Shown one piece after another: positions 1 through 53,842 of a stretch of DNA of 53,842 bases (the first letter of the stretch is position 1; the number at the start of each line of letters is the position of its first letter). Under the pieces are notes generated by a model, which was given only the letters and a program-made list of their open reading frames with translations, had not been told where the DNA came from and ran no database searches. A program made the position numbers and the translations under genes. The DNA is from a virus (lineage: Duplodnaviria > Caudoviricetes), in the IMG/VR virus record IMGVR_UViG_3300020125_000547, positions 1 to 53,842 of that record; one strand, written 5' to 3'.

Positions 1-192
1 CGCGGTCCCGACGTTCGCCTGGAGCTCGTGCAGCAGCGCGCGCGCGTCGTCGGGCGTCAGCAGGATCGTCACCCGGCCGCGGTAGCACGAGCACTTGTCG
101 AGGTGCCCTTGTCCGTCGTCGTCGACCCACGGCGCATGGAAGCCGGACCCGTCGCATCGGCGACACGGGATGCTGTAGCGACGGGTCTTCAC
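1..192 (-). CDS. Small CxxC-containing hypothetical protein, runs off the window start
   Basis: GTG at 192 lies 5 nt after a copy of the repeated promoter motif; reads VKTRRYSIPCRRCDGSGFHAPW...CSCYRG and is open to the window edge. Confidence 0.55.
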   Translation of the reverse strand, partial: MKTRRYSIPCRRCDGSGFHAPWVDDDGQGHLDKCSCYRGRVTILLTPDDARALLHELQANVGTA

Positions 193-197
193 ACCAC

Positions 198-224
198 CTA
201 GGACGCGCGACGCCGGCGCGATCT
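198..224 (-). promoter_or_regulatory. ECF-like promoter motif copy 1 (AGATC-N15-GTCCTAG)
   Basis: Matches the motif seen 10 times; its TAG is also the stop codon of the upstream gene. Confidence 0.7.
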
Positions 225-527
225 TGCCGTCTTCCCGCGCCGCTCCCTCGCCAGTGCGAGCACCGCTCCCCGGTCGTACGTGCGCCGGCCGGAGCTGTCG
301 CGGGTCGGCTGTAGGCGGCCGTCGTGGATCTTGATCCCGGCCGGTGTGACGCCGAGAAGGGCCGCTGCGTCGCGAACGCTGAGGCCGGGGGCGGCGCAGC
401 GCTCCGTGAGCACACGGCGGGTTATCGACGCTTCTACGCGCCGCGCTATCGCGGCCTCGACCCGGGCACGCAGCCCCGGGCGCTCGGTCTCGAGTTCGTC
501 GATCAGCCGGTCGAGGTCGTCCTTCAT
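198..527 (-). CDS. MerR/excisionase-like helix-turn-helix protein
   Basis: LSVRDAAALLGVTPAGIK...GRLQPTRDSSGRRTYDRGAVLAL is a MerR-type winged-HTH pattern; GAGGAG RBS before ATG 527. Confidence 0.7.
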   Translation of the reverse strand: MKDDLDRLIDELETERPGLRARVEAAIARRVEASITRRVLTERCAAPGLSVRDAAALLGVTPAGIKIHDGRLQPTRDSSGRRTYDRGAVLALARERRGKTARSRRRRAS

Positions 528-1012
528 GGCTCCTCGCCAGGGGCTGTGCCGCACCAACCAATCCTACCGGCGCCGCACGGCCCCGGCGACGCGGACGACA
601 CGAGCTGGATAGCCGGGACGCGAACCCCCGGCACGGTGGTCGCGACATGGAAGGAGTACGCCTCGAGCGAGCGGAGGATGACGTCGCGGGTCTGACGCAA
701 CCGGCCGTGCACGTACACCAAGCAGGCATCGCCGTGTTCGTGTCGGAGCACGCGCCGGATATGCGGTGTGCGCTGCTTCGCCGGCAGCAACCGGACGCCC
801 CCGAGCTCGGTGCCGTGAATAGCGTCACGCGCGACCCGTTGACCGACGGCGGCGTTCAACGCACGCGCAGCGACGAAGTCGCGGATCTCCGCGGCACGCG
901 GGCCGGTCACGCGAAGCGCGGTGAACCCCTTGCCGTCGGCGCGGGTAACCTCGACGCGGGTCCCGGCGAGCGGGCCCTCGGGGGCGTCCCAGGTGCCGAG
1001 TGTGTAGCTCAT
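524..1012 (-). CDS. Hypothetical protein
   Basis: ORF coupled to both neighbours by 4-nt overlaps; normal composition. Confidence 0.6.
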   Translation of the reverse strand: MSYTLGTWDAPEGPLAGTRVEVTRADGKGFTALRVTGPRAAEIRDFVAARALNAAVGQRVARDAIHGTELGGVRLLPAKQRTPHIRRVLRHEHGDACLVYVHGRLRQTRDVILRSLEAYSFHVATTVPGVRVPAIQLVSSASPGPCGAGRIGWCGTAPGEEP

Positions 1013-1200
1013 GCCGGGCCCGGGACGTCCACGTCGTGCTCCTCGACCCCGGAAGCGTAGAACTCGTAATCATCGGTGCCCGGTGCGGCTTTCGCCGCTG
1101 CGGCCGCCGCGCGAGCGTGCTCGGCGTCGGCCAAGGCGCGTATGGTGTGCACGGACCAGACCCGGCCGTTGTTGTGGGTGACGATGAAGACCGCGGCCAC
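1009..1200 (-). CDS. Hypothetical protein
   Basis: 63-aa ORF within a tightly packed minus-strand operon. Confidence 0.6.
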   Translation of the reverse strand: MAAVFIVTHNNGRVWSVHTIRALADAEHARAAAAAAKAAPGTDDYEFYASGVEEHDVDVPGPA

Positions 1201-1203
1201 AGG

Positions 1204-1530
1204 CTACTCGTTCCGCGCGATCGCCGCGTTCGCGAACATCATCGCCTCGTCGAGGTGCGTCATCGCGAGTGCCTGCTCGCGCGACACCGGCGTGTTGCCG
1301 ACGATGATCAGCGCGAGCTCGCGCACCTTGGCGCGAATCAGCTCGTACCGCGCTCGCTGATCACCCTGCGGTGGATGGTACTCGAAGCGCTCGTTGAGGG
1401 CGCCGAGCGTGCGCTCGTCGAGCGGGTACTTCGGCGCGGGCACGGCGGCCGGCGTCGGGATCAAGGGAACGCCCGGGGGCGGGGTCGCGGTGGTCGGTGC
1501 CTGGGCGCTATCGGAAGCTTCGTTTGACAT
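1204..1530 (-). CDS. Acb2/Tad1-like helical-hairpin protein, candidate immune-signal sponge
   Basis: RFEYHPP..Q..RYE.IR...SREQALAMTHLDEAMMFANAAIAR resembles the Tad1 SRE..ALTH.EEA.MW segment. Confidence 0.7.
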   Translation of the reverse strand: MSNEASDSAQAPTTATPPPGVPLIPTPAAVPAPKYPLDERTLGALNERFEYHPPQGDQRARYELIRAKVRELALIIVGNTPVSREQALAMTHLDEAMMFANAAIARNE

Positions 1531-1537
1531 GACGGAT

Positions 1538-1566
1538 ACGATAGCGCGCGACCCGGGCGGCGTCAA
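1538..1566 (-). promoter_or_regulatory. Sigma70-like promoter, probably leaderless
   Basis: TTGACG-N17-TATCGT-N7-ATG on the minus strand. Confidence 0.65.
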
Positions 1567-1608
1567 CGGATCCGTCGCCCGAGCGGGGGGGGGGGATCAA
1601 GCCCGATT

Positions 1609-1881
1609 CTAACCGAACCGCGACCGCGTCGTCGTCCGCGGACGCGGCGGCGCACTCGCCTCCGTCGGTTCTTCGCCGGCGATCACGTGCGGCGCCGCGC
1701 CTTGCTCGAGCGCGGCGAGTTCGGCGATGACTTCTCTTGCGAAATCCGCACAGCCCGACTCGTCAATAGGCAGTAGTTCGCCGTACGCCCGGCGGCGCGC
1801 GACGTCGTACCGGAGCCGGCTGCGCACACGGTCGATCGCAGCTGCCAGGACCTCGGGCGTGAGCCGCGCGCCGGGCGTCAC
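1609..1881 (-). CDS. Hypothetical protein
   Basis: 90-aa ORF starting 3 nt after the upstream stop. Confidence 0.55.
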   Translation of the reverse strand: MTPGARLTPEVLAAAIDRVRSRLRYDVARRRAYGELLPIDESGCADFAREVIAELAALEQGAAPHVIAGEEPTEASAPPRPRTTTRSRFG

Positions 1882-1884
1882 GAT

Positions 1885-2241
1885 CTACTCGTCCGACGGC
1901 GGGGCGTGCTCCAGCACCGCGAGCGGCATGCGACGCTCGCAGAGATCCTCGTCGTCATCGAACCACATCACCGTGGCATGCGTGTCATCGATCACCGAGA
2001 TCGTCATCGACGGCCCACCGGAGGCGAGCACGACCACGTCGCCGACCTCGAGCAGGTCGGCGCAACGGCACGCATTAGTGAGCCCACCGGTGAAGTCGCC
2101 CGAGTCCGCCGCGACGATGTTGAATGCCCAGTCTTGGGGGGCCTCTTTGGAACCGATCCCTTCGAGCAGGCGAAGAAAGGCAGCGGTCTGGTCGGTGTCC
2201 AAGGTACGGATGAAATTCAAAATCAGCAGGAGATTCTTCAT
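1885..2241 (-). CDS. Protein with C-terminal YodC/DUF2158-like domain
   Basis: VGDVVVLASGGPSMTI...VMWFDD...L; start placed at 2241 from promoter spacing. Confidence 0.7.
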   Translation of the reverse strand: MKNLLLILNFIRTLDTDQTAAFLRLLEGIGSKEAPQDWAFNIVAADSGDFTGGLTNACRCADLLEVGDVVVLASGGPSMTISVIDDTHATVMWFDDDEDLCERRMPLAVLEHAPPSDE

Positions 2242-2292
2242 GACCATGTAGGACGCGCGAGCGCCCGGCCGTCCTACGTGGCATGAAGAATC
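2232..2292. promoter_or_regulatory. Bidirectional palindromic ECF-like promoter (copies 2 and 3)
   Basis: GGACG-N15-GTCCTAC reads on both strands; the inverted repeat extends into both ATG AAG AAT starts. Confidence 0.7.
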
Positions 2293-3308
2293 CCGACGCT
2301 GTCTCTGACCGCACCTTGGAGCTGATCATCATCCGCGCCGCCGCCGACCTGGTGCGCGGCAGCCCCATCATGATCACGATGCACAACCTGCGCACAGCGA
2401 TCGAGGAGTTAGCCCGACGCAACCCGGAGGGCTATCCGCTGGTCGGGGGTGTACCACGCCACCCGCTGCCGTGGCCGGAAGCGCCGGACACCGACGCCCT
2501 GGGGCGTCGTCAGCGGGCGGAGCCCCAGTTCATCCTTTCCCCGGAAGATGAAGTCCGATACCACAAGCACGCAAGCCACGCGGCGGCGTCGATCCCAGGC
2601 CGGCCGGAGACCTGGCCGGTCGACGATCTCGAAAACGCGACCGGCAGAGCGCTCGAGGCCGCTGCCCCCGGCCACCCACGGATCCCGATGCGGGTCCACA
2701 GCCCCTTCGGGTCGCACCCCGAAGGCGATCAGGAGTACCGCGACCGGCTGCGCGCCGTGAGCCGGCACGACATCGGCCGGATCCACTGTCGGGCGCTCGA
2801 TGTCGCGGAGCACACCTTCGACGCCATCGGGCCGAAGGGCGGGTACTCAGCCTCGAGCGCGTCGCGCGCGCTGACGGTCGGGATCATCACCGCGATCTTC
2901 GAGGAGATCGAGCGCCGCCGCACCAGCGCCACCGCTCGCGCGGAGCACACGTACCGACCCGGGGACGAGGTCGAAGTCGACGCGTCCGCACACGGCTGGT
3001 GTCCGGGCACGGTCAAGCACGCGAACGACTGGGGCGTCGTGGTGTACTGGTCGTACGGCGACGGCAAGGTCACCGGCTCGACGCCCGTGCCGTGGGACGA
3101 GGTGCGCGGCCGCGTGCGCCGACGCGGTGAGTATCAGGTCGGCGACGAGGTCGAGGTGAAGACCGCCGGCCCTGGGAGCCGCGGGGGCGCGGTATGGGAA
3201 GCGGCTGCGGTTCAGCGCGTCGAGGCCGACAGGATCGACGTCGAGTTCAAGTACCGCAAGGCCGGTGGCTGGTTCTCGCGCAATCTCGTGCGGCGGCCGA
3301 CCCGCTAG
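2283..3308 (+). CDS. Protein with two C-terminal Tudor/Agenet-like (SH3-fold) repeats
   Basis: YRPGDEVEV...GWCPGTV and YQVGDEVEV...WEAAAV...IDVEF. Confidence 0.6.
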   Translation: MKNPDAVSDRTLELIIIRAAADLVRGSPIMITMHNLRTAIEELARRNPEGYPLVGGVPRHPLPWPEAPDTDALGRRQRAEPQFILSPEDEVRYHKHASHAAASIPGRPETWPVDDLENATGRALEAAAPGHPRIPMRVHSPFGSHPEGDQEYRDRLRAVSRHDIGRIHCRALDVAEHTFDAIGPKGGYSASSASRALTVGIITAIFEEIERRRTSATARAEHTYRPGDEVEVDASAHGWCPGTVKHANDWGVVVYWSYGDGKVTGSTPVPWDEVRGRVRRRGEYQVGDEVEVKTAGPGSRGGAVWEAAAVQRVEADRIDVEFKYRKAGGWFSRNLVRRPTR

Positions 3309-3683
3309 CTGGCGGCCGCGACCCACAGCCCCGACGGCCCCAGGTACGCGAGCTCGGCGCGGGTGATCGGCTCGCCGTCGCACACGAAGGTCCCCTCGAG
3401 CCGGTGGTACACCGCGCGCTCGGCGTTCGCGGGCCGGCTAACGCCGCCGCGCCATCGGCCCACCGCGAACGCGTGTACGTTCCGAGCGCCCGAGGCCGCG
3501 CGGCGCTGACCGCCGGCGCGCACCAACGAAGCGGACTTCGGCGAGCACGATCTCGTCGGCGTGCGCGACGACGTGCGTCCGCTGCATCACCGAGTACCAC
3601 ACGCCGGCGCGCAGGAGGTTGCGGTACACCCAGACCTCGCGGTCCGAATCGATCGACCGGGCCTGATAGCTGTGGATGGTCAT
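3305..3683 (-). pseudogene. Conserved phage protein split by a 1-nt frameshift near 3527 (pseudogene or sequence error)
   Basis: N-half (VWVYRNLL...VVAHADEIVLAEVRF) and C-half (RNVHAFAVG) of one recognisable family lie in different frames. Confidence 0.6.
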
Positions 3684-3688
3684 GCGGA

Positions 3689-3714
3689 CTAGGACGCGCG
3701 GCGCTGACCGATCC
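3689..3714 (-). promoter_or_regulatory. ECF-like promoter motif copy 4 (GGATC-N14-GTCCTAG)
   Basis: 5 nt before ATG 3683; its TAG is also the upstream stop. Confidence 0.65.
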
Positions 3715-4024
3715 CGACCGCGCGGAGCACCCGCCGCCACCACGGCGCCCGGTCCGCCGCGACGCCGACGCGGATCCGGCACAGGATCGCCTCCGCCCGC
3801 GCGTCTTCCTCGGCGGCGCGCTGCGGCGCCACGCAGAGCATCAGGTCGCGGAGCGCCTGCTCGGCGAGGCCGTCGGCGTCGGGCCCGCGCCGGCACCGGA
3901 CCTCGAGGTAGCGGTCGACGTACGCCGCGAGGTCGAGCGCGGCGCTGTGCCGGCCATCCGGGTTCTGCGCAACGAGCGCGTGGCGGCGCTGCAACGAGCG
4001 GAAGACCTGGTCGGGGGTCCTCAC
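3689..4024 (-). CDS. Hypothetical protein
   Basis: GTGA overlap with the upstream stop. Confidence 0.55.
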   Translation of the reverse strand: MRTPDQVFRSLQRRHALVAQNPDGRHSAALDLAAYVDRYLEVRCRRGPDADGLAEQALRDLMLCVAPQRAAEEDARAEAILCRIRVGVAADRAPWWRRVLRAVGIGQRRAS

Positions 4025-4917
4025 GCGTCCCCCTTGCCGGCCACCACGACGGCCTCCTGCATCCGCCCCTCGAGCACGGTCTGACACCGCGCGCAGCCGG
4101 GCAGGTGTTCGCGGAACTCCTGCGCGAGCCGTCCCGCGGGGCCGCCGGTTAACTGTCCGTCGAAGAACCAGTCGAGGTGGTCGCACGGTGTTGGTCGCGG
4201 GGCCGCCGCGCGCCGTCGCCATGCCTCGATCCGGGCCGCCGACATCCGCTGCTCCTCCGCGATCTGATACTCGAAAACGGCCTGCGGGAAGAACTCGCTG
4301 AGCATCATCCAGCGGCAGGGTAAGTCCGAGGCACCCCAGCCGCCGCTGTCCAGGTAGGCGGGGTTGATGCCATCGAGCCCACGGTGCTTCGCGCTCGACC
4401 ACCGCTCGGGCGCCGCGGCTGTGTTCCCGTGCGGCCAGACGACCTCGGCTGCGAGAATCGGCCCGTACTTGCCCTCGAGCTCCTCGGCGAGGTCCGGATC
4501 GCACAGCCGCTGCGTCGGGCGGATGAAGACGAGCGGGCAGCAGATCTGCCCCTTCACGAAGCTCGGCGCGGTGCGCCAGTGCGCCTCGGCGGCCGGGATC
4601 CCGGCCATGTACTCGACGAGCGTCGTCCAGTAGCCCGCAGCGAGGTCGGCGTCGCCGATCGAGTGTCCGCGACCGCCGGGCGGCCCGCTCCGCCAGTAGC
4701 CGGCGTCCGGTGGTGACCCGTCGGGGTTACGCAGAGCGTCGAACGTCGTGCGGTGCACGAGGCGTAGCTCGGGCACGATGTCGATCGGCCTGTGCTCGCC
4801 GCCGACGTACGTGATGATCGTCAGCGCCACGAACGCGGTCCCGTCGCGCGGCGCCGGGGCGTCGCCTCCAGTGCCGCCACCCATCACAGGACGCCAGTTG
4901 AATCGGTCGACCGTCAT
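4021..4917 (-). CDS. Hypothetical protein with C-terminal zf-HC2 (ZAS anti-sigma-type) zinc motif
   Basis: C-terminus CDHLDWFFDGQL...FREHLPGCARC fits HxxxCxxC preceded by DGxL. Confidence 0.6.
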   Translation of the reverse strand: MTVDRFNWRPVMGGGTGGDAPAPRDGTAFVALTIITYVGGEHRPIDIVPELRLVHRTTFDALRNPDGSPPDAGYWRSGPPGGRGHSIGDADLAAGYWTTLVEYMAGIPAAEAHWRTAPSFVKGQICCPLVFIRPTQRLCDPDLAEELEGKYGPILAAEVVWPHGNTAAAPERWSSAKHRGLDGINPAYLDSGGWGASDLPCRWMMLSEFFPQAVFEYQIAEEQRMSAARIEAWRRRAAAPRPTPCDHLDWFFDGQLTGGPAGRLAQEFREHLPGCARCQTVLEGRMQEAVVVAGKGDA

Positions 4918-5195
4918 CGCAGAGCCTCGGGGGTCAGGTGACAACCGCCGTCGATGCAGACCACGACCGGACGCACGATGACCTCGGGGTGCCCGGTCTG
5001 CACCAGCTCGACCGGGCGGCACTGGGCCGCTCCTGGCTCGCCGAAGCACGCCATCAGCCGGCCGGTCAGGTCCGTGGCGCGGGCGGTCATCGCCGCCAGG
5101 GACAGCGGCGACGGCCAGGGATCGACGCGGCCGTGCACGGCGAAACAGAGACCGCACAACACGAACGACAACAGAAAACCAAGTAACATTCTCAT
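4914..5195 (-). CDS. Small membrane or secreted protein
   Basis: Hydrophobic N-terminus; ATGA overlaps. Confidence 0.55.
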   Translation of the reverse strand: MRMLLGFLLSFVLCGLCFAVHGRVDPWPSPLSLAAMTARATDLTGRLMACFGEPGAAQCRPVELVQTGHPEVIVRPVVVCIDGGCHLTPEALR

Positions 5196-5518
5196 GTTCC
5201 CTCCAGGATTGTAACCATCTGTTCGATCTGCCGTCGATCTTCCTCAGCGACCGCCTCGCGCCAGCCCGGCTCGCCGGGTGCCGCGCTTCGCATCGCGAAC
5301 GACGCCGAGGTCCGCGCGACGTCGCGAACGAGCTCGAGGGGGCTGAGATCGGCCTCCGGTCGTGCCTCGGCGTCCCGGGTGGCTTCGGTCACCGCGTGCG
5401 CCAGCACCCAGACCAGGTCGCGCGGCGGCACCGGCAGCGCCGCGAGCTCGCGCGGGTCCAGCGGCCGGTCGATCGCGAAGTCGGCGCCCCAGCGCACGAG
5501 GTCGGCAGGGGTGATCAC
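5192..5518 (-). CDS. Hypothetical protein
   Basis: GTGA-coupled ORF (VITPADLVRW...). Confidence 0.55.
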   Translation of the reverse strand: MITPADLVRWGADFAIDRPLDPRELAALPVPPRDLVWVLAHAVTEATRDAEARPEADLSPLELVRDVARTSASFAMRSAAPGEPGWREAVAEEDRRQIEQMVTILEGT

Positions 5519-5754
5519 GCGCGCACCAGCCGGCCCGGCGCCGTGGTACGGGCCGGCAGCAGCGCCGCGACGATCGCGGCGTCTATCCACTCGACGATCA
5601 ACCGACCGCCGTATCGCGCCGGCACGAGCTCGGGTGCGCAAAGCAGGCACGCCTGGTACCCGGCCGCGCGGTGACATCGCGGGCAGCGCGCACCCTTCGC
5701 GGGCGGGCGAACACGCGAGCGCGGCGACGGCCCGCGGGCGAGAGCGTCGATCAA
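5515..5754 (-). CDS. Small zinc-ribbon protein
   Basis: CPRC...CLLC; TTGA overlap. Confidence 0.5.
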   Translation of the reverse strand: MIDALARGPSPRSRVRPPAKGARCPRCHRAAGYQACLLCAPELVPARYGGRLIVEWIDAAIVAALLPARTTAPGRLVRA

Positions 5755-6065
5755 GGCGCCTCCTTGCAGCACGCAAGCAGCACCGGATTGCCGTGCGGCT
5801 CCGGCGGATCCTGCCCGTCCGGCCAGAACTTCGACCAGCGCGGGTACGAGTCAAGCGCGGTGATCGTGCTGTACGACCAGCACCGGCGCGTCGGGAACCA
5901 CTCGGCGACCGTCGCGAGCGTCTCGCCGTTGTGCTGGAACACGGCCACGACGTGCACCAGCGCGTGGACCTGCTTGACCGTCATTCCGCCGGCGCCGTGC
6001 AGGGTGAAGTGGCGTAGTCTGTCGCCGGGCTTCGGCGGCCACCACGTCGCGGGCTCGTAGCTCAT
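5751..6065 (-). CDS. Hypothetical protein
   Basis: ATGA-coupled ORF (MSYEPATWWPPKPGDRL...). Confidence 0.6.
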   Translation of the reverse strand: MSYEPATWWPPKPGDRLRHFTLHGAGGMTVKQVHALVHVVAVFQHNGETLATVAEWFPTRRCWSYSTITALDSYPRWSKFWPDGQDPPEPHGNPVLLACCKEAP

Positions 6066-6802
6066 CGGGACCCCCGAAGCACACCCTTCGCGCTGTGGAT
6101 GTCGCAGTTCCCGTCGCCGTCGTTGTCGCGCTCGCAGCACGGTTCGATCGTGCGCGGTGCTGACTTGAGGTCGAACGTCTTGAGGTCGAACGTCCACTCG
6201 CCGGCCACATAGGGCGAGGGGAAGTGCATCTTGACCGGATCGACCAGGCGTCCGCCAGCGCGCACGCCGTCATCACAGACGACCACGAGTCCGCAGGCAC
6301 ACCGGGTGCCGACCGCGAGCGCCAGTAGCGCGTGTTTGTTGTCGGGGCACGGTTCCGCGGCCGGCGCGTCGGACGCCTCCCAGCAGTCATCGAACCAGCG
6401 CGCGAGGTGCCGGAACGCCTCGGCGATCACCCGGCCGTCGGGGTAGTTGATGTAGCCGTCCTCGCCCCAGTCGGTGTGGCGGAGCTCGCGCAGCGGCGCG
6501 CCGTATCCCGTTCCGCTGAACAGCACCTCGTAGACCGGCGGGTAGACGTCTTGGCCGGCTCGATCGCGGCTCGTGCCGCTGTGGAAGCGGAACGCGACGA
6601 CCGAGACCGCGCCGTCGTCCTCGAGCGCCGCGAGGAGTCCTTGGGGGTAGTCGTCGCGGCCGCGGGGTGCGGTCGGCGCCGTCGACGGCGGGAGGAGCTC
6701 GATTACGTGCGTGGCGCGCGCGCGGATCTCCGGCTCGGTGTAGAGCCGAGCGTCCGGGTCGCCCGTGAAACGTGAATCGGCGCGCTGCATGCGGTCGATC
6801 AC
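6062..6802 (-). CDS. Hypothetical protein with Cys-rich C-terminal part
   Basis: GTGA overlap, GGAGG RBS, typical codon bias. Confidence 0.6.
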   Translation of the reverse strand: MIDRMQRADSRFTGDPDARLYTEPEIRARATHVIELLPPSTAPTAPRGRDDYPQGLLAALEDDGAVSVVAFRFHSGTSRDRAGQDVYPPVYEVLFSGTGYGAPLRELRHTDWGEDGYINYPDGRVIAEAFRHLARWFDDCWEASDAPAAEPCPDNKHALLALAVGTRCACGLVVVCDDGVRAGGRLVDPVKMHFPSPYVAGEWTFDLKTFDLKSAPRTIEPCCERDNDGDGNCDIHSAKGVLRGSR

Positions 6803-6909
6803 CACGCACCTCCGAACAGCCAGCCGAGGAGCGCGTACGTGCTGATACCGACGCACGCCGCGCCGACCAGCGCGAACACCATGACACCGAGCCAGTCGTG
6901 CCGCCTCAC
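6799..6909 (-). CDS. Small single-pass membrane protein
   Basis: 36-aa hydrophobic ORF overlapping both neighbours. Confidence 0.5.
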   Translation of the reverse strand: MRRHDWLGVMVFALVGAACVGISTYALLGWLFGGAW

Positions 6910-7148
6910 GCCGCACCACCTGCGGTGCCGGCCTCGCGCTCGATCGCGTCCCGCTCGTCGTTGTAGATCTCGGCGGCGCGGACTTCGCCGAGCGCCGCGA
7001 CCGCGTCGAGGAACGGGTCCAGGAACGCGTCGGGGTCGTGGTTGTCGCGCACGACCTCCAGTGCGGAGTTGAACGGCGGGCGCTCGTTCTCGAGCGCGTC
7101 GGCGTCGTCCCGGGCGCGTTGGCGGACGGCCTTCTCGTGGCTGGTCAT
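6906..7148 (-). CDS. Acidic hypothetical protein
   Basis: GAGGA RBS before ATG 7148. Confidence 0.6.
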   Translation of the reverse strand: MTSHEKAVRQRARDDADALENERPPFNSALEVVRDNHDPDAFLDPFLDAVAALGEVRAAEIYNDERDAIEREAGTAGGAA

Positions 7149-7180
7149 GTCGTTCCTCGTTGCACGCGCCGGTCCGTGCG

Positions 7181-7543
7181 CTAAGGCCGCGACGTCCGGA
7201 CCGGCGGGACGGGCGGGTGTGAATCCGCGACCACACCTGCCGCCGGTGGTGTGGCGCTGGGGATACGCTCGCGGCGCGGGTGCTCGCGGATCGCGTGCTG
7301 GTATAGCCAGCCGGCGACGGCCTCGGACGCAGCCGACCCCGCGAGCTTCGCCGTCAGCACGCGCAGCCACGCGCGACGGCGGATCCCGGCATCGATCAGC
7401 CGGCCGATCTCGTCACCGGGCATGCGGCTGTGGAGGAGGTCGGGGTGCGCGGTCGCCAGGTTGATCAGGCGCGCGTCGCCGCGGGCGATCGCGGCCTCGA
7501 GCGCGTGCTTGGCCCGGAGCACGCCGTTCCGGGCGCGTCTCAC
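7181..7543 (-). CDS. Hypothetical protein
   Basis: GTGA overlap with the upstream stop. Confidence 0.5.
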   Translation of the reverse strand: MRRARNGVLRAKHALEAAIARGDARLINLATAHPDLLHSRMPGDEIGRLIDAGIRRRAWLRVLTAKLAGSAASEAVAGWLYQHAIREHPRRERIPSATPPAAGVVADSHPPVPPVRTSRP

Positions 7544-7830
7544 GACGACCCGCGGCCAGGACGCGCGATCGCCCGCGGGATCTCGCGGACGCGCGGCACG
7601 CGCACCGGCCACACGACCCGCGCGAGCGCCGCGAAGCTCCGGCCGAGCGCGACGCCGGCGCGGACGAGCAGGTACAACACGCCCACGGCGACCGCGAGCG
7701 GCCACAGCAGCCCGGCCAGGAAAACAAGCGCCGGCGCCGGGTCGTCGTCGGCCAGCCGATCGGACAGCTCCACACCCGTAAGAACGCCGATGATGAGACC
7801 GATGCAGCAGTAGAGAACGATACCCGGTAT
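7540..7830 (-). CDS. Membrane protein, probable non-canonical ATA start
   Basis: Hydrophobic in-frame extension (IPGIVLYCCIGLIIGVLTG) reaches ATA 5 nt after promoter copy 5. Confidence 0.5.
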   Translation of the reverse strand: MPGIVLYCCIGLIIGVLTGVELSDRLADDDPAPALVFLAGLLWPLAVAVGVLYLLVRAGVALGRSFAALARVVWPVRVPRVREIPRAIARPGRGSS

Positions 7831-7835
7831 GTTCC

Positions 7836-7862
7836 CTAGGACGCGCGATGCCTAGGGATTCC
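7836..7862 (-). promoter_or_regulatory. ECF-like promoter motif copy 5 (GGAAT-N15-GTCCTAG)
   Basis: Heads the long leftward operon. Confidence 0.65.
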
Positions 7863-7960
7863 TACGCGCACGGCTCGCTCGAATAACAATGCCCGACGAG
7901 CGCCTGCGCTGCGGCTCGTGGCGGCTCGCTCAATAAAAACGCGCCAGATAATCAAGAAAA

Positions 7961-8296
7961 ATGCCGGATGGGCGTCCGTTCCGGCATCCTGTTCCGGCAT
8001 GCCTTCGGGTTAAGCTCTTGACAACGTTCATGTTTCTGGTTCTGTTCCTGCATGTTCCGGCATTCCGGCACGTCTTCCATAGTCCCCTGGGTGGTGTGTG
8101 TCATTTTTCGTGTCCGGCATTATTTAATCCCGGATATTCCCTTTTTATTATCTAGGTATATGTACTATTACACACACCAGATCTACTTCTCTGATCGATC
8201 GAAATAGGAACACTAGGAACAGTAGGAACCGGGCAACGATTTTAATGGGTTGGCGTGTTCCTGCATGGCGCTCTGTTCCGGGTTGATGCCGGAACA
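7961..8296. repeat. AT-rich region with direct and inverted TGTTCC(G/T)(G/A) repeats; origin or packaging-site candidate
   Basis: About 12 copies in both orientations, plus an inverted repeat 8092-8104/8167-8179 around an AT-rich core. Confidence 0.65.
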
Positions 8297-8376
8297 GCCT
8301 GCGCCGGGCCACTAACCACGCTCGATTTGCGAGAAAACCCGGCGGAATTGATCGCAATAGCAACGTATGGCAACAT

Positions 8377-8898
8377 ATGGTCATGAGCAGACCGAGAGGA
8401 AACCCGAACTGGAAGCCCGGCGTGAGCGGCTTCCCCGCTGGCCGGCCGCGGACCGGCACCAGCCTCACGTCGATGATCCGGAGCAAGGTCCCCCTGGACG
8501 AGATCGTCTACCTCTGGCAGGCGATGGCCTGGGGCGAGCCGGTCGTCCGCGACGCCGAGTACATGCGCCGCCTCTGTGAAGCGCGCGCCGCCGGCGAGCC
8601 TGACCCGCCGCGCCCGGCGGCCGCCGAGGTCGTCTACCCGACGATCGACCAGCAGCAGTCGGCGATGAAGTTCCTCGCCGAGTGGGGCTACCAGCGCCCG
8701 GCCGAGCGGCTGGAGATCGCGCCGGCGCCCGAGGCGGACCTGAGCGCACTCACCGACGAGGAGCTCGAGGTCTACGAGCGGCTGCTCGCGAAGGCGTCGG
8801 GTGCGGCGCTACCACCGAGCGCACCGCCGGCATTGCCCGGCAGGGTCATCGACGCGATCGGCGTCGAGGTCGCGGCGGCGCTACCGCCGGGGCGCTAG
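8377..8898 (+). CDS. terS: Terminase small subunit candidate (DUF5681-like N-terminus)
   Basis: GNPNWKPGVSGFPAGRP motif and C-terminal DLSALTDEEL..Y, both common in TerS. Confidence 0.6.
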   Translation: MVMSRPRGNPNWKPGVSGFPAGRPRTGTSLTSMIRSKVPLDEIVYLWQAMAWGEPVVRDAEYMRRLCEARAAGEPDPPRPAAAEVVYPTIDQQQSAMKFLAEWGYQRPAERLEIAPAPEADLSALTDEELEVYERLLAKASGAALPPSAPPALPGRVIDAIGVEVAAALPPGR

Positions 8899-9212
8899 TG
8901 CGAGGTCGCGCCCACGCGGTGCAGCCGGTACAGCCCGCTCCCCGGCGCAGTCACGTCGACGGGGATCCCGGCGCGGGCGTTCGCCTCGCTCGTCGCGAGC
9001 TGGAAGCGCACGCCTCCGGTCGCGGCCGCACCGCGCGCGATCACCCAGTACGGTGTCGCGATCGCCAGGCCAAGCGGCAGCTGCCCGGAGCTCAGCGCCA
9101 GGAACGGACCCTCGCCGGTCGTAAGCGTCCGGTCGCTCGCGAACAGCGGGCCGTGCACGCTGTCGCCGGCGGGCGAGGGCGTGAAGTAGATCAGGTGGTC
9201 TAGCGGCGGCAC
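8895..9212 (-). CDS. Free-standing copy of the repeated virion domain (TGDGP...YWVI...LATS)
   Basis: TTGEGPF...LPLGLAIATPYWVI...FQLATSEANARAG..VDVTAPGSG; GAGGAG RBS. Confidence 0.65.
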   Translation of the reverse strand: MPPLDHLIYFTPSPAGDSVHGPLFASDRTLTTGEGPFLALSSGQLPLGLAIATPYWVIARGAAATGGVRFQLATSEANARAGIPVDVTAPGSGLYRLHRVGATSH

Positions 9213-10222
9213 GGGCGCATCTCCTCGAGCGTGTCGCCCGGCAGCGGCCCGGGATCGATCAAGCGAACCGACGCGCGGTAACCGCTCGGCGCCGTGGACC
9301 AGCCGCGCCACTCCATGAGGTACCAACGATCGTCGAGGATCCCCGCGCGGCGGATGCGCCCCTCGAAGATCTCGCCGGCGTAGGGCACCCAGCGCTCGGC
9401 GACAACGAGCGGGACCGGCGGCGGCTCTGAGCCGGCACCACCAGCGATCCAGGCGCACGCGGCCCGCACGTCGGGGTGCTCGGCCTGCGGCTTCGTCAGG
9501 GCCGAGGACAGCGCCACGAGTCCGCGCATGACGTCGGCCGAAGGTCGGGGCATTGCAGCCTTGGCCGCGGTGACGACCGCTGACAGCGGCTCGCCCTCGA
9601 CCCCGAGCGCAGCGCCGATGTCGCGGAGCGCGACCTGCTGCGCGTGCGCGTTGGCCTGGATGTCCTGCAGCCCCGCGGCCGCGGTGCGCAGCGCCGACGC
9701 CTTGTCGCGGATCGCCTTGGTGATCTCCCCGACCCAGTCGGCCGCGACGAAGCCTGCGTCGAGCCGGAGGTCGGCCGCGATCGTGGCGAGTGCGTTGAGC
9801 GCGGTCGTGAACTGGGCCTGGCGCTCGCGGCGCAGGGACCGCTCCTCGTCTCGTTCCCGGCACGTCGCCTTCGCTGCCGCCACCGTGCGCCCGAGCCAGC
9901 CGCCCAGGCCGGCGTCGACGCCGAGCGCGCCGGCGACGTCGAGGAGCCCGCGCTCGACCGGCGTCGGTTCGGGCAGCAGGGAGAGCCCCCAGCCGCACCC
10001 GGTCGAACAACGACCGCCGGTGCGGTCACCACTGCAGCCGCCGCAGAGGTCGTTCGCCGGGGCGAGCTCGGGCTCGATGTTCGCGTCCGGCCCCGCTAGT
10101 TCGATCGCGCGAGCGGCGATCTCGCGCACCATCTGCGTCGTGGCTGCCCGAATGCCTGGATCGGCCGGCAGCGCATAGCGCTCGTCCATAATGAGACGCG
10201 TGATCTCCTCGATGTCGCGCAT
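9200..10222 (-). CDS. Coiled-coil-rich hypothetical protein
   Basis: ATG 10222 overlaps the upstream stop; helical repeats and a Cys cluster. Confidence 0.6.
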   Translation of the reverse strand: MRDIEEITRLIMDERYALPADPGIRAATTQMVREIAARAIELAGPDANIEPELAPANDLCGGCSGDRTGGRCSTGCGWGLSLLPEPTPVERGLLDVAGALGVDAGLGGWLGRTVAAAKATCRERDEERSLRRERQAQFTTALNALATIAADLRLDAGFVAADWVGEITKAIRDKASALRTAAAGLQDIQANAHAQQVALRDIGAALGVEGEPLSAVVTAAKAAMPRPSADVMRGLVALSSALTKPQAEHPDVRAACAWIAGGAGSEPPPVPLVVAERWVPYAGEIFEGRIRRAGILDDRWYLMEWRGWSTAPSGYRASVRLIDPGPLPGDTLEEMRPCRR

Positions 10223-10767
10223 CACACCACCCCCAGTTTCCCGAGCTCGACGTGCACCGTCGCGAGGTCGACCTCGAGCGCCGCGGTGTTCTCGTGCTGC
10301 CCGAGCCGGCGCGCGGTCTGGAGGAGCTTCGCGTACAGCGCGCCGGCGATCGCGCGGAGGTTCGCGAGCTCGGCCGGGTCCGCGCCGACCGGCGTGCGCA
10401 GCCCGTTCGCGATCGCCGCGAGGGCGCGTTCGCTCGGCGGCGGCGCGACGTGGCGCGGTCCGGCGAGCAACTCCTCGGGCGTCGCGCGCTCGATCATCTC
10501 GCGCGTCACGTCGCCGTGGGGGACGGAGATCGCAGCCGGAAACAGTGCGTCGTACGCCGCGCGCCAGCCGTCGCGCTGGTTCAGCGGGTGTCCGTCGTGC
10601 CAATCGACGCGCCGGGTCTCGACCGTGATCGCCTTCGGCGAGACGCAGTCGTTGGGGTAGTTGGCGTTCTCGATCACCCGGCCGACGGCCGCGCCGCCGA
10701 TCCGGTCGTGATCGACCACCAGCAGGGTCACACGGTGAACCTCGGTCGGGATGGTTTCGTCGGTCAT
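10222..10767 (-). CDS. Hypothetical protein
   Basis: 181-aa ORF, GGAGG RBS. Confidence 0.65.
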   Translation of the reverse strand: MTDETIPTEVHRVTLLVVDHDRIGGAAVGRVIENANYPNDCVSPKAITVETRRVDWHDGHPLNQRDGWRAAYDALFPAAISVPHGDVTREMIERATPEELLAGPRHVAPPPSERALAAIANGLRTPVGADPAELANLRAIAGALYAKLLQTARRLGQHENTAALEVDLATVHVELGKLGVV

Positions 10768-11003
10768 TGCTGGCCCTCCGGCCGGAGCGCCGCGGTCTCG
10801 CGACGGGTCTTGCGCTCGTCCGCGAGCTCCTGCCCGTACCGCGGGCCGGTCTGGTAGCGCTGGCGCCGGAGCGTCGCGGCGCGCTCGATGCGGTGATAGA
10901 ACTGGCCGTCCGCGGTGACGGTCGGCACGAGGTCGAGGTGGCGTCGTCGGGTGATCCGGCGGCGGGCGGTGCGCTGGCTCGTTGCGCGTCGGTAGGTGCT
11001 CAT
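10764..11003 (-). CDS. Basic hypothetical protein
   Basis: ATGA coupling to the downstream gene. Confidence 0.45.
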   Translation of the reverse strand: MSTYRRATSQRTARRRITRRRHLDLVPTVTADGQFYHRIERAATLRRQRYQTGPRYGQELADERKTRRETAALRPEGQQ

Positions 11004-11226
11004 TGCACTCGGTCCCCTGCGATCGCCGTGCCGCGGCGCGCGGACGCGCAAGCGCCCGGGGCCGCGTCGCGGGCCGCGGTCGCGCCGGCCGAGTGTGGCG
11101 TAACAGATACAGGGACGTGTACCCGGCGCATCACAGACGCAACGCGTTAGACGCAGCGGGTCGTAGGTAAACTCGCGGTTTAGGAGCGCGCCCAACCGGG
11201 CATGCGAAAAGCATTGATAAGGGGGT

Positions 11227-12600
11227 ATGACGACTTTCAAGGCGTTTCCAGCCGGCCGGGTTGAGGCCGCGCGCGACGAGCTCGCGAAGGCGCAGCGCCG
11301 CCTCGAGCGCGCCGCGGTGCGCGCCGGCCAGGACGCGCCGGCCGCTCCGGCCGCTCCGGTGCTCACTGTGGTGCGCGAGTACGTGCTGAGCCGCTGCGCC
11401 AGCTACAGCGGCTGCGGCCGGGAGTGGGAGGGCGTCGGCCCGTGCCCCAGCGGGCGGACGTGCGGCCCGGTCAAGCGCCGCGCGCTGGTCGACCTCGAGC
11501 TCCAGGCGCCGCCGGCGCGGCTCGCGGGCTGGGACTTCCTCGCGGTCGTCGAGCCGCTGACCGGCGGCAATCTGATCCGGCAGGTCCCCGGCGCCGAGGT
11601 GGCCGAGGGCGAGCTCGCCGCGTGGCGTATGGGCCCGATCGCGTGCGACCACTGCAAGGCCGCGCGGCACCGCAAGGAGACGTTCATCCTGCGCGGCGAG
11701 GGTGTGGAGGTGCCGGCCGGCATGGTCCGGGCCCGGGTCTACAAGCAGGTCGGCCGCCAGTGCTTGGCTGCGTTCCTCGGCGGCCGGAGCGCAGCCGACA
11801 TCGTCGCCCGGTTGGGTTGGGACGCGATCGTGCGCGGCGCGGGCGGCGAGGAGGAGGAGGAGGGCTTCGGTGGCGGGCGCGGCGCCCTCGACCTGTACGA
11901 CCCGGCCGAGTTCCTGGCCTGGTGCTGCGCGGTCGCGCGCCTCGACGGGTTCGTGACGCGGAAGATGGCGTCGGAGGCGAGCGACGCGGGCGGCGGCCGC
12001 CGCGCCACCTCGAGCGAGGTCGAGTGGATGCTCGGCCCGGCGCCGACCGGCGATAGCCGGCCCGACTGGGTGGCTGCACGCGAGCGCCTCGCGCCCACCG
12101 AAGGTGACCAGACCCGCGCCGCGGCGACCCTGGCCTGGGCGCGCGCGCTGCCCGGTCGCGGCGACTACGAGCAGAGTCTCCGGCTGGTCGCCTCGCAGGA
12201 AGCCTGCCAGCCGAAGCACGCCGGGATCCTCGCGAGCGCGGTGCCGGCGTACGAGCGTGAGCTCGGCTTCGCGGTGAAGCGCGCGGCGCGCGGCCCAGGC
12301 GAGCACTACGGCGCGGTCGGGGAGCGCTACGAGCTCACGCTCACGGTCGAGAAGGTGGTGCCGATCGAGGGCGGGCAGTGGGGCCCGGCGGTGATCGCGA
12401 CCATGCGCGACGCGGCCGGCCGGTGCTTCATATGGCGGACCACCTCGAGCCCGGGCGCGGTCGGTACGACCCTCGCCCTGAAGGGCACCGTGAAGAAGCA
12501 CAGCGAGTTCCGCGGCGAGAAGCAGACCGAACTGACCCGGTGCCGGGTGGAGCGTCCGAAGGCGACGGAGGCAGGATCCGCGCCGTCGTGCGCGTCCTAG
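11227..12600 (+). CDS. Conserved phage protein with CxxC motifs and C-terminal OB-fold-like domain
   Basis: CDHC...R.RKET, QVGRQCL..FLG, HYGAVGER...LKGTVKKHSEFRGEKQTELTRC. Confidence 0.7.
   Translation: MTTFKAFPAGRVEAARDELAKAQRRLERAAVRAGQDAPAAPAAPVLTVVREYVLSRCASYSGCGREWEGVGPCPSGRTCGPVKRRALVDLELQAPPARLAGWDFLAVVEPLTGGNLIRQVPGAEVAEGELAAWRMGPIACDHCKAARHRKETFILRGEGVEVPAGMVRARVYKQVGRQCLAAFLGGRSAADIVARLGWDAIVRGAGGEEEEEGFGGGRGALDLYDPAEFLAWCCAVARLDGFVTRKMASEASDAGGGRRATSSEVEWMLGPAPTGDSRPDWVAARERLAPTEGDQTRAAATLAWARALPGRGDYEQSLRLVASQEACQPKHAGILASAVPAYERELGFAVKRAARGPGEHYGAVGERYELTLTVEKVVPIEGGQWGPAVIATMRDAAGRCFIWRTTSSPGAVGTTLALKGTVKKHSEFRGEKQTELTRCRVERPKATEAGSAPSCAS
12574..12600 (+). promoter_or_regulatory. 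ECF-like promoter motif copy 6 (GGATC-N15-GTCCTAG)
   Basis: 6 nt before the sspB ATG; its TAG is also the upstream stop. Confidence 0.75.
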
Positions 12601-12606
12601 GACCTC

Positions 12607-13113
12607 ATGAAGACCTGGATCACGTGGGAGCGCGAGGGCGCGCCAGCTGCGCGCGTCGAACTACCGGCCGAGGTCGCCGAGGAGATCGAGCGTCACGCGG
12701 CGGAGATCGGCGCGCCCGGCGCCGTTGACGTCGTCGCGTCGCTGGTGCGCAGCGTGGCCAGCGAGCTCCGCCAGCGGCCGCCGTTCGACGGCGAGGCGGC
12801 GGCTGCGACGCTGCGAGCGCTGCTCGACCAGGGCGCGGTGATGCTCACGCTCCGGCCGCAAGCGCACGGCGTCGACGTCCCCGAGGCGCTCCGCGACAGC
12901 CCGATCGTGACGCTGCGGTTCGGCTACGGCCTGACCCCGCCGATCCTCGGCCTGGAGGTCGACGCGGACGGGGTGCGTGGAACGCTGACCTTCGGCGTAA
13001 TGCCGTACTATTGCGTGATTCCCTGGCGCGCCGTGCTGATCGCGGCGCTCGAGCGTCCGACCGGGCCCGCCGCGCCGCCGGCATCACCGCGACCGAAGCT
13101 CAGGCTCGTGTAG
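12607..13113 (+). CDS. sspB: SspB-like ClpXP adaptor
   Basis: GVDVPEAL...TLRFGY..PPI.GLEVDADGVRGTLTFG..PYYCVIPWRAV; ClpX-binding-like tail RPKLRLV. Confidence 0.8.
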   Translation: MKTWITWEREGAPAARVELPAEVAEEIERHAAEIGAPGAVDVVASLVRSVASELRQRPPFDGEAAAATLRALLDQGAVMLTLRPQAHGVDVPEALRDSPIVTLRFGYGLTPPILGLEVDADGVRGTLTFGVMPYYCVIPWRAVLIAALERPTGPAAPPASPRPKLRLV

Positions 13114-13139
13114 GATCCTGATGCGGTGGCGCGTCCTAG
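13113..13139 (+). promoter_or_regulatory. ECF-like promoter motif copy 7 (GGATC-N15-GTCCTAG)
   Basis: 7 nt before ATG 13147. Confidence 0.75.
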
Positions 13140-13146
13140 GTGCCGA

Positions 13147-14238
13147 ATGCGCCACCGTCCCCAGCACGTCACAGGATCTCGCGAGCAGGTCCGCGCGGTC
13201 CTCGCCTACAAGAACACTCAGATCAACCGCAACGTCTCCCATGTTGGCCTGGGCGTCACCGCCCAACTCACGCAGAAGACGCTCCTCGCCGCCGGCTACC
13301 ATGCCGAGACGTGGGCGGTCGACAGCGCGCCGGAGCTCGAGCTCCGGCTCGCCGCGGCGCAGATGACCGCCGCGCGGGCCGGCGCTCATCCGGTCTCGCA
13401 CGTCGTCATCGCGGCGCCGTGGATCGAGGCTGTGCAGCTCCAGGGGATGATCGCGCGCCACCCGGACGTCCAGTGGGTCGTGGAATGTCATAGTAACTTC
13501 GGCTTCTTGCAGGCCGACCCGGCCGGCGCGCGGCTCATGCGCGACGCGGCGACGCTCGACGCCGGGAGCCACAACTTCCGCGTCGCCGGGAACTGTCGGA
13601 AGTTCTGCGACACGTGGGCCGCGGCCTACGGCGGCCGAATGATGCTCCTGCCGAACCTGTACGACGTCAGCACGATCGTCCCGGTCGGGCAGCGGCAACC
13701 CTGGCAGCCCGGGCACACGCTGCGCGTCGGACTGTTCGGCGCCGTGCGGCCGCTCAAGAACCACACGACGGCGGTCGCCGCGGCGCTGCGGCTCGCGGCC
13801 GACCTGCGCAACGACGTGGAGATCCACATCTCGGAGGGTCGGGTCGAGAGCGGCGGGGTGGCGCTCGACGCCGTCGCGCAGCTCGCCGCGAACGTGCCGG
13901 GCGCGCGGCTCGTGCCTTCGGGCTGGCGCTCGTGGCCGGAGTTCCGGCGCCTGGTAGGCACGATGCACGTGTTGCTGCAGCCGAGCTTCACCGAGAGCTT
14001 CAACGTCGTGACCGCCGACGGGATCGCGAGCGGCGTCGCCTCGGTGGTCGGCGACGCGATCGACTGGGTGCCGCGCGACTGGGTCGCGTGTGCCGACGAC
14101 GCTGGCGACGTCGCGCGGGTTGCGCGCCGGCTGCTCCACGACGCGCATGCGGTGGCCGCGGGCCAGGCGGCGCTGCGCGCGTACGTGGCCGATGGGCTGC
14201 GGCACTGGGCGAGCTACCTGACTGGGGGCGCGGTGTGA
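13147..14238 (+). CDS. GT-B glycosyltransferase (GT4-like)
   Basis: FGAVRPLKN and LLQPSFTESFNVVTADGIASGVASV motifs. Confidence 0.8.
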   Translation: MRHRPQHVTGSREQVRAVLAYKNTQINRNVSHVGLGVTAQLTQKTLLAAGYHAETWAVDSAPELELRLAAAQMTAARAGAHPVSHVVIAAPWIEAVQLQGMIARHPDVQWVVECHSNFGFLQADPAGARLMRDAATLDAGSHNFRVAGNCRKFCDTWAAAYGGRMMLLPNLYDVSTIVPVGQRQPWQPGHTLRVGLFGAVRPLKNHTTAVAAALRLAADLRNDVEIHISEGRVESGGVALDAVAQLAANVPGARLVPSGWRSWPEFRRLVGTMHVLLQPSFTESFNVVTADGIASGVASVVGDAIDWVPRDWVACADDAGDVARVARRLLHDAHAVAAGQAALRAYVADGLRHWASYLTGGAV

Positions 14239-14404
14239 TCACGATGCCATCCGAGTTCGACGCCGGGGTCGTGCGCGGTCACGATCCGGGCGACGAGGAC
14301 CCCGGCGAGCCGGCCGCGCGGCGCCAGATCCTCTGCGAGCGCCAGGCGTGGAAGGCCGACACGTTTCCTCTGCGGTTCGGGACGCCGATGGGGATGGCGC
14401 CGCG

Positions 14405-14674
14405 ATGACCGAGCCCGCGCGCCCCTACTCGACGCTGCGCGACGGGAAGATCGTCTGGGTCTATCCGGGCGAGGCGTTGCCGGCGGCGAAGGTCCGCTCG
14501 CGCCTCGAGACCGACTCGGAGGTGCGAACTCGTCTCAACGCCGAGATCAAGCGCCGCCGCGCGGCCGATCCCTTCTGGCTCTGGTTCAAGCAGCCCGGCA
14601 GCGGGAAGGACCTCGACGCCGACCTGAAGGAACTCGGGCTGCCGGCGCGGCAGATGGTCGACGAGGTCGGATGA
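14405..14674 (+). CDS. Hypothetical protein
   Basis: ATGA-coupled ORF. Confidence 0.55.
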   Translation: MTEPARPYSTLRDGKIVWVYPGEALPAAKVRSRLETDSEVRTRLNAEIKRRRAADPFWLWFKQPGSGKDLDADLKELGLPARQMVDEVG

Positions 14675-15201
14675 GCCTCCTCGCTCTCGAACTCGGCGCG
14701 CTGATCGCGCTCCTCACCGGCCTGTGGTCGCAGGTCGCCGCGTTCGCGACGTGGCTGTCGGGCTGGCTCATCGTGCGCCACCGGCTCGACTACTCGGCTG
14801 CGCCGCCGCTGCTCGCGTTCCTGCGCGCGACGTCGAGTCGGCACCGCGTCGCGGCGATGGGGGTGCACGGCTCCGACCTCGAGTACGTGCGCCCGCTCGA
14901 CCGGATCTGGCGCGTGTTCCACGTGCACACCGATCGGTCGTCGCACTGGTTCCTCGCCGGGCGGCGAGGTGGCCCGGGATGGCGACCGATCCGCTACTCG
15001 TTCCGCGCCGGGACGGGTGGCGAAGGCAGCAGCCACACGCCCGGCGATCACCAGGACGCACACCTGCTGGTGATCTCGTTCTTGCGCGGGACCGTTGACT
15101 GGCACGGGCTGCTCGCCGCGGTCGCGGCGTGGGCGGACGCCGGTGCCGGCGCGGAAGCGGAGCTCCGGGCCGCAGTCCAGGCGCTCCAGGATCTCGAATG
15201 A
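14671..15201 (+). CDS. Hypothetical protein with N-terminal transmembrane segment
   Basis: Hydrophobic N-terminus; ATGA overlaps at both ends. Confidence 0.55.
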   Translation: MSLLALELGALIALLTGLWSQVAAFATWLSGWLIVRHRLDYSAAPPLLAFLRATSSRHRVAAMGVHGSDLEYVRPLDRIWRVFHVHTDRSSHWFLAGRRGGPGWRPIRYSFRAGTGGEGSSHTPGDHQDAHLLVISFLRGTVDWHGLLAAVAAWADAGAGAEAELRAAVQALQDLE

Positions 15202-15500
15202 AGATCGGGATTGCTGGCTGTGGCGGGTGCCCGTTCCTCTACACCGGCAGCGAGGTGATCGAGCGCCGGTGTCGCGCGGTCGACCGGAGCCTGCCGGTCA
15301 ACACCCGGTCGCCCTACGGCGGCGAGCCGACGCCCGACTGGTGCCCGGCCCGCGAAGGCGTCGAGGTCCGGCTCGTAGCGCCGCCCGCGCGCAAGGTGAG
15401 CGCGCTCGCGAAGATGGCTGCGGCGCAGCCGACACGAACGCCGGGCGACCCCGATCCCTACGCGGGCGCGCTCGACGACTGGGGCTGGGACCTGGCCTAG
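15198..15500 (+). CDS. Small Cys-rich protein
   Basis: CGGCPF...C...PDWCP pattern common in phage small proteins. Confidence 0.55.
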   Translation: MKIGIAGCGGCPFLYTGSEVIERRCRAVDRSLPVNTRSPYGGEPTPDWCPAREGVEVRLVAPPARKVSALAKMAAAQPTRTPGDPDPYAGALDDWGWDLA

Positions 15501-17338
15501 CCCGCCCGCGCCGAGAATAGCGACACCCAGCCGACCTTCTTCGCGCGGCGCTCGCTGAGGCACTGGCTCATGTAGTCGATGCGGTCGTCGCGCGAGCCGT
15601 GTGGGAACGCCGCGAACTCGTCGACGAAAGTCTCCTTGCTGTCGCCCGGGGGCTTCACCAGCCACGCCGCGCCGTCGAGCAGGTAGATCAGGCCGGCCTC
15701 GAGCATAGGCTCCATGAACTCGGACCGCTGCGCCTTGTCGCCCTTGCCGGTCGGCTCGTAGTCCTTGACGACCGCGATCACGGCCTCGCCGGCTGCGTTC
15801 TTCAAGCCGTTGCCGATCGCCTCGCGAAGGTCCTGGATCATGCCCTCGCCGAGCGCCTTGTGCTCGATCCGGACGACGATCTTCGTCGTCCAGCCGGTGA
15901 GGTCGCTCGCGCGCGCGACCCCGCGCTTCATATGCTTCAAGGCGTCGTGCCAGCCGCACGGCCCCGGCGTCAGGTCCTCGAGCACGAACGCGCGCTCGGC
16001 CTTGCCGACGACGATCCCGAGCCCGAGCGCGCTCGCGGTCTTCTCGGTCGAGCCGCCGGTCGGGTCGATCGAGACCTCGACCCAATCGACGAGCAGCCGG
16101 CCGGCCTCGTCGCACTCGAGCACCCGCGCCGGCTCGCGCTCGCGCTCGGGCGAGATCCCGCGCGGCCGCATCCGCGGCGTGCCGTCGGCGGGGCCCCACG
16201 GGCTGTTGCCGTTGCCGCGAATCTGGAAGTATTTCCACAGGTTGAGCTTGAACTGGTTGCCCTCCTTGACGCCGGGCTCCTGCTCCATCTGCCCGGCGTA
16301 GCCGTGTGCGCGCAGCGTCGCCAGGCGCTCGGCGAGGTACTCGGGCGTGTAGCGGGCGTGCAGGACCTCGCCCTCCTCCTGGCGCCAGTCCTTCCACCCG
16401 AACGCGTTCGGCAGCCCGGCGACGCCGAGCTCGCACTGTCGACACTGGCACTTCGGCCGGCGCTTGAACCCCATCGGGATCCGCAGGTGGAACCAGCCGA
16501 GGTTGACGACGTGCTCGGAGAAGTCGCCCGGCCGCGCGCGCTGCATGATCGCGGTGCGGATGTTCCAGCGCGCGTCCGGTTGGCGCGAACTGATGTCGCC
16601 GTCGAACTTTTCGATCGCCTTGGCGATCTCTTCCGTCGTGTCATCCATCGCGTGCGCGTCGTCGAGGCAGGTCCAGTCGGAATCGAGCCCGATGACGTCG
16701 GAGCCCCACGCCTTTGCGCGCCGCGCGCCACCGGCGGTGTTGCCGATGCTCTGCAGCGCGTCCTGGTCGTCGCGGATGCGCCAGGCGCCGCCCTGGCTCG
16801 CGGGCCGACAGAGCACGAACAGGCGCTGGTACCAGTCGCCGGTGACGACGTCGCGGAACAGGCGCGCCGAGTCGAGCACGACGCCAGCGTTCGCCGAGAG
16901 GTACAGGATCCGAAGGAACGGCCAGCGAATCCAAGCCCATGCGTTGGCGAGGGTGAGCAGGATCGTCTTCAACGACCTGGGCGGGCAGTTGATCAGCAGG
17001 TTGGCTGCACGCGCGATCGCCGCCGGGTTGACCCGCTTGTGCATCGCGTCCTCGAGCTGCCCCTGGATGTGGAGGCAGATTGCGTCGAGATGCGGGCCCC
17101 ACTCGAGCGGCGTCGCTGCGAGCGCGGTTCGCTCCCACTGCTGGCGCGCGTAGTACGCGAAGCTCCGCTTGCAGCGCTCGGCGACGACGTGGTCGAGCGT
17201 GATCGGGACGTACTGGCGCTCCTCAGGCGGCGGAAGTGTCGGGCGCGGCGGCGCGGCGGCGTTCCGGCAGAGCGGGCAGCCGCCGGTGAGGCGCGCGAGC
17301 GCGTGGCCGCACGCGGCTGCCGGCGCGGCAGCGGTCAC
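15497..17338 (-). CDS. terL: Terminase large subunit
   Basis: LLINCPPRSLKT (Walker A), CLDDAH (Walker B), IMQR, SIDP and DDRIDYMSQ nuclease motifs. Confidence 0.92.
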   Translation of the reverse strand: MTAAAPAAACGHALARLTGGCPLCRNAAAPPRPTLPPPEERQYVPITLDHVVAERCKRSFAYYARQQWERTALAATPLEWGPHLDAICLHIQGQLEDAMHKRVNPAAIARAANLLINCPPRSLKTILLTLANAWAWIRWPFLRILYLSANAGVVLDSARLFRDVVTGDWYQRLFVLCRPASQGGAWRIRDDQDALQSIGNTAGGARRAKAWGSDVIGLDSDWTCLDDAHAMDDTTEEIAKAIEKFDGDISSRQPDARWNIRTAIMQRARPGDFSEHVVNLGWFHLRIPMGFKRRPKCQCRQCELGVAGLPNAFGWKDWRQEEGEVLHARYTPEYLAERLATLRAHGYAGQMEQEPGVKEGNQFKLNLWKYFQIRGNGNSPWGPADGTPRMRPRGISPEREREPARVLECDEAGRLLVDWVEVSIDPTGGSTEKTASALGLGIVVGKAERAFVLEDLTPGPCGWHDALKHMKRGVARASDLTGWTTKIVVRIEHKALGEGMIQDLREAIGNGLKNAAGEAVIAVVKDYEPTGKGDKAQRSEFMEPMLEAGLIYLLDGAAWLVKPPGDSKETFVDEFAAFPHGSRDDRIDYMSQCLSERRAKKVGWVSLFSARAG

Positions 17339-17422
17339 TGGTCAGCGAGGCGGTTTCCCGGGGACGTCGGCAGAATCACCCGGGAAGTATAACCTACTTG
17401 CGGCGTGAGCCGTGCCGGATGG

Positions 17423-17632
17423 TCACGGCCGCCGACTGCGCGCCCGCTTCTTGCGTAGCCGGGCTTTGTTCCCGCTTGCGCGGTTGATCTCGTCAACCGC
17501 GATACGCTGTTGATCCAGAAACGCGACGTGGCACTGGGAGCACCGCGGGTGCTTTCCTGAGGGTGCACCGCACTCGCAGATGCGATCGGTTGGCTCGTCG
17601 CTCAACTCGACCCCGGGAATCGTGGGGATCAC
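17423..17632 (-). CDS. Small zinc-finger protein
   Basis: CEC...CSQC; GTGA overlap. Confidence 0.5.
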   Translation of the reverse strand: MIPTIPGVELSDEPTDRICECGAPSGKHPRCSQCHVAFLDQQRIAVDEINRASGNKARLRKKRARSRRP

Positions 17633-18150
17633 GCGTCCTCCGACAAGCGGCCGGGCGGGCGCTTGCGTTTCTTCGCCGCCTCGAGTTCGGCGATCGCGGC
17701 GTCGCGCGCAGTTCGCATTTCAGTGAGTTGCGCTAGTATGGGTTGTTCGCGCGCGACCGCTGCGTCGTGCGCGGCCTGGGCCGTGTCGCGCGCCGCGCCG
17801 ACCGCGAGGAGCTCGGCCTGGAACGTTCGGAGGAGGTCGATCGCGGCTTGACACGGTTCCGGCACATCTTCTAGGAGCCCTTCGCCGACGATGTAGTCAC
17901 CCAGCTGGGTGATCGCTTCGTTGCACGCCTCGCGCTCCCATGCGCGCTCGAGCACGTCGATCGACGATCCGGGTTCGACCGCTTCCAGATTCGAGGCGAG
18001 CTCGCTGCTGTACGTGCCGTTGGCATGCTGCACCAGCACGTGCCACTGCCCGTTCGCGAGAGCCACCGCGCGGATGACGCCGCCGCGGTCGGGGAATAGG
18101 GGCTGGCCTTGCTGGTCGGTGTGCGTCCACCGCACGCGGTCACCGATCAC
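17629..18150 (-). CDS. Hypothetical protein with C-terminal coiled coil
   Basis: Coupled ORF in the groES operon. Confidence 0.6.
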   Translation of the reverse strand: MIGDRVRWTHTDQQGQPLFPDRGGVIRAVALANGQWHVLVQHANGTYSSELASNLEAVEPGSSIDVLERAWEREACNEAITQLGDYIVGEGLLEDVPEPCQAAIDLLRTFQAELLAVGAARDTAQAAHDAAVAREQPILAQLTEMRTARDAAIAELEAAKKRKRPPGRLSEDA

Positions 18151-18422
18151 AGGGTCGTCTCCGTCTCGGCCGCTTCGGCCGGGAACTCTTCGACCCCCAT
18201 CCGCAACAGCGCCACCGCGGCGCGCATGCGGTGCAGGGGGAGCGTCGAGTCACGGGCGATCGCGCCGATCGCGCCGACGACGGCGAGGCGCTCTTCGGCG
18301 GTGAGCTTGCCGACGTGGTCGACGAGCGCCTCGCCGGCGATGAGCCGGGGGAGTTCGGGCACCGGCGCGACGTTGCGGCGCGGCGGCAGCAGGACCGCCA
18401 AGATGGTCTCAATCGTTCTCAC
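18147..18422 (-). CDS. Hypothetical protein
   Basis: GTGA overlaps; GAGGA RBS. Confidence 0.55.
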   Translation of the reverse strand: MRTIETILAVLLPPRRNVAPVPELPRLIAGEALVDHVGKLTAEERLAVVGAIGAIARDSTLPLHRMRAAVALLRMGVEEFPAEAAETETTL

Positions 18423-18799
18423 GGGGTCTGGTCCTCGATCGCGATCGCGGCGGTGACTCTGCGGCCGGTGTTCATTGCGGCGAGTCGCTCCGCGAACGCG
18501 TCATCCTGCCCGATGATCCCGATCACCGCGTCGTCGGTGAGCAGGGTGAACTTGAGGCCGTCGACCGTGACCTCGGCGCCGAGCTGCGGCGGGAACACCA
18601 CGACGTCGCCGACGGCGCACTCGCACGGAATGATGTTGCCGTTCTCGGCGCGGCGGCCGCGCCCGACCGCGACCACAGTGCCCCGGTCGGCCTTCTTCTG
18701 CGCACTGTCCGGGATGATGATGAGGCCGACTTGCGCCGCAGGATCGTCGCGGCGGATCAGAACGTGGTTGCCCAGGGGGGTGATTTTGGGATATGCCAT
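18419..18799 (-). CDS. groES: Co-chaperonin GroES (Cpn10)
   Basis: PLGNHVLIRR...GLIIIPDSAQKK..RGTVVAVGRG...VGDVVVF...GAEVTVDG. Confidence 0.92.
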   Translation of the reverse strand: MAYPKITPLGNHVLIRRDDPAAQVGLIIIPDSAQKKADRGTVVAVGRGRRAENGNIIPCECAVGDVVVFPPQLGAEVTVDGLKFTLLTDDAVIGIIGQDDAFAERLAAMNTGRRVTAAIAIEDQTP

Positions 18800-18804
18800 G
18801 CACG

Positions 18805-18831
18805 CTAGGACGTCCGGTGCACGGACGATCC
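18805..18831 (-). promoter_or_regulatory. ECF-like promoter motif copy 8 (GGATC-N15-GTCCTAG)
   Basis: 5 nt before the groES ATG, no RBS. Confidence 0.75.
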
Positions 18832-18882
18832 TGCGGTCGGTGAGCGGTACAGGCAATGCACCTAGGCCAAGGGAGAGGTCAC

Positions 18883-19479
18883 ATGTCGAACACCAAACGC
18901 AATGGTACAGACCAGTTGGAGAACCTGGAGGCGCGGCTACACGAGCTCGGCGCCATGGCGCAGGCGCTCACCGAGCAGGTACGCCTCGCGCGCGGGACGC
19001 GCGAGATCACCCCACCACCGCCCGCCGCACCGGCCGAGCTCCCACTCGCCGATCGCCTGGCGGCGGTCCTTCGCGCCACACCGTCGTCAATCGAGGATCT
19101 GGTGGCCGCGCTTCACGTCCCCGCCGGGCGCATTGCGAAGGAGATGAAGGCGCTACGCGCCGCGGGTCTCGGCCGCAAGCTCTGGAACGCCGGCACCGAC
19201 GTTGCGCCGAAGTGGTTCTTGCCGCCGGGTCCGGACGCCACCCCCGAGGTGTTCGCCGCCGCAGTGCTGGCGCTGATCCGCCTACAGCCGCACTCGACTG
19301 GCGAGCTCCAGCAGGCTACCGGGACCATGGGGTCCAAGCGCGTGTGGCACGCGCTGGTGAAGCTCAATGACGCCAAGGGCTCGCGCATCGTGCGGTACGG
19401 CGACCCGCGACGGCCGCGGTGGTTCTGGCTCCCGGAGGGGATGGACCTGAGCAGGTTCGCGCCGCGCAGCGGCCGGTGA
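18883..19479 (+). CDS. Protein with two winged-HTH-like repeats
   Basis: Two helical segments each ending in P(K/R)WF; GGAGAGG RBS. Confidence 0.55.
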   Translation: MSNTKRNGTDQLENLEARLHELGAMAQALTEQVRLARGTREITPPPPAAPAELPLADRLAAVLRATPSSIEDLVAALHVPAGRIAKEMKALRAAGLGRKLWNAGTDVAPKWFLPPGPDATPEVFAAAVLALIRLQPHSTGELQQATGTMGSKRVWHALVKLNDAKGSRIVRYGDPRRPRWFWLPEGMDLSRFAPRSGR

Positions 19480-19548
19480 ATGGTGTGGCGCGGCGGATAC
19501 ACCGCGGCCGCGGTGTGAACGTGATGCCACAGGTGGCGTTCGGGTCTA

Positions 19549-19830
19549 ATGCGCGAGATCGCGCGGTTGGCGCGGGCACGGCGGGTGCAGCGGTCGGAGG
19601 GCATGGAGACAATCCCGACCGCGGTGCAGGATGCCGCCCACGTCAAGACCATAGAGGCAGGCGAATCACTTGAGGTTGCCGCGCGTGCTTTCGAGCGTCA
19701 CAGTGGCCCGGAGTCAACAGCTCGCGAGCGCGCGTTGTTTGGCCAGGACCTCCGCGCGGCCGCGATGTGTTACGCCCGCGCCTACTACGCCGAGGCTCGC
19801 GCGTACGGGCTCATCCCGGAGGCGTCGTGA
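19549..19830 (+). CDS. Hypothetical protein
   Basis: ORF heading a coupled plus-strand cluster; start uncertain. Confidence 0.5.
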   Translation: MREIARLARARRVQRSEGMETIPTAVQDAAHVKTIEAGESLEVAARAFERHSGPESTARERALFGQDLRAAAMCYARAYYAEARAYGLIPEAS

Positions 19831-20090
19831 CCGACGACGTCCGCAACCGCACCGCGCTCGTCGCGATGGCCGGCGCGCTCGCCCACCTCGACACCGCCGT
19901 CGCCCAGCTCGAGCGGGCGCAGCGCGACGCGGCCCGCGCACTGCCGGCCGGGCACGATCTGCTCTACACGTTCGACCGGATTATGCCGGACGTGCGGGTG
20001 CTGCAGCGCAAGGCCGAGCATGCGCTCGGCCGAGTGCCGTCTGGCGCACCTGCGGGCGCATCGGCACCCGCCCGGATGGTGCCTCGATGA
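19827..20090 (+). CDS. Hypothetical protein
   Basis: GGAGG RBS, GTGA overlap. Confidence 0.55.
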   Translation: MTDDVRNRTALVAMAGALAHLDTAVAQLERAQRDAARALPAGHDLLYTFDRIMPDVRVLQRKAEHALGRVPSGAPAGASAPARMVPR

Positions 20091-20257
20091 CGGCGCCGCG
20101 CTCCGCATCGGTGACCGTGCTGCACTGGACAGCGACCGACGGCCCGGTGGTGCAGCAGTTCGACCCGCGCGTACTCGCGCGCCCGACCCGCCGGCTGACC
20201 GCGGTCGAGATCGCTGCGCTGCAGGACCTCTGCTCGCCCTCGGAGCGTGTTCCATGA
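20087..20257 (+). CDS. Hypothetical protein
   Basis: ATGA overlaps at both ends. Confidence 0.5.
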   Translation: MTAPRSASVTVLHWTATDGPVVQQFDPRVLARPTRRLTAVEIAALQDLCSPSERVP

Positions 20258-20442
20258 TCCTCGCGATCCTGCTCACCCTCGGCGCGCTGGTCTGGCTTCC
20301 GGTCACGGCGGGCGTGCTGATCGTCGGCGCGGCCGGTGCGCTGTGGCTTCTCGACCAGATGCTCGGAGCGCCGGCGGTGGCGCCCTCGGTGGGTGGCGGC
20401 GATCGGCCGAGCACGGCCCCGCGGACGCCCCGTGCCACGTGA
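20254..20442 (+). CDS. Small membrane protein
   Basis: Long hydrophobic stretch MILAILLTLGALVWLPV... Confidence 0.5.
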   Translation: MILAILLTLGALVWLPVTAGVLIVGAAGALWLLDQMLGAPAVAPSVGGGDRPSTAPRTPRAT

Positions 20443-20800
20443 CCCGCTCGCCATCGACTGCCAAGCATGCGCGGCCGGTCCCGGTGTGCTGTGCCCGACC
20501 GCGACCGGACTGCACTGGGCGCGTGCGAAGGCGGCGGGGATGACCCCGGCTGAGATGCTGGCCTGGCGGCCTGCGGAAAGGCGGCCTGCGGAGGGGCCCG
20601 TCGCACCCCCGTCGTCGCCCGCCGCCGGGCCGGCCGTCGTCGGCCGGCTGCCGAACGCCGACGACCTCGGGATCACGCTTGCCGCGCTCGCGGCTGCGTG
20701 CGACCTCGCCGAGCAGCACGGCGCGCCGACGGCCGAGGTCGCGCGGTTGCGCGCCGTCGGCTCGTCGGTCGCAAGAACCGACGCTCATCGGGCGTCCTAG
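20432..20800 (+). CDS. Zinc-finger protein
   Basis: CQACAAGPGVLC...H..R motif. Confidence 0.55.
   Translation: MPRDPLAIDCQACAAGPGVLCPTATGLHWARAKAAGMTPAEMLAWRPAERRPAEGPVAPPSSPAAGPAVVGRLPNADDLGITLAALAAACDLAEQHGAPTAEVARLRAVGSSVARTDAHRAS
20774..20800 (+). promoter_or_regulatory. ECF-like promoter motif copy 9 (AGAAC-N15-GTCCTAG)
   Basis: 8 nt before ATG 20809; its TAG is also the upstream stop. Confidence 0.65.
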
Positions 20801-20808
20801 GAGAAGAC

Positions 20809-21720
20809 ATGTCAGATCAGAACGAGAGCTATCCGTCCGGCTGGACCCGCGTCGAGATCCTGAGCGACCGTGCGATCGTGACGTGCCGGCCAGGCCGGCA
20901 CTCCGCCGATGGATTGCGCCATCGAGTTCTGTCCGTGCTCGACGTCGAGGCCGTTCGGCTGGGGCACTGTACATCAGGCCACGTGCCGCTGAGCTTCGTG
21001 TACCACGTGTCGCTGTCGGGCACGGCGGTGTTCAACTACCGCGGCGAACCTCGGAACTCGACGGCCGCATCCCGAGCGCCCGCGGTGCACAGGACGGCAC
21101 AAGTCGCGGCGCAGTGCGGAGGGCCACGCCCGCCGGAGGCAGTGTGCGTCGTGTTTCCGTTGTGTCGGACCGCGGCCGGGATGGAGATCTCGGGGCCGGA
21201 GACGTACAGCGGAGATCGTCAAGTCGCACTACGCCGTGATGACGCCACGGCTGCGGTCAAGCGCCGGTCCGCCACCAACCAGCGGATCGACGGCCTGACG
21301 CCGCACCAGTGCCTCCAGGCGTTCACTGCCGCGCAGCGCGACCAGCGCACGTTCGAGACCTGGCTCCCGGCGGCGTGGCTCCGGGTCGGCGACGTGATCT
21401 CGATCGATATCCCGGCGCCGGAATGCATCGCCGCAGCCACGGTCACGCAGTTCAACGACCTCGGTTCGCGTGTGCTGCTCGGGCTGCGCACCTGCACCCG
21501 CGTCTGGCCGGAGGAACGTAACGCGGCAGAGGTATTCAAGGTCGCGCGCTCCACCGCCCTGACCCCGGCGCAGCGTGACTGCGCGCGACGGATGTGGTCG
21601 TGCCTTCTTCGGCACGATGTCGGCGTGTCGAATGCGCGCGCCGCCGCACGCGCGCCGTCGGTCGCGATCGCCGACGAGGGGCTGGAGATCGAAGCGCTCG
21701 CGGCGGACGTGCGGCCGTGA
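20809..21720 (+). CDS. Hypothetical protein
   Basis: Long ORF following promoter motif and AGGAG. Confidence 0.6.
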   Translation: MSDQNESYPSGWTRVEILSDRAIVTCRPGRHSADGLRHRVLSVLDVEAVRLGHCTSGHVPLSFVYHVSLSGTAVFNYRGEPRNSTAASRAPAVHRTAQVAAQCGGPRPPEAVCVVFPLCRTAAGMEISGPETYSGDRQVALRRDDATAAVKRRSATNQRIDGLTPHQCLQAFTAAQRDQRTFETWLPAAWLRVGDVISIDIPAPECIAAATVTQFNDLGSRVLLGLRTCTRVWPEERNAAEVFKVARSTALTPAQRDCARRMWSCLLRHDVGVSNARAAARAPSVAIADEGLEIEALAADVRP

Positions 21721-21911
21721 TCGGGTCACTGATCCGACGCCTGCGCGGCGCGCGCCCGCGGTGCGGCTGGTCGTTCGCCAGCGGCCACCCGCAGCTGAGC
21801 GTGTGCCCGAACTGCCGGCGGCCTGGGGCCGAGCATCCGCCGGCCGCGCCCGGCGCCCCGACCGTTCCTGGGGTTGACTGGTTGACGCCGATGCTGCGGG
21901 AGATCCGATGA
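21717..21911 (+). CDS. Small Cys-containing protein
   Basis: Overlaps both neighbours. Confidence 0.45.
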   Translation: MIGSLIRRLRGARPRCGWSFASGHPQLSVCPNCRRPGAEHPPAAPGAPTVPGVDWLTPMLREIR

Positions 21912-22168
21912 CCTTCCTCGACGCGCTGCGCGCCTCGCGAGCATGCAACCGGCCGATCAGGCAAGCCTCGTGGTGCCTGGGGCACCGGATCCAGTGGCAC
22001 GCGAAGGACGGCCGGTGGGTGTTCGCGAACCGTTACGAGCCGGACCTCCTCCTCGCGACCGCCGTCACGCGCGATGACTGGACGCACCGGCAGCTCGACC
22101 TGAGCCGGATGCAGGGCTGCCTGACGCCCGAGACGATGCTCGCCGAGGATTGGGAGGTTGTACCGTGA
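21908..22168 (+). CDS. Tad2/DUF2829-like protein, candidate anti-defence sponge
   Basis: MTFLDALRA...IRQASW...MLAEDWEVV, the N- and C-terminal signature of this family. Confidence 0.65.
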   Translation: MTFLDALRASRACNRPIRQASWCLGHRIQWHAKDGRWVFANRYEPDLLLATAVTRDDWTHRQLDLSRMQGCLTPETMLAEDWEVVP

Positions 22169-23535
22169 CCATCACGATCACCGAGTGCGGCTGGCGCTGC
22201 CTCAACATCGGCTGTCCGACGCGCGAGCCCGTGCGCGCGAAGGAGCCGCCGACCTGCTACACGTGCGAGCGGCCGATGGCCGAGGTGCACTACCCGGTGA
22301 CCGAGAAGGAGATCGGGCGACTGGCCGCGGCTATCGAGGTCGCCCCCTTCGGCGGTCCCGCCGTGCTGCTGTCGCAGGAGATGGCCGAGTACCGCTTGCC
22401 GCCGGATGACCTGGTCGAACTCAGCCCCCTCACGAAGTGGCTGCCCGAACCGGTCGCGAGGTGGCGGGCCGAGCGCGAGCTCGCGGCCGCGAAAGACGCG
22501 GTCGCACGCGGTGAGCGTGTGCACCAGGACGTCGAGCGGTATCTGCGCGAGCTACCGGGGCGCGAGTTCCCATACGGCTACGACGTGGTCGGGAAGGAAG
22601 TAGGGCGCGTGACGTACAGCGCGCGACGCGTCGGTGACTACGTCGCGCTCGTCGACCGCGTGAAGAACCCGGAGTGCCGTCTGCGCATCGACGATCCGGT
22701 CAGCGTCGGCTACGAGGCCGCCGTCGAGCACACATACCGTTGCACCCGCGCCGGCTGCCCTGTGCGCGAGCCGGTGAGCGCGAGCTCGCCGCCGACCTGC
22801 TACACGTGCCAGCAGCCGATGTCGGAGGTCGCCGAGTTCGTACGGCCGGCGTTGCCGGACCCGGGGATCGCCGCGGAGATCGAGTTCTTCCAGCGTCAGC
22901 TCGTCAACGCAGCCGCCATACCCGCCGCCCTGCTATTCGGCAAAGCCCCGGCCGGGCTCGGCGCTCGCGGCGAAGACGAGGCGGGCGCCATCGGGTGGCG
23001 CGCCGAGTACCAGCAGCGTCCGATGCCGGCGAGCGAGCGGGGCAGCTACAGCTTGAAGAACCTCGCGGGCATCATCGCACACGACCGCCTCGGCCGGCCG
23101 TGCGCTCGAAAGTGGGAGTACACGTACAGAGAACTGCGTGACGCCGCGCAACCGCATCCGCTCCGCAGCGTGACCGTGCAGTTCGGCGGCGCGGCACTCC
23201 GAGACGCACACTTCGAGCCGGCGGATGTAGTCGGGGCGCGGACGTGGACCGTGACGGCTGCGATCGATGAGACGGGGCTAGCGGCGCTGCACGACGCGCA
23301 CGGCTGCACGTCATCGCTCACCGCGGACGGGCACATGCTGTGCGAGCGCGCCGTGATGACCGACCTCCGGATCGAATCGCGCGACCTGTACCAGAAGGCC
23401 CGCGCGACCTTCCGTGAAATACTGACTGTCTGGACGAAAGCTACGCCGGCCGAGATCGGCACGATCGCGCGTGCGGACGGCCAAGCGTTTGTCTGCACGT
23501 CGGCCGGCACGACTGATCCGCAGAAAATTCCGTAG
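22165..23535 (+). CDS. Mosaic protein with duplicated zinc ribbon and portal-/terminase-like fragments
   Basis: Two C-x4-CPxREPV...PPTCYTC repeats; LLFGKAPAGLGARGEDE matches the portal of this phage. Confidence 0.65.
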   Translation: MTITITECGWRCLNIGCPTREPVRAKEPPTCYTCERPMAEVHYPVTEKEIGRLAAAIEVAPFGGPAVLLSQEMAEYRLPPDDLVELSPLTKWLPEPVARWRAERELAAAKDAVARGERVHQDVERYLRELPGREFPYGYDVVGKEVGRVTYSARRVGDYVALVDRVKNPECRLRIDDPVSVGYEAAVEHTYRCTRAGCPVREPVSASSPPTCYTCQQPMSEVAEFVRPALPDPGIAAEIEFFQRQLVNAAAIPAALLFGKAPAGLGARGEDEAGAIGWRAEYQQRPMPASERGSYSLKNLAGIIAHDRLGRPCARKWEYTYRELRDAAQPHPLRSVTVQFGGAALRDAHFEPADVVGARTWTVTAAIDETGLAALHDAHGCTSSLTADGHMLCERAVMTDLRIESRDLYQKARATFREILTVWTKATPAEIGTIARADGQAFVCTSAGTTDPQKIP

Positions 23536-23611
23536 GACTCGGCAGGTCCGCTGGCACGCTGCCTGCAGATGATCCCTTGCGCGGACCGTCCGCGGACGGC
23601 ACAGTCTGTGC

Positions 23612-26600
23612 ATGTCCGAAGACGGCACCGAGCCGGTACGCATCAAAGGTCGGTTCGCGCCGGGCCGTTCCGGTAACCCGGCCGGCGGCGCGCGGCGCGC
23701 CCGCTCGGACGCCGCGCCGCCGGGCGGACGCCCGTCGCGCCACGACGCCGACTGGGTCAACTTCTTCACCGGCCAGGGGGTCCTCGGCCGAGACAAGCGC
23801 CTCGGCGCGCACTTCAACGTCACCCCGCTGAGCTTCGACCAGCTCATGCACCTCTGGCTTGGCGACGACCTCGCCGCCCGGGCCGTCGAGATGATCCCGA
23901 AGGAGGCCCTCCGGCAGGGCTACGACGTCACGGTCGCCGACTCGCAGGAGGGCACCGACGAGGACACCGACGGGCTCGACCCGAGTGAGGCGTCGGCCGA
24001 GATCACGGACGAGCTCGAGCGCCTCGGCGCGAACGACGCGATCGAGATCGCCGGGTCGTACGAGCGCGGCTACGGCGGCGGCGCGATCCTGATCGGCGCG
24101 AACGACGGCCAGGCCGACCTGACCCAGCCGCTCAACCTCAAGGCCGTCCGCAGCCTCGACTTCTTGAACCCGCTCGAGGCGCGCGAGTGCATGCCGATCT
24201 ACGCGTACGGCGACCCGCGGGCCCCGAAGTACGGCGAGCCGGAGATCTACCGGATCATCACGCGGAGCGTGCTGCCGAGCCGGCAGGGGTTCTCGGCGCA
24301 GACGATGGAGATCCACGAGAGCCGTCTCCTGATCTTCCCCGGGATCCGGGTCTCGCGGTTCCAGCCGCTCGCCGCGCGCGCCGGCTGGGGCGAGGCGGTG
24401 CTCACTCGGATCTACCGGGTGCTGCGCGACTTCAATGCCGCCTACGCCAACACTGGCGTCCTGATCAACGATTTCTCCCAGGCGGTTGTGAAGATCGCCG
24501 GGCTGTGGGAGGCGCTCGCGCAGGACGCCGGCGCGTTCAACCAGCGCCTCCAGGCGATGGAGGCCGGCCGCTCGACCGTCAACGCGATCGCGATCGACGC
24601 CGGCGACAGCTACGAGCGCCAGCAAACGCCGGTGACCGGGCTCTCGGACCTGCTCGAGCGGTTCGGCGTGCGGCTCGCTGCCGCCTGCGACATGCCGCTG
24701 ACCCTGTTGTTCGGCACGAGCCCGGCCGGGCTCAACGCCACCGGCGAGAGCGACATCCGATCGTTCTACGACCGTGTTGCGAGCTACCAGCAGCGCAAGA
24801 TCCTGCCGAAGCTCCGGCAGATCTGCCAGATCCTGTTCCGCACGATCGGCAGCCGGAGCGAGCCTGTGAACTGGTCGATCAAGTTCCGGCCGCTGTGGCA
24901 GGAGAGCGCCAAGGACCAGGCGTCGGCCGCGGCCGCGCTGGCGCAGGCCGACACGGCGTGGACCACCGCGAGCATTCTCAGCTCCGACGAGATCGCGAAA
25001 GCGCGTTGGGGTAAGGGGCAGGAGTTCGCCGGTATCACCGTCGACTTCTCGGCCCGCGAGGCCCAGGACGATCTCGGATCGCAACCCGGAGACCAGGAGG
25101 TCGTCACGCTGCCGGGCACAGGCGGCGCCGCCGGGACCGAGGTTGCGGCTCAGGCGTTCAACGGCGCGCAGATCTCCAGCATGCTGGAGATCGTCAAGGC
25201 GGCGACGGCGCGTCAGATCCCCATGGGCTCGGCCACGGCGATCATCCAGACGGCCTTCAACCTGTCGCCCGACAAGGCGAAGGCAATCACGTCGAGCGTG
25301 GCCGCGGCCCCGCTGCCGCCTGCGGTGGGAGCGACGGAACCGGACGAGCCAGACGAGGATCCGGAGCCGGAGGGCCCCGCGCCGACACCCGACGAAACAG
25401 ACGGTCCTGCGCCGAAGGCCGGCGAAGCGCGCGGCGACAGCACCCCGCCGCCGCGGTGCGAGGCGTGCGGGCTGGAGATCGATCGCGACGCCGCCGACTC
25501 AGCGTGCGTGCTGTGCGGCAAGGAGTACATCCCGCCCCCGCCCTCCGGGTCGGCGCGGCCGCAGCCGGACGTAGTGCCGCCCGGTCCGCCCGCCGCCCCC
25601 GACCCGAACACGCCGCCGGTGCGGATGATCACCGCAGAGGACCGCGCGGACGCGTGCGCCCGGCCGGGGGCGCAGCGCCTCGACTTCGACCCCGACCAGC
25701 CTCGCGCCCCCGATGGGAAGTGGGGATCGGGGGGTAGTGGTACCGACCCCGGCCGCGCGCCCGACGATCGCACCGCGGCGGCGGTCAGGGATCCAGCGTT
25801 CACCGCGCCGAACCGCGAGCGTCTGATCGCAGCCGGCGACCGCGTGCGCGCGAACTACCCCCGCGACCAGCGCGCTACCGACGCCGTCCACGAGGAGGCT
25901 CAGAAGGAGATCCGCGCCGAGGCCGGCCGGATCCTACGCGAGCAGGCGGTCGTGGGGAGTGACCCCCGCATGCAGGCCGAGCTCGAGCGGGTGCGCGGCG
26001 ACATGCCGGTCGCGCGCGTCGGTGACGAGTCGGCCAAGCAGCACGACGTCCTGATGGAGCGCGTCACCGAGCGCCGCGCCGAGCTCGCACAACACGACGA
26101 GGCGCGCGCGGCCGGGCTCGTTCCGAAGGTGCCGGACGAGGCGCTCAAGGCGTACCAGACGGCCGCGGCGCAGCACACGCCGGCGCTCGACGCTGCGCAC
26201 GCCGAGGTCGACGCCGCGAGCCAGAAGGCTCTCGACGCGCTCGGGAAGTACAGCGCGCGCGCCGGCGACGAGGAGCGCGACGCTCTCTTCGAGGGCGACA
26301 AGGCGCCCGGCGATGCCGAGGAGCTGGCCGCAAGCTACGCCCACGCCGCCGACCGGCTCGGCGGGAAGGGCGACGTCGACGAGAGCGGCGACTTCCGCGA
26401 CGCGCCGCCGTCGCAGGACAGATACCGCGAGATGGTCGACCCGGAGCGACACGCGCCCCCGGCCGACGTCGAGATCCCGGACCACTTCCGCGACGAGGAG
26501 ACCGGCGAGCTCAAGTCGAAGTGGGAGCCCGACCCGAGCTGGGAGCCGGACCACGTCACGCACGAGGAGGCCCAGAAGCTCAATTTCGAGGAACACGAGG

Positions 26601-27397
26601 AGGGCGAGCGCGCCAAGACCGGGCCGTGGGATCCGGATCGTTTTGCGTACGAGCAGGGTCATCTTGATCCGGACAACTTGCTGGGCGACCCTGACAAACA
26701 CGGTCACGTAAGCGCGGACTTCGACCCGAGCGACTACGACGAGAGCTTCGGACACACGGCCGAGAAGCATGCCGCCCTGGTGGCTACGTGGAACGCGGCC
26801 GCGGACGCCGATCGCACCGAGTACGAGCGGATCGCCGACAAGTGGAAGGCTGAGGAGAAGGCGCACGACGCCGCCGACAAGGCCGCGTTCGAGCGCGTGC
26901 AGAAGGCGGTCGCGGCGCACGCGGACGCCAGGCGCCAGGCGGCCGACGACGCCCAGGCGGCGCTCGAGGATCTCCACGGCAAGCAGACCGCGGCGCTGGC
27001 GACCGCGAAGACGATCGACAGGGCGGTCGCGAAGCCGCTCGCGGCGGCAAAGACCGAGGTCGGCGAGGAGGACTTCTCTCCTTCCGATCATGCGCACGAT
27101 CGCATCGCGGAGCACCCGGCGCTCGCGACGGCGACGCCGGCTGACGAGGACGACGACGAGCGTGTGTTCGCCAGCGAGCCGCACGAGCGGCTCTATCAAG
27201 GCGCGCAGGGCGCATTCGGCGAGGACGTCCAGACCGCGCGGAGCACGCGCGAGGTGCTCGGGCAGCGACACGGCGCGCAAACGCAGGGTGCGCTCGAGGA
27301 GGCGCGCGACCACACAGCGGCGCTGGTGCGGGCGCTCTCGCAGGTCTCCGGCCGCGCGCCGGCGCTCGCGAAGCCGAGCCGGAAGAAGCCGCGGTGA
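23612..27397 (+). CDS. Portal protein (DUF1073 family) with ~770-aa C-terminal extension
   Basis: IHESRLLIFPG, GWGEAVL, AAACDMPLTLLFGTSPAGLNATGESD, IKFRPLWQES. Confidence 0.9.
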   Translation: MSEDGTEPVRIKGRFAPGRSGNPAGGARRARSDAAPPGGRPSRHDADWVNFFTGQGVLGRDKRLGAHFNVTPLSFDQLMHLWLGDDLAARAVEMIPKEALRQGYDVTVADSQEGTDEDTDGLDPSEASAEITDELERLGANDAIEIAGSYERGYGGGAILIGANDGQADLTQPLNLKAVRSLDFLNPLEARECMPIYAYGDPRAPKYGEPEIYRIITRSVLPSRQGFSAQTMEIHESRLLIFPGIRVSRFQPLAARAGWGEAVLTRIYRVLRDFNAAYANTGVLINDFSQAVVKIAGLWEALAQDAGAFNQRLQAMEAGRSTVNAIAIDAGDSYERQQTPVTGLSDLLERFGVRLAAACDMPLTLLFGTSPAGLNATGESDIRSFYDRVASYQQRKILPKLRQICQILFRTIGSRSEPVNWSIKFRPLWQESAKDQASAAAALAQADTAWTTASILSSDEIAKARWGKGQEFAGITVDFSAREAQDDLGSQPGDQEVVTLPGTGGAAGTEVAAQAFNGAQISSMLEIVKAATARQIPMGSATAIIQTAFNLSPDKAKAITSSVAAAPLPPAVGATEPDEPDEDPEPEGPAPTPDETDGPAPKAGEARGDSTPPPRCEACGLEIDRDAADSACVLCGKEYIPPPPSGSARPQPDVVPPGPPAAPDPNTPPVRMITAEDRADACARPGAQRLDFDPDQPRAPDGKWGSGGSGTDPGRAPDDRTAAAVRDPAFTAPNRERLIAAGDRVRANYPRDQRATDAVHEEAQKEIRAEAGRILREQAVVGSDPRMQAELERVRGDMPVARVGDESAKQHDVLMERVTERRAELAQHDEARAAGLVPKVPDEALKAYQTAAAQHTPALDAAHAEVDAASQKALDALGKYSARAGDEERDALFEGDKAPGDAEELAASYAHAADRLGGKGDVDESGDFRDAPPSQDRYREMVDPERHAPPADVEIPDHFRDEETGELKSKWEPDPSWEPDHVTHEEAQKLNFEEHEEGERAKTGPWDPDRFAYEQGHLDPDNLLGDPDKHGHVSADFDPSDYDESFGHTAEKHAALVATWNAAADADRTEYERIADKWKAEEKAHDAADKAAFERVQKAVAAHADARRQAADDAQAALEDLHGKQTAALATAKTIDRAVAKPLAAAKTEVGEEDFSPSDHAHDRIAEHPALATATPADEDDDERVFASEPHERLYQGAQGAFGEDVQTARSTREVLGQRHGAQTQGALEEARDHTAALVRALSQVSGRAPALAKPSRKKPR

Positions 27398-28377
27398 TGG
27401 CATCGTTGGTCGCGCGCGTCGCCCGTCCCTCCCAGGTCGCACGACGCGACGTCATCGAACGCGAGGGCACGGGGTGGTCCGTGTTCTCGGAGACGACGCC
27501 GCGTAAGCGGCTCGGTGGTCCGTACCGCTCGCGCACCGCGGCCGAGAAGAGGCTCGGCCAGATCGAGTTCTTTAAGCATCGGCGCGACGCCGCACGACCG
27601 CGTCCGCGGCTCCCCCGCCAGATGCCTCCGACTCGGATCGAGCAGGATTACGCGGCTGTGCTGATCCGAATGCTCGGTCGCGCGCGCGCGGCGTACGCGC
27701 CGCTGATCAAGGCGCTGCCGTCGATCCTGGAGGAGGCTGCCGCCGAGCGCGACGGCGCGCGCGCCGACAGCGCGTCAAGCCGAGCTCGTCGACTGCTTGC
27801 ACAGGCACGCGGATCCCCTGTGATCGACACGCGCGCGCTCGAGGCGCTCGCCGGCAAGTACGCGAAGGCGACGTCGGACCACCAGAAGGAGCAACTACGA
27901 CGCCAAGCGCACGCCGCGATCAAGGTCAACCCGGTGTTCAAGGACGCCGACCTGGCGCCGCTCTCGCGACATTTCGTACACGAGAACGTCGCATTGATCA
28001 AGCGTATCCCGGCGCGGCTGCACGACGACATCGAGGTGATGGTGCACCACGCGGTGTCGAGCGGGCGCCGGCACAAGCACCTGACCCGGCAGATCGAGGA
28101 CCGCTTCGGCGTCGCCGATCGCCATGCCCGGCTCATCGCGCGCGACCAGATCGGGAAGTTCCACGCCAAGGTCAACCACCACCGGCAGAGGGAGATGGGG
28201 GTCAAGAAGTTCGTGTGGCGGACGGTCGGTGACGAGCGGGTGAGGCCGTGGCACGAGGAGCTCGACGGCACCACGCACCGCTACAGCAAGCCGCCCGAGA
28301 ACCCGGACACCGGGGAACGGGCACTCCCCGGCGAAGAGATACAGTGTAGGTGTTCCGCTGAGCCAGTCTTTTCGTAG
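27394..28377 (+). CDS. MuF / SPP1 gp7-like minor head protein
   Basis: ARLIARDQIGK...WRTVGDERVRPWH...PGEEIQCRC. Confidence 0.92.
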   Translation: MMASLVARVARPSQVARRDVIEREGTGWSVFSETTPRKRLGGPYRSRTAAEKRLGQIEFFKHRRDAARPRPRLPRQMPPTRIEQDYAAVLIRMLGRARAAYAPLIKALPSILEEAAAERDGARADSASSRARRLLAQARGSPVIDTRALEALAGKYAKATSDHQKEQLRRQAHAAIKVNPVFKDADLAPLSRHFVHENVALIKRIPARLHDDIEVMVHHAVSSGRRHKHLTRQIEDRFGVADRHARLIARDQIGKFHAKVNHHRQREMGVKKFVWRTVGDERVRPWHEELDGTTHRYSKPPENPDTGERALPGEEIQCRCSAEPVFS

Positions 28378-28424
28378 ACTTAGCGCGCCGCGTCTAAGTT
28401 AGGCGGCCCTTTGTTTTTAGGGCC

Positions 28425-28453
28425 TTGCCCCAAGCTGATTCTATTGCTATATT
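28425..28453 (+). promoter_or_regulatory. Sigma70-like promoter, probably leaderless
   Basis: TTGCCC-N17-TATATT-N7-ATG(28461). Confidence 0.6.
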
Positions 28454-28460
28454 ATCAAAC

Positions 28461-28739
28461 ATGGAAGTGACGATGATCGACGGTTTCGTGGTCGGTGCCT
28501 ACCCGGCGCGCACGGTGCGCGGCAAGGCCGTCCGCACCGCCCTCAACCTGTTCGCCTACGAGGCGTGCCCCTACAACACCACGCTCCGCTCCCGCGAGTG
28601 GGTGGCGGTGCTCCCGGGGCTCGTCAAGGCCGGGAAGCATGGGCTCGCGGCCGCCGTGGCGACCCGCATCATGCAGGGGCGCGACCGGACGCACACCCGA
28701 GTTGTGCAGCTCGACAACGGCGCGCTCGCGCTGGTGTAG
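28461..28739 (+). CDS. Hypothetical protein (moron-like)
   Basis: Has its own promoter; inserted between MuF and the protease. Confidence 0.6.
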   Translation: MEVTMIDGFVVGAYPARTVRGKAVRTALNLFAYEACPYNTTLRSREWVAVLPGLVKAGKHGLAAAVATRIMQGRDRTHTRVVQLDNGALALV

Positions 28740-28817
28740 TTCGGCCGGCACGCACTTGTAGTTATTCGCGAACTTGCGCGCCTCGCCGCGCACCACGCGC
28801 CCCGGTACGATCCCCGG

Positions 28818-29042
28818 ATGCACGCGTGGACCGTCCCGCCGCCCGATCCGCAGATGACCCCGGTCCGCGCGCGGCGGGGGCGGCTCGTGCACGCGACCAG
28901 CCTCCGGACACCGCGGCAGACCGCCTGCGGCCGACGGTGCGACGGCTGGGCGGTGGCGACCCGCGAGCGCGTCGACTGCCGTCCGTGCAAACTCGCCATG
29001 TTCGGCCGGCCGCGGCTGCGTCGCGGGGCGCGGCTCGCGTGA
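28818..29042 (+). CDS. Small zinc-binding protein
   Basis: H...TACG...VDCRPC; TACGAT 6 nt upstream of ATG. Confidence 0.5.
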   Translation: MHAWTVPPPDPQMTPVRARRGRLVHATSLRTPRQTACGRRCDGWAVATRERVDCRPCKLAMFGRPRLRRGARLA

Positions 29043-29052
29043 CGGCGCCCGG

Positions 29053-29322
29053 ATGCGGGGCGATCTCGTGACCGGGCTCGAGTGGGCCGGCGCGGCGTTC
29101 GGCGTGTTCGCGGCCGCGGTCGCCTACGACTTCGCGTTCGCCCGGTATACAGCTGCCGCCGCGGCGCGGCGCGCGGCCGCCGCGGCGGGGTGGTCCGCGA
29201 CCACCTACGGGGTCGGGCTCGTCGGCTTCGCCGCGGTGCTGCGCGGCTCGATCTGGCTGGCGGTCCCGGAGGCGGTCGGCCTGTTTGTTGGGACATGGCT
29301 CGGCGTCCGGCGCCGGCGCTGA
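29053..29322 (+). CDS. Small multi-pass membrane protein
   Basis: Three hydrophobic segments. Confidence 0.6.
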   Translation: MRGDLVTGLEWAGAAFGVFAAAVAYDFAFARYTAAAAARRAAAAAGWSATTYGVGLVGFAAVLRGSIWLAVPEAVGLFVGTWLGVRRRR

Positions 29323-29328
29323 ACCACC

Positions 29329-29511
29329 CTACGTGGTACGCAGATCCGCCGTGCATGAATCAGCGCAACTGGCGCACCAGGTGTCCGGGCAGATCAGTTG
29401 CGACACCGGGTTCGGGCACTGCAGACCGCCGCGCGCGGACGCGAGGTCCGATGCTGCGAGTGCGCGAATCGTGTTGGAGCGGAGGGCGAGCTTCTTGAGC
29501 GTGGGGCGCAT
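29329..29511 (-). CDS. RiPP (lanthipeptide-like) precursor peptide
   Basis: Leader KKLALRSNTIRAL...DLASARGG, then core with 5 Cys and 7 Ser/Thr; TACCCT 6 nt upstream of ATG. Confidence 0.7.
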   Translation of the reverse strand: MRPTLKKLALRSNTIRALAASDLASARGGLQCPNPVSQLICPDTWCASCADSCTADLRTT

Positions 29512-29544
29512 GCGCTCAGGGTAGCCGACATGCACAAACCGCGC

Positions 29545-29579
29545 CGCACCGGCACGGTCGGTGCTATGCTAGTTCCGTG
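29545..29579 (+). promoter_or_regulatory. Conserved 35-bp candidate late promoter, copy A
   Basis: CGCACCGGCACGGT-N3-TGCTATGCT-N3-TCCGTG, 28/35 identical to the copy at 45750. Confidence 0.65.
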
Positions 29580-31328
29580 CCGACTGCACATCCGCCAGCC
29601 GTCCGACGCGTGCACCGGACCGACCTGAGCACGCTCCAGCCCGTCGAGGAGCGCGACGACGGGACGATCGTTGCCGACGGGCGCCTGACCCGGTGCGGGG
29701 TGTTCACTTACTTCCAGCCCGACGGCTCCGTCCGACGCGAGCTCCGGCGGAGACAGGATGTCTGCAATCCTGCAAGTTTGCATACACTGATCGGCCGGCC
29801 GGTCACGAACAATCACCCGCCGGGGCTACTCGACGCGAAGACCGCGCGCGAGTGGATGGTCGGCGCACAGGCCGGCGACGTCACCGTCGACGAGGACCAC
29901 GTCCGAAGCAAGGTGTCGGTCCTCGACGCCTCGACGATTGGCGCCATGCGCGCCGGGAAGGTCGAGGTGTCGTGCGGGTACGAGTGCGACTGCCTCGAGA
30001 TCCCCGGCGAGGATCCGGTGTACGGCCGGTACGACGCGATCCAGACCAACATCAAATACAACCATATCGCGATCGTAGACAAGGGTCGCGCGGGGCCGAC
30101 CGCCGCCGTCCGCATGGACGGGTGGATGGTAGCGGAGCCGGCGGCCGCGCCCGGGCGGGGCGCGCGCGGCACGCGACTTGCTAGTCCGGCCTCCGCATGC
30201 AATCCTCGATCCATGGCCAAGCGCAAGTCGACCGCGGGAGCACGCGCCGAAGGGGCGCGCGGTGATGCCGCCGGGTCGCCCGACCCGAACGACGAAGCGA
30301 GCCGCAATGCCGGCGGCGACAACGACGCGCCGCCCGCGCCGAAGGCACCCGCCGCCGAGGGCGTCGAGCACGACGACGATGACACGGACGAGGGTGACGA
30401 AGTGGAGATGGACGCCTACGACGCCATGTACGGCGACGACGGCTGCCTGACCGACGCGACGCGCACGAAGATGGCGGCCGCGAACTTCGCTGTCCCGGGC
30501 AAGGAACGGCTTCCGATCCACACCGCGGACGCGGTGAAGGGTTCGATGAAGCGGTTCGGAGCTACGGAGTTCGATGACGCGGACGAGAAGCACGCGGCCT
30601 TCAACCGCATCAACGCGCGCGCCAAGGAATTTGGCGTCAGCACCACCAATTTTCAGCGCGCACACGGCGCCAAGCTCGACCGGGCCGGCGGCCCACGGAG
30701 CGATACCAGCATGACCGCAGACGAGATCAAGAAGCTCCAGGCGCGCGCCGACAAGGCCGAGGCCCGGAAGACGGCCCGTGACGAGGCCCGCACCCGCGCC
30801 GACGCTGCCGAGGCGAAGGTCAAGGAGCTCGAGGGCAAGGTCGCCGGGCTCGAGGGCCAGGTCAAGAGCCTGACCACGGACCTGGAGACGGCCAAGAAGG
30901 GGCACCTCGACTCGGCCGCGATCGACAAGATCGTCGCGGACCGCGCCGAGCTCGTCGCGACCGCGACGCGCGTCGGCGCCCAGGTCACCGCAGCCATGCC
31001 TCCGGTCGACATCAAGCGCGCGGTGATCAAGCACCTGGACAAGGACGACGTGCCGGCGGACAAGCACTCCGAGTACGTCGAGGCCCTATACCAGGGGGCG
31101 CTCAAGCGCCACAAGGCGCACGCGGACGCCACCCAGGCCGGTGCGAACGCGCTCGCCGCGGCGCGCGGCACCGGCGGTGCGACCACGCCGACCGTCGTGA
31201 CGCCGCCCGCGCCCGGCACCGGCGCGACCATGCCCAGCGAGGCCGAGGCCGCGGCCCGGATGCGGAACGATTCCGAGAACGCCTGGGCCAAGCCCGGCAA
31301 CGCCACCGCGCTGCGGGGAGGCTACTAG
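29577..31328 (+). CDS. Prohead protease/scaffold (DUF2213) with internal DUF6582-like domain
   Basis: TRCGVFTY, VTNNHPP, EVSCGYEC, YNHIAIVDKGRAG; NFAVPGKERLPIH; coiled-coil C-terminus. Confidence 0.88.
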   Translation: MPTAHPPAVRRVHRTDLSTLQPVEERDDGTIVADGRLTRCGVFTYFQPDGSVRRELRRRQDVCNPASLHTLIGRPVTNNHPPGLLDAKTAREWMVGAQAGDVTVDEDHVRSKVSVLDASTIGAMRAGKVEVSCGYECDCLEIPGEDPVYGRYDAIQTNIKYNHIAIVDKGRAGPTAAVRMDGWMVAEPAAAPGRGARGTRLASPASACNPRSMAKRKSTAGARAEGARGDAAGSPDPNDEASRNAGGDNDAPPAPKAPAAEGVEHDDDDTDEGDEVEMDAYDAMYGDDGCLTDATRTKMAAANFAVPGKERLPIHTADAVKGSMKRFGATEFDDADEKHAAFNRINARAKEFGVSTTNFQRAHGAKLDRAGGPRSDTSMTADEIKKLQARADKAEARKTARDEARTRADAAEAKVKELEGKVAGLEGQVKSLTTDLETAKKGHLDSAAIDKIVADRAELVATATRVGAQVTAAMPPVDIKRAVIKHLDKDDVPADKHSEYVEALYQGALKRHKAHADATQAGANALAAARGTGGATTPTVVTPPAPGTGATMPSEAEAAARMRNDSENAWAKPGNATALRGGY

Positions 31329-31332
31329 CACC

Positions 31333-31881
31333 ATGCCCGTTCAGACCAGCTACAACGCGGCGCCGGCTGCGGCGTTCGCCGGCATGCTCGCGGACGACAC
31401 CGAGAACGACGTCATGACCGTGATCAACGCCGACTCGGTGTCGATCCCGTTCGGCATCTGCGTCGCGTTCAAGACCTCCTCGCCCACGAGCGACAAGGAC
31501 GTGATCCTGCCTGGCGCGACGCCGAAGCTCGCGGGCATCGTGGTCCACAACCACGACTTCGCTCGGTCCGTGACCGTGCTCGACCTCGCGGGCAACAGCG
31601 TCACGATCGGCGAACTCGATTCGACCGGCGTCGTCGCCGGCGCGGTGATGGGGATCCTCTGGCGTGGGACGATCTGGGTCAAGGTGCAGCAGGCCGTCGT
31701 CGTTGGCGACCGACTGTTCGTCTGCACCTCGGCCGGGACAACCTTCACCGCCAAGGGCCAGATCGGCAACGCGGACGAGTCGAGCAACACCGTCGACGCG
31801 ACCGCGATCGGTCGGTTCATCTCCTCGGCGGCGATCGGTGGCTTTGCGAAGCTGCAGGTCGACTTCAGCCAGAAGCCGTAG
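31333..31881 (+). CDS. Head decoration/cement protein
   Basis: VQTSY...AFAGMLAD, IPFG..V, GILWRGTIWV; lies between protease and capsid. Confidence 0.75.
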   Translation: MPVQTSYNAAPAAAFAGMLADDTENDVMTVINADSVSIPFGICVAFKTSSPTSDKDVILPGATPKLAGIVVHNHDFARSVTVLDLAGNSVTIGELDSTGVVAGAVMGILWRGTIWVKVQQAVVVGDRLFVCTSAGTTFTAKGQIGNADESSNTVDATAIGRFISSAAIGGFAKLQVDFSQKP

Positions 31882-31899
31882 TCGGCAAGCGGAGGAACC

Positions 31900-32313
31900 A
31901 TGGCCCAGGCCAGACGCAACGATCCCACACGCTCGCAGTCGAAGTCGTTCTCGATCGATACGGTCGCGGCGATCTCGGCGACGACGACCGTGTGGGCCTG
32001 GAAGGTCGGAGCACAGCGCACGTTCAAGCTCGAGCGTGCAGTGATCAACGTCTCGGCGACCTACGCCGCGGACACGACGAACTTCTACACGATCCAGATC
32101 AAGGACGGCTCGACGGTCCTGGCCAGCTGGTCCACGCAGACCAGCGCGCAGGGCGCGCTCACGGCGAACACGCCCGCCGACCTGATCCTCAACACCACGG
32201 ACGCCAACCTCGCGGCCGCCGGCGGCGACACACTCACCGTCGTGTGCACCAAATCCGCCGCCGCCGCCAACTTCCCGACGTTCAACCTCCACCCCGAGGG
32301 GCAGTATTACTAG
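31900..32313 (+). CDS. Putative virion protein
   Basis: Beta-rich, Thr/Ala-rich; strong RBS; in the head operon. Confidence 0.65.
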   Translation: MAQARRNDPTRSQSKSFSIDTVAAISATTTVWAWKVGAQRTFKLERAVINVSATYAADTTNFYTIQIKDGSTVLASWSTQTSAQGALTANTPADLILNTTDANLAAAGGDTLTVVCTKSAAAANFPTFNLHPEGQYY

Positions 32314-32326
32314 GAGCCGCACCACC

Positions 32327-33598
32327 ATGACCGCCATTCCCCAGGTTTCCCCGGCGCGGCTCGACGCGATCAACGCCATGATCGCGGCGCAGCTCGCCGC
32401 AATGCAGGCTGCCGAGGCGCAGCCGGCGTTCCAGGCCACGTTCCCGACCGCGCGGCGCGCCGCCATGCGCGCGGACGCGCAGGCGTTCGATCCGCGCGCG
32501 CCGCGCCTCGACAGCATGAACGCGGACTCGCTGGCCTATCTCGACGAGATCGATCCGACCCTCTCGTTCTTCATCCAGGTCGGCAACGTCGAGGGCGTGA
32601 AGCGGCGCAAGGACGCGAGCGAGTCGCTGTTCTTCGTGGGGCAGCTCGCGCACATCCGCGCTGGTCTGCTCGAGGTCCTGTACCCGAACCTCCGCGCCAA
32701 GGAGTTCGTCTCGCTCGAGCCGGGGATCGATCCGGGTGCGGAATACTTCGAGTACCACATGACGGACACCGTCGGCCGCGCGCAGCTCATCAAGAGCTAC
32801 AGCGACGACGTGCCGCGCGCCGATGTCAAGGGCGGCGCGGACATCCAGGTGATCCGCGGCGCGGCCCTGATGTACGGGTACACCATGCAGGAGTTGCGGG
32901 CCGCCATGAAGGCCGGCCTGCCGCTCGACGTCCGCAAGGCGATGGCCGCGCGACGCGGCATGGCGATCCTCACCGACGAGGTGCTGTTCTTCGGCCATGC
33001 GGACATCAACGCCAACATGCAGTCGGCGACCGGCAAGGACGCCGGCGCGCTGAACGCCGGACTCCAGGGCTTCGCGAACTTCACCGGCAAGTACGCCGTG
33101 CTCTCGTTCACCACGCCGACGGGCCAGGCCGGCTCGCAGCTCTGGCGCAAGAAGTCGCCGGACGAGATGGTGTTCGACCTGCACAGCTTCGCGAACAACA
33201 TCATGAGCCAGAGCCTCGGGATCCACGTGCCCGACTCGATCCTCATGGGCACGAAGGCGTTCAACAAAATCGCCACGACCCGCATGGGCGACGGCTCGAA
33301 CCAGACGGTGCTGAGCTTCTTCCTCGCGACGAATCCGTACATCAAGAACGTGGACTGGTCGTACCGACTCGACCCGGCGAGCGACGGCAACTGGTCGGGC
33401 TCGACGGGGCGGATCATCGGCTACGAGAAGAACCCCGAGCGGCTCGTCGGCCTGCTGCCGGTCGAGTTCGAGCAGCTCCCCCCGCAGAACGAGCACTTCG
33501 AGACCCGCACGCTGTGCCACGGGCGGATGGGCGGCTGCGTGCCGCTGTACCCGAAGTCGATCTCGTACCTGGACGGCTGCACCGACTCGAGCGACTAG
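32327..33598 (+). CDS. Major capsid protein (DUF2184, HK97 fold)
   Basis: FFVGQLAHI...YPNLRA, DDVPRADV, YGYTMQELRAA, GGCVPLYPKSISYLDG. Confidence 0.9.
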   Translation: MTAIPQVSPARLDAINAMIAAQLAAMQAAEAQPAFQATFPTARRAAMRADAQAFDPRAPRLDSMNADSLAYLDEIDPTLSFFIQVGNVEGVKRRKDASESLFFVGQLAHIRAGLLEVLYPNLRAKEFVSLEPGIDPGAEYFEYHMTDTVGRAQLIKSYSDDVPRADVKGGADIQVIRGAALMYGYTMQELRAAMKAGLPLDVRKAMAARRGMAILTDEVLFFGHADINANMQSATGKDAGALNAGLQGFANFTGKYAVLSFTTPTGQAGSQLWRKKSPDEMVFDLHSFANNIMSQSLGIHVPDSILMGTKAFNKIATTRMGDGSNQTVLSFFLATNPYIKNVDWSYRLDPASDGNWSGSTGRIIGYEKNPERLVGLLPVEFEQLPPQNEHFETRTLCHGRMGGCVPLYPKSISYLDGCTDSSD

Positions 33599-33631
33599 TA
33601 GAACCGCGGCCGGCGCGTCCTTTCGCGGGCG

Positions 33632-33669
33632 GCGGCCCCGGCGCATCCCCGCCGGGGCCGCTTTCGTTT
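33632..33669 (+). terminator. Intrinsic terminator after the capsid gene
   Basis: 12-bp perfect stem GCGGCCCCGGCG/CGCCGGGGCCGC followed by TTTCGTTT. Confidence 0.8.
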
Positions 33670-33679
33670 GGAGGCACGC

Positions 33680-34240
33680 ATGATCTCCCCCGTTCTTCTC
33701 CCCAAGACCGCCGCGTCCGTCGCCTACACAGGCACGCCGGGCGCGCTCACCCTCGACGGCACGCAGCGGCCGGGGCAGGCCACCTACGAGCTCGTGACGA
33801 CCTCGCTCGCGTGGTTCGCCCAGGGCATCGCGGCGTCGACGTTCACCGCGACCGCAGCGACCGATGTTTGCACCCTGACCGCGCCGACGACCCACAACCA
33901 GGTCACCGGCGACGGTCCGGTGCAACTCACCACGACGACGACGCTGCCGGCGGGACTCAGCCTCGCGACGAACTACTGGCTGATCGTCGTCGACGCGAGC
34001 AACGTGAAGCTCGCGACGTCGCGCGCGAACGCGCTCGCCGGGACCGCCGTCGACATCACCAGCGCCGGCACCGGGACGCACACGATGACCACGTTCGCGA
34101 CGAAGAACGGCGCGAGCTCGGTCCAGGTGCCGGCCGGCCTGCCGCGGACGATCGACGGCGCCAACGGCCCGGCGATCTCCGTCGTGCAGGACACGGCGGC
34201 CGGCGAAGCGACGCTGACCGCGGTGCTGGTGGTGCGATGA
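33680..34240 (+). CDS. Virion protein carrying the repeated TGDGP/YW/LATS domain
   Basis: GGAGG RBS; domain at about 33839-34090. Confidence 0.75.
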   Translation: MISPVLLPKTAASVAYTGTPGALTLDGTQRPGQATYELVTTSLAWFAQGIAASTFTATAATDVCTLTAPTTHNQVTGDGPVQLTTTTTLPAGLSLATNYWLIVVDASNVKLATSRANALAGTAVDITSAGTGTHTMTTFATKNGASSVQVPAGLPRTIDGANGPAISVVQDTAAGEATLTAVLVVR

Positions 34241-34295
34241 TCCGGGGCCTCGTCCTCGCGTTGGTCGTGTGCTGGCGCGTCGCCCGGAGGCGCTA

Positions 34296-34688
34296 GTGTC
34301 CGCAATTCTCTGGAGCGACATCACCGGCACGCCGCCGGCGGTTGGTATCGCGTCCGAGCTCGTCGCGCTCAGCGACGTCCCGGCGCAGACGCTGATCCTG
34401 CTGCTCGTCAACACGACCGGGATCAACGCGGCCAACTTCGGCGGCGAGGACGCCACGAAGACCAAGCTCGCGCGGATCCTCCTCGCCGCGCATATGGCGA
34501 CGATGTTCCTACGGCGCGGCATCGCTGGCGCCGTCGCTTCGCAGTCCGAGGGCGGCGTCAGCGAGAGCTACGCGAACATCGTCGCCAACCCGAAGACCTG
34601 GGATCAGACCTCCTACGGCTCGGTCCTGCGCACGATCACCGCCGGCACGCCCGCGCGTGCGGGGCTGCTGATCGGGACGGTCGGGTAG
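34296..34688 (+). CDS. Head-tail adaptor (DUF4054-like)
   Basis: LLAAH...GAVASQSEGGVSESY...WDQTSYG. Confidence 0.8.
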   Translation: MSAILWSDITGTPPAVGIASELVALSDVPAQTLILLLVNTTGINAANFGGEDATKTKLARILLAAHMATMFLRRGIAGAVASQSEGGVSESYANIVANPKTWDQTSYGSVLRTITAGTPARAGLLIGTVG

Positions 34689-34694
34689 CAGCCC

Positions 34695-35177
34695 GTGGGC
34701 CTGATCAAGAACGACAAGGTGTTCCGCGAGCTCCGCAAGAAGCTCGGGAAGCTCGCCGACGCCAAGGTCCGGGTTGGCGTGCTCGAGGGCGGCGACGACG
34801 AGGTCGAGAGCGAGTACGGCGACCTGACGATCGTCGAGCTCGCGACGATCCACGAGTACGGCGCGCCGGAGGCGAACATCCCCGAGCGCTCGTTCCTGCG
34901 CAAGACCTTCACCGACGACCGCGGTCGCGCCGAGACCGCCGAGTTTCAAGCCGAGCCGGCGAAGCAGGTGATCGAGGGCAAGCTCGGCGCGAAGACCGCG
35001 CTCAAGCGGATCGGCGCGTGGGGCGCGGCGAAGGTGCGCGAGCGGATCCGCGAGGGGATCGACCCTCCGCTTCGTCCGGCGACGATTCAGCGGAAGGGGA
35101 GTTCGACGCCGCTGGTGGATACCGGGCATCTGCAGGCGAGTGTGAGCTGGGAGATCGACGAGGGCGGCGGTGAGTAG
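34695..35177 (+). CDS. Neck/tail completion protein
   Basis: VRVGV...ATIHEYG...IPERSFLR...TIQRKGSSTPLVDTGHLQASVSW. Confidence 0.85.
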   Translation: MGLIKNDKVFRELRKKLGKLADAKVRVGVLEGGDDEVESEYGDLTIVELATIHEYGAPEANIPERSFLRKTFTDDRGRAETAEFQAEPAKQVIEGKLGAKTALKRIGAWGAAKVRERIREGIDPPLRPATIQRKGSSTPLVDTGHLQASVSWEIDEGGGE

Positions 35178-35820
35178 AACGCTCTACGTGCTCGTGGATC
35201 CGCGCGATCATCGCGTGCGCTACGTGGGTGTGACCGTGAATCCGGGCGTGCGGCGCATGCAGCATCGCGAACGTCCGCCGTCTCGCGAGAAAACTCCGCT
35301 GGCGAAATGGAAACGAAAACTGCAACGGAAACACGGTAGCCGACCGCTATTTGTGCCGGTCCTGTGTTGCCAGACCGACGAAGCTTTATACGAGGCTGAG
35401 ATTGCGTGGATTCGTTATTACCGTGCGCGCTGCCTTGATCTCCTCAACGTGGCCGACGGCGGCGTGAGAGACATGACGAAGTGGCGCGAATCCAAATCCG
35501 GACACATGCCATGGAACAAAGGTAAGACGTTTTCCGATGAAGCGCGCGAGCGCATGAGCAGTGCGGCGCGGAGACGCCGCGCGTCCGCCGAGACGCGCGC
35601 GAAAATGTCGGCGGCGCGCATGGGTCACGCGGTATCCGACGAGACACGCTCGCGTATCGGTGCGAAGACGCGCGCGAACGCCACCAGCAAACGACCCGAA
35701 GTGCGGGCCAGGATCGCCGAGACGCTGCGTGGTCGGACGCTGCCTGACGACGTCAAAGCCAAGTTGCGCGCATCACAGCAGCTACGACGCAGCCGCGAGC
35801 GCTGGAGTCAGGTGCCGTGA
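35170..35820 (+). CDS. GIY-YIG homing endonuclease with NUMOD3-like repeats
   Basis: LYVLVDPRD..VRYVGVT, E..WI, LLNVADGG, PWNKGKTFSDEARERMS repeats; atypical codon usage. Confidence 0.85.
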   Translation: MSRTLYVLVDPRDHRVRYVGVTVNPGVRRMQHRERPPSREKTPLAKWKRKLQRKHGSRPLFVPVLCCQTDEALYEAEIAWIRYYRARCLDLLNVADGGVRDMTKWRESKSGHMPWNKGKTFSDEARERMSSAARRRRASAETRAKMSAARMGHAVSDETRSRIGAKTRANATSKRPEVRARIAETLRGRTLPDDVKAKLRASQQLRRSRERWSQVP

Positions 35821-36242
35821 GCCTCCTCAACGTGATCCGACGCTACGCCACCGGCCCGATCCCGATCATTCGCACGCCGGTTGGCACCGTGGTCGACGGG
35901 CAGTACACACCCAGCGACCCCGGCGGCTCATTCTCGTCGCCGACGTTCTCGTCGACGTTCGACACCGACGCGACCCTCACCACGGACCCGATCTACACGA
36001 GCGTGCAGCCGATCAGCGGTGACGAGCTCAAGGACCTCCCCGAGGGCCAGCGCACCGAGGACTCCTGGTACGTGTGGACGACGACGGTGTTGCTCGCGCG
36101 CTCCGCCGCCAACGATCCGGACGTGCTGGTCGGCGGCGTCGGCCTGCCCGAGGGCTCGTGGCGCGTGGAGAAGGTCGAGGGTCCGTTCCGGCTGCTCTCC
36201 GGTCACTACCGGGTGACGGTAAGCAAGGTGGACATCCAGTGA
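35817..36242 (+). CDS. Head closure/connector protein
   Basis: SVQPISGDELKDLPEGQR motif; synteny. Confidence 0.75.
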   Translation: MSLLNVIRRYATGPIPIIRTPVGTVVDGQYTPSDPGGSFSSPTFSSTFDTDATLTTDPIYTSVQPISGDELKDLPEGQRTEDSWYVWTTTVLLARSAANDPDVLVGGVGLPEGSWRVEKVEGPFRLLSGHYRVTVSKVDIQ

Positions 36243-37144
36243 GCGCCATCGCCTGGACCGCGATCCAGAAGGCCCTGCACACCTGGGTCGTCGCCGGCTC
36301 CGGGCTCCCCTTCGATCATGTGCTGTGGGGCTACCGCGGCGCCGGCCGGCCGACCGCGCCACACATCATCCTCACGATCACGAACGTGCGCAACCCCGCG
36401 CACGACTTCGCGAAGGACGAGGACAACCCCCTCACGTTCGGGTCGCTGACGGTCTCGAGCGTCGACTTCGCCGGGAACACGCTCGCGATCGCCGGGCACC
36501 CGCTGGTCACCGGCGACGGGCCCGTGCGTGTCACCTCGACCGGCGGGCTGCCGGCGCCGCTCCAGGCCGGCACCGACTACTGGGTCGTCGTAGTCGATGC
36601 CGGGCACGTCCAGCTCGCCAGCACCTACGAGCACACCGGCGGCAACAACGTCGCGCGCGGACTCGGTTCGACCCCCAACCCCGTCACGGTGATCGCCCTG
36701 ACGACCGCAGGCTTCGGCACGATCACCCTGAGCGCGACCGCCGACACCGTCCGCGCCGGGCAGGAGATCATCGCGCGGGCACAGGGCGTCCGCGAGGTCG
36801 TCATGCACGCCGACTGCTACGCGCCGGAGGGCAGCGGGATCCAAGCGGTGCAGATCCTGACCGACGTGCAAGCCGCCCTCCAGCTCTATGCGACCGCGCT
36901 CGACGCCGCCGGCGTCGGGGTGACGGACTTCGGCGAGGCGTTCTCGCAGGGCGGGGTGAAATTCGTATCCGGCCGCCGCGGGACGATCCTCGAGCCCCGG
37001 GCGATGTTCGATACCACCTTCTACGTAGCCTCCGAGATTACCGGATTCGAGACGATCGTTTCGAGCGTGTCCGCGGACCTGGAGCTACAATCACCGGGTG
37101 GGGACGCCCTCCCTGCAATTCCCGTGCAAGTCACCAGGAGCTAG
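36239..37144 (+). CDS. Tail terminator-like protein with inserted repeated domain
   Basis: Directly precedes the sheath; insert at about 36446-36733. Confidence 0.7.
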   Translation: MSAIAWTAIQKALHTWVVAGSGLPFDHVLWGYRGAGRPTAPHIILTITNVRNPAHDFAKDEDNPLTFGSLTVSSVDFAGNTLAIAGHPLVTGDGPVRVTSTGGLPAPLQAGTDYWVVVVDAGHVQLASTYEHTGGNNVARGLGSTPNPVTVIALTTAGFGTITLSATADTVRAGQEIIARAQGVREVVMHADCYAPEGSGIQAVQILTDVQAALQLYATALDAAGVGVTDFGEAFSQGGVKFVSGRRGTILEPRAMFDTTFYVASEITGFETIVSSVSADLELQSPGGDALPAIPVQVTRS

Positions 37145-37156
37145 CCGCGCAATCAC

Positions 37157-38800
37157 ATGGCCGACAGTGACTTCGTCACGTTCACGATCGCGATCACGAA
37201 CGCCGGTCTCTCGCAGCCCAGCTTCGCGACCCCCCTGATCCCCTCGTATAGCGCGACCTTCCTGGGTGTGCGCTCGTACGGTCAAGCCTCGGACGTCGCC
37301 GTGGACTTCGCCGTGGGCACCGTCGAGTACACCGCCGCCGCCGCGATCTTCGCGCAGCCGGTGCACCCTGACACTGTCAAGATCGCCGCGGCGACGCTGC
37401 CGCCGACAATGCAGTACCAGCTCGGCGCGGCCGCGGCCGTCAACGCCACGAAGTACCAGGTGCAGGTCGACGGGCCCGGGATCACGTCGACGCTCATCTC
37501 GATCACGAGCGACAGTTCGGCGACCGTGCCCGAGATCAACAACGCGCTCCTCGTTGCGCTGAACGCGGTCGTCGGCGCGAACTACACGGCCGCGTTCTCG
37601 CTGCTGGCGTTCACCAACTTCACGTTCACCGCCGACAGCACGACCGACCACCTGACCGCGACCGCGCACGGGCTCAACACCGGCGACGGCCCCGTGCAGG
37701 TCAGCAACTCCGGCGGCGGGCTGCCCGGCGGCCTGGCGACTTCGACGAACTACTGGGTGATCAAGATCGACGCGAACACGTTCGAGCTCGCAACGTCGCT
37801 GGCGAACGCGCTCGCCGGGACCCAGATCGACATCACGACGAACGGTACCGGGACGCAGACGGTGCTCCACCAGACCACCACCGCGTCGCCGAGCCTGGCG
37901 CTGACGATCACCGGCAACTTGGCCGGTAACTGGTTCTCACTCGAGATCAAGAACTTCACCCTGCTGTCGAACAAGATCACCCACGCCGACCCGGGGATCG
38001 CGACGACGCTCGCGGCGATCAGGGCCATCGACGACGACTGGTACTGGCTCGTGATGCCTTGGCCGTCGCACGCGCAGGTCCTGGCCACCGCGGCCTGGGT
38101 CGAGGCCAACGGCAAGGTCTATCTGCCCTTCACCATCTCGACCGACTCGATCAACCAGGCAGTCGGGTTCGGCGATACGCTCGATACGCTCAAGGGCTTC
38201 GCTTACACCCGCACGGACGCCAAGTGGCACCCGTCGCCGGTGCAGATGTTCGACGCCGCGAGCATCGGCGCGATCGCGCCGAAGAACCCCGGTACCTACA
38301 CCGAGGCATTCAAGACCCTCACAGGTGTCCAGCCGGTGAAGCTCTCCCCGACGCAGCGGCAGAACCTCAAGGACCGCCGCGCCGGCAGCTACACGACCGA
38401 GCGCGGCCGGAACGTGACCTGGGACGGGAAGGTCGGCTCAACTACGTACGGCTATCTCGACATCCGGGTCACGGTCGACTGGTTCTCGAGCCAGGTGATC
38501 GGCGCGGTGCTCGGCGTGCTGTTCTCGCTCGACAAGGTCGCCTATACCGACGAGGACATCTCGGCGATCGCAGGCGCGATCCGCGGCGTGATCGCGAACG
38601 CAGTGAGCGACGCGCACAAGGCGCTCGACCCGGGCGACCCGACCAGCACCGACAACCCGCCGCCGGCGGTGACGTTCCCGCGCGTCGCGGACATCTCGGC
38701 GGCGACGCGCGCGCTGCGCCAGCTCCCCAACGGGCTCATCACGGGCCGGTTCCAGGGCGCCGTGCAGAGCGTGGCATTCCAGGCCGTGCTGACGTTCTAG
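37157..38800 (+). CDS. Tail sheath protein (DUF3383-like) with inserted repeated domain
   Basis: DDDWYW, PGTYTEAFKTLTGV, YLDI...DW, KVAYTDEDI, GAVQSV. Confidence 0.88.
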   Translation: MADSDFVTFTIAITNAGLSQPSFATPLIPSYSATFLGVRSYGQASDVAVDFAVGTVEYTAAAAIFAQPVHPDTVKIAAATLPPTMQYQLGAAAAVNATKYQVQVDGPGITSTLISITSDSSATVPEINNALLVALNAVVGANYTAAFSLLAFTNFTFTADSTTDHLTATAHGLNTGDGPVQVSNSGGGLPGGLATSTNYWVIKIDANTFELATSLANALAGTQIDITTNGTGTQTVLHQTTTASPSLALTITGNLAGNWFSLEIKNFTLLSNKITHADPGIATTLAAIRAIDDDWYWLVMPWPSHAQVLATAAWVEANGKVYLPFTISTDSINQAVGFGDTLDTLKGFAYTRTDAKWHPSPVQMFDAASIGAIAPKNPGTYTEAFKTLTGVQPVKLSPTQRQNLKDRRAGSYTTERGRNVTWDGKVGSTTYGYLDIRVTVDWFSSQVIGAVLGVLFSLDKVAYTDEDISAIAGAIRGVIANAVSDAHKALDPGDPTSTDNPPPAVTFPRVADISAATRALRQLPNGLITGRFQGAVQSVAFQAVLTF

Positions 38801-38828
38801 CGGCTGGGCCGCCCGATCGGAACACCCC

Positions 38829-39266
38829 ATGCCCGTCAAGAAATACTCTCCCAAGAAGGTCACCGGCAGCTGGAGCCCGCCGGGCACCACGATCCAGCCG
38901 ACCGGCTTCATGGACGGCACGTTCCTCGAGATCGAGTACGCCGAGGACGCCGTCACGATCCACGTCGGCGCCGATGGTACGGTCTCCGCGGTGCTCAACG
39001 CGAACAAACTCGCCTACGTCACGCTGACGCTGGCGCAGACCAGTGCCGACAACGCAAAGTTGTCCGCGCAGGTGCCCGACGCCGACGCGAACCGGCTACC
39101 GTCGGGAGCGATGAACTGGGAGGACCTAAACGGCCTCAGCCTGATCCACGGCGAGGACGCCTTCATCGTCAAAACCGCGGCCGTCGAGTTCGGCAAGAGC
39201 ATCACCGGCCGGAAGTGGAAGTTCGCGATCACGAAGGCCGTCATCAATGTCGGCTCGGGGGGCTAG
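38829..39266 (+). CDS. Tail tube protein (DUF3277-like)
   Basis: YSPKKV...GF.DGTF.EI...VGADG...TLTLAQTS..N..LS. Confidence 0.85.
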   Translation: MPVKKYSPKKVTGSWSPPGTTIQPTGFMDGTFLEIEYAEDAVTIHVGADGTVSAVLNANKLAYVTLTLAQTSADNAKLSAQVPDADANRLPSGAMNWEDLNGLSLIHGEDAFIVKTAAVEFGKSITGRKWKFAITKAVINVGSGG

Positions 39267-39269
39267 CCC

Positions 39270-39503
39270 ATGACACTCGGACAGACCGTCATCTATACGC
39301 TCAACGACCACGACCGCGAACGACTACATGCGCTCGGCTCGCGACATCCGAACAACGGCGCGCCCGAGGCTCCGGCCACGGTCGTCCGGGTCTGGAGCGA
39401 CACGTGCGTGAACCTTAGAGTTCACTGCGATGACACTTTCGACTTGTGGGTCACCTCCGCCACGAAGGGCGAGGGGGCGCGGACCTGGAAGGAGGGCCCG
39501 TGA
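39270..39503 (+). CDS. Conserved small phage protein
   Basis: PATVVRVWSDTCVNLRV...WVTSA..GEG..TW. Confidence 0.65.
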   Translation: MTLGQTVIYTLNDHDRERLHALGSRHPNNGAPEAPATVVRVWSDTCVNLRVHCDDTFDLWVTSATKGEGARTWKEGP

Positions 39504-39973
39504 CGCGTCGGCTCGAAGAAACCGAAGTCAAGACCGAGGGCTTGCCCGACGCGCGCATCGCCGCGCAGGCGCTGCCGATCGAGGACGCCGAGGATCTCCT
39601 GCCCGAGGTGCTCGAGCTCGTCGCGATCGCCGGGACGCGCGCGCTCGGCCTGCTCTCGAGCGGGACGGTGCGCGGCACCGACGACGTCCTCGCGCTGCTG
39701 CCGGCGCTGCCGGAGCTTACAGCCAAGCTCAGCGGCGGCCGGCTGCGCTCGCTGCACAAGCGCGCGTGTCGCACGACCAGTGTCACGCTTGCCGACGAGC
39801 GCGGCGAGCGGACGAAGTACGACCTGGTCAACGACAAGGAGCGCGCCGAGTGCCTCGACGCGCGGCCGGACCTCTACCTGCGGATACTGCTCGCCGCATT
39901 GAAGGTGACGTACGCCCGTTTTTTTCCCGGGCTCGCCCGCCTCGGGGCGGGCAAGAAGACGGCGTCGAGCTGA
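39500..39973 (+). CDS. Tail assembly chaperone (G-like)
   Basis: Between tube and tape measure; slippery site near its 3' end. Confidence 0.75.
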   Translation: MTRRLEETEVKTEGLPDARIAAQALPIEDAEDLLPEVLELVAIAGTRALGLLSSGTVRGTDDVLALLPALPELTAKLSGGRLRSLHKRACRTTSVTLADERGERTKYDLVNDKERAECLDARPDLYLRILLAALKVTYARFFPGLARLGAGKKTASS

Positions 39974-40185
39974 CCCAGCTCCACCCGGAGCACGAGGCGC
40001 ACCCGCGCGTGTGGCGGCTGTACCTCGCTCGGCCGACGTACACCCTGGAGCAGATCCGCGAGATGTCGCTCGAGGACGTTCACCTACAACTCTGGCTCCT
40101 CGGGCGCATCGACGCGGCGAGGGCGGAGGCGGACGAGCGCGCCCGCGAGAGCGCCGAGGCCGAGCGCACAGCCGGGGGGTTCTAG
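39919..40185 (+). other. -1 frameshift site T TTT TTT (39919-39925) and GT-like extension
   Basis: In-frame heptamer; the -1 frame stays open to 40185 (TYTLEQIREMSLEDV), abutting the tape measure start. Confidence 0.8.
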
Positions 40186-41751
40186 GTGATCGTCGCAGAA
40201 TTGTTCACGACTCTCGGTCTCCTACCCGACAAGGAATCGTTCGACGTCGGCGCAGATCTCATCGAGAGCCTGGGGAAGGCCGTCGAGACGTATCTCAGCT
40301 ACGAAGCGCTGAAGCACGTCGTCGAAATGTTCGAGCATGTCGCGGAGGCGGCCGACCACGCAGCGAAAGCCGCACAGCGCACCGGCATCGCGGTCGAGAC
40401 GTTCCAGGAGCTCGACCATGCGGCCGCGATGTCCGACACGAGCATCGGCGACGTCACGAGCGGGCTGGGTCACCTCGAGAAGGGCATGGAGAAGCTCGCG
40501 CAGACCGGCAAAGGGCCGGTCGGTGACGCGCTTCGCAAGCTGCACGTCTCGCTGGCGGCACTGAAGCACGACACGCCAGAGCAGCGCCTCGAGCGCCTCG
40601 CCAGCGCGTTCGCCAAGCTACCGGCAGGCGCCGAGAAGGCACAGCTCGCGATGCAGCTGTTCGGTGGCGCCGGGAAGTCGATGATCCCGCTGCTCAACGC
40701 CGGCGCGGCCGGCATCGAGCAGATGCGCGGCGAGGCGTACCAGCTCGGTCTCGTGATCGACGAGGACGTCGCGCACAAGTTCGAGGAATTCAACGACCAG
40801 CAGCACCGGGTCGGTGACTGGTTCCAAGGATTCAAGAACCAGATCGCCGTGGGGTTGCTGCCCATGCTCTCGGAGATCGTGGATCACTTCTACGAGTGGC
40901 TGCAGGCGAACCGCGAGTGGATCGAGCAGGGCGTCGCGACGGTGCTCGACGCACTGATCGCCGGGTTCAAGTTCCTCGCCGAGACGCTCGCCGACGGAAT
41001 CGAGTTCCTGAAGAAGCACAAGGAGTACCTCGTCGCGATCGGCCTGGTCATCGCCGGGATCATCGTGCCGGCCGTGGTGAGCTGGGCGGCGGCGACGCTC
41101 GTCGCGATGGCGCCGTGGATCGCGCTCGGCGCCGCGGTCGCGCTCGTCGCGTACTGGATCAAGGAAATCTGGGACGACAGCAACGAAGGCTACACGATGG
41201 CCGAGGTGTGGGAGGCCATCAAGAGCCTGGCGGAGGAGTTCGGCACCTGGCTTTCGCAGTTGCCGGAGAACGCGCGCACCTGGATCAACGATACCGGCGA
41301 GGCCATCAAGAGCGCGATGAAGGATGCGTGGGACGCGGCGGTCAAGATCGCGAAGGACGCGTGGGAGTCGATCAAGCAGATCCCGGTGATCGGGCAGATC
41401 CTGCAGGGTGGCGAGTACCTCGGCAAGAAGGTCGCCGGCATCGTCGGCCATGACCTGACGGATCTGCGTCAGAACCGCGAGGCGTTCGGGCAGACGCACA
41501 AGGAGATCGACGAATCCCTGAAGCACCTGCACGAGGTGGAAGTGCGCGGCGCGGCGATCGAGGCCGAGGCGCGCCGACTCGGCGGCGGGGGCAGTACCAC
41601 GATCCAGGGCGGCGACGTGCACGTCACCGTACACGCCGCGAGCATGACGCCGGAGCAGGTCGAGAAGCACGTGACCGGCGCCGTTCGCGAGGCGCAAACC
41701 GACGCCATCCGGCAGGCGCACGCCAGCCTCGGCGGAGGGAAGCGCCAGTGA
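40186..41751 (+). CDS. Tape measure protein
   Basis: IVAELFTTLG start, LAMQLFGGAGKSMIPLLN.G, helical and hydrophobic segments. Confidence 0.85.
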   Translation: MIVAELFTTLGLLPDKESFDVGADLIESLGKAVETYLSYEALKHVVEMFEHVAEAADHAAKAAQRTGIAVETFQELDHAAAMSDTSIGDVTSGLGHLEKGMEKLAQTGKGPVGDALRKLHVSLAALKHDTPEQRLERLASAFAKLPAGAEKAQLAMQLFGGAGKSMIPLLNAGAAGIEQMRGEAYQLGLVIDEDVAHKFEEFNDQQHRVGDWFQGFKNQIAVGLLPMLSEIVDHFYEWLQANREWIEQGVATVLDALIAGFKFLAETLADGIEFLKKHKEYLVAIGLVIAGIIVPAVVSWAAATLVAMAPWIALGAAVALVAYWIKEIWDDSNEGYTMAEVWEAIKSLAEEFGTWLSQLPENARTWINDTGEAIKSAMKDAWDAAVKIAKDAWESIKQIPVIGQILQGGEYLGKKVAGIVGHDLTDLRQNREAFGQTHKEIDESLKHLHEVEVRGAAIEAEARRLGGGGSTTIQGGDVHVTVHAASMTPEQVEKHVTGAVREAQTDAIRQAHASLGGGKRQ

Positions 41752-41797
41752 GGGCGCGCGCGCGGAGCCGGGGCCTCGCCGGGGCCGGGGGCCGGCC

Positions 41798-42631
41798 GTG
41801 ATCACCATCGACGGTCTCCCCATGGACCTCGCCGAGAAGGAGGACCACGTCCTCAAGTCGGCGATCACGAAGCACCCGGTCGAGACCGGCGTCGACATCA
41901 CCGACCACATCCGGCCGGAGCCTCGCACGCTGACCCTAACTGGCGTCGTGGTGTCGAATACGCCGATCGGCGCGATCGCCGCCGACCCGAGCCGGCAGGG
42001 GCGGAACGACTTCGCCGGCAACACGTACCGCTTCTTGCGCGACCTGTGGGCGACCCCGCGCACGGTGGTCGTGGTGACCGGGCTCGAGCGGTACGAGTCC
42101 ATGGCGATGGCGACGCTCCAGATCCCGCGCGAGAGCAAGGATGCCGGCGCGCTGGTGTACACGGTCACCTTCGAGGAGGTGCAGATCAAGCAGCAGCGTC
42201 GCGCGACCGTGCTCCTCCCGGCGACGGCCGGCGAGATCGACCTCGGGCCGGTCGGGATCGCCACGCTCGACGGCAAACACATCCTGTGGCGCAAGGGCAA
42301 ACCCCCCGGCAAGCCGTCGCGCGTGTTCGACAGCACCGAGAAGCCTGACGGCGTGATCGTCGGGGAGGAGGTCGTGTCGCTGACGAAGGGCAAGCTGATC
42401 CACCAGGACGGGAAGACGCAGCTCTCGACCGAGGAGGAGGCCGCGTTGCGGCTTGACCTGCGCCGCGACGAGAAGTTCAAGCAGCAGGCCGCCAACCGCG
42501 CGCCGAAGGATCAGCGTCCGGAAGCGCTGAAAGAGGTCGACCGGAAGCGCACAGACACCGCGCTGCGGATCCTCAACGGTAAGGACCGCGCCGGCGTGAA
42601 GCCCGACCCCGCCGTCGCCGGAGCGAAGTAG
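41798..42631 (+). CDS. Baseplate/tube-initiator (Dit-like) protein
   Basis: ITKHPVETGVDITDH..PEP..LTLTGVVVSNTP. Confidence 0.8.
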   Translation: MITIDGLPMDLAEKEDHVLKSAITKHPVETGVDITDHIRPEPRTLTLTGVVVSNTPIGAIAADPSRQGRNDFAGNTYRFLRDLWATPRTVVVVTGLERYESMAMATLQIPRESKDAGALVYTVTFEEVQIKQQRRATVLLPATAGEIDLGPVGIATLDGKHILWRKGKPPGKPSRVFDSTEKPDGVIVGEEVVSLTKGKLIHQDGKTQLSTEEEAALRLDLRRDEKFKQQAANRAPKDQRPEALKEVDRKRTDTALRILNGKDRAGVKPDPAVAGAK

Positions 42632-42633
42632 CT

Positions 42634-43044
42634 ATGCCCGTCGTCCTCCCCCTCCGCCCGTCGATCGGCGCGTACAGGTTCACGCTGCAGCTCGAGGACG
42701 TCCAGTATCGCTTCCGCCTGAAGTGGAACAGCGTCGAGCGCCCGGGTTCGGCGCCCGCGACGCCCGGCGTCATCACTGCGCCTGCGAAGGGCATGTGGTA
42801 CATGGACATCGCCGAGTTCGACGGCACGCCGATCCTGGCCGGCGTCAAGATCGTGCTCGGCTCCTACCTCGGCCGGTGGAGCAACCACCCGCTGATCCTC
42901 AACGGCGTGTTCGTCGCGCGCTCGAGCGCGCCGATCCACGACGACCCGGGATTCGACGACCTCGGCGTGACCGTGCAGGTCCTGTACTTCAACCGCGCGG
43001 ATCTCGCGGCCGAGATGCTGGGCGCGTTCTCGGAGGCGACGTAG
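42634..43044 (+). CDS. Baseplate plug-like protein
   Basis: YRFRLKWN...WYMDI..DGTPILAGVKIVLG...DDLG...LY. Confidence 0.75.
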   Translation: MPVVLPLRPSIGAYRFTLQLEDVQYRFRLKWNSVERPGSAPATPGVITAPAKGMWYMDIAEFDGTPILAGVKIVLGSYLGRWSNHPLILNGVFVARSSAPIHDDPGFDDLGVTVQVLYFNRADLAAEMLGAFSEAT

Positions 43045-43071
43045 GCGCGCTGCGCGCCCGGGATCCACCGC

Positions 43072-43983
43072 ATGGCCGACCTCGTCCCGCCGCTCCCCCC
43101 GTCGCAGCTCCGGCTCCTGTTCCGCGCCGTCGAGGTGACGATCGCCAACCAGCCGCAGCCGACGCCTGGCAAGGGTGCGTTCTTCGAGCGCGAGCCAAAC
43201 GCGCTGGTCGTCGACTCGCTGCGTGTGCAGTTCGACATCAAGCGCTCAGTGGCGAAAGGCCCGAACCCCGGGGTCGTCAAGATCAGTAACATGGCGCCCG
43301 ACAGCCGCGGACGCTTCAGCCGGATGCCGGTGTACGTGATCCTCCGGGCCGGTCACGACGGCGTGTTGCGCCCGCTCATGGAGGGCAACGTCACGCATTC
43401 GATCTCCGAGCTCAAGCACACCGACTGGATCACGAAGGTCCAGTTCGCCGACGGCGGCCGCTCGTACGCGCGCAGTGAGTTCTCGCGCTCCTACGCGCCG
43501 CCGGTGCGCGCACTGCAGGTGCTCGGCGACGCCGCGGGCGCGATGGGCCTGACGCTGCCGCCGGAAGCCGAGCAATCGCCCGAGCTTCGCCAGGCGCTCG
43601 AGTCTGGGGTCTCCGTGCACGGCCCGACGCGCGACACGTTGACGAAGCTGCTCGCGCGCTACGGGTTCAACTGGAGCGTGCAGAACGGCCGGCTGCAGAT
43701 TCTCAAGCAGGGCGCCACGAACCGCCGGCGCGCGTGGGTGGTCAGCGAGGACGTCGGGATGATCGGGTCGCCCGACGCGACGCTCCCCCACAAGCCGGGT
43801 AAGCCGTCCGAGCTCGTGGTGAAGGTGCTGCTGTTCCCCGAGATCATCCCCGGGGACTCGATCCAACTGACGAGCAAGAGCTTCCGGGGCGCGGTCTACC
43901 GCGTGAACGACGTGCACCACATCGGCGACACGCACGGCAACGAGTGGACGACGTCGCTCAAGTGTGTGGCGCCGACGGGGTAG
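43072..43983 (+). CDS. Baseplate hub protein
   Basis: LRVQFDIKRS...N...KISN, WSVQNGRLQ, GMIGSP, HIGDTHGNEW. Confidence 0.8.
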   Translation: MADLVPPLPPSQLRLLFRAVEVTIANQPQPTPGKGAFFEREPNALVVDSLRVQFDIKRSVAKGPNPGVVKISNMAPDSRGRFSRMPVYVILRAGHDGVLRPLMEGNVTHSISELKHTDWITKVQFADGGRSYARSEFSRSYAPPVRALQVLGDAAGAMGLTLPPEAEQSPELRQALESGVSVHGPTRDTLTKLLARYGFNWSVQNGRLQILKQGATNRRRAWVVSEDVGMIGSPDATLPHKPGKPSELVVKVLLFPEIIPGDSIQLTSKSFRGAVYRVNDVHHIGDTHGNEWTTSLKCVAPTG

Positions 43984-44009
43984 GATCACGTTGTGCGGCT
44001 TGACGTCGC

Positions 44010-44051
44010 GGTACACGTAGATCGTGCTGCACGGGTACACGTGGATCCTGC
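44010..44051 (+). repeat. Intergenic 18-bp imperfect direct repeat
   Basis: GGTACACGTAGATCGTGC / GGTACACGTGGATCCTGC, period 24. Confidence 0.55.
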
Positions 44052-44066
44052 GTGGTACCCTAGGTC

Positions 44067-44762
44067 ATGGCGATCTCCACGAGCACCATCGGCCCAATCC
44101 CCGCGCCCGCGGACGAGCCCCGCGACCCCGACCTCCTCGACCTGCTCGAGCGGTTCCGCGAGGTCCTGCTCGACGGGATCCACACGACCGAGCCCGGGCG
44201 GATCACCGCGTACGACCCGGCGACGCAGCTCGCCTCCGCGCAGCCCGAGGTCCAGGGCCGGCGCGTCGAGGAGGACGGCAGCCTGAGCCCCGTCACGAAG
44301 CCAGCCGTGCACCGGGCGCCGGTGATGTTCCTCGGCGCCTCACCGAAGGGCCGGATCACCTGGCCGGTGCAGGTCGGCGACCCGTGCACGATCTACTACT
44401 GCTCCTCCGCGATCTCGCGGTGGGTGACACTCGGCCGGGTCGTCGACCCCGGCGACGATCGGCGACACGACCTCGCGGACGCGATCATCGCGCCGTCGCT
44501 GCACAGCGCCGCGTCCGTGCCGACCGACGCGCCGACCGACGCGCTAGTGCTGCACGCCGACGCGGTGAAGATCGGGTCCTCGAGCGCGAGCCAGCGGTCG
44601 GTCCGAGGCGACGCGTTCCTCAACGCGTTAGACACGCTGATCGATTCGATCGGGACTGCGGTCGGAAGCGTCCCCGGCGCCAGCGCGGCGATCACCGCCG
44701 CGAAAGGTGTGTTCGATGCGGCCGCGGCCAGCTTCCTGTCAACTGCCGTCCGGCTGGAATAA
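44067..44762 (+). CDS. Baseplate spike (Gp138-like N-terminal domain)
   Basis: HTTEPGRITAYDPATQLASAQP, ITWPVQVGD, RRHDLADAI. Confidence 0.85.
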   Translation: MAISTSTIGPIPAPADEPRDPDLLDLLERFREVLLDGIHTTEPGRITAYDPATQLASAQPEVQGRRVEEDGSLSPVTKPAVHRAPVMFLGASPKGRITWPVQVGDPCTIYYCSSAISRWVTLGRVVDPGDDRRHDLADAIIAPSLHSAASVPTDAPTDALVLHADAVKIGSSSASQRSVRGDAFLNALDTLIDSIGTAVGSVPGASAAITAAKGVFDAAAASFLSTAVRLE

Positions 44763-44804
44763 ATGCGGCGGGGGCGCGAACCCCGCGTGCGCCACGCCCG
44801 CCGC
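44758..44804 (-). terminator. Possible terminator of the reverse cassette
   Basis: GCGGCGGG/CCCGCCGC stem followed by ATTTATT on the minus strand. Confidence 0.4.
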
Positions 44805-44845
44805 TCGCCGGAGGTAGGCGGCAGCGGGCACGGCGCGAGGATGCT

Positions 44846-45127
44846 TTAGAGCGCGCGTGTGCCGCCGACCTCGACGGTGATCGTCAGGCTCCACTGGGAG
44901 CGGTCGCCCGGGCTCACGCAGCGGGCCGGCTCGATGTCATGCCCGATGGTCCCCAGGGCACCCCGGCACGCGACCGTCAGCGCCCGGGCGCGTTCCGGGG
45001 ACGTGGTGCGGATCTCGAAGGTCACGCGACCGTCGCTCTCGGCGGGCAGGTCGTCGGAGAGCTCGTCGCCGGTCTGGAGCTGCTGCTGGATGATCTTGTG
45101 AACGTTGCGAACGCGATCGATGGACAT
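44846..45127 (-). CDS. Hypothetical protein
   Basis: AAGGAG RBS; reverse cassette. Confidence 0.6.
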   Translation of the reverse strand: MSIDRVRNVHKIIQQQLQTGDELSDDLPAESDGRVTFEIRTTSPERARALTVACRGALGTIGHDIEPARCVSPGDRSQWSLTITVEVGGTRAL

Positions 45128-45128
45128 G

Positions 45129-45341
45129 TCATCTCCTTGGGGTGAGCCACCACGGCGAACACACGATCGTGTCGCCGTCGTCGAGATTAGCCGGGGGCCG
45201 GTGTACGCCGAACACGGCCGTGGGATCGTAGGTACGCGTGGGGACGGCGATCTGCGCTGAGCGGCCTGCGAACACGACCCCGAATCGCCGCTCCGGGCGA
45301 AGTGGGAGCACGCGCCGGAGGCGAGCAGGCAAGATCAGCAC
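45129..45341 (-). CDS. Hypothetical protein
   Basis: GGAG RBS; fills the gap between neighbours. Confidence 0.45.
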   Translation of the reverse strand: MLILPARLRRVLPLRPERRFGVVFAGRSAQIAVPTRTYDPTAVFGVHRPPANLDDGDTIVCSPWWLTPRR

Positions 45342-45637
45342 AGGGTGATCTCCGGGTCGGCCTCGGCGCTCGTGCGGGTGTGCTTGTGGGGCACGGGCAG
45401 CCCGCGCCGCGCCAGCCAACTGACCCCGGCGTCATCGAGATACCAGACATCGCCGATCGGCGCGATCAGGCCGATGCGCTGCATCTCCGCTAGCAGCGGG
45501 CGCGTTTCGTCCGGGGAGGCGTCGGCGATGCGGGCGCTGAGACCGCGGACGGTCAGGCCGCCGCGGCGGAGCACCACGAGCGCCGTCTGGGCGCGGGGGT
45601 CGAGATCGGTCGGGCGGGGGTCGGCAAGAGCGTCCAT
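45335..45637 (-). CDS. Winged-HTH-like protein
   Basis: LTVRGLSARI..SPDETRPLLAEMQRIGLI....WYL..AG; TACCCT just upstream. Confidence 0.55.
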   Translation of the reverse strand: MDALADPRPTDLDPRAQTALVVLRRGGLTVRGLSARIADASPDETRPLLAEMQRIGLIAPIGDVWYLDDAGVSWLARRGLPVPHKHTRTSAEADPEITLC

Positions 45638-45749
45638 GGCCAGGGTATCAGCACGCTCTGTGCCCGCGCTAACCTACGGAAAGCCCGTATGGCGCCCGGC
45701 CGTACGGCGTGAACGCCCGGCGTCAGGTGTCGCGTGCGCGCCACACCGG

Positions 45750-45784
45750 CGCACCGGCACGGTACTTGCTATACTGCGTCCGTG
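45750..45784 (+). promoter_or_regulatory. Conserved 35-bp candidate late promoter, copy B
   Basis: CGCACCGGCACGGT-N3-TGCTATACT-N3-TCCGTG. Confidence 0.65.
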
Positions 45785-46213
45785 GCTGCGCCTCTCGCGA
45801 CCGACCCGCAGGACGTCCTCATGGCGCCGATCACCAGCGGACCGCGGGCCGGGCGATGGGACCTCGTCGTTGACCCGCTGCTCGGGATCCAGCTCGTCTC
45901 GAGCGAGGCCGCGGTCGCGCAGGCCGTCCGCTTCCGGCGCGGGCTCCAGCGCGGTGAGTGGTTCTTGAATCTCGACGTCGGGATCCGCTGGTACGAGGAG
46001 ATCCTCGGTGACGCGTCCAAGACTCCCGGCGTCGAGGCGCGCGCCCGGGCCGCGGTCGCGGCGGCGATCCTCGACACGCCGGCCGTGGTCTCTATCACCC
46101 GGCTCGACGTCACCCTCGACGCGGCCGCGCGCACCCTGACCGTGACGTTCGTGGCGCAGTGCACCTTCGGCACGACCTCGGCGTTGACGTTGACCGTCGG
46201 GGACGCGCGGTAG
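45782..46213 (+). CDS. Baseplate wedge/sheath initiator (gp25/W-like)
   Basis: AVAQAV..R....RGEWFLNLDVGIRW...ILDTPAV. Confidence 0.8.
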   Translation: MAAPLATDPQDVLMAPITSGPRAGRWDLVVDPLLGIQLVSSEAAVAQAVRFRRGLQRGEWFLNLDVGIRWYEEILGDASKTPGVEARARAAVAAAILDTPAVVSITRLDVTLDAAARTLTVTFVAQCTFGTTSALTLTVGDAR

Positions 46214-46247
46214 TCCGGCCCCGGCCGGCGCTCCGCCGCTCACCCCG

Positions 46248-47792
46248 CTGACCACCACCGGCCTCACCCCCGCCGGGCTCGTCGTCGCGACTACCGACGA
46301 TCTCCGCACCGACTACGAGTCGGACACCCGCGCCAAGTTCGGCGCCTCCTTGCCGCTCGGCGACCTCACCGTGTTCGGCCACCTGATCGGCCTGATGGCC
46401 AACGCGATCGGTCTACTCTGGCAGCGTCTGCAAGAAGTCGACACCTCGCACGACCCCGAGCAGGCGACCGGCGCCGCGCTGCGCAAGGTCTGCCTGCTCT
46501 CCGGCACGGAGGCGCCGCCGGCGCTGCCGTCGATCGCGACGCTCACGCTATGCGGTGATCCGGGGACCTTCGTTGCGGCGACGAACCGCGTCGCGATCGC
46601 CAGCCTCCTGCCGACGGTGATCGCCTTCGATACCGACGATGACGTGACGATCACCGCGCTGCCTGCCTGGGCACCGACGACCCTGTACTCGATCGGCAAC
46701 CGCGTCACCAACGCGTCGCGCTGCTACCAGGCCAGCACGACCGGCGTGAGCGCCGGCTCCGGCGGCCCGACGACCACGGGCACGGGGATCGCCGGGACCG
46801 GGATCATCGACGGCGGTGTGACCTGGCAGTATGCCGGCGAGGGCACCGGGGCGATCGACGTGGCGGCGGACTGCGAGGTCACCGGCCCCACGGTCGCGCT
46901 CGCCGGTGACGTCAGTGCGATCCAGACCCCAGTGAGCGGCCTGCGCAGCGCGCGCAACCTCACCGACGCGACGCTCGGTCAGGACGAGCTGACCGACGAG
47001 GCGCTCCGGTTGCTGCGCACCGACGAGCTCGCCGACGCCGGCTCGACGACGCGCGCGGCGACGATCAGCTCGCTGCGCGCGCTCTCGGGCGTCAAGGCCG
47101 TTACCGCGTTGACCAACCGCGGCGACACCACCAACAGCGACGGTTTGCCACCGCACTCGTTCGAGATGATCGTCGACGGTGGCGTCGACCAGGAGATCGT
47201 CGACGCGATCGGCACCAACCAGGCCGACGGGATCGCCAGCTTCGGCAACACGTCCGGCACGTTCACCGACGACGAGGGCAACACCGAGACGGTGTTCTTC
47301 TCGCGCGCGTCGCTGACGAACGTGTACGTCGTGATCACCGTGGCGTTCAACGCGTCGCTCTACCCGAGCGACGGCGACGCGCAGGTGCAGGCGGCCGTCG
47401 CGTTTGCGGGCACGGCCTTCGCGGACGGCGACGACGTCGAGCCGACCGAGCTCGGCGCGCAGGCGTTCAGCGTCTCGGGCGTGCGTCGCGCCGACCCCGT
47501 GCTCGTCTACAGCGACGTGATCGGCACGCCGGCCGCGTGGACCGCGACCCACGCCTACGTCGCGACGGTCGGCGCCCGGAGCGTCGTCACGAACGACGGC
47601 GGCCGGACGTACATCTGCATCACCTCCGGCACCAGCGCCGGCTCGGGCGGGCCGACCGGCACCGGCACCGACATCACCGACGGTGGGGCGCACTGGCGCT
47701 ACCTAGGCGCGCCGCTGGTGATCGCGACGCGCGAGCGCGCGGTCCTTGATACCACCCGCGTCACCGTCCAGAGCTCGGCGATCACGCCGTAG
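46248..47792 (+). CDS. Baseplate J-like protein (start uncertain; may be fused to the upstream gene)
   Basis: GLTPAGLV N-terminus, DPEQATG..L, LGQDELTDEALR, LPPHSFE.IVDGG.DQEI; no canonical start before the conserved N-terminus. Confidence 0.85.
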   Translation: MTTTGLTPAGLVVATTDDLRTDYESDTRAKFGASLPLGDLTVFGHLIGLMANAIGLLWQRLQEVDTSHDPEQATGAALRKVCLLSGTEAPPALPSIATLTLCGDPGTFVAATNRVAIASLLPTVIAFDTDDDVTITALPAWAPTTLYSIGNRVTNASRCYQASTTGVSAGSGGPTTTGTGIAGTGIIDGGVTWQYAGEGTGAIDVAADCEVTGPTVALAGDVSAIQTPVSGLRSARNLTDATLGQDELTDEALRLLRTDELADAGSTTRAATISSLRALSGVKAVTALTNRGDTTNSDGLPPHSFEMIVDGGVDQEIVDAIGTNQADGIASFGNTSGTFTDDEGNTETVFFSRASLTNVYVVITVAFNASLYPSDGDAQVQAAVAFAGTAFADGDDVEPTELGAQAFSVSGVRRADPVLVYSDVIGTPAAWTATHAYVATVGARSVVTNDGGRTYICITSGTSAGSGGPTGTGTDITDGGAHWRYLGAPLVIATRERAVLDTTRVTVQSSAITP

Positions 47793-47801
47793 ACCCGCGC
47801 C

Positions 47802-48281
47802 ATGGCCTCCCCCGTCGTCACCACCGTCTCACCCACCCCGAACACCGCGCCCGGCTCGGTCGGTGGCATGCCCTCCGCGTTCAACGCCGCGTCCGCGACC
47901 CCGGTCGTGCTCACGGTCACCGATGCCGACGGCGCGTCGGACCTGCTGCTCGTGATGGTGTCGGCGCTGTTCACGGACGGCACGCCCGATGAGACCGTCT
48001 ACCGCGCCGGCGGGTTCGCCGCGGAGTACCTAGCCGGGTCGGCGCAGGGCGCGGTGACGAACGGCCTGCAGCTGACCATCGGTCGCGCGACCGGGTGGCC
48101 GAGTGCATTCGCCCTGGCCGTGGACGTGGCCGACCGCGGCGGCCACGCGGTGAGCACGCTCCTGCTCTACCCGATGCCGTCCCGCACCACCGCTACGATC
48201 GCTGTCGCGCCGGTCTCGGACGGCGCGCTAGATCTCTTCGGGCTGACCCGCGCCCTCATCGTGTCCCAGTTGCGCGCGTAG
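47802..48281 (+). CDS. Putative baseplate/tail protein
   Basis: Beta-rich ORF in the tail operon. Confidence 0.6.
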   Translation: MASPVVTTVSPTPNTAPGSVGGMPSAFNAASATPVVLTVTDADGASDLLLVMVSALFTDGTPDETVYRAGGFAAEYLAGSAQGAVTNGLQLTIGRATGWPSAFALAVDVADRGGHAVSTLLLYPMPSRTTATIAVAPVSDGALDLFGLTRALIVSQLRA

Positions 48282-48319
48282 CGCTTGTCGCCGCCGAACG
48301 CCCCACAGGAAACCACCCC

Positions 48320-50185
48320 ATGAAGAAAATCGCGACCGCCATCGCCATCCTGCTTCTGACCGCGAGCACCGCGCTCAGCAACCCGGTCATCCGGCACACG
48401 AAGATCTGCACGCAGCCGGCCGGGTCGAACCCCAGCCTGATCGGCTGCCCCGACTGGAACGCGGACCACGTCATCGACTCGGCGGCGCTCGCCGCGACGA
48501 TGGACATCCAGCTCGTCACGGCGGACCCGAACGGCACGAAGACGGGCCCCGGCATCGCGATCGACACCACGAACAACCAGCTGTGGATCAATACCGGCGG
48601 CACGACCTGGACGCCGCTCGCCCGCAGCGACGGCGGCACGGCCGGCGCTCGCAAGGTGTTCCTGCTGCGCACGGACAGCAACGGCATGGGGGCCGGCACC
48701 GAGACGGATCAGGACGATCCGACCGACCAGGTGAACACGCCGAACACGAACGTGAACCTGGTCAAGATCTACACGACCAACTTCAGCGAGCCTGTCACCC
48801 CGATCAACATGGGTACCGGGTCGCTGCGTGTGCAGGGCTTCAACCCGGCGCACGGCCCCGAGCTCATGATCGGCTACGAGCTCGGCCGCCTTATCAACGG
48901 CCCGGGATCGGTGCCCGACAGCGCACACAAGCTGTGGATCGATCAGATGTCGATCCACTCGTCGACGCTCGCGAACTGGATGCAGGGGTCGAGCGCCGGC
49001 ACGTTGTCGCCGCTCCTCGGCGGCGGCAACCTCGACGCCGACAGCAACGCGCGCGGTCTGGCGACGGTCGCCGCAAGCAACGGCGCGGCCGCGGCGATGT
49101 TCACGATGCTCGGCACGAACGATGCCTCGAACAGCACCGACGCCGGCAACGTCGGGACGAACGTCGCCGCCTTCGAGACGAGGCAGCGCAGCGTTTACGG
49201 TTCGCAGTTGCTTTTCGTCTGGACGATCATCCAAAGCACGATAACCAATCCGCCGTTTCCCAACGCGTCCACGGCACGCGCGAACCAGATCGCGGCGCTG
49301 CAGGCCGCGACCGGCACCGCGCTGGTCTACGCCGAAGACATCCCGACGATCGACGATTTCGCACACTTCACTTCAATCGGCGAGCAGGTCCTCGGACAAC
49401 GGCAAGCCTTCGCCTACGTGCGGCTCGCCGGACTGCGCCAGCGCATCGTGACCGCGCCGACCGTCGTCGGGTTCAGCCCGGCGACGTACAACGGAAGCGC
49501 CCACGGTCTGTCCGGCTTCACGGGTGCGTCCGGCAGCACCATCCGCGCATGGCCGTGGCAGGGTAGCGCGAACAACGATCTGACGATCATCCCGGTGTTC
49601 AGCGGTGCCATCGGCGCCGGCACCACGATCCCGACACCCTCGGGCTACACCGCCGCCGCGACGCAGATCGCCGATCTGGACAACGCGGGCGTCGGCAACC
49701 ACCTGGCGCTGTTCACGAAGGCTGTGACGCAGGCCGACCTCGACGCCAACGGAACGAGCACGGGCGGCCCGGGTTTCCCGGCGTCGATCACGGTGACGCC
49801 GGGCGGCGCGCAGTTCGTCGCGAAGCCTTTCGCCGTGCGCACCTCGTCCGGCGTGCCGGCCTTCGACGGCGCGGCGACCGCCTTCACGCATACGACGGTC
49901 GACACGTCCGCGGTGACGGCCGGCGGTGTGACCACGACGGCCGCCAACCGTACCATCTTCATCCTGGTGACGGGCTGGTCCGGAGTCGGCCAATCATTCA
50001 CGGTGGCGAACAGCAACCTGACGAACCTAACGCAGGTGTATGGCGCGCAGTATCCGAGCTCCTCCGGCAATTACCTGTATGTCGGGCTGTGGACAGGAAC
50101 GCTTGCTGGCGCCGGCGCGAGCGGCAATAGCACGGTGACACCGGCGATCTCCGGCGGATCGCAGGGCTACACGTGGGCGATGTAG
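48320..50185 (+). CDS. SGNH/sialate O-acetylesterase-like protein with signal-peptide-like N-terminus
   Basis: MKKIATAIAILLLTASTALS; VFLLRTDSN, LGTND, DFAHFTSIG..LGQR. Confidence 0.7.
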   Translation: MKKIATAIAILLLTASTALSNPVIRHTKICTQPAGSNPSLIGCPDWNADHVIDSAALAATMDIQLVTADPNGTKTGPGIAIDTTNNQLWINTGGTTWTPLARSDGGTAGARKVFLLRTDSNGMGAGTETDQDDPTDQVNTPNTNVNLVKIYTTNFSEPVTPINMGTGSLRVQGFNPAHGPELMIGYELGRLINGPGSVPDSAHKLWIDQMSIHSSTLANWMQGSSAGTLSPLLGGGNLDADSNARGLATVAASNGAAAAMFTMLGTNDASNSTDAGNVGTNVAAFETRQRSVYGSQLLFVWTIIQSTITNPPFPNASTARANQIAALQAATGTALVYAEDIPTIDDFAHFTSIGEQVLGQRQAFAYVRLAGLRQRIVTAPTVVGFSPATYNGSAHGLSGFTGASGSTIRAWPWQGSANNDLTIIPVFSGAIGAGTTIPTPSGYTAAATQIADLDNAGVGNHLALFTKAVTQADLDANGTSTGGPGFPASITVTPGGAQFVAKPFAVRTSSGVPAFDGAATAFTHTTVDTSAVTAGGVTTTAANRTIFILVTGWSGVGQSFTVANSNLTNLTQVYGAQYPSSSGNYLYVGLWTGTLAGAGASGNSTVTPAISGGSQGYTWAM

Positions 50186-50197
50186 CCGAAGGCACTG

Positions 50198-51232
50198 ATG
50201 CCAGGGTTCGACGATAGTTTCGACAGCTCGGCCTTCGAGGCGGACGAGACCGCGCAGGCGGGCGAGGAGCTGTCGAACTCGGTGCCGGATCCGACCCCCG
50301 CCGCGCGTCCTACAGCGGGTACCGCCGTGTTGTCCGAGGTTACCGCATACACACACCTGATCTACGGACTCGTCGATCCGCGGGATCACCTCATCCACTA
50401 CGTGGGGCGATCGGCGAACGGGCTACACAGGCCACATCAGCACAAGACGAAACATGTTTCCGCAGCCATGCGCGATTGGCAGAGCGAACTGACCGCACGT
50501 GGTTTGATGCAGGAGATCGTTGTTCTCGAGGTCGTGCCAACCGAGAGAGCGTACAGTCCGGCGGTCAACGTGTTTCTACCGTGGTGGCTCGACGGTCGGA
50601 ACACACGCGCGCTGAGTGCCGCGGAGGGTTGGTGGATCGCCTACGGGCGCGCGAGTGGGTGGCCGCTGTTGAACATCGCGGACGGCGCCAGTGGCGGACA
50701 CTACCACAAGGCCAGACCCGAGACTGTTGAGCGACGGCGTGCAAAACTGATCGGCAAGCGGCGTAGTGCTGAGTATCGTCGTCGGCAGAGCGAGCGTTTC
50801 AAAGGACGCCCCCAGCCACAACTCAGAACAAAAGAGGTGCATGAAAAGTCGGCAGCCAGCAGACGCGGCCTGAAGCGAACACCAGCACAGCGTGCAAAAA
50901 TGTCCGTAGCTCAGTCCCAACGCCACCGTGATGCGGTACCTCCGTGGTTACCGCTGGTACTCGGCGCGGCTCCCGATCGTGTCGTTGGCGAGGTAGCGGG
51001 CAAGTCCGTACCTACGATCTGCGCTTATCGAAACACCTTGGGTATTCCGACATTTCGCACCGGCAAGTGCTACAAAGAATCGTTGCCGGTTTGGTTTCCT
51101 CTGGTCGCCGGAACAGTGACAGATCGCGTGGTCGGATCGTTAGTTGGCCTATCTGAGTTTACGATAAGCAAACATCGTAACAGCCTGGGCATTCCGGCAT
51201 TCCGTGTAACCAGCCGCAGCGAAGGACGCTGA
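50198..51232 (+). CDS. GIY-YIG homing endonuclease fused to a duplicated N-terminus of the downstream gene
   Basis: IYGLVDPRD...YVG, E.WWI, LLNIADG, NUMOD-like basic repeats, two C-terminal DRVVG...R..LGIP repeats. Confidence 0.85.
   Translation: MPGFDDSFDSSAFEADETAQAGEELSNSVPDPTPAARPTAGTAVLSEVTAYTHLIYGLVDPRDHLIHYVGRSANGLHRPHQHKTKHVSAAMRDWQSELTARGLMQEIVVLEVVPTERAYSPAVNVFLPWWLDGRNTRALSAAEGWWIAYGRASGWPLLNIADGASGGHYHKARPETVERRRAKLIGKRRSAEYRRRQSERFKGRPQPQLRTKEVHEKSAASRRGLKRTPAQRAKMSVAQSQRHRDAVPPWLPLVLGAAPDRVVGEVAGKSVPTICAYRNTLGIPTFRTGKCYKESLPVWFPLVAGTVTDRVVGSLVGLSEFTISKHRNSLGIPAFRVTSRSEGR
50287..50313 (+). promoter_or_regulatory. ECF-like promoter motif copy 10 (GGATC-N15-GTCCTAC), internal to the ORF
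   Basis: 13 nt before in-frame GTG 50327, which precedes the nuclease domain. Confidence 0.55.
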
Positions 51233-51855
51233 TGCCAGGATCGTTCGACGATAGTTTCGACAGCTCCGCTTTTGAGGCCGAGGAGACAACGCAGGCCGGC
51301 GAAGAACTCAGTAATTTTGAGTCCGTCGTGCAGATCTTGCTCTCGAAAGCACAGGATTGGGACAACGTCGCGATCACCGTGCGCGACGAGAGCGTCGACA
51401 CGGCGGTGGGGATCAACCTTGATCGGAAGTACGGCAACTCGGTCGGTCTCCCGCGGGACGCGTCGCCGTTGTTCTCGCCGATCGTCACCGCGGATGACCC
51501 GTACCGGCGCGCGATCCGAGCGCAGATCGCTACGAACCATTCCGTGGGCCGGCGCGGCGACAACATCCGGATCGCGCGGCTGATCCTCGACGACGTCACC
51601 GCGACGATCGGGATCCAGCGATCGGGCACAGCAGCGCTCGTGGTGCAGATCGGCGGCGCGGCCGTGCTGTCGACCACCGAGGCCGTGCTCGTGCTGTTCC
51701 TGACACGCGCGGCGAGCAACGGCGTTCGCGTCGTGGTCTCGAGCTTCGCGGTCCCGCCGGCGGGGGCGTTCCTGCTCGGGACCGGCACGGTCGACAACAC
51801 GGCGGCGCCCGGGTCGGGGTCCGCGCTTGCTGATACCCGATCGATCGATTCATAG
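51232..51855 (+). CDS. Baseplate wedge protein (gpI/DUF2612-like)
   Basis: VDTAVGINLD..G..VGLPR...DDPYRRAIRAQIATN.S.G. Confidence 0.8.
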   Translation: MPGSFDDSFDSSAFEAEETTQAGEELSNFESVVQILLSKAQDWDNVAITVRDESVDTAVGINLDRKYGNSVGLPRDASPLFSPIVTADDPYRRAIRAQIATNHSVGRRGDNIRIARLILDDVTATIGIQRSGTAALVVQIGGAAVLSTTEAVLVLFLTRAASNGVRVVVSSFAVPPAGAFLLGTGTVDNTAAPGSGSALADTRSIDS

Positions 51856-51864
51856 AAGGAACAC

Positions 51865-53361
51865 ATGTCCAAGCCATCCACGCTCTACACCTGGGCCGTC
51901 GCGACGAACTACACCGGCGGCCCGGCCTCAGGAACCGCAACGAAGACGCCGCCCACCAGTGGCGCCGGCAGCCAGCAGGACGAGGGTCTGCGTCCCGGCG
52001 ACGCGCTCGGCGCGCAACTTCTCGGGGCTCTCTTCAACAACATCTTCGCGTGGCTCGCCTACGTCACATCCAACCAGATCGACGGCTCGCTGGTCATCGG
52101 CGGGGCCGCGCTGACGTTCACCCCCTTCACCTTCACGGCGACATCGGGGACGCCCGGCTTGCTCACCGCGACCGCGCACGGCCTCCAGACCGGCGACGGT
52201 CCCGTGCGCGTGAGCAACTCGGGCGGCGGCTTGCCGGGCGGCCTGGCGGCCGGCACGGACTACTGGGTGATCTTCGACACGACGAACACGCTGCGGCTGG
52301 CGACGTCGCTGGCCGACGCGGTCGCGGCCGACCCGGTCGTGATCACGAGCAACGGCACCGGCACGCAGACGCTCTCGCCGGGCACGTCACCGACGCGCCT
52401 CGGGGACCTGACGGTCATGCGTGGCGCGACGGTCGCAGGGACTCTGCAGACCGGCCGCAAGGCGACGGTGGGCGGGCTGACGCTGAGCGTGCCGTCGTTC
52501 GTCTTCACCGCGAGCTCGAGCACGGACAAGCTCACGGCGACCGATCACGGCCTGCTGCAGGGGGACGGTCCTGTGCAGGTCTCGAACAGCGGCGGCGCGC
52601 TCCCCGCCGGCCTCGCGGCGGTGACGAACTACTGGGTGATCTTCGACACGACGAGCACAATCAAGCTCGCCACGTCGTACGCGAACGCGGTGGCCAGCGT
52701 GGCGATCGACCTCACCACCAACGGATCCGGGACGAACACGCTCGCGTGCACGGCTTCGACCGTGCGGCCGGCTGACGCCGAGGTGACGGGGACGCTGACG
52801 GTGGACGGCACCACCACAATGAGCGGTGCCGTGACAGCTAGCAGCACGGTCGATACCACAGGGCTGCTTACCGCACATGCCGGCCTCACTGCTTCCGTGA
52901 ACCAGGACGTCACGGTGAGCGGTACGGGCGGTCACCGACACGGCACGCAGACTTTGACAATCAGCGGCTTTAACTTCCGCGCGGCGAACGGAACCACTGC
53001 GACCTACGATGCCAGCGGGTCCGGCACGGGCATCGCGTTCTCCGGTGGACAGGGTGTTATCGCAGCACTACCGATGCTCGTTGGTCGTCGTGTTACGGCT
53101 GCACGGTTTTACATTCACGACAACGCGAGCCCTTCAACCGTGCTTGCTTGCGCGATTGACACACGCGGATCGACCAACGCACAAAGTACGCTCGCAGCCA
53201 GTAGCAACTCCGCGGGCAACGGAACCGACCAGACAAAAACCGCGACCGTAGGAAGTCCTGCCGCACTGGCGGCCGGCACAGCCCTGGAGTTGTTTGTGAA
53301 GATCCAGAGTGGTGCAGGAACGTGTTCGTTGTATATGGTCGAAGTGGATTACGACTTCTAA
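51865..53361 (+). CDS. Tail fibre with two copies of the repeated domain and a distinct C-terminal tip
   Basis: KP...WA...G.RPG....AQ....LFN...WLAY N-terminus; repeats at about 52126-52377 and 52498-52746. Confidence 0.8.
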   Translation: MSKPSTLYTWAVATNYTGGPASGTATKTPPTSGAGSQQDEGLRPGDALGAQLLGALFNNIFAWLAYVTSNQIDGSLVIGGAALTFTPFTFTATSGTPGLLTATAHGLQTGDGPVRVSNSGGGLPGGLAAGTDYWVIFDTTNTLRLATSLADAVAADPVVITSNGTGTQTLSPGTSPTRLGDLTVMRGATVAGTLQTGRKATVGGLTLSVPSFVFTASSSTDKLTATDHGLLQGDGPVQVSNSGGALPAGLAAVTNYWVIFDTTSTIKLATSYANAVASVAIDLTTNGSGTNTLACTASTVRPADAEVTGTLTVDGTTTMSGAVTASSTVDTTGLLTAHAGLTASVNQDVTVSGTGGHRHGTQTLTISGFNFRAANGTTATYDASGSGTGIAFSGGQGVIAALPMLVGRRVTAARFYIHDNASPSTVLACAIDTRGSTNAQSTLAASSNSAGNGTDQTKTATVGSPAALAAGTALELFVKIQSGAGTCSLYMVEVDYDF

Positions 53362-53362
53362 T

Positions 53363-53842
53363 CTATTGCCAATCGATCTCAGCTCCGGCCACGGTGACGG
53401 AGCCGGTGCCGATGATGTTCTTCACCGCGACCCAGTACGTGGTGCCCGTCGTCACATAAGCACCTGGGTTGAGGATCGTCAGCACCTGCGGTGTGCCCGT
53501 TCCGTTGGAGCTTCCTGACGCGCCAAGGTCGACCTCGGCTCCATTGGCTGTGGTCGATCCGAACACGGAAGCGGCCTGCGACGCGGGCCCGGTGCTGTCT
53601 TTGATGAACACTCGCACGGCGGTCACTGTGGCGCCGGTACTGAGAGGCGCTGTGGCGGCGACCAGCGCCGACCCACTGAACGTTGCGTTTGGTGAATACA
53701 CAACCGACGCCCCATTCCAGCCCACGAATGCATGGCCCGACAAATGAATCGTGTGTGCCGCTATTGAGTTCACCGCGCATCCGACGATCGTCAGGTCCTG
53801 CGCCGCGCTCGTCCATGCGCCGGTCGTGGCGTCCCGCGGCGA
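53363..53842 (-). CDS. Convergent gene (5' end outside window) whose C-terminus is paralogous to the fibre tip
   Basis: Frame open to the window edge; aligns with the last ~150 aa of 51865-53361. Confidence 0.7.
   Translation of the reverse strand, partial: SPRDATTGAWTSAAQDLTIVGCAVNSIAAHTIHLSGHAFVGWNGASVVYSPNATFSGSALVAATAPLSTGATVTAVRVFIKDSTGPASQAASVFGSTTANGAEVDLGASGSSNGTGTPQVLTILNPGAYVTTGTTYWVAVKNIIGTGSVTVAGAEIDWQ

What the first reader, a model, noticed from the sequence alone, without database searches (positions are those of the whole stretch)
198..50313. Ten-copy ECF-sigma-like promoter regulon driving mostly leaderless host-like stress genes
Seen: RGAWC-type box, N15 (once N14), then GTCCTA(G/C), at 198-224(-), 2248-2277 (both strands), 3689-3714(-), 7836-7862(-), 12574-12600, 13113-13139, 18805-18831(-), 20774-20800 and 50287-50313. 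Nine copies lie 5-8 nt before a start codon, usually with no RBS. In four cases the TAG of the -10 box is also the stop codon of the upstream gene. Targets include sspB, groES, the glycosyltransferase, the YodC-like and Tudor-like genes. Known: ECF sigma promoters are short bipartite GGAAC-like/CGTC-like elements with rigid spacing. Inference: the phage runs one expression class from a single alternative sigma factor. No sigma gene was recognised in the window, so it is either a host stress sigma or encoded elsewhere on the phage.
Basis: partly seen in the sequence, partly recalled or inferred. Interest (0 to 1): 0.85.

Follow-up and report, generated by a model that had tools for sequence, protein, structure and literature searches.

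The report
Ten start-codon-hugging promoter-like boxes in a phage
An uncultivated 54-kb phage carries ten copies of a two-box DNA signal placed just before gene starts, which most likely is a private class of promoters that make leaderless messages and are read with the help of an alternative sigma factor the phage itself does not seem to encode.

Summary
Ten oriented copies of (A)RGAWC-N15(once N14)-CGTCCTAS lie at the stated coordinates. A strict form is found 7 times against 0.01 expected. A weight matrix separates the ten copies (18.5-26.9 bits) from everything else. All ten point at the gene downstream. An ATG or GTG follows after 5-8 nt in 8 of 10, an in-frame ATA after 5 nt in one, and a GTG after 13 nt in one. 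The window is a whole IMG/VR contig of about 89% completeness.

Best reading: a bipartite promoter class for leaderless mRNAs. The -10 box sits where the phage's own canonical sigma-70-type leaderless promoters have theirs. The boxes are ECF-like (CGTC; GATCC as in the RpoE-ChrR group), but the spacer is 1-3 bp shorter than the published examples I saw. No sigma domain is found in six frames.

New lead: gene 4021-4917 ends in a zinc anti-sigma (ZAS) motif whose best solved match is Myxococcus DdvA.

"Host-like stress regulon" is overstated. The targets are a mixed accessory set that includes a homing-endonuclease cassette.

No relative, RNA data or host could be obtained, so the function remains inferred. 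Rivals: regulator operator sites, or SAS/ESAS-like start-associated elements.

The parts
198..224 (-). Motif copy: AAGATC-N15-GTCCTAG. GTG start at 192, 5 nt after the box. The TAG is the stop codon of gene 198-527.
   Evidence: (26.3 bits)
2248..2277 (.). Twin copy. One palindrome, GTAGGAC-N16-GTCCTAC, serves both strands: the -10-like box of each direction is the -35-like box of the other. It precedes ATG 2241 (minus strand, 6 nt) and ATG 2283 (plus strand, 5 nt). It sits inside a longer imperfect palindrome (2232-2292, with outer arms 2198-2209 and 2309-2320).
   Evidence: (21.9 and 18.5 bits)
3689..3714 (-). Motif copy with the N14 spacer. ATG 3683 follows after 5 nt. The TAG is the stop codon of gene 3689-4024. 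The downstream gene is L5 gp82-like and is interrupted by an apparent frameshift near 3523.
   Evidence: (23.4 bits)
7836..7862 (-). Motif copy at the head of the leftward operon 7830->3689. ATA, not ATG, lies 5 nt after the box, in frame with an ORF for a membrane protein with two predicted membrane helices. The first canonical start is GTG 7773.
   Evidence: (24.2 bits)
12574..12600 (+). Motif copy. The TAG is the stop codon of gene 11227-12600. ATG 12607 (6 nt) starts the SspB-like gene.
   Evidence: (26.9 bits)
13113..13139 (+). Motif copy. ATG 13147 (7 nt) starts a weakly supported glycosyltransferase gene. The TAG overlapping the left box (13111-13113) is the stop codon of the SspB-like gene.
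   Evidence: (26.9 bits)
18805..18831 (-). Motif copy at the head of the leftward operon GroES ... large terminase. ATG 18799 follows after 5 nt. The Cpn10 domain begins at residue 5, which fixes the start codon.
   Evidence: (24.4 bits)
20774..20800 (+). Motif copy. ATG 20809 follows after 8 nt, with a GGAG inside the interval. It may head the long rightward operon that runs into the structural genes.
   Evidence: (23.7 bits)
50287..50313 (+). Motif copy carried by a mobile cassette. GTG 50327 (13 nt) starts a homing-endonuclease-like ORF (50327-51232).
   Evidence: 22.3 bits; phrog_314, E 1.5e-6
4021..4917 (-). 298-aa protein whose last ~55 residues carry a ZAS-type anti-sigma zinc motif (C-x25-H-x3-C-x2-C). 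It is a candidate partner of an ECF sigma.
   Evidence: PF13490, E 6.3e-4, 16.7 bits, below the cut-off of 22.2; best PDB match is anti-sigma DdvA, E 0.0013
28425..28453 (+). Canonical sigma-70-type promoter (TTGCCC-17-TATATT, with TG before the -10), 7 nt before ATG 28461. It serves as a comparison class of leaderless promoter.
45770..45775 (+). Canonical -10 hexamer TATACT (preceded by TGC), 6 nt before GTG 45782. It belongs to the same comparison class. TACCCT hexamers lie 5 and 4 nt before ATG 44067 and ATG 45637 (minus strand).
   Evidence: 4 genes against 0.7 expected
18883..19479 (+). 198-aa protein with weak winged-helix matches, probably two such domains. It is divergent from the GroES copy of the motif and is the candidate DNA-binding factor for the rival reading.
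   Evidence: DprA_WH, E 9.6e-4; Atlas leads, scores under 0.9; ArsR/SmtB, E 0.0055, far below the cut-off

Best explanation
The ten copies are a phage-specific class of bipartite promoters. The invariant CGTCCTA(S) box lies at about -13 to -6 and the RGAWC box at about -32 to -28, counted from the first base of the start codon. RNA polymerase would then start at, or 1-3 nt before, the ATG or GTG and make leaderless or nearly leaderless mRNAs. The exception is the endonuclease cassette, which would have a leader of about 8 nt.

The boxes do not fit the housekeeping sigma. They resemble ECF-type elements, so the class is most likely read by the bacterial multi-subunit polymerase with an alternative, ECF-like sigma. 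The phage does not visibly encode one. That points to a host sigma, possibly one activated by infection, or to a factor in the roughly 11% of the genome that is missing.

The class drives the heads of three divergent or leftward operons and several internal restarts in the accessory half of the genome. Its targets are GroES through the large terminase, the Acb2/Tad1 operon, the SspB-like adaptor, a glycosyltransferase and a homing endonuclease.

The phage protein with a ZAS anti-sigma tail (4021-4917) lies inside one of these operons and could bind that sigma and shut the class off.

Shown: the motif itself, its statistics, its orientation and its distance to start codons; the absence of sigma domains; the ZAS-like motif. 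Inferred: promoter function, start sites, the kind of sigma, and any role for the ZAS protein.
For: 1. Non-random, oriented and start-locked. The strict pattern is found 7 times against 0.01 expected. The ten sites stand apart in the matrix scan. 10 of 10 point at the downstream ORF, and 8 of 10 have ATG or GTG at 5-8 nt (P = 2e-19).

2. The same phage has canonical sigma-70-type -10 hexamers 4-7 nt before four start codons, against 0.7 expected. One of them is a full TTGCCC-17-TATATT promoter. Leaderless expression is therefore in use here, and the CGTCCTA box occupies the same place.

3. At the twin site, only 41 nt separate two divergent start codons, and neither has a Shine-Dalgarno sequence. 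Any promoter for them must lie within the palindrome.

4. Copies head three of five divergent junctions: 2248/2271, 7836 and 18805.

5. Conservation is asymmetric. The right box is invariant in 10 of 10; the left box is looser. This is as expected for sigma domains 2 and 4 rather than for a symmetric dimer.

6. A mobile endonuclease cassette, flanked by an ~85-bp duplication, brings its own copy directly before its ORF.

7. Box similarity to ECF promoters. CGTC is the -10 core of rhizobial ECF promoters (passages and table in PMC6180224). GATCC is the -35 core of the RpoE-ChrR group, TGATCC-N16-CGTA (PMC5507510).

8. A ZAS-type anti-sigma motif in gene 4021-4917 shows that the phage deals with an ECF sigma in some way.
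Against: There are no transcript data. No sequencing run could be listed.

There is no comparative support. None of 255 fetched viral or metagenomic loci has more than one copy. Mx4 has none. The closest relatives (82-64% identity in one protein) sit on contigs I could not fetch.

The spacer is short. GGATC-N14-CGTC compares with N16-17 in S. coelicolor sigma-E (PMC6767563), in S. meliloti and in the RpoE-ChrR group. In a common notation it is GGAT-N15-CGT against DdvS GTAA-N16-CGT. One paper does quote 14-17 bp as the ECF range (PMC6061681).

The -35 box has the canonical GAAC in only 1 of 10 copies.

The two boxes share a dyad, GYAGGA...TCCTAS, which would also suit a DNA-binding dimer.

Shine-Dalgarno-like matches are not clearly rarer than elsewhere: 4 of 10 against 33 of 64. 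At 13133 and 20794 a usable AGGTG or AGGAG lies between the box and the ATG, which suggests translation from read-through transcripts.

No sigma was found. The ZAS evidence is below Pfam's threshold, NCBIfam gave nothing, and the fold model is unusable (mean pLDDT 35).
Confidence: 0.5

Rival explanations
1. The sites are binding sites of a phage DNA-binding regulator, not the core promoter. The regulator would be an operator- or 'stoperator'-type repressor, or an activator. It would bind the partial dyad GYAGGA-N18-TCCTAS. A candidate is the probable two-winged-helix protein 18883-19479, or the small protein 45338-45637, which looks winged-helix to me by eye only.
For: The left box is close to the reverse complement of the right box: 4-7 of 7 positions by my own reading of the alignment, and a perfect match at the twin. 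In 5 of 10 copies the AGGA and TCCT ends pair in the lowest-energy fold. At 12594 and 18805 the dyad extends into the spacer (z -2.5 and -4.2).

L5-type stoperators are likewise asymmetric, lie in short intergenic gaps and are oriented with transcription. Their repressor is a monomer with two DNA-binding domains (passages of PMC9283540).

Gene 18883-19479 has weak winged-helix signals and abuts one copy.
Against: The half-sites would lie 24 bp apart centre to centre, off the helical repeat. The right half is invariant while the left is loose, and the GCGCG flank occurs on one side only. The hairpin or dyad extension is absent in 4-5 of 10 copies (z from -0.3 to +0.7).

The fixed 5-8 nt distance to start codons, and the twin site's lack of room for any other promoter, are not explained. 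No copy lies in the 24-kb structural operon. No integrase was found, and no protein matched a Pfam or PHROG repressor family at the thresholds used.
Confidence: 0.2
2. The sites are promoters, but for a phage-encoded factor that I could not see. This could be a very divergent sigma, or a small RNA polymerase gene in the missing ~6 kb of the genome, or a factor injected with the DNA.
For: The contig is linear and about 89% complete, with genes cut at both ends. Phage sigmas are often too divergent for Pfam (Discussion passage of PMC7826278). Thermus phage P23-45 hides two polymerases that are recognisable only by a DxDxD motif, each with its own promoter motif (passages of PMC10770324). The very high conservation of an 11-nt block (GCGCGTCCTAG exact in 6 of 10) and the unusual spacer suit a private factor. 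No motif-bearing relative was found.
Against: Four sigma models gave 0 matches in six frames. A DxDxD-type scan gave three hits. The one in the portal extension (DFDPD) sits in a proline-rich stretch that looks disordered. By my own estimate, about that number of hits is expected by chance.

A bipartite signal with a variable spacer is typical of sigma-dependent polymerases, not of single-subunit ones (recalled knowledge). A ZAS anti-sigma tail makes best sense if the sigma is the host's.
Confidence: 0.15
3. The right box is a start-associated sequence acting on the mRNA, in translation or processing. It would be like the SAS/ESAS repeats of Cluster K mycobacteriophages, with the left box as the upstream inverted-repeat part.
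For: The layout is strikingly alike. SAS are 13-bp asymmetric repeats 3-7 bp before start codons. They are confined to the non-structural half of the genome, mostly in one orientation, and prefer ATG. The upstream stop codon sometimes lies inside them, and about half have an imperfect inverted repeat just upstream. Their function is still unknown (passages of PMC3203893). Here 5 of 10 boxes continue as TAGG, and 4 of 10 give a Shine-Dalgarno-like match.
Against: SAS contain the Shine-Dalgarno core AGGAG; only 1 of 10 copies here does. At operon heads (2248/2271, 18805, 7836) the element would have to be transcribed from a promoter for which there is no room or no candidate. The folds are not consistent across copies.
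Confidence: 0.1

Closest known systems
ECF sigma-dependent promoters, e.g. the RpoE-ChrR group (TGATCC-N16-CGTA; PMC5507510, passages), S. meliloti RpoE1/2/4 (GGAAY-N16/17-CGTY; PMC6180224, table passages) and M. xanthus DdvS (GTAA-N16-CGT; PMC6061681, passages)
   Same: Short bipartite signal with rigid spacing. The -10 core CGT(C) is invariant. The -35 box GGATC(C/G) shares GATCC with the RpoE-ChrR group. The -10 lies about 9-13 nt before the inferred start.
   Different: The spacer is 1-3 bp shorter, depending on the comparison. The canonical AAC of the -35 is mostly replaced by ATC. The conserved -10 block is much longer (GCGCGTCCTAG). No cognate sigma gene lies next to any copy. The transcripts would be leaderless.
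Start-associated sequences (SAS/ESAS) of Cluster K mycobacteriophages (PMC3203893, passages)
   Same: About ten or more oriented repeats a few nt before start codons, in the non-structural part of the genome. Upstream stop codons lie inside some repeats. There is a partly symmetric upstream element.
   Different: SAS carry the Shine-Dalgarno core and are thought to act in translation. Here the invariant box has no Shine-Dalgarno core, and the upstream element is a single short box at fixed spacing.
Stoperators of Cluster A mycobacteriophages such as L5 (PMC9283540, passages)
   Same: Many asymmetric sites in short intergenic gaps, oriented with transcription. They are read by a protein with two DNA-binding domains.
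   Different: Stoperators are contiguous 13-mers, are not tied to a fixed distance from start codons, and belong to temperate phages with a known repressor. No repressor or integrase was recognised here.
Phage-private promoter classes read by phage factors, e.g. the two motif classes of Thermus phage P23-45 (PMC10770324, passages).
   Same: A set of near-identical signals marks one expression class of a phage.
   Different: In those phages the factor is phage-encoded and known. Here none is visible in 89% of the genome.
ZAS anti-sigma domains, closest the N-terminal domain of M. xanthus DdvA (PDB 8rlz; PMC11506125, passages)
   Same: Four zinc ligands in the order C...H-x3-C-x2-C. The ligands align with those of DdvA over 41-45 residues. 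Three predicted helices, from a low-confidence model.
   Different: The domain sits at the C-terminus of a soluble phage protein with an unknown 240-aa N-terminal part, not at the N-terminus of a membrane protein. It scores below Pfam's threshold.

Membership tests
ECF sigma-dependent promoter | -10 element with a CGT(C/T/A) core | tested here: met
   CGTC is present in 10 of 10 copies. Compared with the table sequences in PMC6180224 and with the consensus in PMC5507510.
ECF sigma-dependent promoter | -35 element with a (G)GAAC / AAC core | tested here: inconclusive
   GAAC occurs in 1 of 10 copies, GATC in 6, GAAT in 1 and GGAC in 2. GATCC is the -35 core of the RpoE-ChrR group, so the box fits one ECF group but not the general core.
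ECF sigma-dependent promoter | Spacer of about 16-17 bp between the -35 and -10 cores | tested here: not met
   GGATC-N14-CGTC in the seven other GGATC-type copies and N13 in one (3689), equivalent spacing in the twin. The comparisons are N16-17 and N16 after TGATCC. PMC6061681 quotes a 14-17 bp range, so the value is at or below the low end.
ECF sigma-dependent promoter | Transcription start about 8-9 nt after the CGTN core, dependent on the sigma | not testable with these tools
   No RNA holder was listed. If the start codon's first base is +1, CGTC lies at -13 to -10.
ECF sigma-dependent promoter | A cognate sigma (and anti-sigma) gene, usually preceded by the same promoter | tested here: not met
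   PF04542, PF08281, TIGR02937 and PF04545 gave 0 matches at E <= 10 in six frames. Only an anti-sigma-like tail is present. The host is unknown.
Housekeeping sigma-70 promoter | -10 hexamer TANNNT about 7 nt before the start, with TTGACA-like -35 | tested here: not met
   The hexamers that begin at the TA of the box end in T in 1 of 10 copies. The scan for sigma-70-type sites finds other places.
Cluster K SAS/ESAS | 13-bp repeat containing the Shine-Dalgarno core AGGAG, 3-7 bp before the start codon | tested here: not met
   The position is similar (5-8 nt), but AGGAG is present in 1 of 10 copies. Feature taken from PMC3203893.
Cluster A stoperator | Contiguous 13-bp asymmetric site bound by an immunity repressor in a temperate phage | tested here: not met
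   The signal is bipartite with a variable spacer. No integrase was found, and no protein matched a repressor family in Pfam or PHROGs at the thresholds used. Orientation with transcription is shared (10 of 10).
ZAS anti-sigma domain (zf-HC2) for gene 4021-4917 | H-x3-C-x2-C with a further C or H 22-26 residues upstream | tested here: met
   C-x25-H-x3-C-x2-C. It is the only such motif in the 75 called proteins and is kept in the 61% homologue with a C-to-H distance 4 residues shorter. The ligands align with DdvA. DdvA's CHCC ligands are C6, H28, C32 and C35 (PMC11506125).
ZAS anti-sigma domain (zf-HC2) for gene 4021-4917 | Score above the family's curated threshold | tested here: not met
   PF13490 scored 16.7 bits against a cut-off of 22.2, at E 6.3e-4 for the genome. 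There was no NCBIfam match at E <= 1.
ZAS anti-sigma domain (zf-HC2) for gene 4021-4917 | Three- or four-helix bundle that binds sigma domains 2 and 4 | tested here: inconclusive
   The model has three C-terminal helices (244-255, 261-271, 276-293), but mean pLDDT is 35, so no fold search was run. Binding was not tested.

The most novel reading that the evidence does not exclude
The phage holds only the anti-sigma half of an ECF pair, plus ten ECF-type promoters. It would ride a host ECF sigma that infection itself releases (an 'alarm' sigma of the DdvS kind) to fire its accessory and counter-defence genes as leaderless mRNAs. It would then recapture that sigma with its own ZAS-tailed protein. 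This would switch off its early class and at the same time silence sigma-dependent host defence islands.
Probability: 0.15. Interest if true: 0.85.

Novelty: new variant of a known kind. Interest (0 to 1): 0.55.

Why it matters
If the sites are promoters read by a host alternative sigma, this would be a phage that builds a whole expression class on a host stress or alarm sigma without encoding one. It would express that class as leaderless mRNAs, an arrangement I did not find described in four word searches of the paper library. Such searches cannot show absence.

Together with the ZAS-like tail, this gives a directly testable link between ECF signalling, which in Myxococcus controls a CBASS/CRISPR defence island, and phage gene control or counter-defence.

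It also offers a second, Shine-Dalgarno-free example of 'start-associated' repeats, whose function in Cluster K mycobacteriophages the 2011 paper I read left open.

If instead the sites are operators, the finding is an ordinary regulatory repeat of an orphan phage.

Tried and rejected
- **Relatives.**
  - Megablast of 10 kb against the phage collection gave no match.
  - The large terminase in viral contigs gave none.
  - A motif pattern scan of viral contigs gave 95 loci with one match each. A relaxed rescan found no second full two-box copy in any of them, so these are chance hits.
  - An alignment of the gene 11227 family fetched 80 viral and 80 metagenomic loci at 55% identity or less. None has the motif more than once.
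  - Two genome-contig scans (gene 11227 family, GroES) found nothing.
  - Mx4 was fetched and scanned. It has no motif; only the terminase (26%) and a 30-aa zinc-finger stretch are alike.
- **RNA evidence.** No RNA holder was listed and no run of any kind was listed.
- **Hidden polymerase.** A DxDxD scan gave 3 hits, about the number I would expect by chance (my estimate). The portal's 800-aa extension looks acidic and low in complexity. Rejected.
- **Hairpin or RNA structure.** z-scores ran from -4.2 to +0.7 and were not consistent. No Rfam family and no tRNA were found.
- **AT-rich upstream tracts** (UP element or CarD-type site) are absent.
- **Sigma-32, sigma-54, sigma-28 and SigB/F-type consensus sequences** were compared from memory only and rejected as dissimilar.
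- **Candidate sigma among small proteins.** phmmer against PDB for three proteins gave nothing. An Atlas look at 18883-19479 gave winged-helix leads only.
- **Structure of 4021-4917.** Mean pLDDT was 35, so it was not used for a fold search.
- **C-termini of gene 11227 homologues.** They are not conserved, so they say nothing about the motif in relatives.
- **Supplementary files** of the ECF classification paper, which hold group-specific promoter logos, were closed. They might contain a group with this spacing.

Full report
**What the sequence is.** The window is the whole record available: one linear IMG/VR viral contig of 53,842 bp, estimated 89% complete, with 70% G+C. I called 75 genes with a codon-usage model trained on ten long ORFs.

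Pfam, PHROGs and tblastn name few of them:
- a myovirus-type structural block on the plus strand from about 22 to 50 kb, comprising a portal fused to a long extension, a MuF-like protein, DUF2213, a cement protein, the major capsid protein, Dit-like and Pam3 gp18-like baseplate parts, and an SASA esterase;
- a large terminase on the minus strand (15500-17338), 26% identical to those of Aeromonas phages and Myxococcus phage Mx4;
- an accessory half from 0 to 21 kb with GroES, an Acb2/Tad1 hairpin protein, a DUF2158 protein, an L5 gp82-like protein and a weakly supported glycosyltransferase.

No close relative exists in the phage collection or in IMG/VR.

**The observation.** It is correct in every coordinate.
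- GTCCTAS occurs 12 times against 5.4 expected.
- Ten oriented sites have C before the box and an RGAWC-like box 15 nt upstream, 14 nt once.
- The strict pattern is found 7 times against 0.01 expected.
- In a two-block matrix scan the ten sites score 18.5-26.9 bits. The next site scores 17.6 (7562 minus strand, 33 nt before GTG 7522, a possible weak eleventh copy). Shuffles reach 16.1 on average and 20.3 at most.
- The right block is longer than reported: GCGCGTCCTAG is exact in 6 of 10.
- All ten copies point at the downstream ORF.
- ATG or GTG follows after 5-8 nt in 8 of 10, P = 2e-19 against random oriented positions. Four of those starts were set by me with the motif in view.

The two exceptions are informative.
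- At 7836, the codon at the usual 5-nt distance is ATA. It is in frame with an ORF whose first membrane helix is encoded upstream of the first canonical start, GTG 7773.
- At 50307, the GTG lies 13 nt away and opens an ORF that matches a homing-endonuclease PHROG (E 1.5e-6). This ORF and its motif lie between two ~85% identical copies of the first ~85 bp of gene 51232. The motif therefore travels with a mobile cassette.

**Target genes.**
- GroES is solid (E 2.5e-22). Its domain starts at residue 5, which fixes the start codon.
- The gene at 12607 is SspB-like. Pfam gives only E 0.017, but homologues of 63-35% identity carry PF04386, and all end in a similar basic-hydrophobic tail.
- The gene after 3689 starts at ATG 3683, codes well to 3524, and continues in another frame as the L5 gp82-like domain. 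This is an apparent frameshift.
- 'Stress regulon' is too strong a label. The set is a mixed accessory set plus operon heads, one of which runs from GroES to the large terminase.

**Why a promoter is the best reading.**

First, the phage itself shows that leaderless expression is in use. Canonical -10 hexamers lie 4-7 nt before four start codons, against 0.7 expected. One is a complete TTGCCC-17-TATATT promoter with an extended TG. Structural genes, by contrast, have clear GGAGG-type ribosome sites. If the first base of the start codon is +1, GTCCTA occupies -12 to -7, the place of a -10 hexamer.

Second, at the twin site the two divergent start codons are 41 nt apart and neither has a ribosome site. 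There is no room for promoters other than the palindrome itself, in which each direction's right box is the other's left box.

Third, copies stand at the head of three of the five divergent junctions.

Fourth, the conservation is asymmetric.

Fifth, a mobile endonuclease gene brings its own copy.

**How ECF-like is it.** CGTC is the -10 core in the rhizobial ECF promoters printed in PMC6180224. GATCC is the -35 core of the RpoE-ChrR group, consensus TGATCC-N16-CGTA (PMC5507510).

The spacer is short, however. It is GGATC-N14-CGTC here, against 16-17 bp in S. coelicolor sigma-E (PMC6767563) and in the rhizobial and RpoE-ChrR examples. In the notation of the Myxococcus DdvS promoters (GTAA-N16-CGT; PMC6061681) it reads GGAT-N15-CGT. 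The same paper quotes 14-17 bp as the ECF range. So the elements work like ECF boxes, but membership in any known ECF group is not shown.

The boxes do not fit a housekeeping -10: only 1 of 10 hexamers ends in T.

**The missing factor.** Sigma70_r2, r4_2, r4 and the TIGR02937 ECF model give no match at E <= 10 in six frames, while the controls ring. Phage sigmas can escape Pfam (PMC7826278), and phages can hide polymerases (PMC10770324). I looked for DxDxD motifs and found nothing convincing. About 6 kb of the genome is missing.

**A new lead.** The 298-aa protein 4021-4917 ends in C-x25-H-x3-C-x2-C, the only such motif in the called proteome.
- Pfam zf-HC2 hits it below threshold (E 6.3e-4, 16.7 bits against 22.2).
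- Its last 74 residues find the anti-sigma factor DdvA of Myxococcus xanthus as the best solved relative, with the four zinc ligands aligned (E 0.0013).
- A 61% homologue keeps the motif. A 41% homologue lacks the tail.
- NCBIfam gives nothing, and the fold model is too poor to use.

DdvA sequesters the ECF sigma DdvS, which switches on a CBASS plus type III-B CRISPR island that protects against phage Mx4 (PMC11506125, passages). Mx4 has the same G+C content (70.1%) and a distantly related terminase, but not the motif.

This suggests two things, neither of them shown. The phage may deal with a host ECF sigma, and the host may be a myxobacterium. The gene lies in an operon headed by a motif copy, so an anti-sigma could close a feedback loop on the class, block sigma-dependent defence, or do both.

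**Rivals.** The two boxes form a partial dyad, GYAGGA...TCCTAS. In some copies the dyad extends into the spacer, but the folding z-scores range from -4.2 to +0.7. A protein with probable tandem winged helices (18883-19479) could bind such a site, as the two-domain L5-type repressors bind stoperators (PMC9283540).

The layout also recalls the unexplained start-associated sequences of Cluster K mycobacteriophages (PMC3203893), although the Shine-Dalgarno core is missing here. The comparison of ribosome sites is not decisive: 4 of 10 against 33 of 64. At 13133 and 20794 a usable AGGTG or AGGAG between the box and the ATG suggests that these genes are also translated from read-through transcripts.

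**Limits.** No RNA data were available. I had no host, no motif-bearing relative among 255 fetched loci, and no access to the contigs of the nearest relatives or to supplementary promoter logos. Function is therefore inferred from anatomy alone.

Noticed in passing
window 4021-4917 (-), motif region 4081-4137: A phage protein with a C-terminal ZAS-type anti-sigma zinc motif. Its best solved relative is Myxococcus DdvA, the anti-sigma that gates a CBASS/CRISPR defence island. It may be a phage anti-sigma mimic.
   Followed up: partly
window 50195-51320: A homing-endonuclease-like ORF (phrog_314) with its own motif copy sits between two ~85% identical copies of the first ~85 bp of gene 51232. 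The region has lower G+C (61-63%). It looks like a mobile cassette inserted among tail genes.
   Followed up: partly
window 7950-8300: An AT-richer 650-bp intergenic region holds at least 8 copies, on both strands, of an 11-nt repeat (TGTTCCGGCAT type), three tandem TAGGAAC units, and further inverted repeats. It looks like an origin or a regulator array. The GGAAC core resembles the motif's left box.
   Followed up: partly
window 3305-3683 (-): The L5 gp82-like gene is split by an apparent frameshift near 3523. The N-terminal 53 codons code well in one frame, and the Pfam-matching part lies in another.
   Followed up: partly
window 7773-7851 (-): ATA stands exactly where the other copies have ATG or GTG, in frame with a predicted membrane helix. 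It may be a non-canonical start, a mutated start or a sequencing error.
   Followed up: partly
window 28425-28461, 44056-44069, 45637-45784, 5208-5237: A second, canonical promoter class. Two sites share TTGCTATAYT, 6-7 nt before start codons. Two TACCCT hexamers lie 4-5 nt before start codons. A TCGACG-18-TACAAT site is followed by a ribosome site.
   Followed up: partly
window 2198-2320: The twin promoter lies in a ~120-bp imperfect palindrome that includes the first codons (Met-Lys-Asn) of both divergent genes. This suggests an inverted duplication of promoter plus gene start. Four of the ten genes begin (A/G)TGAAGA.
   Followed up: partly
window 23612-27397 (+): The portal domain (residues 77-448) is fused to an ~800-residue extension that looks acidic, proline-rich and low in complexity, with no family match.
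   Followed up: partly
window 12607-13113 (+): An SspB-like adaptor. Its tail, and the tails of its homologues, end in a conserved basic-hydrophobic peptide reminiscent of the ClpX-binding tail of SspB (recalled). The phage may redirect host ClpXP.
   Followed up: partly
window 1204-1464 (-), 21908-22168 (+): Counter-defence candidates: an Acb2/Tad1 hairpin domain (E 3e-19) and a weak Tad2-like match (E 0.0015).
   Followed up: no
window 45335-45637 (-) and 45782 (+): A small protein that looks winged-helix by eye (no family match) is divergently arranged with a tail-region gene. Both sit behind canonical leaderless-type -10 hexamers. This could be a repressor-like switch.
   Followed up: no
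window 1-192 (-): The truncated first gene has a CxxCxGxG zinc-finger motif of the DnaJ type (read by eye). It is 47% identical over 30 residues to a region of phage Mx4.
   Followed up: no
L178 1470-3340; L176 14980-15200: Distant relatives, linked only through the gene 11227 family, have their own repeat arrays. L178 has 13 copies of a ~15-nt unit containing TTGACG within 2 kb. L176 has six 42-bp tandem repeats.
   Followed up: no

Follow-up and report, generated by a model that had tools for sequence, protein, structure and literature searches.

An RHH-SspB fusion protein encoded by a phage, a candidate adaptor or modulator of the host ClpXP protease

In bacteria, SspB normally delivers proteins to the protease ClpXP. 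A gene for an SspB-type protein that lies directly behind a promoter-like motif in the DNA of a virus of the Caudoviricetes raises the question of what such a protein may do to the proteolysis of its host, and together with which other phage genes it may be made. The window considered here is the whole stretch of 53,842 nt that was analysed (IMG/VR record IMGVR_UViG_3300020125_000547), and the features discussed are collected in Table 1. The reading preferred here, with a probability of about 0.6, is that the gene product (P0001) is a ribbon-helix-helix (RHH)-dimerised ClpXP adaptor or modulator that is made alongside morphogenesis genes.

Table 1. Features of the SspB-type gene and copies of the promoter-like motif in the window
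Feature	Position	Strand	Remarks
RHH-SspB fusion ORF (P0001)	12607..13113	+	168 aa + stop; GC3 0.89; N-terminus MKTWITW kept in relatives
RHH domain, residues 1-57	12607..12777	+	Extra strand 3-7; RHH fold of strand 15-19 with helices 21-33, 39-56; predicted to form the homodimer interface
SspB substrate-binding domain, residues 58-150	12778..13056	+	Helix 62-75 and small beta-barrel
Linker and tail, residues 151-168	13057..13110	+	Pro/Ala-rich 11-aa linker; RPKLRLV ClpX-binding-type tail at 13090-13110
Motif copy upstream of SspB gene	12574..12601	+	TAG of the upstream ORF (12598-12600) inside; ATG 12607 5 nt on
Second exact motif copy	13113..13140	+	Overlaps SspB stop by one base; in-frame ATG 13147 6 nt on, weakly glycosyltransferase-like ORF
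Motif copy before phage groES	18804..18831	-	ATG 18799 4 nt on; then two small ORFs and large terminase, same strand
Motif copy before portal/head string	20774..20801	+	ATG 20809 7 nt on; rightward string including portal and head-morphogenesis genes
Motif copy with -35-like block shifted one base	3688..3715	-	4 nt upstream of ATG
Motif copy upstream of 77-aa ORF	7835..7862	-	Distance 61 nt
Motif copy near contig left end	197..224	-	Downstream gene runs off the record
Motif copy before homing-endonuclease-like ORF	50287..50314	+	In-frame GTG (50327) 12 nt on

The ORF encodes a real SspB-family protein. The SspB core that had been proposed from the sequence alone is borne out by the family profile, by relatives that match Pfam SspB (PF04386) and by the predicted fold, although P0001 taken singly scores 15.6 bits (E 0.017) with PF04386, under the 27-bit gathering cut-off. 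Its close relative P0004 reaches 26.6 bits and the cellular proteins P0005-P0007 pass the cut-off with 28.6-32.1 bits, and PF04386 is matched at E<=1e-3 by 78 of the 98 aligned relatives. One further relative (P0013) carries the NCBI name 'ClpXP protease specificity-enhancing factor SspB [Haliangium sp.]'. An eight-sequence profile (A1) searched against PDB finds four E. coli SspB chains with E values of 7.4e-6 to 6.1e-5 (the best being 8et3_Y), and the Agrobacterium and Caulobacter orthologues at E ~0.1. No family was found for P0001 in PHROGs and no match in NCBIfam, and a phmmer search of PDB with the single P0001 sequence gave as its sole match a nickel-binding protein, which was set aside as due to chance.

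The AF2 model of P0001 (pLDDT 91.9) has the fold expected of this family. Among the Foldseek matches listed, ranks 1-16 (14 rows) consist of SspB-type entries only, all at probability 1.00, including SspB, the C. crescentus SspB orthologue and 2nys, with target-normalised TM scores of 0.52-0.67. VIA-align places four SspB-type chains at Z 9.8-11.3 over residues 49-152, the next unrelated row having Z 6.5. The substrate-binding fold is the same as in E. coli SspB (PDB 1OX8/1OX9/1YFN/8ET3), the alignment with 8et3_Z giving Z 11.3 and rmsd 2.3 over 90 residues at 26% identity. Core positions that are invariant or nearly so in the family are kept, i.e., V89, P92, L103, G106, I113, D115, L116, T126, L127, F129, C136, P139, and W140.

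A tail of the RPKLRLV type docks SspB onto the N-terminal zinc domain of ClpX. In P0001 the LRLV end pointed out by the sequence-only reading is indeed part of such a tail, a C-terminal LRVVK-like ClpX-binding (XB) motif, which the profile aligns with RPALRVV of E. coli SspB (8et3_Y). Its residues L165, L167, and V168 are invariant across eight relatives, and 95 of the 157 family proteins fetched have the pattern [LIVM][RK][LIVM][LIVM] within their 12 C-terminal residues. On the host side, the ClpX zinc-finger domain that would serve as the receptor was found in all three Kofleriaceae/Haliangiales genomes tested. Because an SspB-type protein is here combined with a tail resembling a ClpX tether, an action of P0001 on ClpXP substrate choice is plausible.

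The 11 residues of linker between core and tail in P0001 compare with roughly 50-60 in E. coli and Haliangiales proteins (about 60 in E. coli SspB itself), and according to tether-shortening work on the E. coli protein, such a short linker could reportedly impair delivery and favor a blocking role. P0001 might then be a decoy or anti-adaptor, a short-tethered dimer that occupies the ClpX N-domains but delivers nothing productively; host SspB and other substrates that depend on the N-domain would be kept out, and phage proteins would thereby be spared from ClpXP. A conserved tail on so reduced a linker, and a dimer geometry set by a foreign domain, would suit that role; but the core keeps all the family-invariant and near-invariant positions listed above, which would be needless in a protein that only plugs ClpX, and the decoy is considered unlikely.

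The foreign domain lies at the N-terminus. An extra segment of ~70 aa had been noted there; the extension exists, but it is shorter (about 57 aa), and it is predicted to have an RHH-like fold that makes a homodimer. In VIA-align, 25 of the 50 rows listed map to residues 8-65 and have titles that name RHH or RHH-type proteins, including PutA, CopA(SO), TacA, ParD2, Arc, and omega. These matches cover a beta-alpha-alpha fold of ~45 residues with Z 5-6.2 and rmsd 1.5-3.8, the best being PutA RHH (Z 6.2, rmsd 1.5, 44/44 residues aligned); Z values under 8 are commonly seen with VIA, but the RHH targets are just 43-55 residues long. No Pfam RHH model reaches its cut-off for the N-domain of P0001 or of its relative P0009: residues 1-60 of P0001 score 13 bits with RHH_5 (cut-off 26), and P0009 scores 15.9 bits with RHH_1 (cut-off 20.5), 15.7 with FitA-like RHH (cut-off 27) and, weakly, 19.8 bits with the VapB antitoxin model.

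Two copies of P0001 are predicted to form a complex with a score of 0.64, the best of three controls having 0.00; a mark of 0.64 is reached by 20 of 30 one-chain-pair structures and by 1 of 23 single-chain structures. At least 63% of the contacts agree between prediction runs, the partner pLDDT is at least 76, and the confident part of the interface is confined to residues 1-55. The pass may reflect likeness to RHH dimers that have already been solved. The interface of the E. coli SspB dimer is the SspB helix, which the predicted P0001 dimer does not use. Both proteins would thus be dimeric, P0001 by prediction, but in P0001 the predicted interface is carried by the extra RHH domain. Like the CopG/Arc/MetJ superfamily of RHH proteins, with the ParD, TacA, VapB, and FitA antitoxins, the N-domain is modeled as beta-alpha-alpha in an intertwined dimer; unlike them, it has one further strand at its N-terminus (residues 3-8), which the model places at the dimer axis, and it is acidic, scores under every Pfam RHH cut-off, and is fused to an SspB domain.

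Since RHH domains that bind DNA or belong to antitoxins are among the fold matches, and P0009 weakly matches VapB, FitA, and CopG-type (RHH_1) models, the RHH part could instead be the functional head of P0001, as a DNA-binding regulator, by bringing ClpXP to DNA-bound proteins, or by targeting an RHH partner such as an antitoxin or repressor in trans. The domain is, however, acidic (pI 5.0, net charge -3.4), and its outward-alternating strand positions, as read from the alignment, include Glu18, which is invariant, but no basic residue that is conserved; charge and Glu18 argue weakly against sequence-specific DNA binding by the ribbon. A tblastn search for N-domain paralogues in the window gave nothing significant (best E 0.15), and the homodimer prediction is strong, which leaves a functional head quite unlikely. 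The palindromic hexamers GGATCC and CCTAGG were considered as paired RHH operator half-sites, an idea that was dropped because the two differ in sequence and the domain is acidic.

The trans-targeting form would have P0001 capture a specific RHH-type protein, either on DNA or by exchanging subunits with it, and hand it to ClpXP when the morphogenesis genes switch on. It is judged improbable; if true, it would make P0001 a phage-encoded programmable degradation switch composed of an antitoxin-like domain and an adaptor. A host antitoxin, a defense regulator, and a phage early repressor are candidate targets.

The full RHH-SspB architecture is rare. Searches of two libraries, of 5.8 billion clusters and 1.84 billion representatives, turned up only five metagenomic proteins with it. 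With identities of 44-77%, these five have retained the complete architecture and share 50 invariant positions, which speaks for selection. Among 1,242 family hits, P0028 looks by eye like another candidate RHH-SspB fusion. The N-domain alone, searched among proteins of 92-294 aa, is found in P0001-P0003 only. Neither tblastn of P0001 against 50,697 cultured-phage records nor a search of the cultured-phage database with the DNA of positions 11000-17500 gave a match. In IMG/VR, a scan with one alignment (A4) found nothing, while another (A5) gave a single SspB core without a tail (L040); a scan with P0001 itself led to L001, whose 148-aa ORF was rejected as spurious because LDQGAVMLT is the only word in common and its neighbors are tail-like genes. 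A sequencing-run search listed no RNA run for the locus, and one DNA run contained a small share (0.07) of its words.

Rarity in the two libraries, and the lack of a match in the cultured-phage records, would be expected of a decaying passenger of host origin that has no function. Such a passenger is very improbable: the frame is intact with a GC3 resembling that of neighboring genes, the architecture is kept at 44% identity in another contig, and the gene has its own upstream motif copy.

The substrate-binding domain is closest to SspB of Haliangiales/Kofleriaceae myxobacteria, and the likely host order is Haliangiales. Cellular SspB occurs in 137 of 147 genomes of this order, a tally that includes one unpublished genome, G040 (136 of 146 without it). 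The core of the cellular proteins (P0005, P0013) is 35-50% identical to P0001 within the stretch that matches, which is for the most part residues 50-151. P0005-P0007 and P0013 share with P0001 a C-terminal tail, in their case HLKLV(D/E), but they are 250-270 aa long, their linker is long, and their N-terminal ~115 aa differ from the N-domain of P0001. None of the Haliangiales genome matches carries the N-domain, most starting after about residue 40 and a few reaching residues 12-31 at low identity. The source phage is a soil phage.

The motif in front of the gene has the form GGATCC-N12-GCGTCCTAGG and is present in eight strong copies in the window. Exact copies number 2 (0.00 expected) and copies within three mismatches number 7 (0.88 expected), a count reached by 0 of 100 shuffles. 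That the SspB gene lies directly behind it, as the sequence-only reading had it, is confirmed, and the start at 12574 given there is the start of the motif, since the motif spans 12574-12601. Start codons follow five of the copies at 4-7 nt; therefore the mRNAs, if transcription starts from the motif, would be leaderless or nearly so. A scan of 10700-15600 for the sigma-70 consensus gave 0 sites, with no plus-strand terminator. A related contig (L027) has three motif copies, of which one heads a 110-aa ORF followed by the SspB homologue. The motif heads the string from groES to terminase and the portal/head string, and therefore looks like a phage morphogenesis-class promoter; this suggests such a class rather than a stress-regulon promoter. 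Expression of the SspB gene would be late, as judged only by the genes that share its motif.

A different role had been proposed for the motif and SspB together, i.e., a stress-sigma circuit with proteolytic positive feedback. A host ECF or other stress sigma would use the motif, and phage SspB would speed the ClpXP-dependent loss of an anti-sigma, or of a phage protein with a ZAS motif, so locking on its own regulon. ECF promoters have GGAAC-like -35 and CGTC-like -10 blocks with a spacing of 16-17 nt. The GGATC and CGTC blocks present in the motif copies resemble these elements; their spacing is shorter, 14 nt. The link of groES with the motif that this circuit also drew on stands, a copy preceding the ATG of phage groES; the strings headed by the motif, with terminase and with the portal and head genes, suggest a morphogenesis class rather than a stress-sigma regulon. 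E. coli SspB does deliver the RseA fragment to ClpXP, by the account in PMC5587285 (citing Flynn 2004).

Searches with Sigma70_r2 and r4_2 found no sigma domain in the window (the record being 89% complete), and a Pfam scan of 59 ORFs found no sigma or anti-sigma family. In 61 genomes of Haliangiales, the order taken as host by inference, the motif has 4 matches as against 5 for the reversed control. The supposed ZAS protein, ORF 4021-5157(-), does have the HxxxCxxC motif, but its match with zf-HC2 is under the cut-off (16.7 bits, cut-off 22.2) and covers profile positions 17-35 only. ZAS domains are typically N-terminal in anti-sigma factors, and this HxxxCxxC is ~20 residues from the C-terminus. 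With no sigma domain found in the window and the motif at control level in Haliangiales, the feedback loop is not upheld, and the circuit as a whole is regarded as highly improbable.

In the adaptor reading, transcription of the gene would start from the two-block promoter-like motif, which is specific to the phage, giving a leaderless or nearly leaderless mRNA, and the product would be a three-part protein with an RHH-like homodimer head, an SspB substrate-binding domain, and a very short linker with RPKLRLV. Through its two tails the dimer would tether to host ClpX, and ClpXP substrate choice would be changed during particle assembly. Of the possible substrates, those usually bound by the SspB groove, e.g., ssrA-tagged chains, would be the likeliest.

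Phage SspB homologues have already been reported, as gp18 of Pseudomonas phage pf16 (PMC5587285) and gp039 of Erwinia phage RAY (10.1101/2023.02.24.529968), and the RHH fusion is a variant of this type of protein. All three are phage-borne SspB-like ClpXP adaptor candidates. According to PMC5587285, pf16 gp18 closely resembles the SspB of its host but lacks part of the disordered region. The descriptions available for pf16 gp18 and RAY gp039 mention no RHH fusion.

P0001 indicates that phages can rebuild the adaptor, an RHH dimerisation domain replacing the host-specific N-terminal region and the tether being cut to 11 residues. Its gene is placed under a putative phage-specific promoter class common to groES, terminase, and head genes, and the motif itself may be a promoter from which an uncultured group of myxobacteria-type phages makes leaderless transcripts. 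If P0001 tethers to ClpX, it would be a minimal adaptor that could serve directly as a scaffold for degradation tools, and it would be a compact natural case of a virus reprogramming the regulated proteolysis of its host during assembly.

The SspB identity of the core of P0001, the 168-aa window protein, is secure. Taken alone, the protein scores 15.6 bits with Pfam SspB, below the cut-off of 27, and searches of PHROG, NCBIfam and, with the single sequence, the PDB give no match. A word-indexed search returns eight proteins, the query itself included, and an exhaustive phmmer search 1,242 representatives at E<=1e-3. The cellular relatives P0005–P0007 exceed the Pfam cut-off (28.6–32.1 bits), PF04386 is matched by 78 of 98 aligned relatives, and an eight-sequence profile matches E. 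coli SspB chains in the PDB (E 7.4e-6 to 6.1e-5). The AlphaFold2 model, based on the 98-sequence alignment, has a mean pLDDT of 91.9. Listed Foldseek ranks 1–16 (14 rows) hold SspB-type entries only (SspB, the C. crescentus SspB orthologue, 2nys), with probability 1.00 throughout, and VIA-align places four SspB-type chains on model residues 49–152 at Z 11.3, 11.0, 10.1, and 9.8, the next, unrelated row being at Z 6.5. Together, profile, relatives, Foldseek and VIA-align lead to acceptance of the SspB core proposed in the sequence-only reading, despite the Pfam score of the single sequence. The start codon is fixed by the N-terminus MKTWITW, which is conserved in relatives, and GC3 of the ORF (0.89) is similar to that of neighbouring genes.

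The LRLV tail noted in that reading is also confirmed. P0001 ends in ...PASPRPKLRLV, the profile alignment to E. coli SspB reaches the C-terminus, with the family consensus rGkLrLv over RPALRVV, and L165, L167, and V168 are invariant in the eight-sequence alignment. Of 157 fetched proteins, 95 have the pattern [LIVM][RK][LIVM][LIVM] within their final 12 residues. Only 11 residues link the last core strand (143–148) to the tail, whereas this stretch counts approximately 50–60 in the myxobacterial proteins and in E. coli SspB. So short a tether gives a decoy or anti-adaptor role some, though lower, probability. Delivery of the usual groove clients, e.g., ssrA-tagged chains, is most probable, because the core retains every family-invariant position.

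The extra N-terminal segment is present, but spans approximately 57 residues in the model and not the 70 first estimated. It consists of strands 3–7 and 15–19 and helices 21–33 and 39–56, and a ribbon-helix-helix (RHH) fold is indicated by several kinds of evidence. Of the 50 matches listed by VIA, searched exhaustively, 25 align to residues 8–65, all titled RHH or RHH-type, including PutA RHH (Z 6.2, rmsd 1.5, 44/44 residues), CopA(SO), TacA, NikR, ParD2, Arc, omega, and MazE N-domains, among others. Sequence profiles stay below cut-offs, with RHH_5 at 13 bits on P0001 residues 1–60, and RHH_1 at 15.9, FitA-like RHH at 15.7, and VapB antitoxin at 19.8 bits on the metagenomic relative P0009. 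Structural neighbours in ESM Atlas, taken as leads only, include ParD, CopG, NikR, and TacA clusters.

A two-copy complex prediction of P0001 scores 0.64 (best of three controls, 0.00). Among proteins solved as one-chain pairs, 20 of 30 attain this value, against one of 23 among those solved as single chains. Contact agreement between runs is 63% or higher and partner pLDDT is at least 76. Confident contacts all lie within residues 1–55, where the two copies of strand 3–8 pair over the axis and the two copies of helix 2 pack together; since RHH dimers are solved, this result may reflect likeness to them. The N-domain is acidic (pI 5.0, net charge -3.4), and its strand has an invariant Glu18 and no conserved basic residue. 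No paralogue of the domain was found in the window. The bolder reading, of trans-targeting or a DNA-linked role, draws on the presence of an RHH head and has a low probability; DNA binding appears doubtful, and we read the N-domain mainly as a dimerisation module.

Five proteins, all metagenomic, were the only ones found with the complete RHH-SspB architecture (P0001–P0004 and P0009; 44–77% identity). Among cellular relatives with a named source, the nearest belong to Kofleriaceae/Haliangiales MAGs and Haliangium sp. An SspB homologue, usually single-copy, occurs in 137 of 147 Haliangiales-order genomes (136 of 146 without the unpublished genome G040); these homologues are 35–50% identical to P0001 over the matched part, mostly residues 50–151, and all lack the N-domain. 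The ClpX zinc-finger domain was present in all three of these genomes tested. Another viral contig (L040, IMG/VR, 93.6 kb) encodes at 2938–3309 (+) a 123-aa SspB core (40% identity to residues 65–144) with neither RHH head nor LRLV-type tail. Six further SspB-core proteins from the search of representatives (P0033, P0044, P0060, P0065, P0098, and P0109) have, by eye, lipoprotein-like signal peptides (e.g., ...LLIAACE...) and no C-terminal ClpX-binding motif, which would suggest that SspB-fold domains are used outside the cytoplasm.

The relatives and the G+C content (69.7%) make a Haliangiales-type myxobacterium the likely host. The window is an entire IMG/VR virus record, linear and 53,842 bp long, with an estimated CheckV completeness of 89%, and 50,697 cultured-phage records hold no DNA or protein match to the SspB locus. 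Among 59 ORFs with GC3 support, Pfam and PHROG searches identified portal, head-morphogenesis, major capsid, tail sheath, baseplate, tape-measure, and large-terminase families, together with groES, an Acb2/Tad1-hairpin protein, and homing endonucleases; sigma factor, integrase, and repressor families were absent from these ORFs.

Features of the window around the SspB gene and the promoter-like motif
Feature	Position	Strand	Observation
Acb2/Tad1-hairpin ORF	1204-1566	-	120 aa; 69.5 bits, above cut-off; Pfam match 1213-1380; candidate sponge for cyclic-nucleotide defence signals (anti-CBASS/anti-Thoeris type)
Motif, weak	2247-2274	-	from position matrix
Motif	3688-3715	-	from position matrix; start codon 4-7 nt downstream
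ZAS-like ORF	4021-5157	-	Cys, then HLPGCARC (HxxxCxxC), within C-terminal 40 residues
Motif	7835	-	start codon 61 nt downstream
ORF directly upstream of sspB	11227-12600	+	457 aa; phrog_2319, E 1.4e-43, function unknown; C-terminal ~90 residues recur in four other PHROGs
Motif	12574-12601		start codon 4-7 nt downstream
Stop of upstream ORF	12598-12600		TAG embedded in motif (CCTAGG)
RHH-SspB gene	12607-13113	+	168 aa
Stop of sspB	13111-13113		TAG embedded in motif (TAGGATCC)
Motif	13113		start codon 4-7 nt downstream
groES	18422-18799	-	Cpn10, 79 bits; apparently ~125 aa; appears to extend ~30 aa past Cpn10 match
Motif	18804-18831	-	start codon 4-7 nt downstream; precedes groES, two small ORFs and large terminase, same strand
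Motif	20774		start codon 4-7 nt downstream; heads rightward string with portal and head-morphogenesis genes
Portal-family ORF	23612-27397	+	1,261 aa; match confined to first ~490 residues; ~770 unassigned, hence may be a portal fusion
Motif	50287		start codon 12 nt downstream

The motif GGATCC-N12-GCGTCCTAGG has two exact copies in the window against 0.00 expected, and seven within three mismatches against 0.88 expected, a number reached in none of 100 shuffles. The SspB gene lies directly behind a copy, as had been proposed, coordinate 12574 being the start of the motif and not of the gene. If these copies act as promoters, their mRNAs would have little or no leader. CCTAGG occurs only nine times in the window and is present in five strong copies; with stop codons embedded in the motif, gene ends overlap the next promoter-like element. 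The related contig encoding P0009 (L027) has the motif three times, each with N12 spacing, which shows its conservation within this phage group. Between one of these copies (718–745) and the SspB homologue stands a 110-aa ORF, 5 nt past the copy; thus SspB remains downstream of a copy, not always directly.

The sequence-only reading proposed that the phage SspB could accelerate anti-sigma degradation and so lock on the sigma that transcribes its own regulon. The analysis does not support such a loop. No Sigma70_r2 or r4_2 domain was found in the window (record 89% complete), the motif is at control level in 61 Haliangiales genomes (GGAWYC-N12-GCGTCCTA, four in total vs. five for the reversed control; four in the 54-kb phage), and its context is morphogenesis genes. 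The GGATC-to-CGTC distance is 14 nt; ECF promoter spacing is longer. The proposed ZAS-motif protein does have HxxxCxxC, but zf-HC2 reaches 16.7 bits against a cut-off of 22.2 and the motif lies C-terminally, where anti-sigma factors do not usually have it; no family match covers the remainder of the ORF. Most simply, the motif can be read as a promoter class that is specific to the phage and goes with its morphogenesis genes. The factor recognising it may be phage-encoded, and the record may lack 11% of the genome. In the proposed mechanism, an RHH-dimerised SspB-type protein would dock on ClpX N-domains via two RPKLRLV tails and could alter ClpXP substrate flow during particle assembly.

Phage SspB proteins have precedents. 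Gp18 of pf16 was called the first SspB homologue in any phage, in an article whose authors raised the same tmRNA and RseA/RpoE ideas (PMC5587285), and RAY gp039 was described as a cytoplasmic 'SspB-like ClpXP adaptor' (10.1101/2023.02.24.529968). The literature searched, as far as its text was available, and including a full-text search with 'SspB' and 'ribbon-helix-helix', gave no description of an RHH-SspB fusion; a match to these two terms concerned SspB of the phosphorothioate system SspBCDE. RHH-SspB is a new architecture of a phage auxiliary gene already on record in pf16 and RAY.

Follow-up and report, generated by a model that had tools for sequence, protein, structure and literature searches.

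A conserved zinc-ribbon protein with a portal-like segment is encoded beside the portal gene of an uncultivated phage

Introduction

The closest described counterparts of the protein analyzed here are the portal proteins of the PF06381 family, which include Pam3 gp3 (8HDS) and E217 gp19 (8FVH). In the T4 portal, according to PMC4493910, the tunnel loop is flanked by the second stem helix and the bent wing helix. Deletion of the loop is reported there to shift the rings to 11-mers, because the loops of adjacent subunits contact one another. The cement/decoration protein of the E217 gp24 type is a beta-tulip trimer, as stated in PMC10329688.

We analyzed a window of 53,842 nucleotides, which is the whole stretch of phage DNA under study, and focused on one ORF product, P0001. 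Approximately 100 residues of P0001 align to the PF06381 portals, the tunnel-loop motif included. Unlike these portals, P0001 lacks the N-terminal part of the wing, the first stem helix, the complete clip, and the crown, and its portal-like segment shares the chain with two zinc ribbons and an unrelated C-terminal region. Moreover, P0001 adjoins a complete portal gene of the same phage.

Results

Gene context and coding signature

The P0001 ORF (22165..23535, + strand) encodes 456 aa plus a stop codon and begins with a GTG overlapped by the TGA of an upstream 86-aa ORF (21908..22168, +; no Pfam or PHROG match) in the sequence GTGA. A Shine-Dalgarno-like GGGAGG (22152..22157, +) stands 7 nt 5' of this start, and, in the ORF listing, the frame can be extended 5' to a TTG at 22150. 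The coding signature spans the entire ORF, with a GC3 of 0.86 overall and of 0.78-0.98 in 9/9 windows of 150 nt. The C-terminal tail DPQKIP (23515..23532, +) reads EPQKIS in the orthologue P0004. The portal gene (P0002, 1261 aa; 23612..27397, +), which encodes a PF06381 domain at residues 77-448 with a long C-terminal extension behind it, starts 77 nt downstream of P0001, and the two proteins are probably made together. The promoter and terminator scan of positions 17300-24000 resulted in zero promoter-like sites and one terminator-like site, no more than expected from shuffles, and the RNA fold of the spacer between P0001 and the portal gene was non-significant (z -1.69). P0001 is a real, conserved accessory gene in the head-gene block of this uncultivated phage, and its protein family has no entry in Pfam or PHROG.

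Duplicated zinc ribbons

The duplicated zinc ribbon reported by the first-pass annotation was confirmed and proved longer than the exact 22 nt given there (22245-22266 and 22788-22809). The duplication covers 78 nt at 82% identity (22209-22286 vs 22752-22829), and a 34-nt stretch reaches 94%. At the protein level, ribbon 1 (residues 10-41, C-x4-C ... C-x2-C; 22192..22287, +) and its duplicate, ribbon 2 (residues 191-222; 22735..22830, +), share 21/32 identical residues (E 2e-14). AlphaFold assigned a pLDDT of 80-90 to ribbon 1 and 94-96 to ribbon 2; for the whole P0001, modeled with 13 relatives, the mean pLDDT was 50 and only the ribbons were confident. C193, C198, C212, and C215 are invariant in the 13/13 aligned relatives, as are the Cys, Pro, Arg, and CYTC columns of ribbon 2. 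By these sequence features P0001 belongs to the 4-Cys zinc ribbons, and metal binding is predicted.

The four-Cys spacing is the same in YdjO (PF14169) and DUF7576 (PF24461), which gave weak matches in 5/13 relatives (best E 5.6e-5) and 4/13 relatives, respectively. All these matches fall below the curated thresholds, both families are devoid of the portal-like helix, and their functions provide no lead for the P0001 family. No usable match was retrieved from the ESM Atlas with the whole P0001 or with residues 327-456, and the best match of a PDB sequence search had an E of 0.73.

Relatives and synteny

The P0001 family is rare, with few distant relatives, all from metagenomes. A cluster look-up of ten relatives returned nine single-member clusters and one with two members, all from metagenome assemblies, and the only name among them was 'hypothetical protein'. 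No match to P0001 was found in GenBank phages by tblastn and megablast, and a profile search of a 5.8-billion-protein set with the family alignment returned nothing new. Locus searches likewise gave none among genome contigs, and none among viral contigs with the portal alone or with a second family alignment. One candidate relative, P0010, was discarded, as three tandem repeats inflate its score.

The unit common to the family, duplicated in this phage, consists of a 4-Cys zinc ribbon with a helix and an 'IP..LL' turn behind it. Helix and turn have their counterparts in portal proteins, in the second stem helix and at the beginning of the tunnel loop. When the portal HMM was confronted with 20 relatives, four (4/20) matched at E<0.001 and eight (8/20) at E<=0.11, all at columns 295-348; in the shuffle control, 0/1000 sequences reached E<0.01 and 3/1000 reached E<0.11. 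In hhalign, the family profile matched the portal profile with a probability of 78% (E 1.7e-5), and the orthologue P0004 did so with 77% (E 2.1e-5). The sequence comparisons thus identify the portal-like helix as a family trait, older than this phage lineage.

The orthologue in the related contig L004 is 37% identical to P0001 over 279 aa (E 1e-37), and the gene order is preserved there: a homologue of the orf 20698-21720, then the P0001 orthologue, and then the start of a portal gene. The dN/dS between the two (NG86), approximately 0.6-0.7, is uninformative due to saturated dS. A relative occurs in just one further viral record, L003, where the gene neighbors a tail sheath gene, approximately 13 kb from the portal of that phage. 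None of 38 related portal loci (0/38) harbors a family member; hence, P0001 is dispensable for such a head type. Recombination debris, one of the origins proposed in the first-pass annotation, is disfavored by the syntenic L004 orthologue, the zinc ligands invariant in 13/13 relatives, and the family-wide portal-like helix. Because the core is found in distant relatives and an orthologue lies just upstream of a portal gene, the gene is conserved and is not debris.

The portal-like segment

The portal-like segment of P0001 (residues 221-326; 22825..23142, +) was delimited by alignment to PF06381 portals. Against a profile of 29 portals, hhalign returned a probability of 90.9% (E 1.2e-6, 98 columns), and BLASTP aligned residues 225-287 with residues 334-397 of the adjacent portal (25/64 identical, E 6e-7). 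In a search of the 44 window proteins, the phage's own portal scored 39.3 bits, whereas none of 300 shuffles exceeded 28.5, and a six-frame search of the whole record gave an E of 1.5e-6. The portal P0021 matched at 28% over 155 aa, with an E of 1e-11 in the pairwise comparison and 6.6e-4 among 1.84 billion library proteins. Finally, the fragment matched 20/29 portals at E<0.01, every time in the same region. The portal likeness of the P0001 protein is real and significant, and such a collinear alignment to many portals in one region identifies the segment, as far as sequence can tell, as portal-derived.

The first-pass annotation had placed this likeness near 22897-22980 and extended it to the DNA. 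The protein part of that claim stands (E 6e-7, hhalign 90.9%), but the DNA part does not: the identity of 62% over 188 nt is near background, as unrelated stretches of this window, with 70% G+C, reach 60-66% over 117-244 nt.

The counterpart of the segment in the portal is residues 331-430 (24602..24901, +), as located by hhalign and by the secondary structure of the AlphaFold model. Mapping on this model and on the T4 portal topology assigned to the segment the last clip strand, the second stem helix, the tunnel loop, the long wing helix, and the following strand. The portal model (pLDDT 74), which agrees with solved portals, has strands at 325-338, a helix at 344-359, a loop to 378, and a helix at 379-411. 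The tunnel loop reads FGKAPAGLGARGEDE in P0001 and FGTSPAGLNATGESD in the portal, and the likeness continues for approximately 100 residues behind ribbon 2, through this loop and up to and including the strand after the long wing helix. The portal-like part of P0001 is perhaps folded otherwise than in the portal, as AlphaFold modeled only the ribbons of P0001 with confidence.

P0001 is not a portal. The PF06381 model scores it at 17.4 bits, with a gathering cut-off of 33.8, over residues 234-273 only, and matches just 1/13 relatives, below Pfam's threshold. The full portal fold is absent, as P0001 covers portal residues 331-430 of about 45-490; the remainder of the protein matched nothing in the portal profile, and AlphaFold left everything but the zinc ribbons unfolded.

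Regarding its origin, the sequence relationships indicate that a piece of a PF06381 portal gene, joined to zinc ribbons, branched off long ago and has evolved fast. In the tree, the branch of the P0001 fragment is very long (3.15; median 0.62), and the fragment is placed away from its own portal, although the placement is unreliable at such a branch length; the fragment scores 40.4 bits against its own portal and 46.2 bits against another portal lineage. The long branch is equally compatible with a new function and with constraint that has changed or relaxed. Two other origins were rejected. Recent duplication of the resident portal gene conflicts with the DNA identity of just 62% and with the tree, which does not pair the two, and a decayed second portal gene conflicts with the lack of any further portal-like piece, besides the portal itself, in any frame of the record.

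Cement, terminase, and tail resemblances

The cement-like C-terminal stretch of P0001 (residues 421-450; 23425..23514, +) contains FVCTSAGTT (23488-23514), part of a terminal module that the first-pass annotation had listed among the weaker echoes. This exact 9-mer is shared with the cement protein of this phage (gene 31333-31881, PF22758; 9-mer at 31717..31743, +), which belongs to the head and not to the tail. Only 1/3000 shuffles reached nine residues, and 14/34 residues are shared between the two proteins. All five DNA differences inside the 9-mer are synonymous (5/5), so the peptide has been retained through drift of the DNA. The likeness is specific to this genome and not to the PF22758 family (E217 gp24 type): P0001 has no Pfam match to PF22758, hhalign against a four-sequence cement profile gave a probability of 6.5% at another place, and the 9-mer is absent from the three aligned cement homologues (L005-L007).

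The remaining echoes are unsupported. The YQQxP motif attributed to TerL (YQQ.P) occurs once in six frames, in P0001 only, is absent from the phage TerL (15497-17338, minus strand), and its YQQR lies within the portal alignment; the best score of P0001 against TerL was 19.2 bits (E 7), with a shuffle mean of 22.1. The sole other six-frame occurrence of IDDP is at 17960 (+). SVTVQFGG, described as tube-like, has no second occurrence, P0001 does not match phrog_280 at E<=0.1, and the tube protein (38829-39266) was outside the 15 best P0001 matches in the window-proteome search. Among the relatives, one of 13 matched phrog_280 (E 0.0083), and P0005 aligned with the tube protein at 34% over 32 aa (E 0.051). 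Of the proposed patchwork, one portal-like piece, present in P0001 and its family, and one short cement match hold; its terminase and tail pieces are unsupported.

Discussion

Among the roles suggested by the first-pass annotation, assembly modulator is the one we favor, by inference. Our best guess from the sequence, offered tentatively, is that P0001 may be a portal-binding pseudo-subunit acting in head assembly. The portal counterpart of the segment lines the ring channel and touches neighboring subunits; given these contacts, P0001 would most likely dock on portal subunits. Docked, it might influence portal ring formation or entry of the portal into the procapsid. The significant portal homology, its spread across the family, the L004 gene order, and the mapping onto the tunnel loop speak for this reading. 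Against it speak the low-confidence P0001 model outside the ribbons, the single subthreshold Pfam match among 13 relatives, the 0/38 portal loci, the position of the gene in L003, and the very long branch of the fragment. A complex prediction of portal residues 45-500 with P0001 residues 186-335 scored 0.00, which is not evidence either way. Chaperones that mimic a subunit interface exist, such as the pilus chaperones. P0001 resembles them in the proposed logic alone, a separate protein bearing the neighbor-contacting piece of a ring subunit, and it has no sequence or fold relation to the pilus chaperones.

The conserved ribbon raises a possible, though rather doubtful, alternative, in which P0001 is a zinc-ribbon protein with another job, such as nucleic acid binding or late-gene regulation, and the portal piece is an inherited helical spacer without portal contact. 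Conservation is highest in the ribbon, which is also the only part modeled with confidence; the ribbon weakly matches small zinc-ribbon families, the relatives pair the core with unrelated flanking domains, and one relative (L003) lies far from the portal of its phage. However, the helix and IP..LL turn are retained family-wide at the same portal-profile columns, the tunnel-loop motif is retained in P0001, and no DNA-binding or regulator family was matched. A near-neutral mosaic, in which illegitimate recombination left head-gene fragments in frame without use in an accessory gene, would account for the echoes of two different head genes (portal and cement protein), for the very long branch of the fragment, for the frame of the close relative P0003 (57% identity), still open without residues 253-391 of P0001, and for the stretch of P0001 beyond residue 271, barely alignable with the L004 orthologue. 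We regard it as unlikely, because the portal-like core is a family trait that predates the phage lineage, the 9-mer peptide was kept with only synonymous DNA differences, and the coding signature is intact along the whole ORF.

Two further explanations look outward from the virion. The 2026 preprint 10.64898/2026.01.04.697583 gives portal proteins as the targets of Avs4 and Avs11 and tail proteins as those of other Avs families; since P0001 bears a piece of at least one Avs target, it might be an anti-defense decoy that engages host STAND/Avs sensors through its portal-like (and cement-like) pieces but does not trigger them. The chance of this is slim: nothing in the P0001 sequence points to a sensor, just ~100 residues of the ~400-residue portal fold are present, and titles and abstracts of the papers listed for Avs4, portal, and decoy suggest no portal-like decoy, with 'decoy' being a mass-spectrometry term in one of them; those listed for portal-like or truncated portal proteins point to none either. 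Similarly slim is the chance of superinfection exclusion by a dominant-negative portal poison that would hit rival phages whose portals belong to PF06381, suggested by a fragment no closer to its own portal than to another lineage, although that long-branch tree position is unreliable. P0001 lies inside the late structural block, in portal orientation, with no promoter-like site found nearby, and so would be made when its own portal assembles, which argues against a poison.

A wider reading is conceivable, if quite unlikely: zinc-ribbon proteins of this kind would be modular interface mimics that carry short copies of virion subunit-contact pieces. The pieces would be the stem helix and tunnel loop of the portal family-wide, the cement strand in this phage, and possibly the tube N-terminus in one relative. 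Such mimics might cap or chaperone self-assembling proteins until the right moment, or blind host sensors that read these pieces.

How the portal ring forms, with exactly one ring per capsid, is still poorly understood, and the tunnel loop affects ring stoichiometry in T4, as given in PMC4493910. If the favored reading is true, a conserved natural copy of just this portal part, encoded separately and next to the portal gene, would be a ready-made probe of ring formation and incorporation. Should host sensors be its target, P0001 would exemplify a phage protein made out of part of what the sensor detects. In both cases, it shows that new accessory genes can arise by recruiting parts of essential virion genes.

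Genomic context of the ORF

The record, a viral metagenome assembly of 53.8 kb with approximately 70% G+C, is classed as linear and approximately 89% complete. Its head and contractile-tail gene block is of the E217/Pam3 type and comprises a portal with a PF06381 domain (23612-27397), a MuF-like protein (27394-28377), a DUF2213 protease (29577-31328), the cement protein PF22758 (31333-31881), the major capsid protein PF09950 (32327-33598), and the sheath, tube-like protein, tape measure, and baseplate genes. The genes for the large terminase (TerL, 15497-17338) and the portal are on opposite strands. A TerL homologue was found in nine of 38 related portal loci, and in all nine it immediately precedes the portal in the same orientation; in the window, the TerL gene is inverted and lies approximately 6 kb from the portal start (23612, plus strand). 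Because TerL adjoins the portal in all nine loci, the interval of approximately 6 kb was considered an extra region. Besides the ORF at 22165-23535 and several unknown ORFs, this region holds a phage-encoded Cpn10/GroES homologue (18419-18856, minus strand; PF00166, E 3.4e-22), which is conserved in the related contig L004.

The ORF encodes a product of 456 aa, P0001, read from a GTG that shares nucleotides with the stop codon of the ORF before it and is preceded by GGGAGG at 7 nt. In all nine 150-nt windows of the ORF, G+C ranged from 0.78 to 0.98 at third positions and from 0.44 to 0.58 at second positions, which is the coding signature seen in the neighbouring genes. The ORF is a real gene.

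Other features of the region were recorded. At its C-terminus, the portal has an extension of approximately 770 aa (25112-27397; portal residues ~500-1261) in which acidic and helical segments abound and a CxxC...CxxC pair is located around residues 614-632; all family matches beyond the portal domain are weak. The portal frame in the record behind locus L003 is likewise long (1081 aa). The spacer between the ORF and the portal includes a perfect 14-nt palindrome, CCGTCCGCGGACGG (23586-23599), and a short hairpin (23598-23615) ends at the portal ATG; a hairpin in L004 also covers its portal start. Folding of the spacer RNA gave a stability not significantly above that of shuffles (z -1.69). 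Exact 12-mers are common to the sheath protein (37157-38800) and a 498-aa protein (51865-53361), and others to the N-termini of the adjacent genes 50198-51232 and 51232-51855, probably reflecting repeat or adaptor domains that these tail proteins have in common.

Zinc ribbons and the P0001 family

The zinc-ribbon duplication reported by the first-pass annotation was recovered as two 78-nt copies with 82% identity, 543 nt apart, including the exact 22-mer it had named; at the protein level, 21 of 32 residues are identical (E 2e-14). In the AlphaFold model of P0001, everything except the ribbons is unfolded.

An exhaustive phmmer search with P0001 over 1.84 billion representatives resulted in 21 proteins at E<=0.001, query included. 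Thirteen were aligned (A1), leaving out a portal protein from another lineage (P0021), a repeat ORF (P0010), and six short hits confined to the ribbon. Every relative derives from a metagenome assembly, in most cases as a single observation. The ribbon is present in 13/13 A1 members, with invariant Cys, Pro, Arg, and CYTC columns. Nine of them (P0001, P0004, P0005, P0006, P0007, P0009, P0011, P0013, and P0015) have, some 10-40 residues after the ribbon, a helix ending in an [IVLM]P turn, usually 'IP(P)..LL'. The close relative P0003 (57% identity) lacks P0001 residues 253-391 and was read as a deletion form because most relatives keep the 'IP..LL' turn. A PHROG search with the 13 members found no PHROG covering the family.

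A second conserved motif, 'VALVD..P.CR...D.V', occurs in P0001 (residues 157-180; 22633-22704), P0005, and P0008, and less clearly in P0004. It precedes the ribbon in some members and follows it in P0008; from the sequences, this variable placement suggests module shuffling within the family. The P0010 ORF, a 243-aa metagenomic frame of three tandem repeats, matches P0001 341-385 (38% over 45 aa), a score probably inflated by its repeats.

The portal-like segment

The likeness to the phage's own portal was found where it had been described, with 25 of 64 residues identical (E 6e-7). Among the 44 window proteins, this match scored 39.3 bits, whereas 300 shuffled queries reached a maximum of 28.5. 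The claim that the likeness extends to DNA does not hold, since the identity of only 62% is about the level of unrelated stretches in this G+C-rich window. P0021 matched P0001 at 28% over 155 aa (E 1e-11 pairwise; 6.6e-4 for the whole library). We then used a portal profile (A3) of 29 rows, made up of P0021, the window portal, and 27 portal loci out of the 38 found in viral contigs; the other 11 were left out as near-duplicates, truncated frames, or over-long frames. P0001 221-326 aligned with portal residues 331-430 over 98 columns (probability 90.9%, E 1.2e-6), and the fragment matched 20 of the 29 portals at E<0.01, in the same region every time. When A3 was run on the full record with a cut-off of E<=10, it matched the portal and the P0001 piece and nothing else; the absence of further portal-like pieces rules out a decayed second portal gene.

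A portal HMM was compared with the phmmer hits other than P0021, giving E<0.001 in 4/20 and E<=0.11 in 8/20, with the best local match at the same columns (~295-348) in 11/20; 1000 shuffles gave no E<0.01 and three E<0.11. The family profile matched the portal profile over 37 columns (probability 78%, E 1.7e-5), and P0004 alone also matched it (probability 77%, E 2.1e-5). Based on these HMM, shuffle, and profile comparisons, a short motif of stem helix and loop start is a family trait. The longer likeness, covering loop and wing helix, was seen in P0001 only and in part in P0004, and P0001 was the only one of 13 A1 members touched by PF06381 in Pfam.

The AlphaFold model of the window's portal domain (pLDDT 74, pTM 0.67) matches the solved portals of T1, Pam3, FCWL1, and E217 with probability 1.00. 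Its elements are, in order, strands 325-329 and 333-338, helix 344-359, a short helix and loop to 378, a 33-residue helix (379-411), strand 421-425, and terminal helices. According to the T4 portal study (PMC4493910), the clip joins two stem helices, the second of which is followed by the tunnel loop and then by a bent wing helix. Judged from the order of secondary-structure elements rather than superposition, the P0001 segment would run from the last strand of the clip through the second stem helix, tunnel loop, and long wing helix to the strand that comes next.

Synteny and age

The 5.7-kb metagenome contig L004 encodes the orthologue P0004 (37% identity to P0001 over 279 aa, E 1e-37), which has both ribbons and ends in ...EPQKIS, compared with ...DPQKIP in P0001. 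The contig carries, in this order, the GroES-like homologue (54% identity), a homologue of ORF 20698-21720 (31%), a small ORF, P0004, and the portal gene start, approximately 60 nt after P0004, whose first residues match the window's portal. Thus, the place of the gene before the portal was kept in two diverged phages. The gene does not belong to the general head module: none of the 38 related portal loci contained a family member. A relative occurs in only one further viral record, L003, where the gene is beside the sheath gene and approximately 13 kb away from the portal of that phage.

A tree built on the region in common gave the P0001 fragment a branch of 3.15 changes per site (median 0.62) and placed it with P0021 and locus L011 (support 90/89) rather than its own portal, although placement is unsure for so long a branch. 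Taken with the 62% DNA identity, the tree speaks against the fragment having been copied recently from the resident portal gene.

Terminase, tail, and cement echoes

The proposed terminase and tail fragments were not borne out. YQQ.P occurred in this ORF only, YQQR belongs to the portal alignment, and P0001 scored 19.2 bits against TerL, below the shuffle mean. IDDP and SVTVQFGG had no meaningful partner, and P0001 did not match the tube family. Among relatives, the P0005 C-terminus (residues 107-134) resembles the N-terminus of the tube-like protein (38829-39266; 34% over 32 aa, E 0.051), and one family member matches the tube family phrog_280 (E 0.0083); tube-like pieces in some relatives are a weak lead from sequence.

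The terminal FVCTSAGTT is an exact 9-mer common to P0001 and the phage's own cement protein. Such sharing with the window proteome occurred in 1/3000 shuffles, and at least eight shared residues were otherwise confined to paralogous repeat proteins in the window. The coding DNA shows five differences in 27 nt, all synonymous. By BLAST score alone (24.3 bits), the match was not above shuffles; the cement proteins of three related phages (L005-L007) lack the 9-mer, and profile comparison of P0001 with cement proteins gave nothing. The sharing is probably non-random, though unexplained. The patchwork reading was therefore confirmed in part, for the portal piece and probably the cement 9-mer.

Possible roles of P0001

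P0001 is not a portal, because its score is below the Pfam cut-off and most of the portal fold is missing, nor is it a member of the terminase, tube, or cement families. Its gene is conserved and rare, encodes two zinc ribbons, and is located just before the portal gene, and its portal-derived segment represents the parts of a portal that form the channel lining and touch adjacent subunits. When the tunnel loop of the T4 portal was deleted, the share of 11-mer rings rose to 28%, which the authors explain by contacts between the tunnel loops of neighbouring subunits (PMC4493910). We tentatively favour, as a possibility short of even odds, that P0001 binds to portal subunits in the manner of a pseudo-subunit and may thereby affect ring formation or incorporation.

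The ribbon is similar to small 4-Cys ribbons with no assigned role, and the protein might act through its zinc ribbons in an unrelated process, the portal piece being a spacer that it inherited; the portal motif recurs in the family, and we regard this explanation as rather unlikely. A near-neutral mosaic, with its mixed portal and cement pieces, is less probable again, and recombination debris is unlikely for a gene with a kept position. Portal likeness is also what a decoy for portal-sensing Avs proteins would display; this proposal is unsupported and very improbable, and a dominant-negative weapon against competing phages is the least probable. Among the titles and abstracts that the literature searches brought up, neither a separately encoded portal fragment of this kind nor a portal-like decoy was found. 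P0001 is an undescribed architecture, in part built from a known fold, and as a docked pseudo-subunit it may influence how the portal ring of this phage forms or is incorporated.
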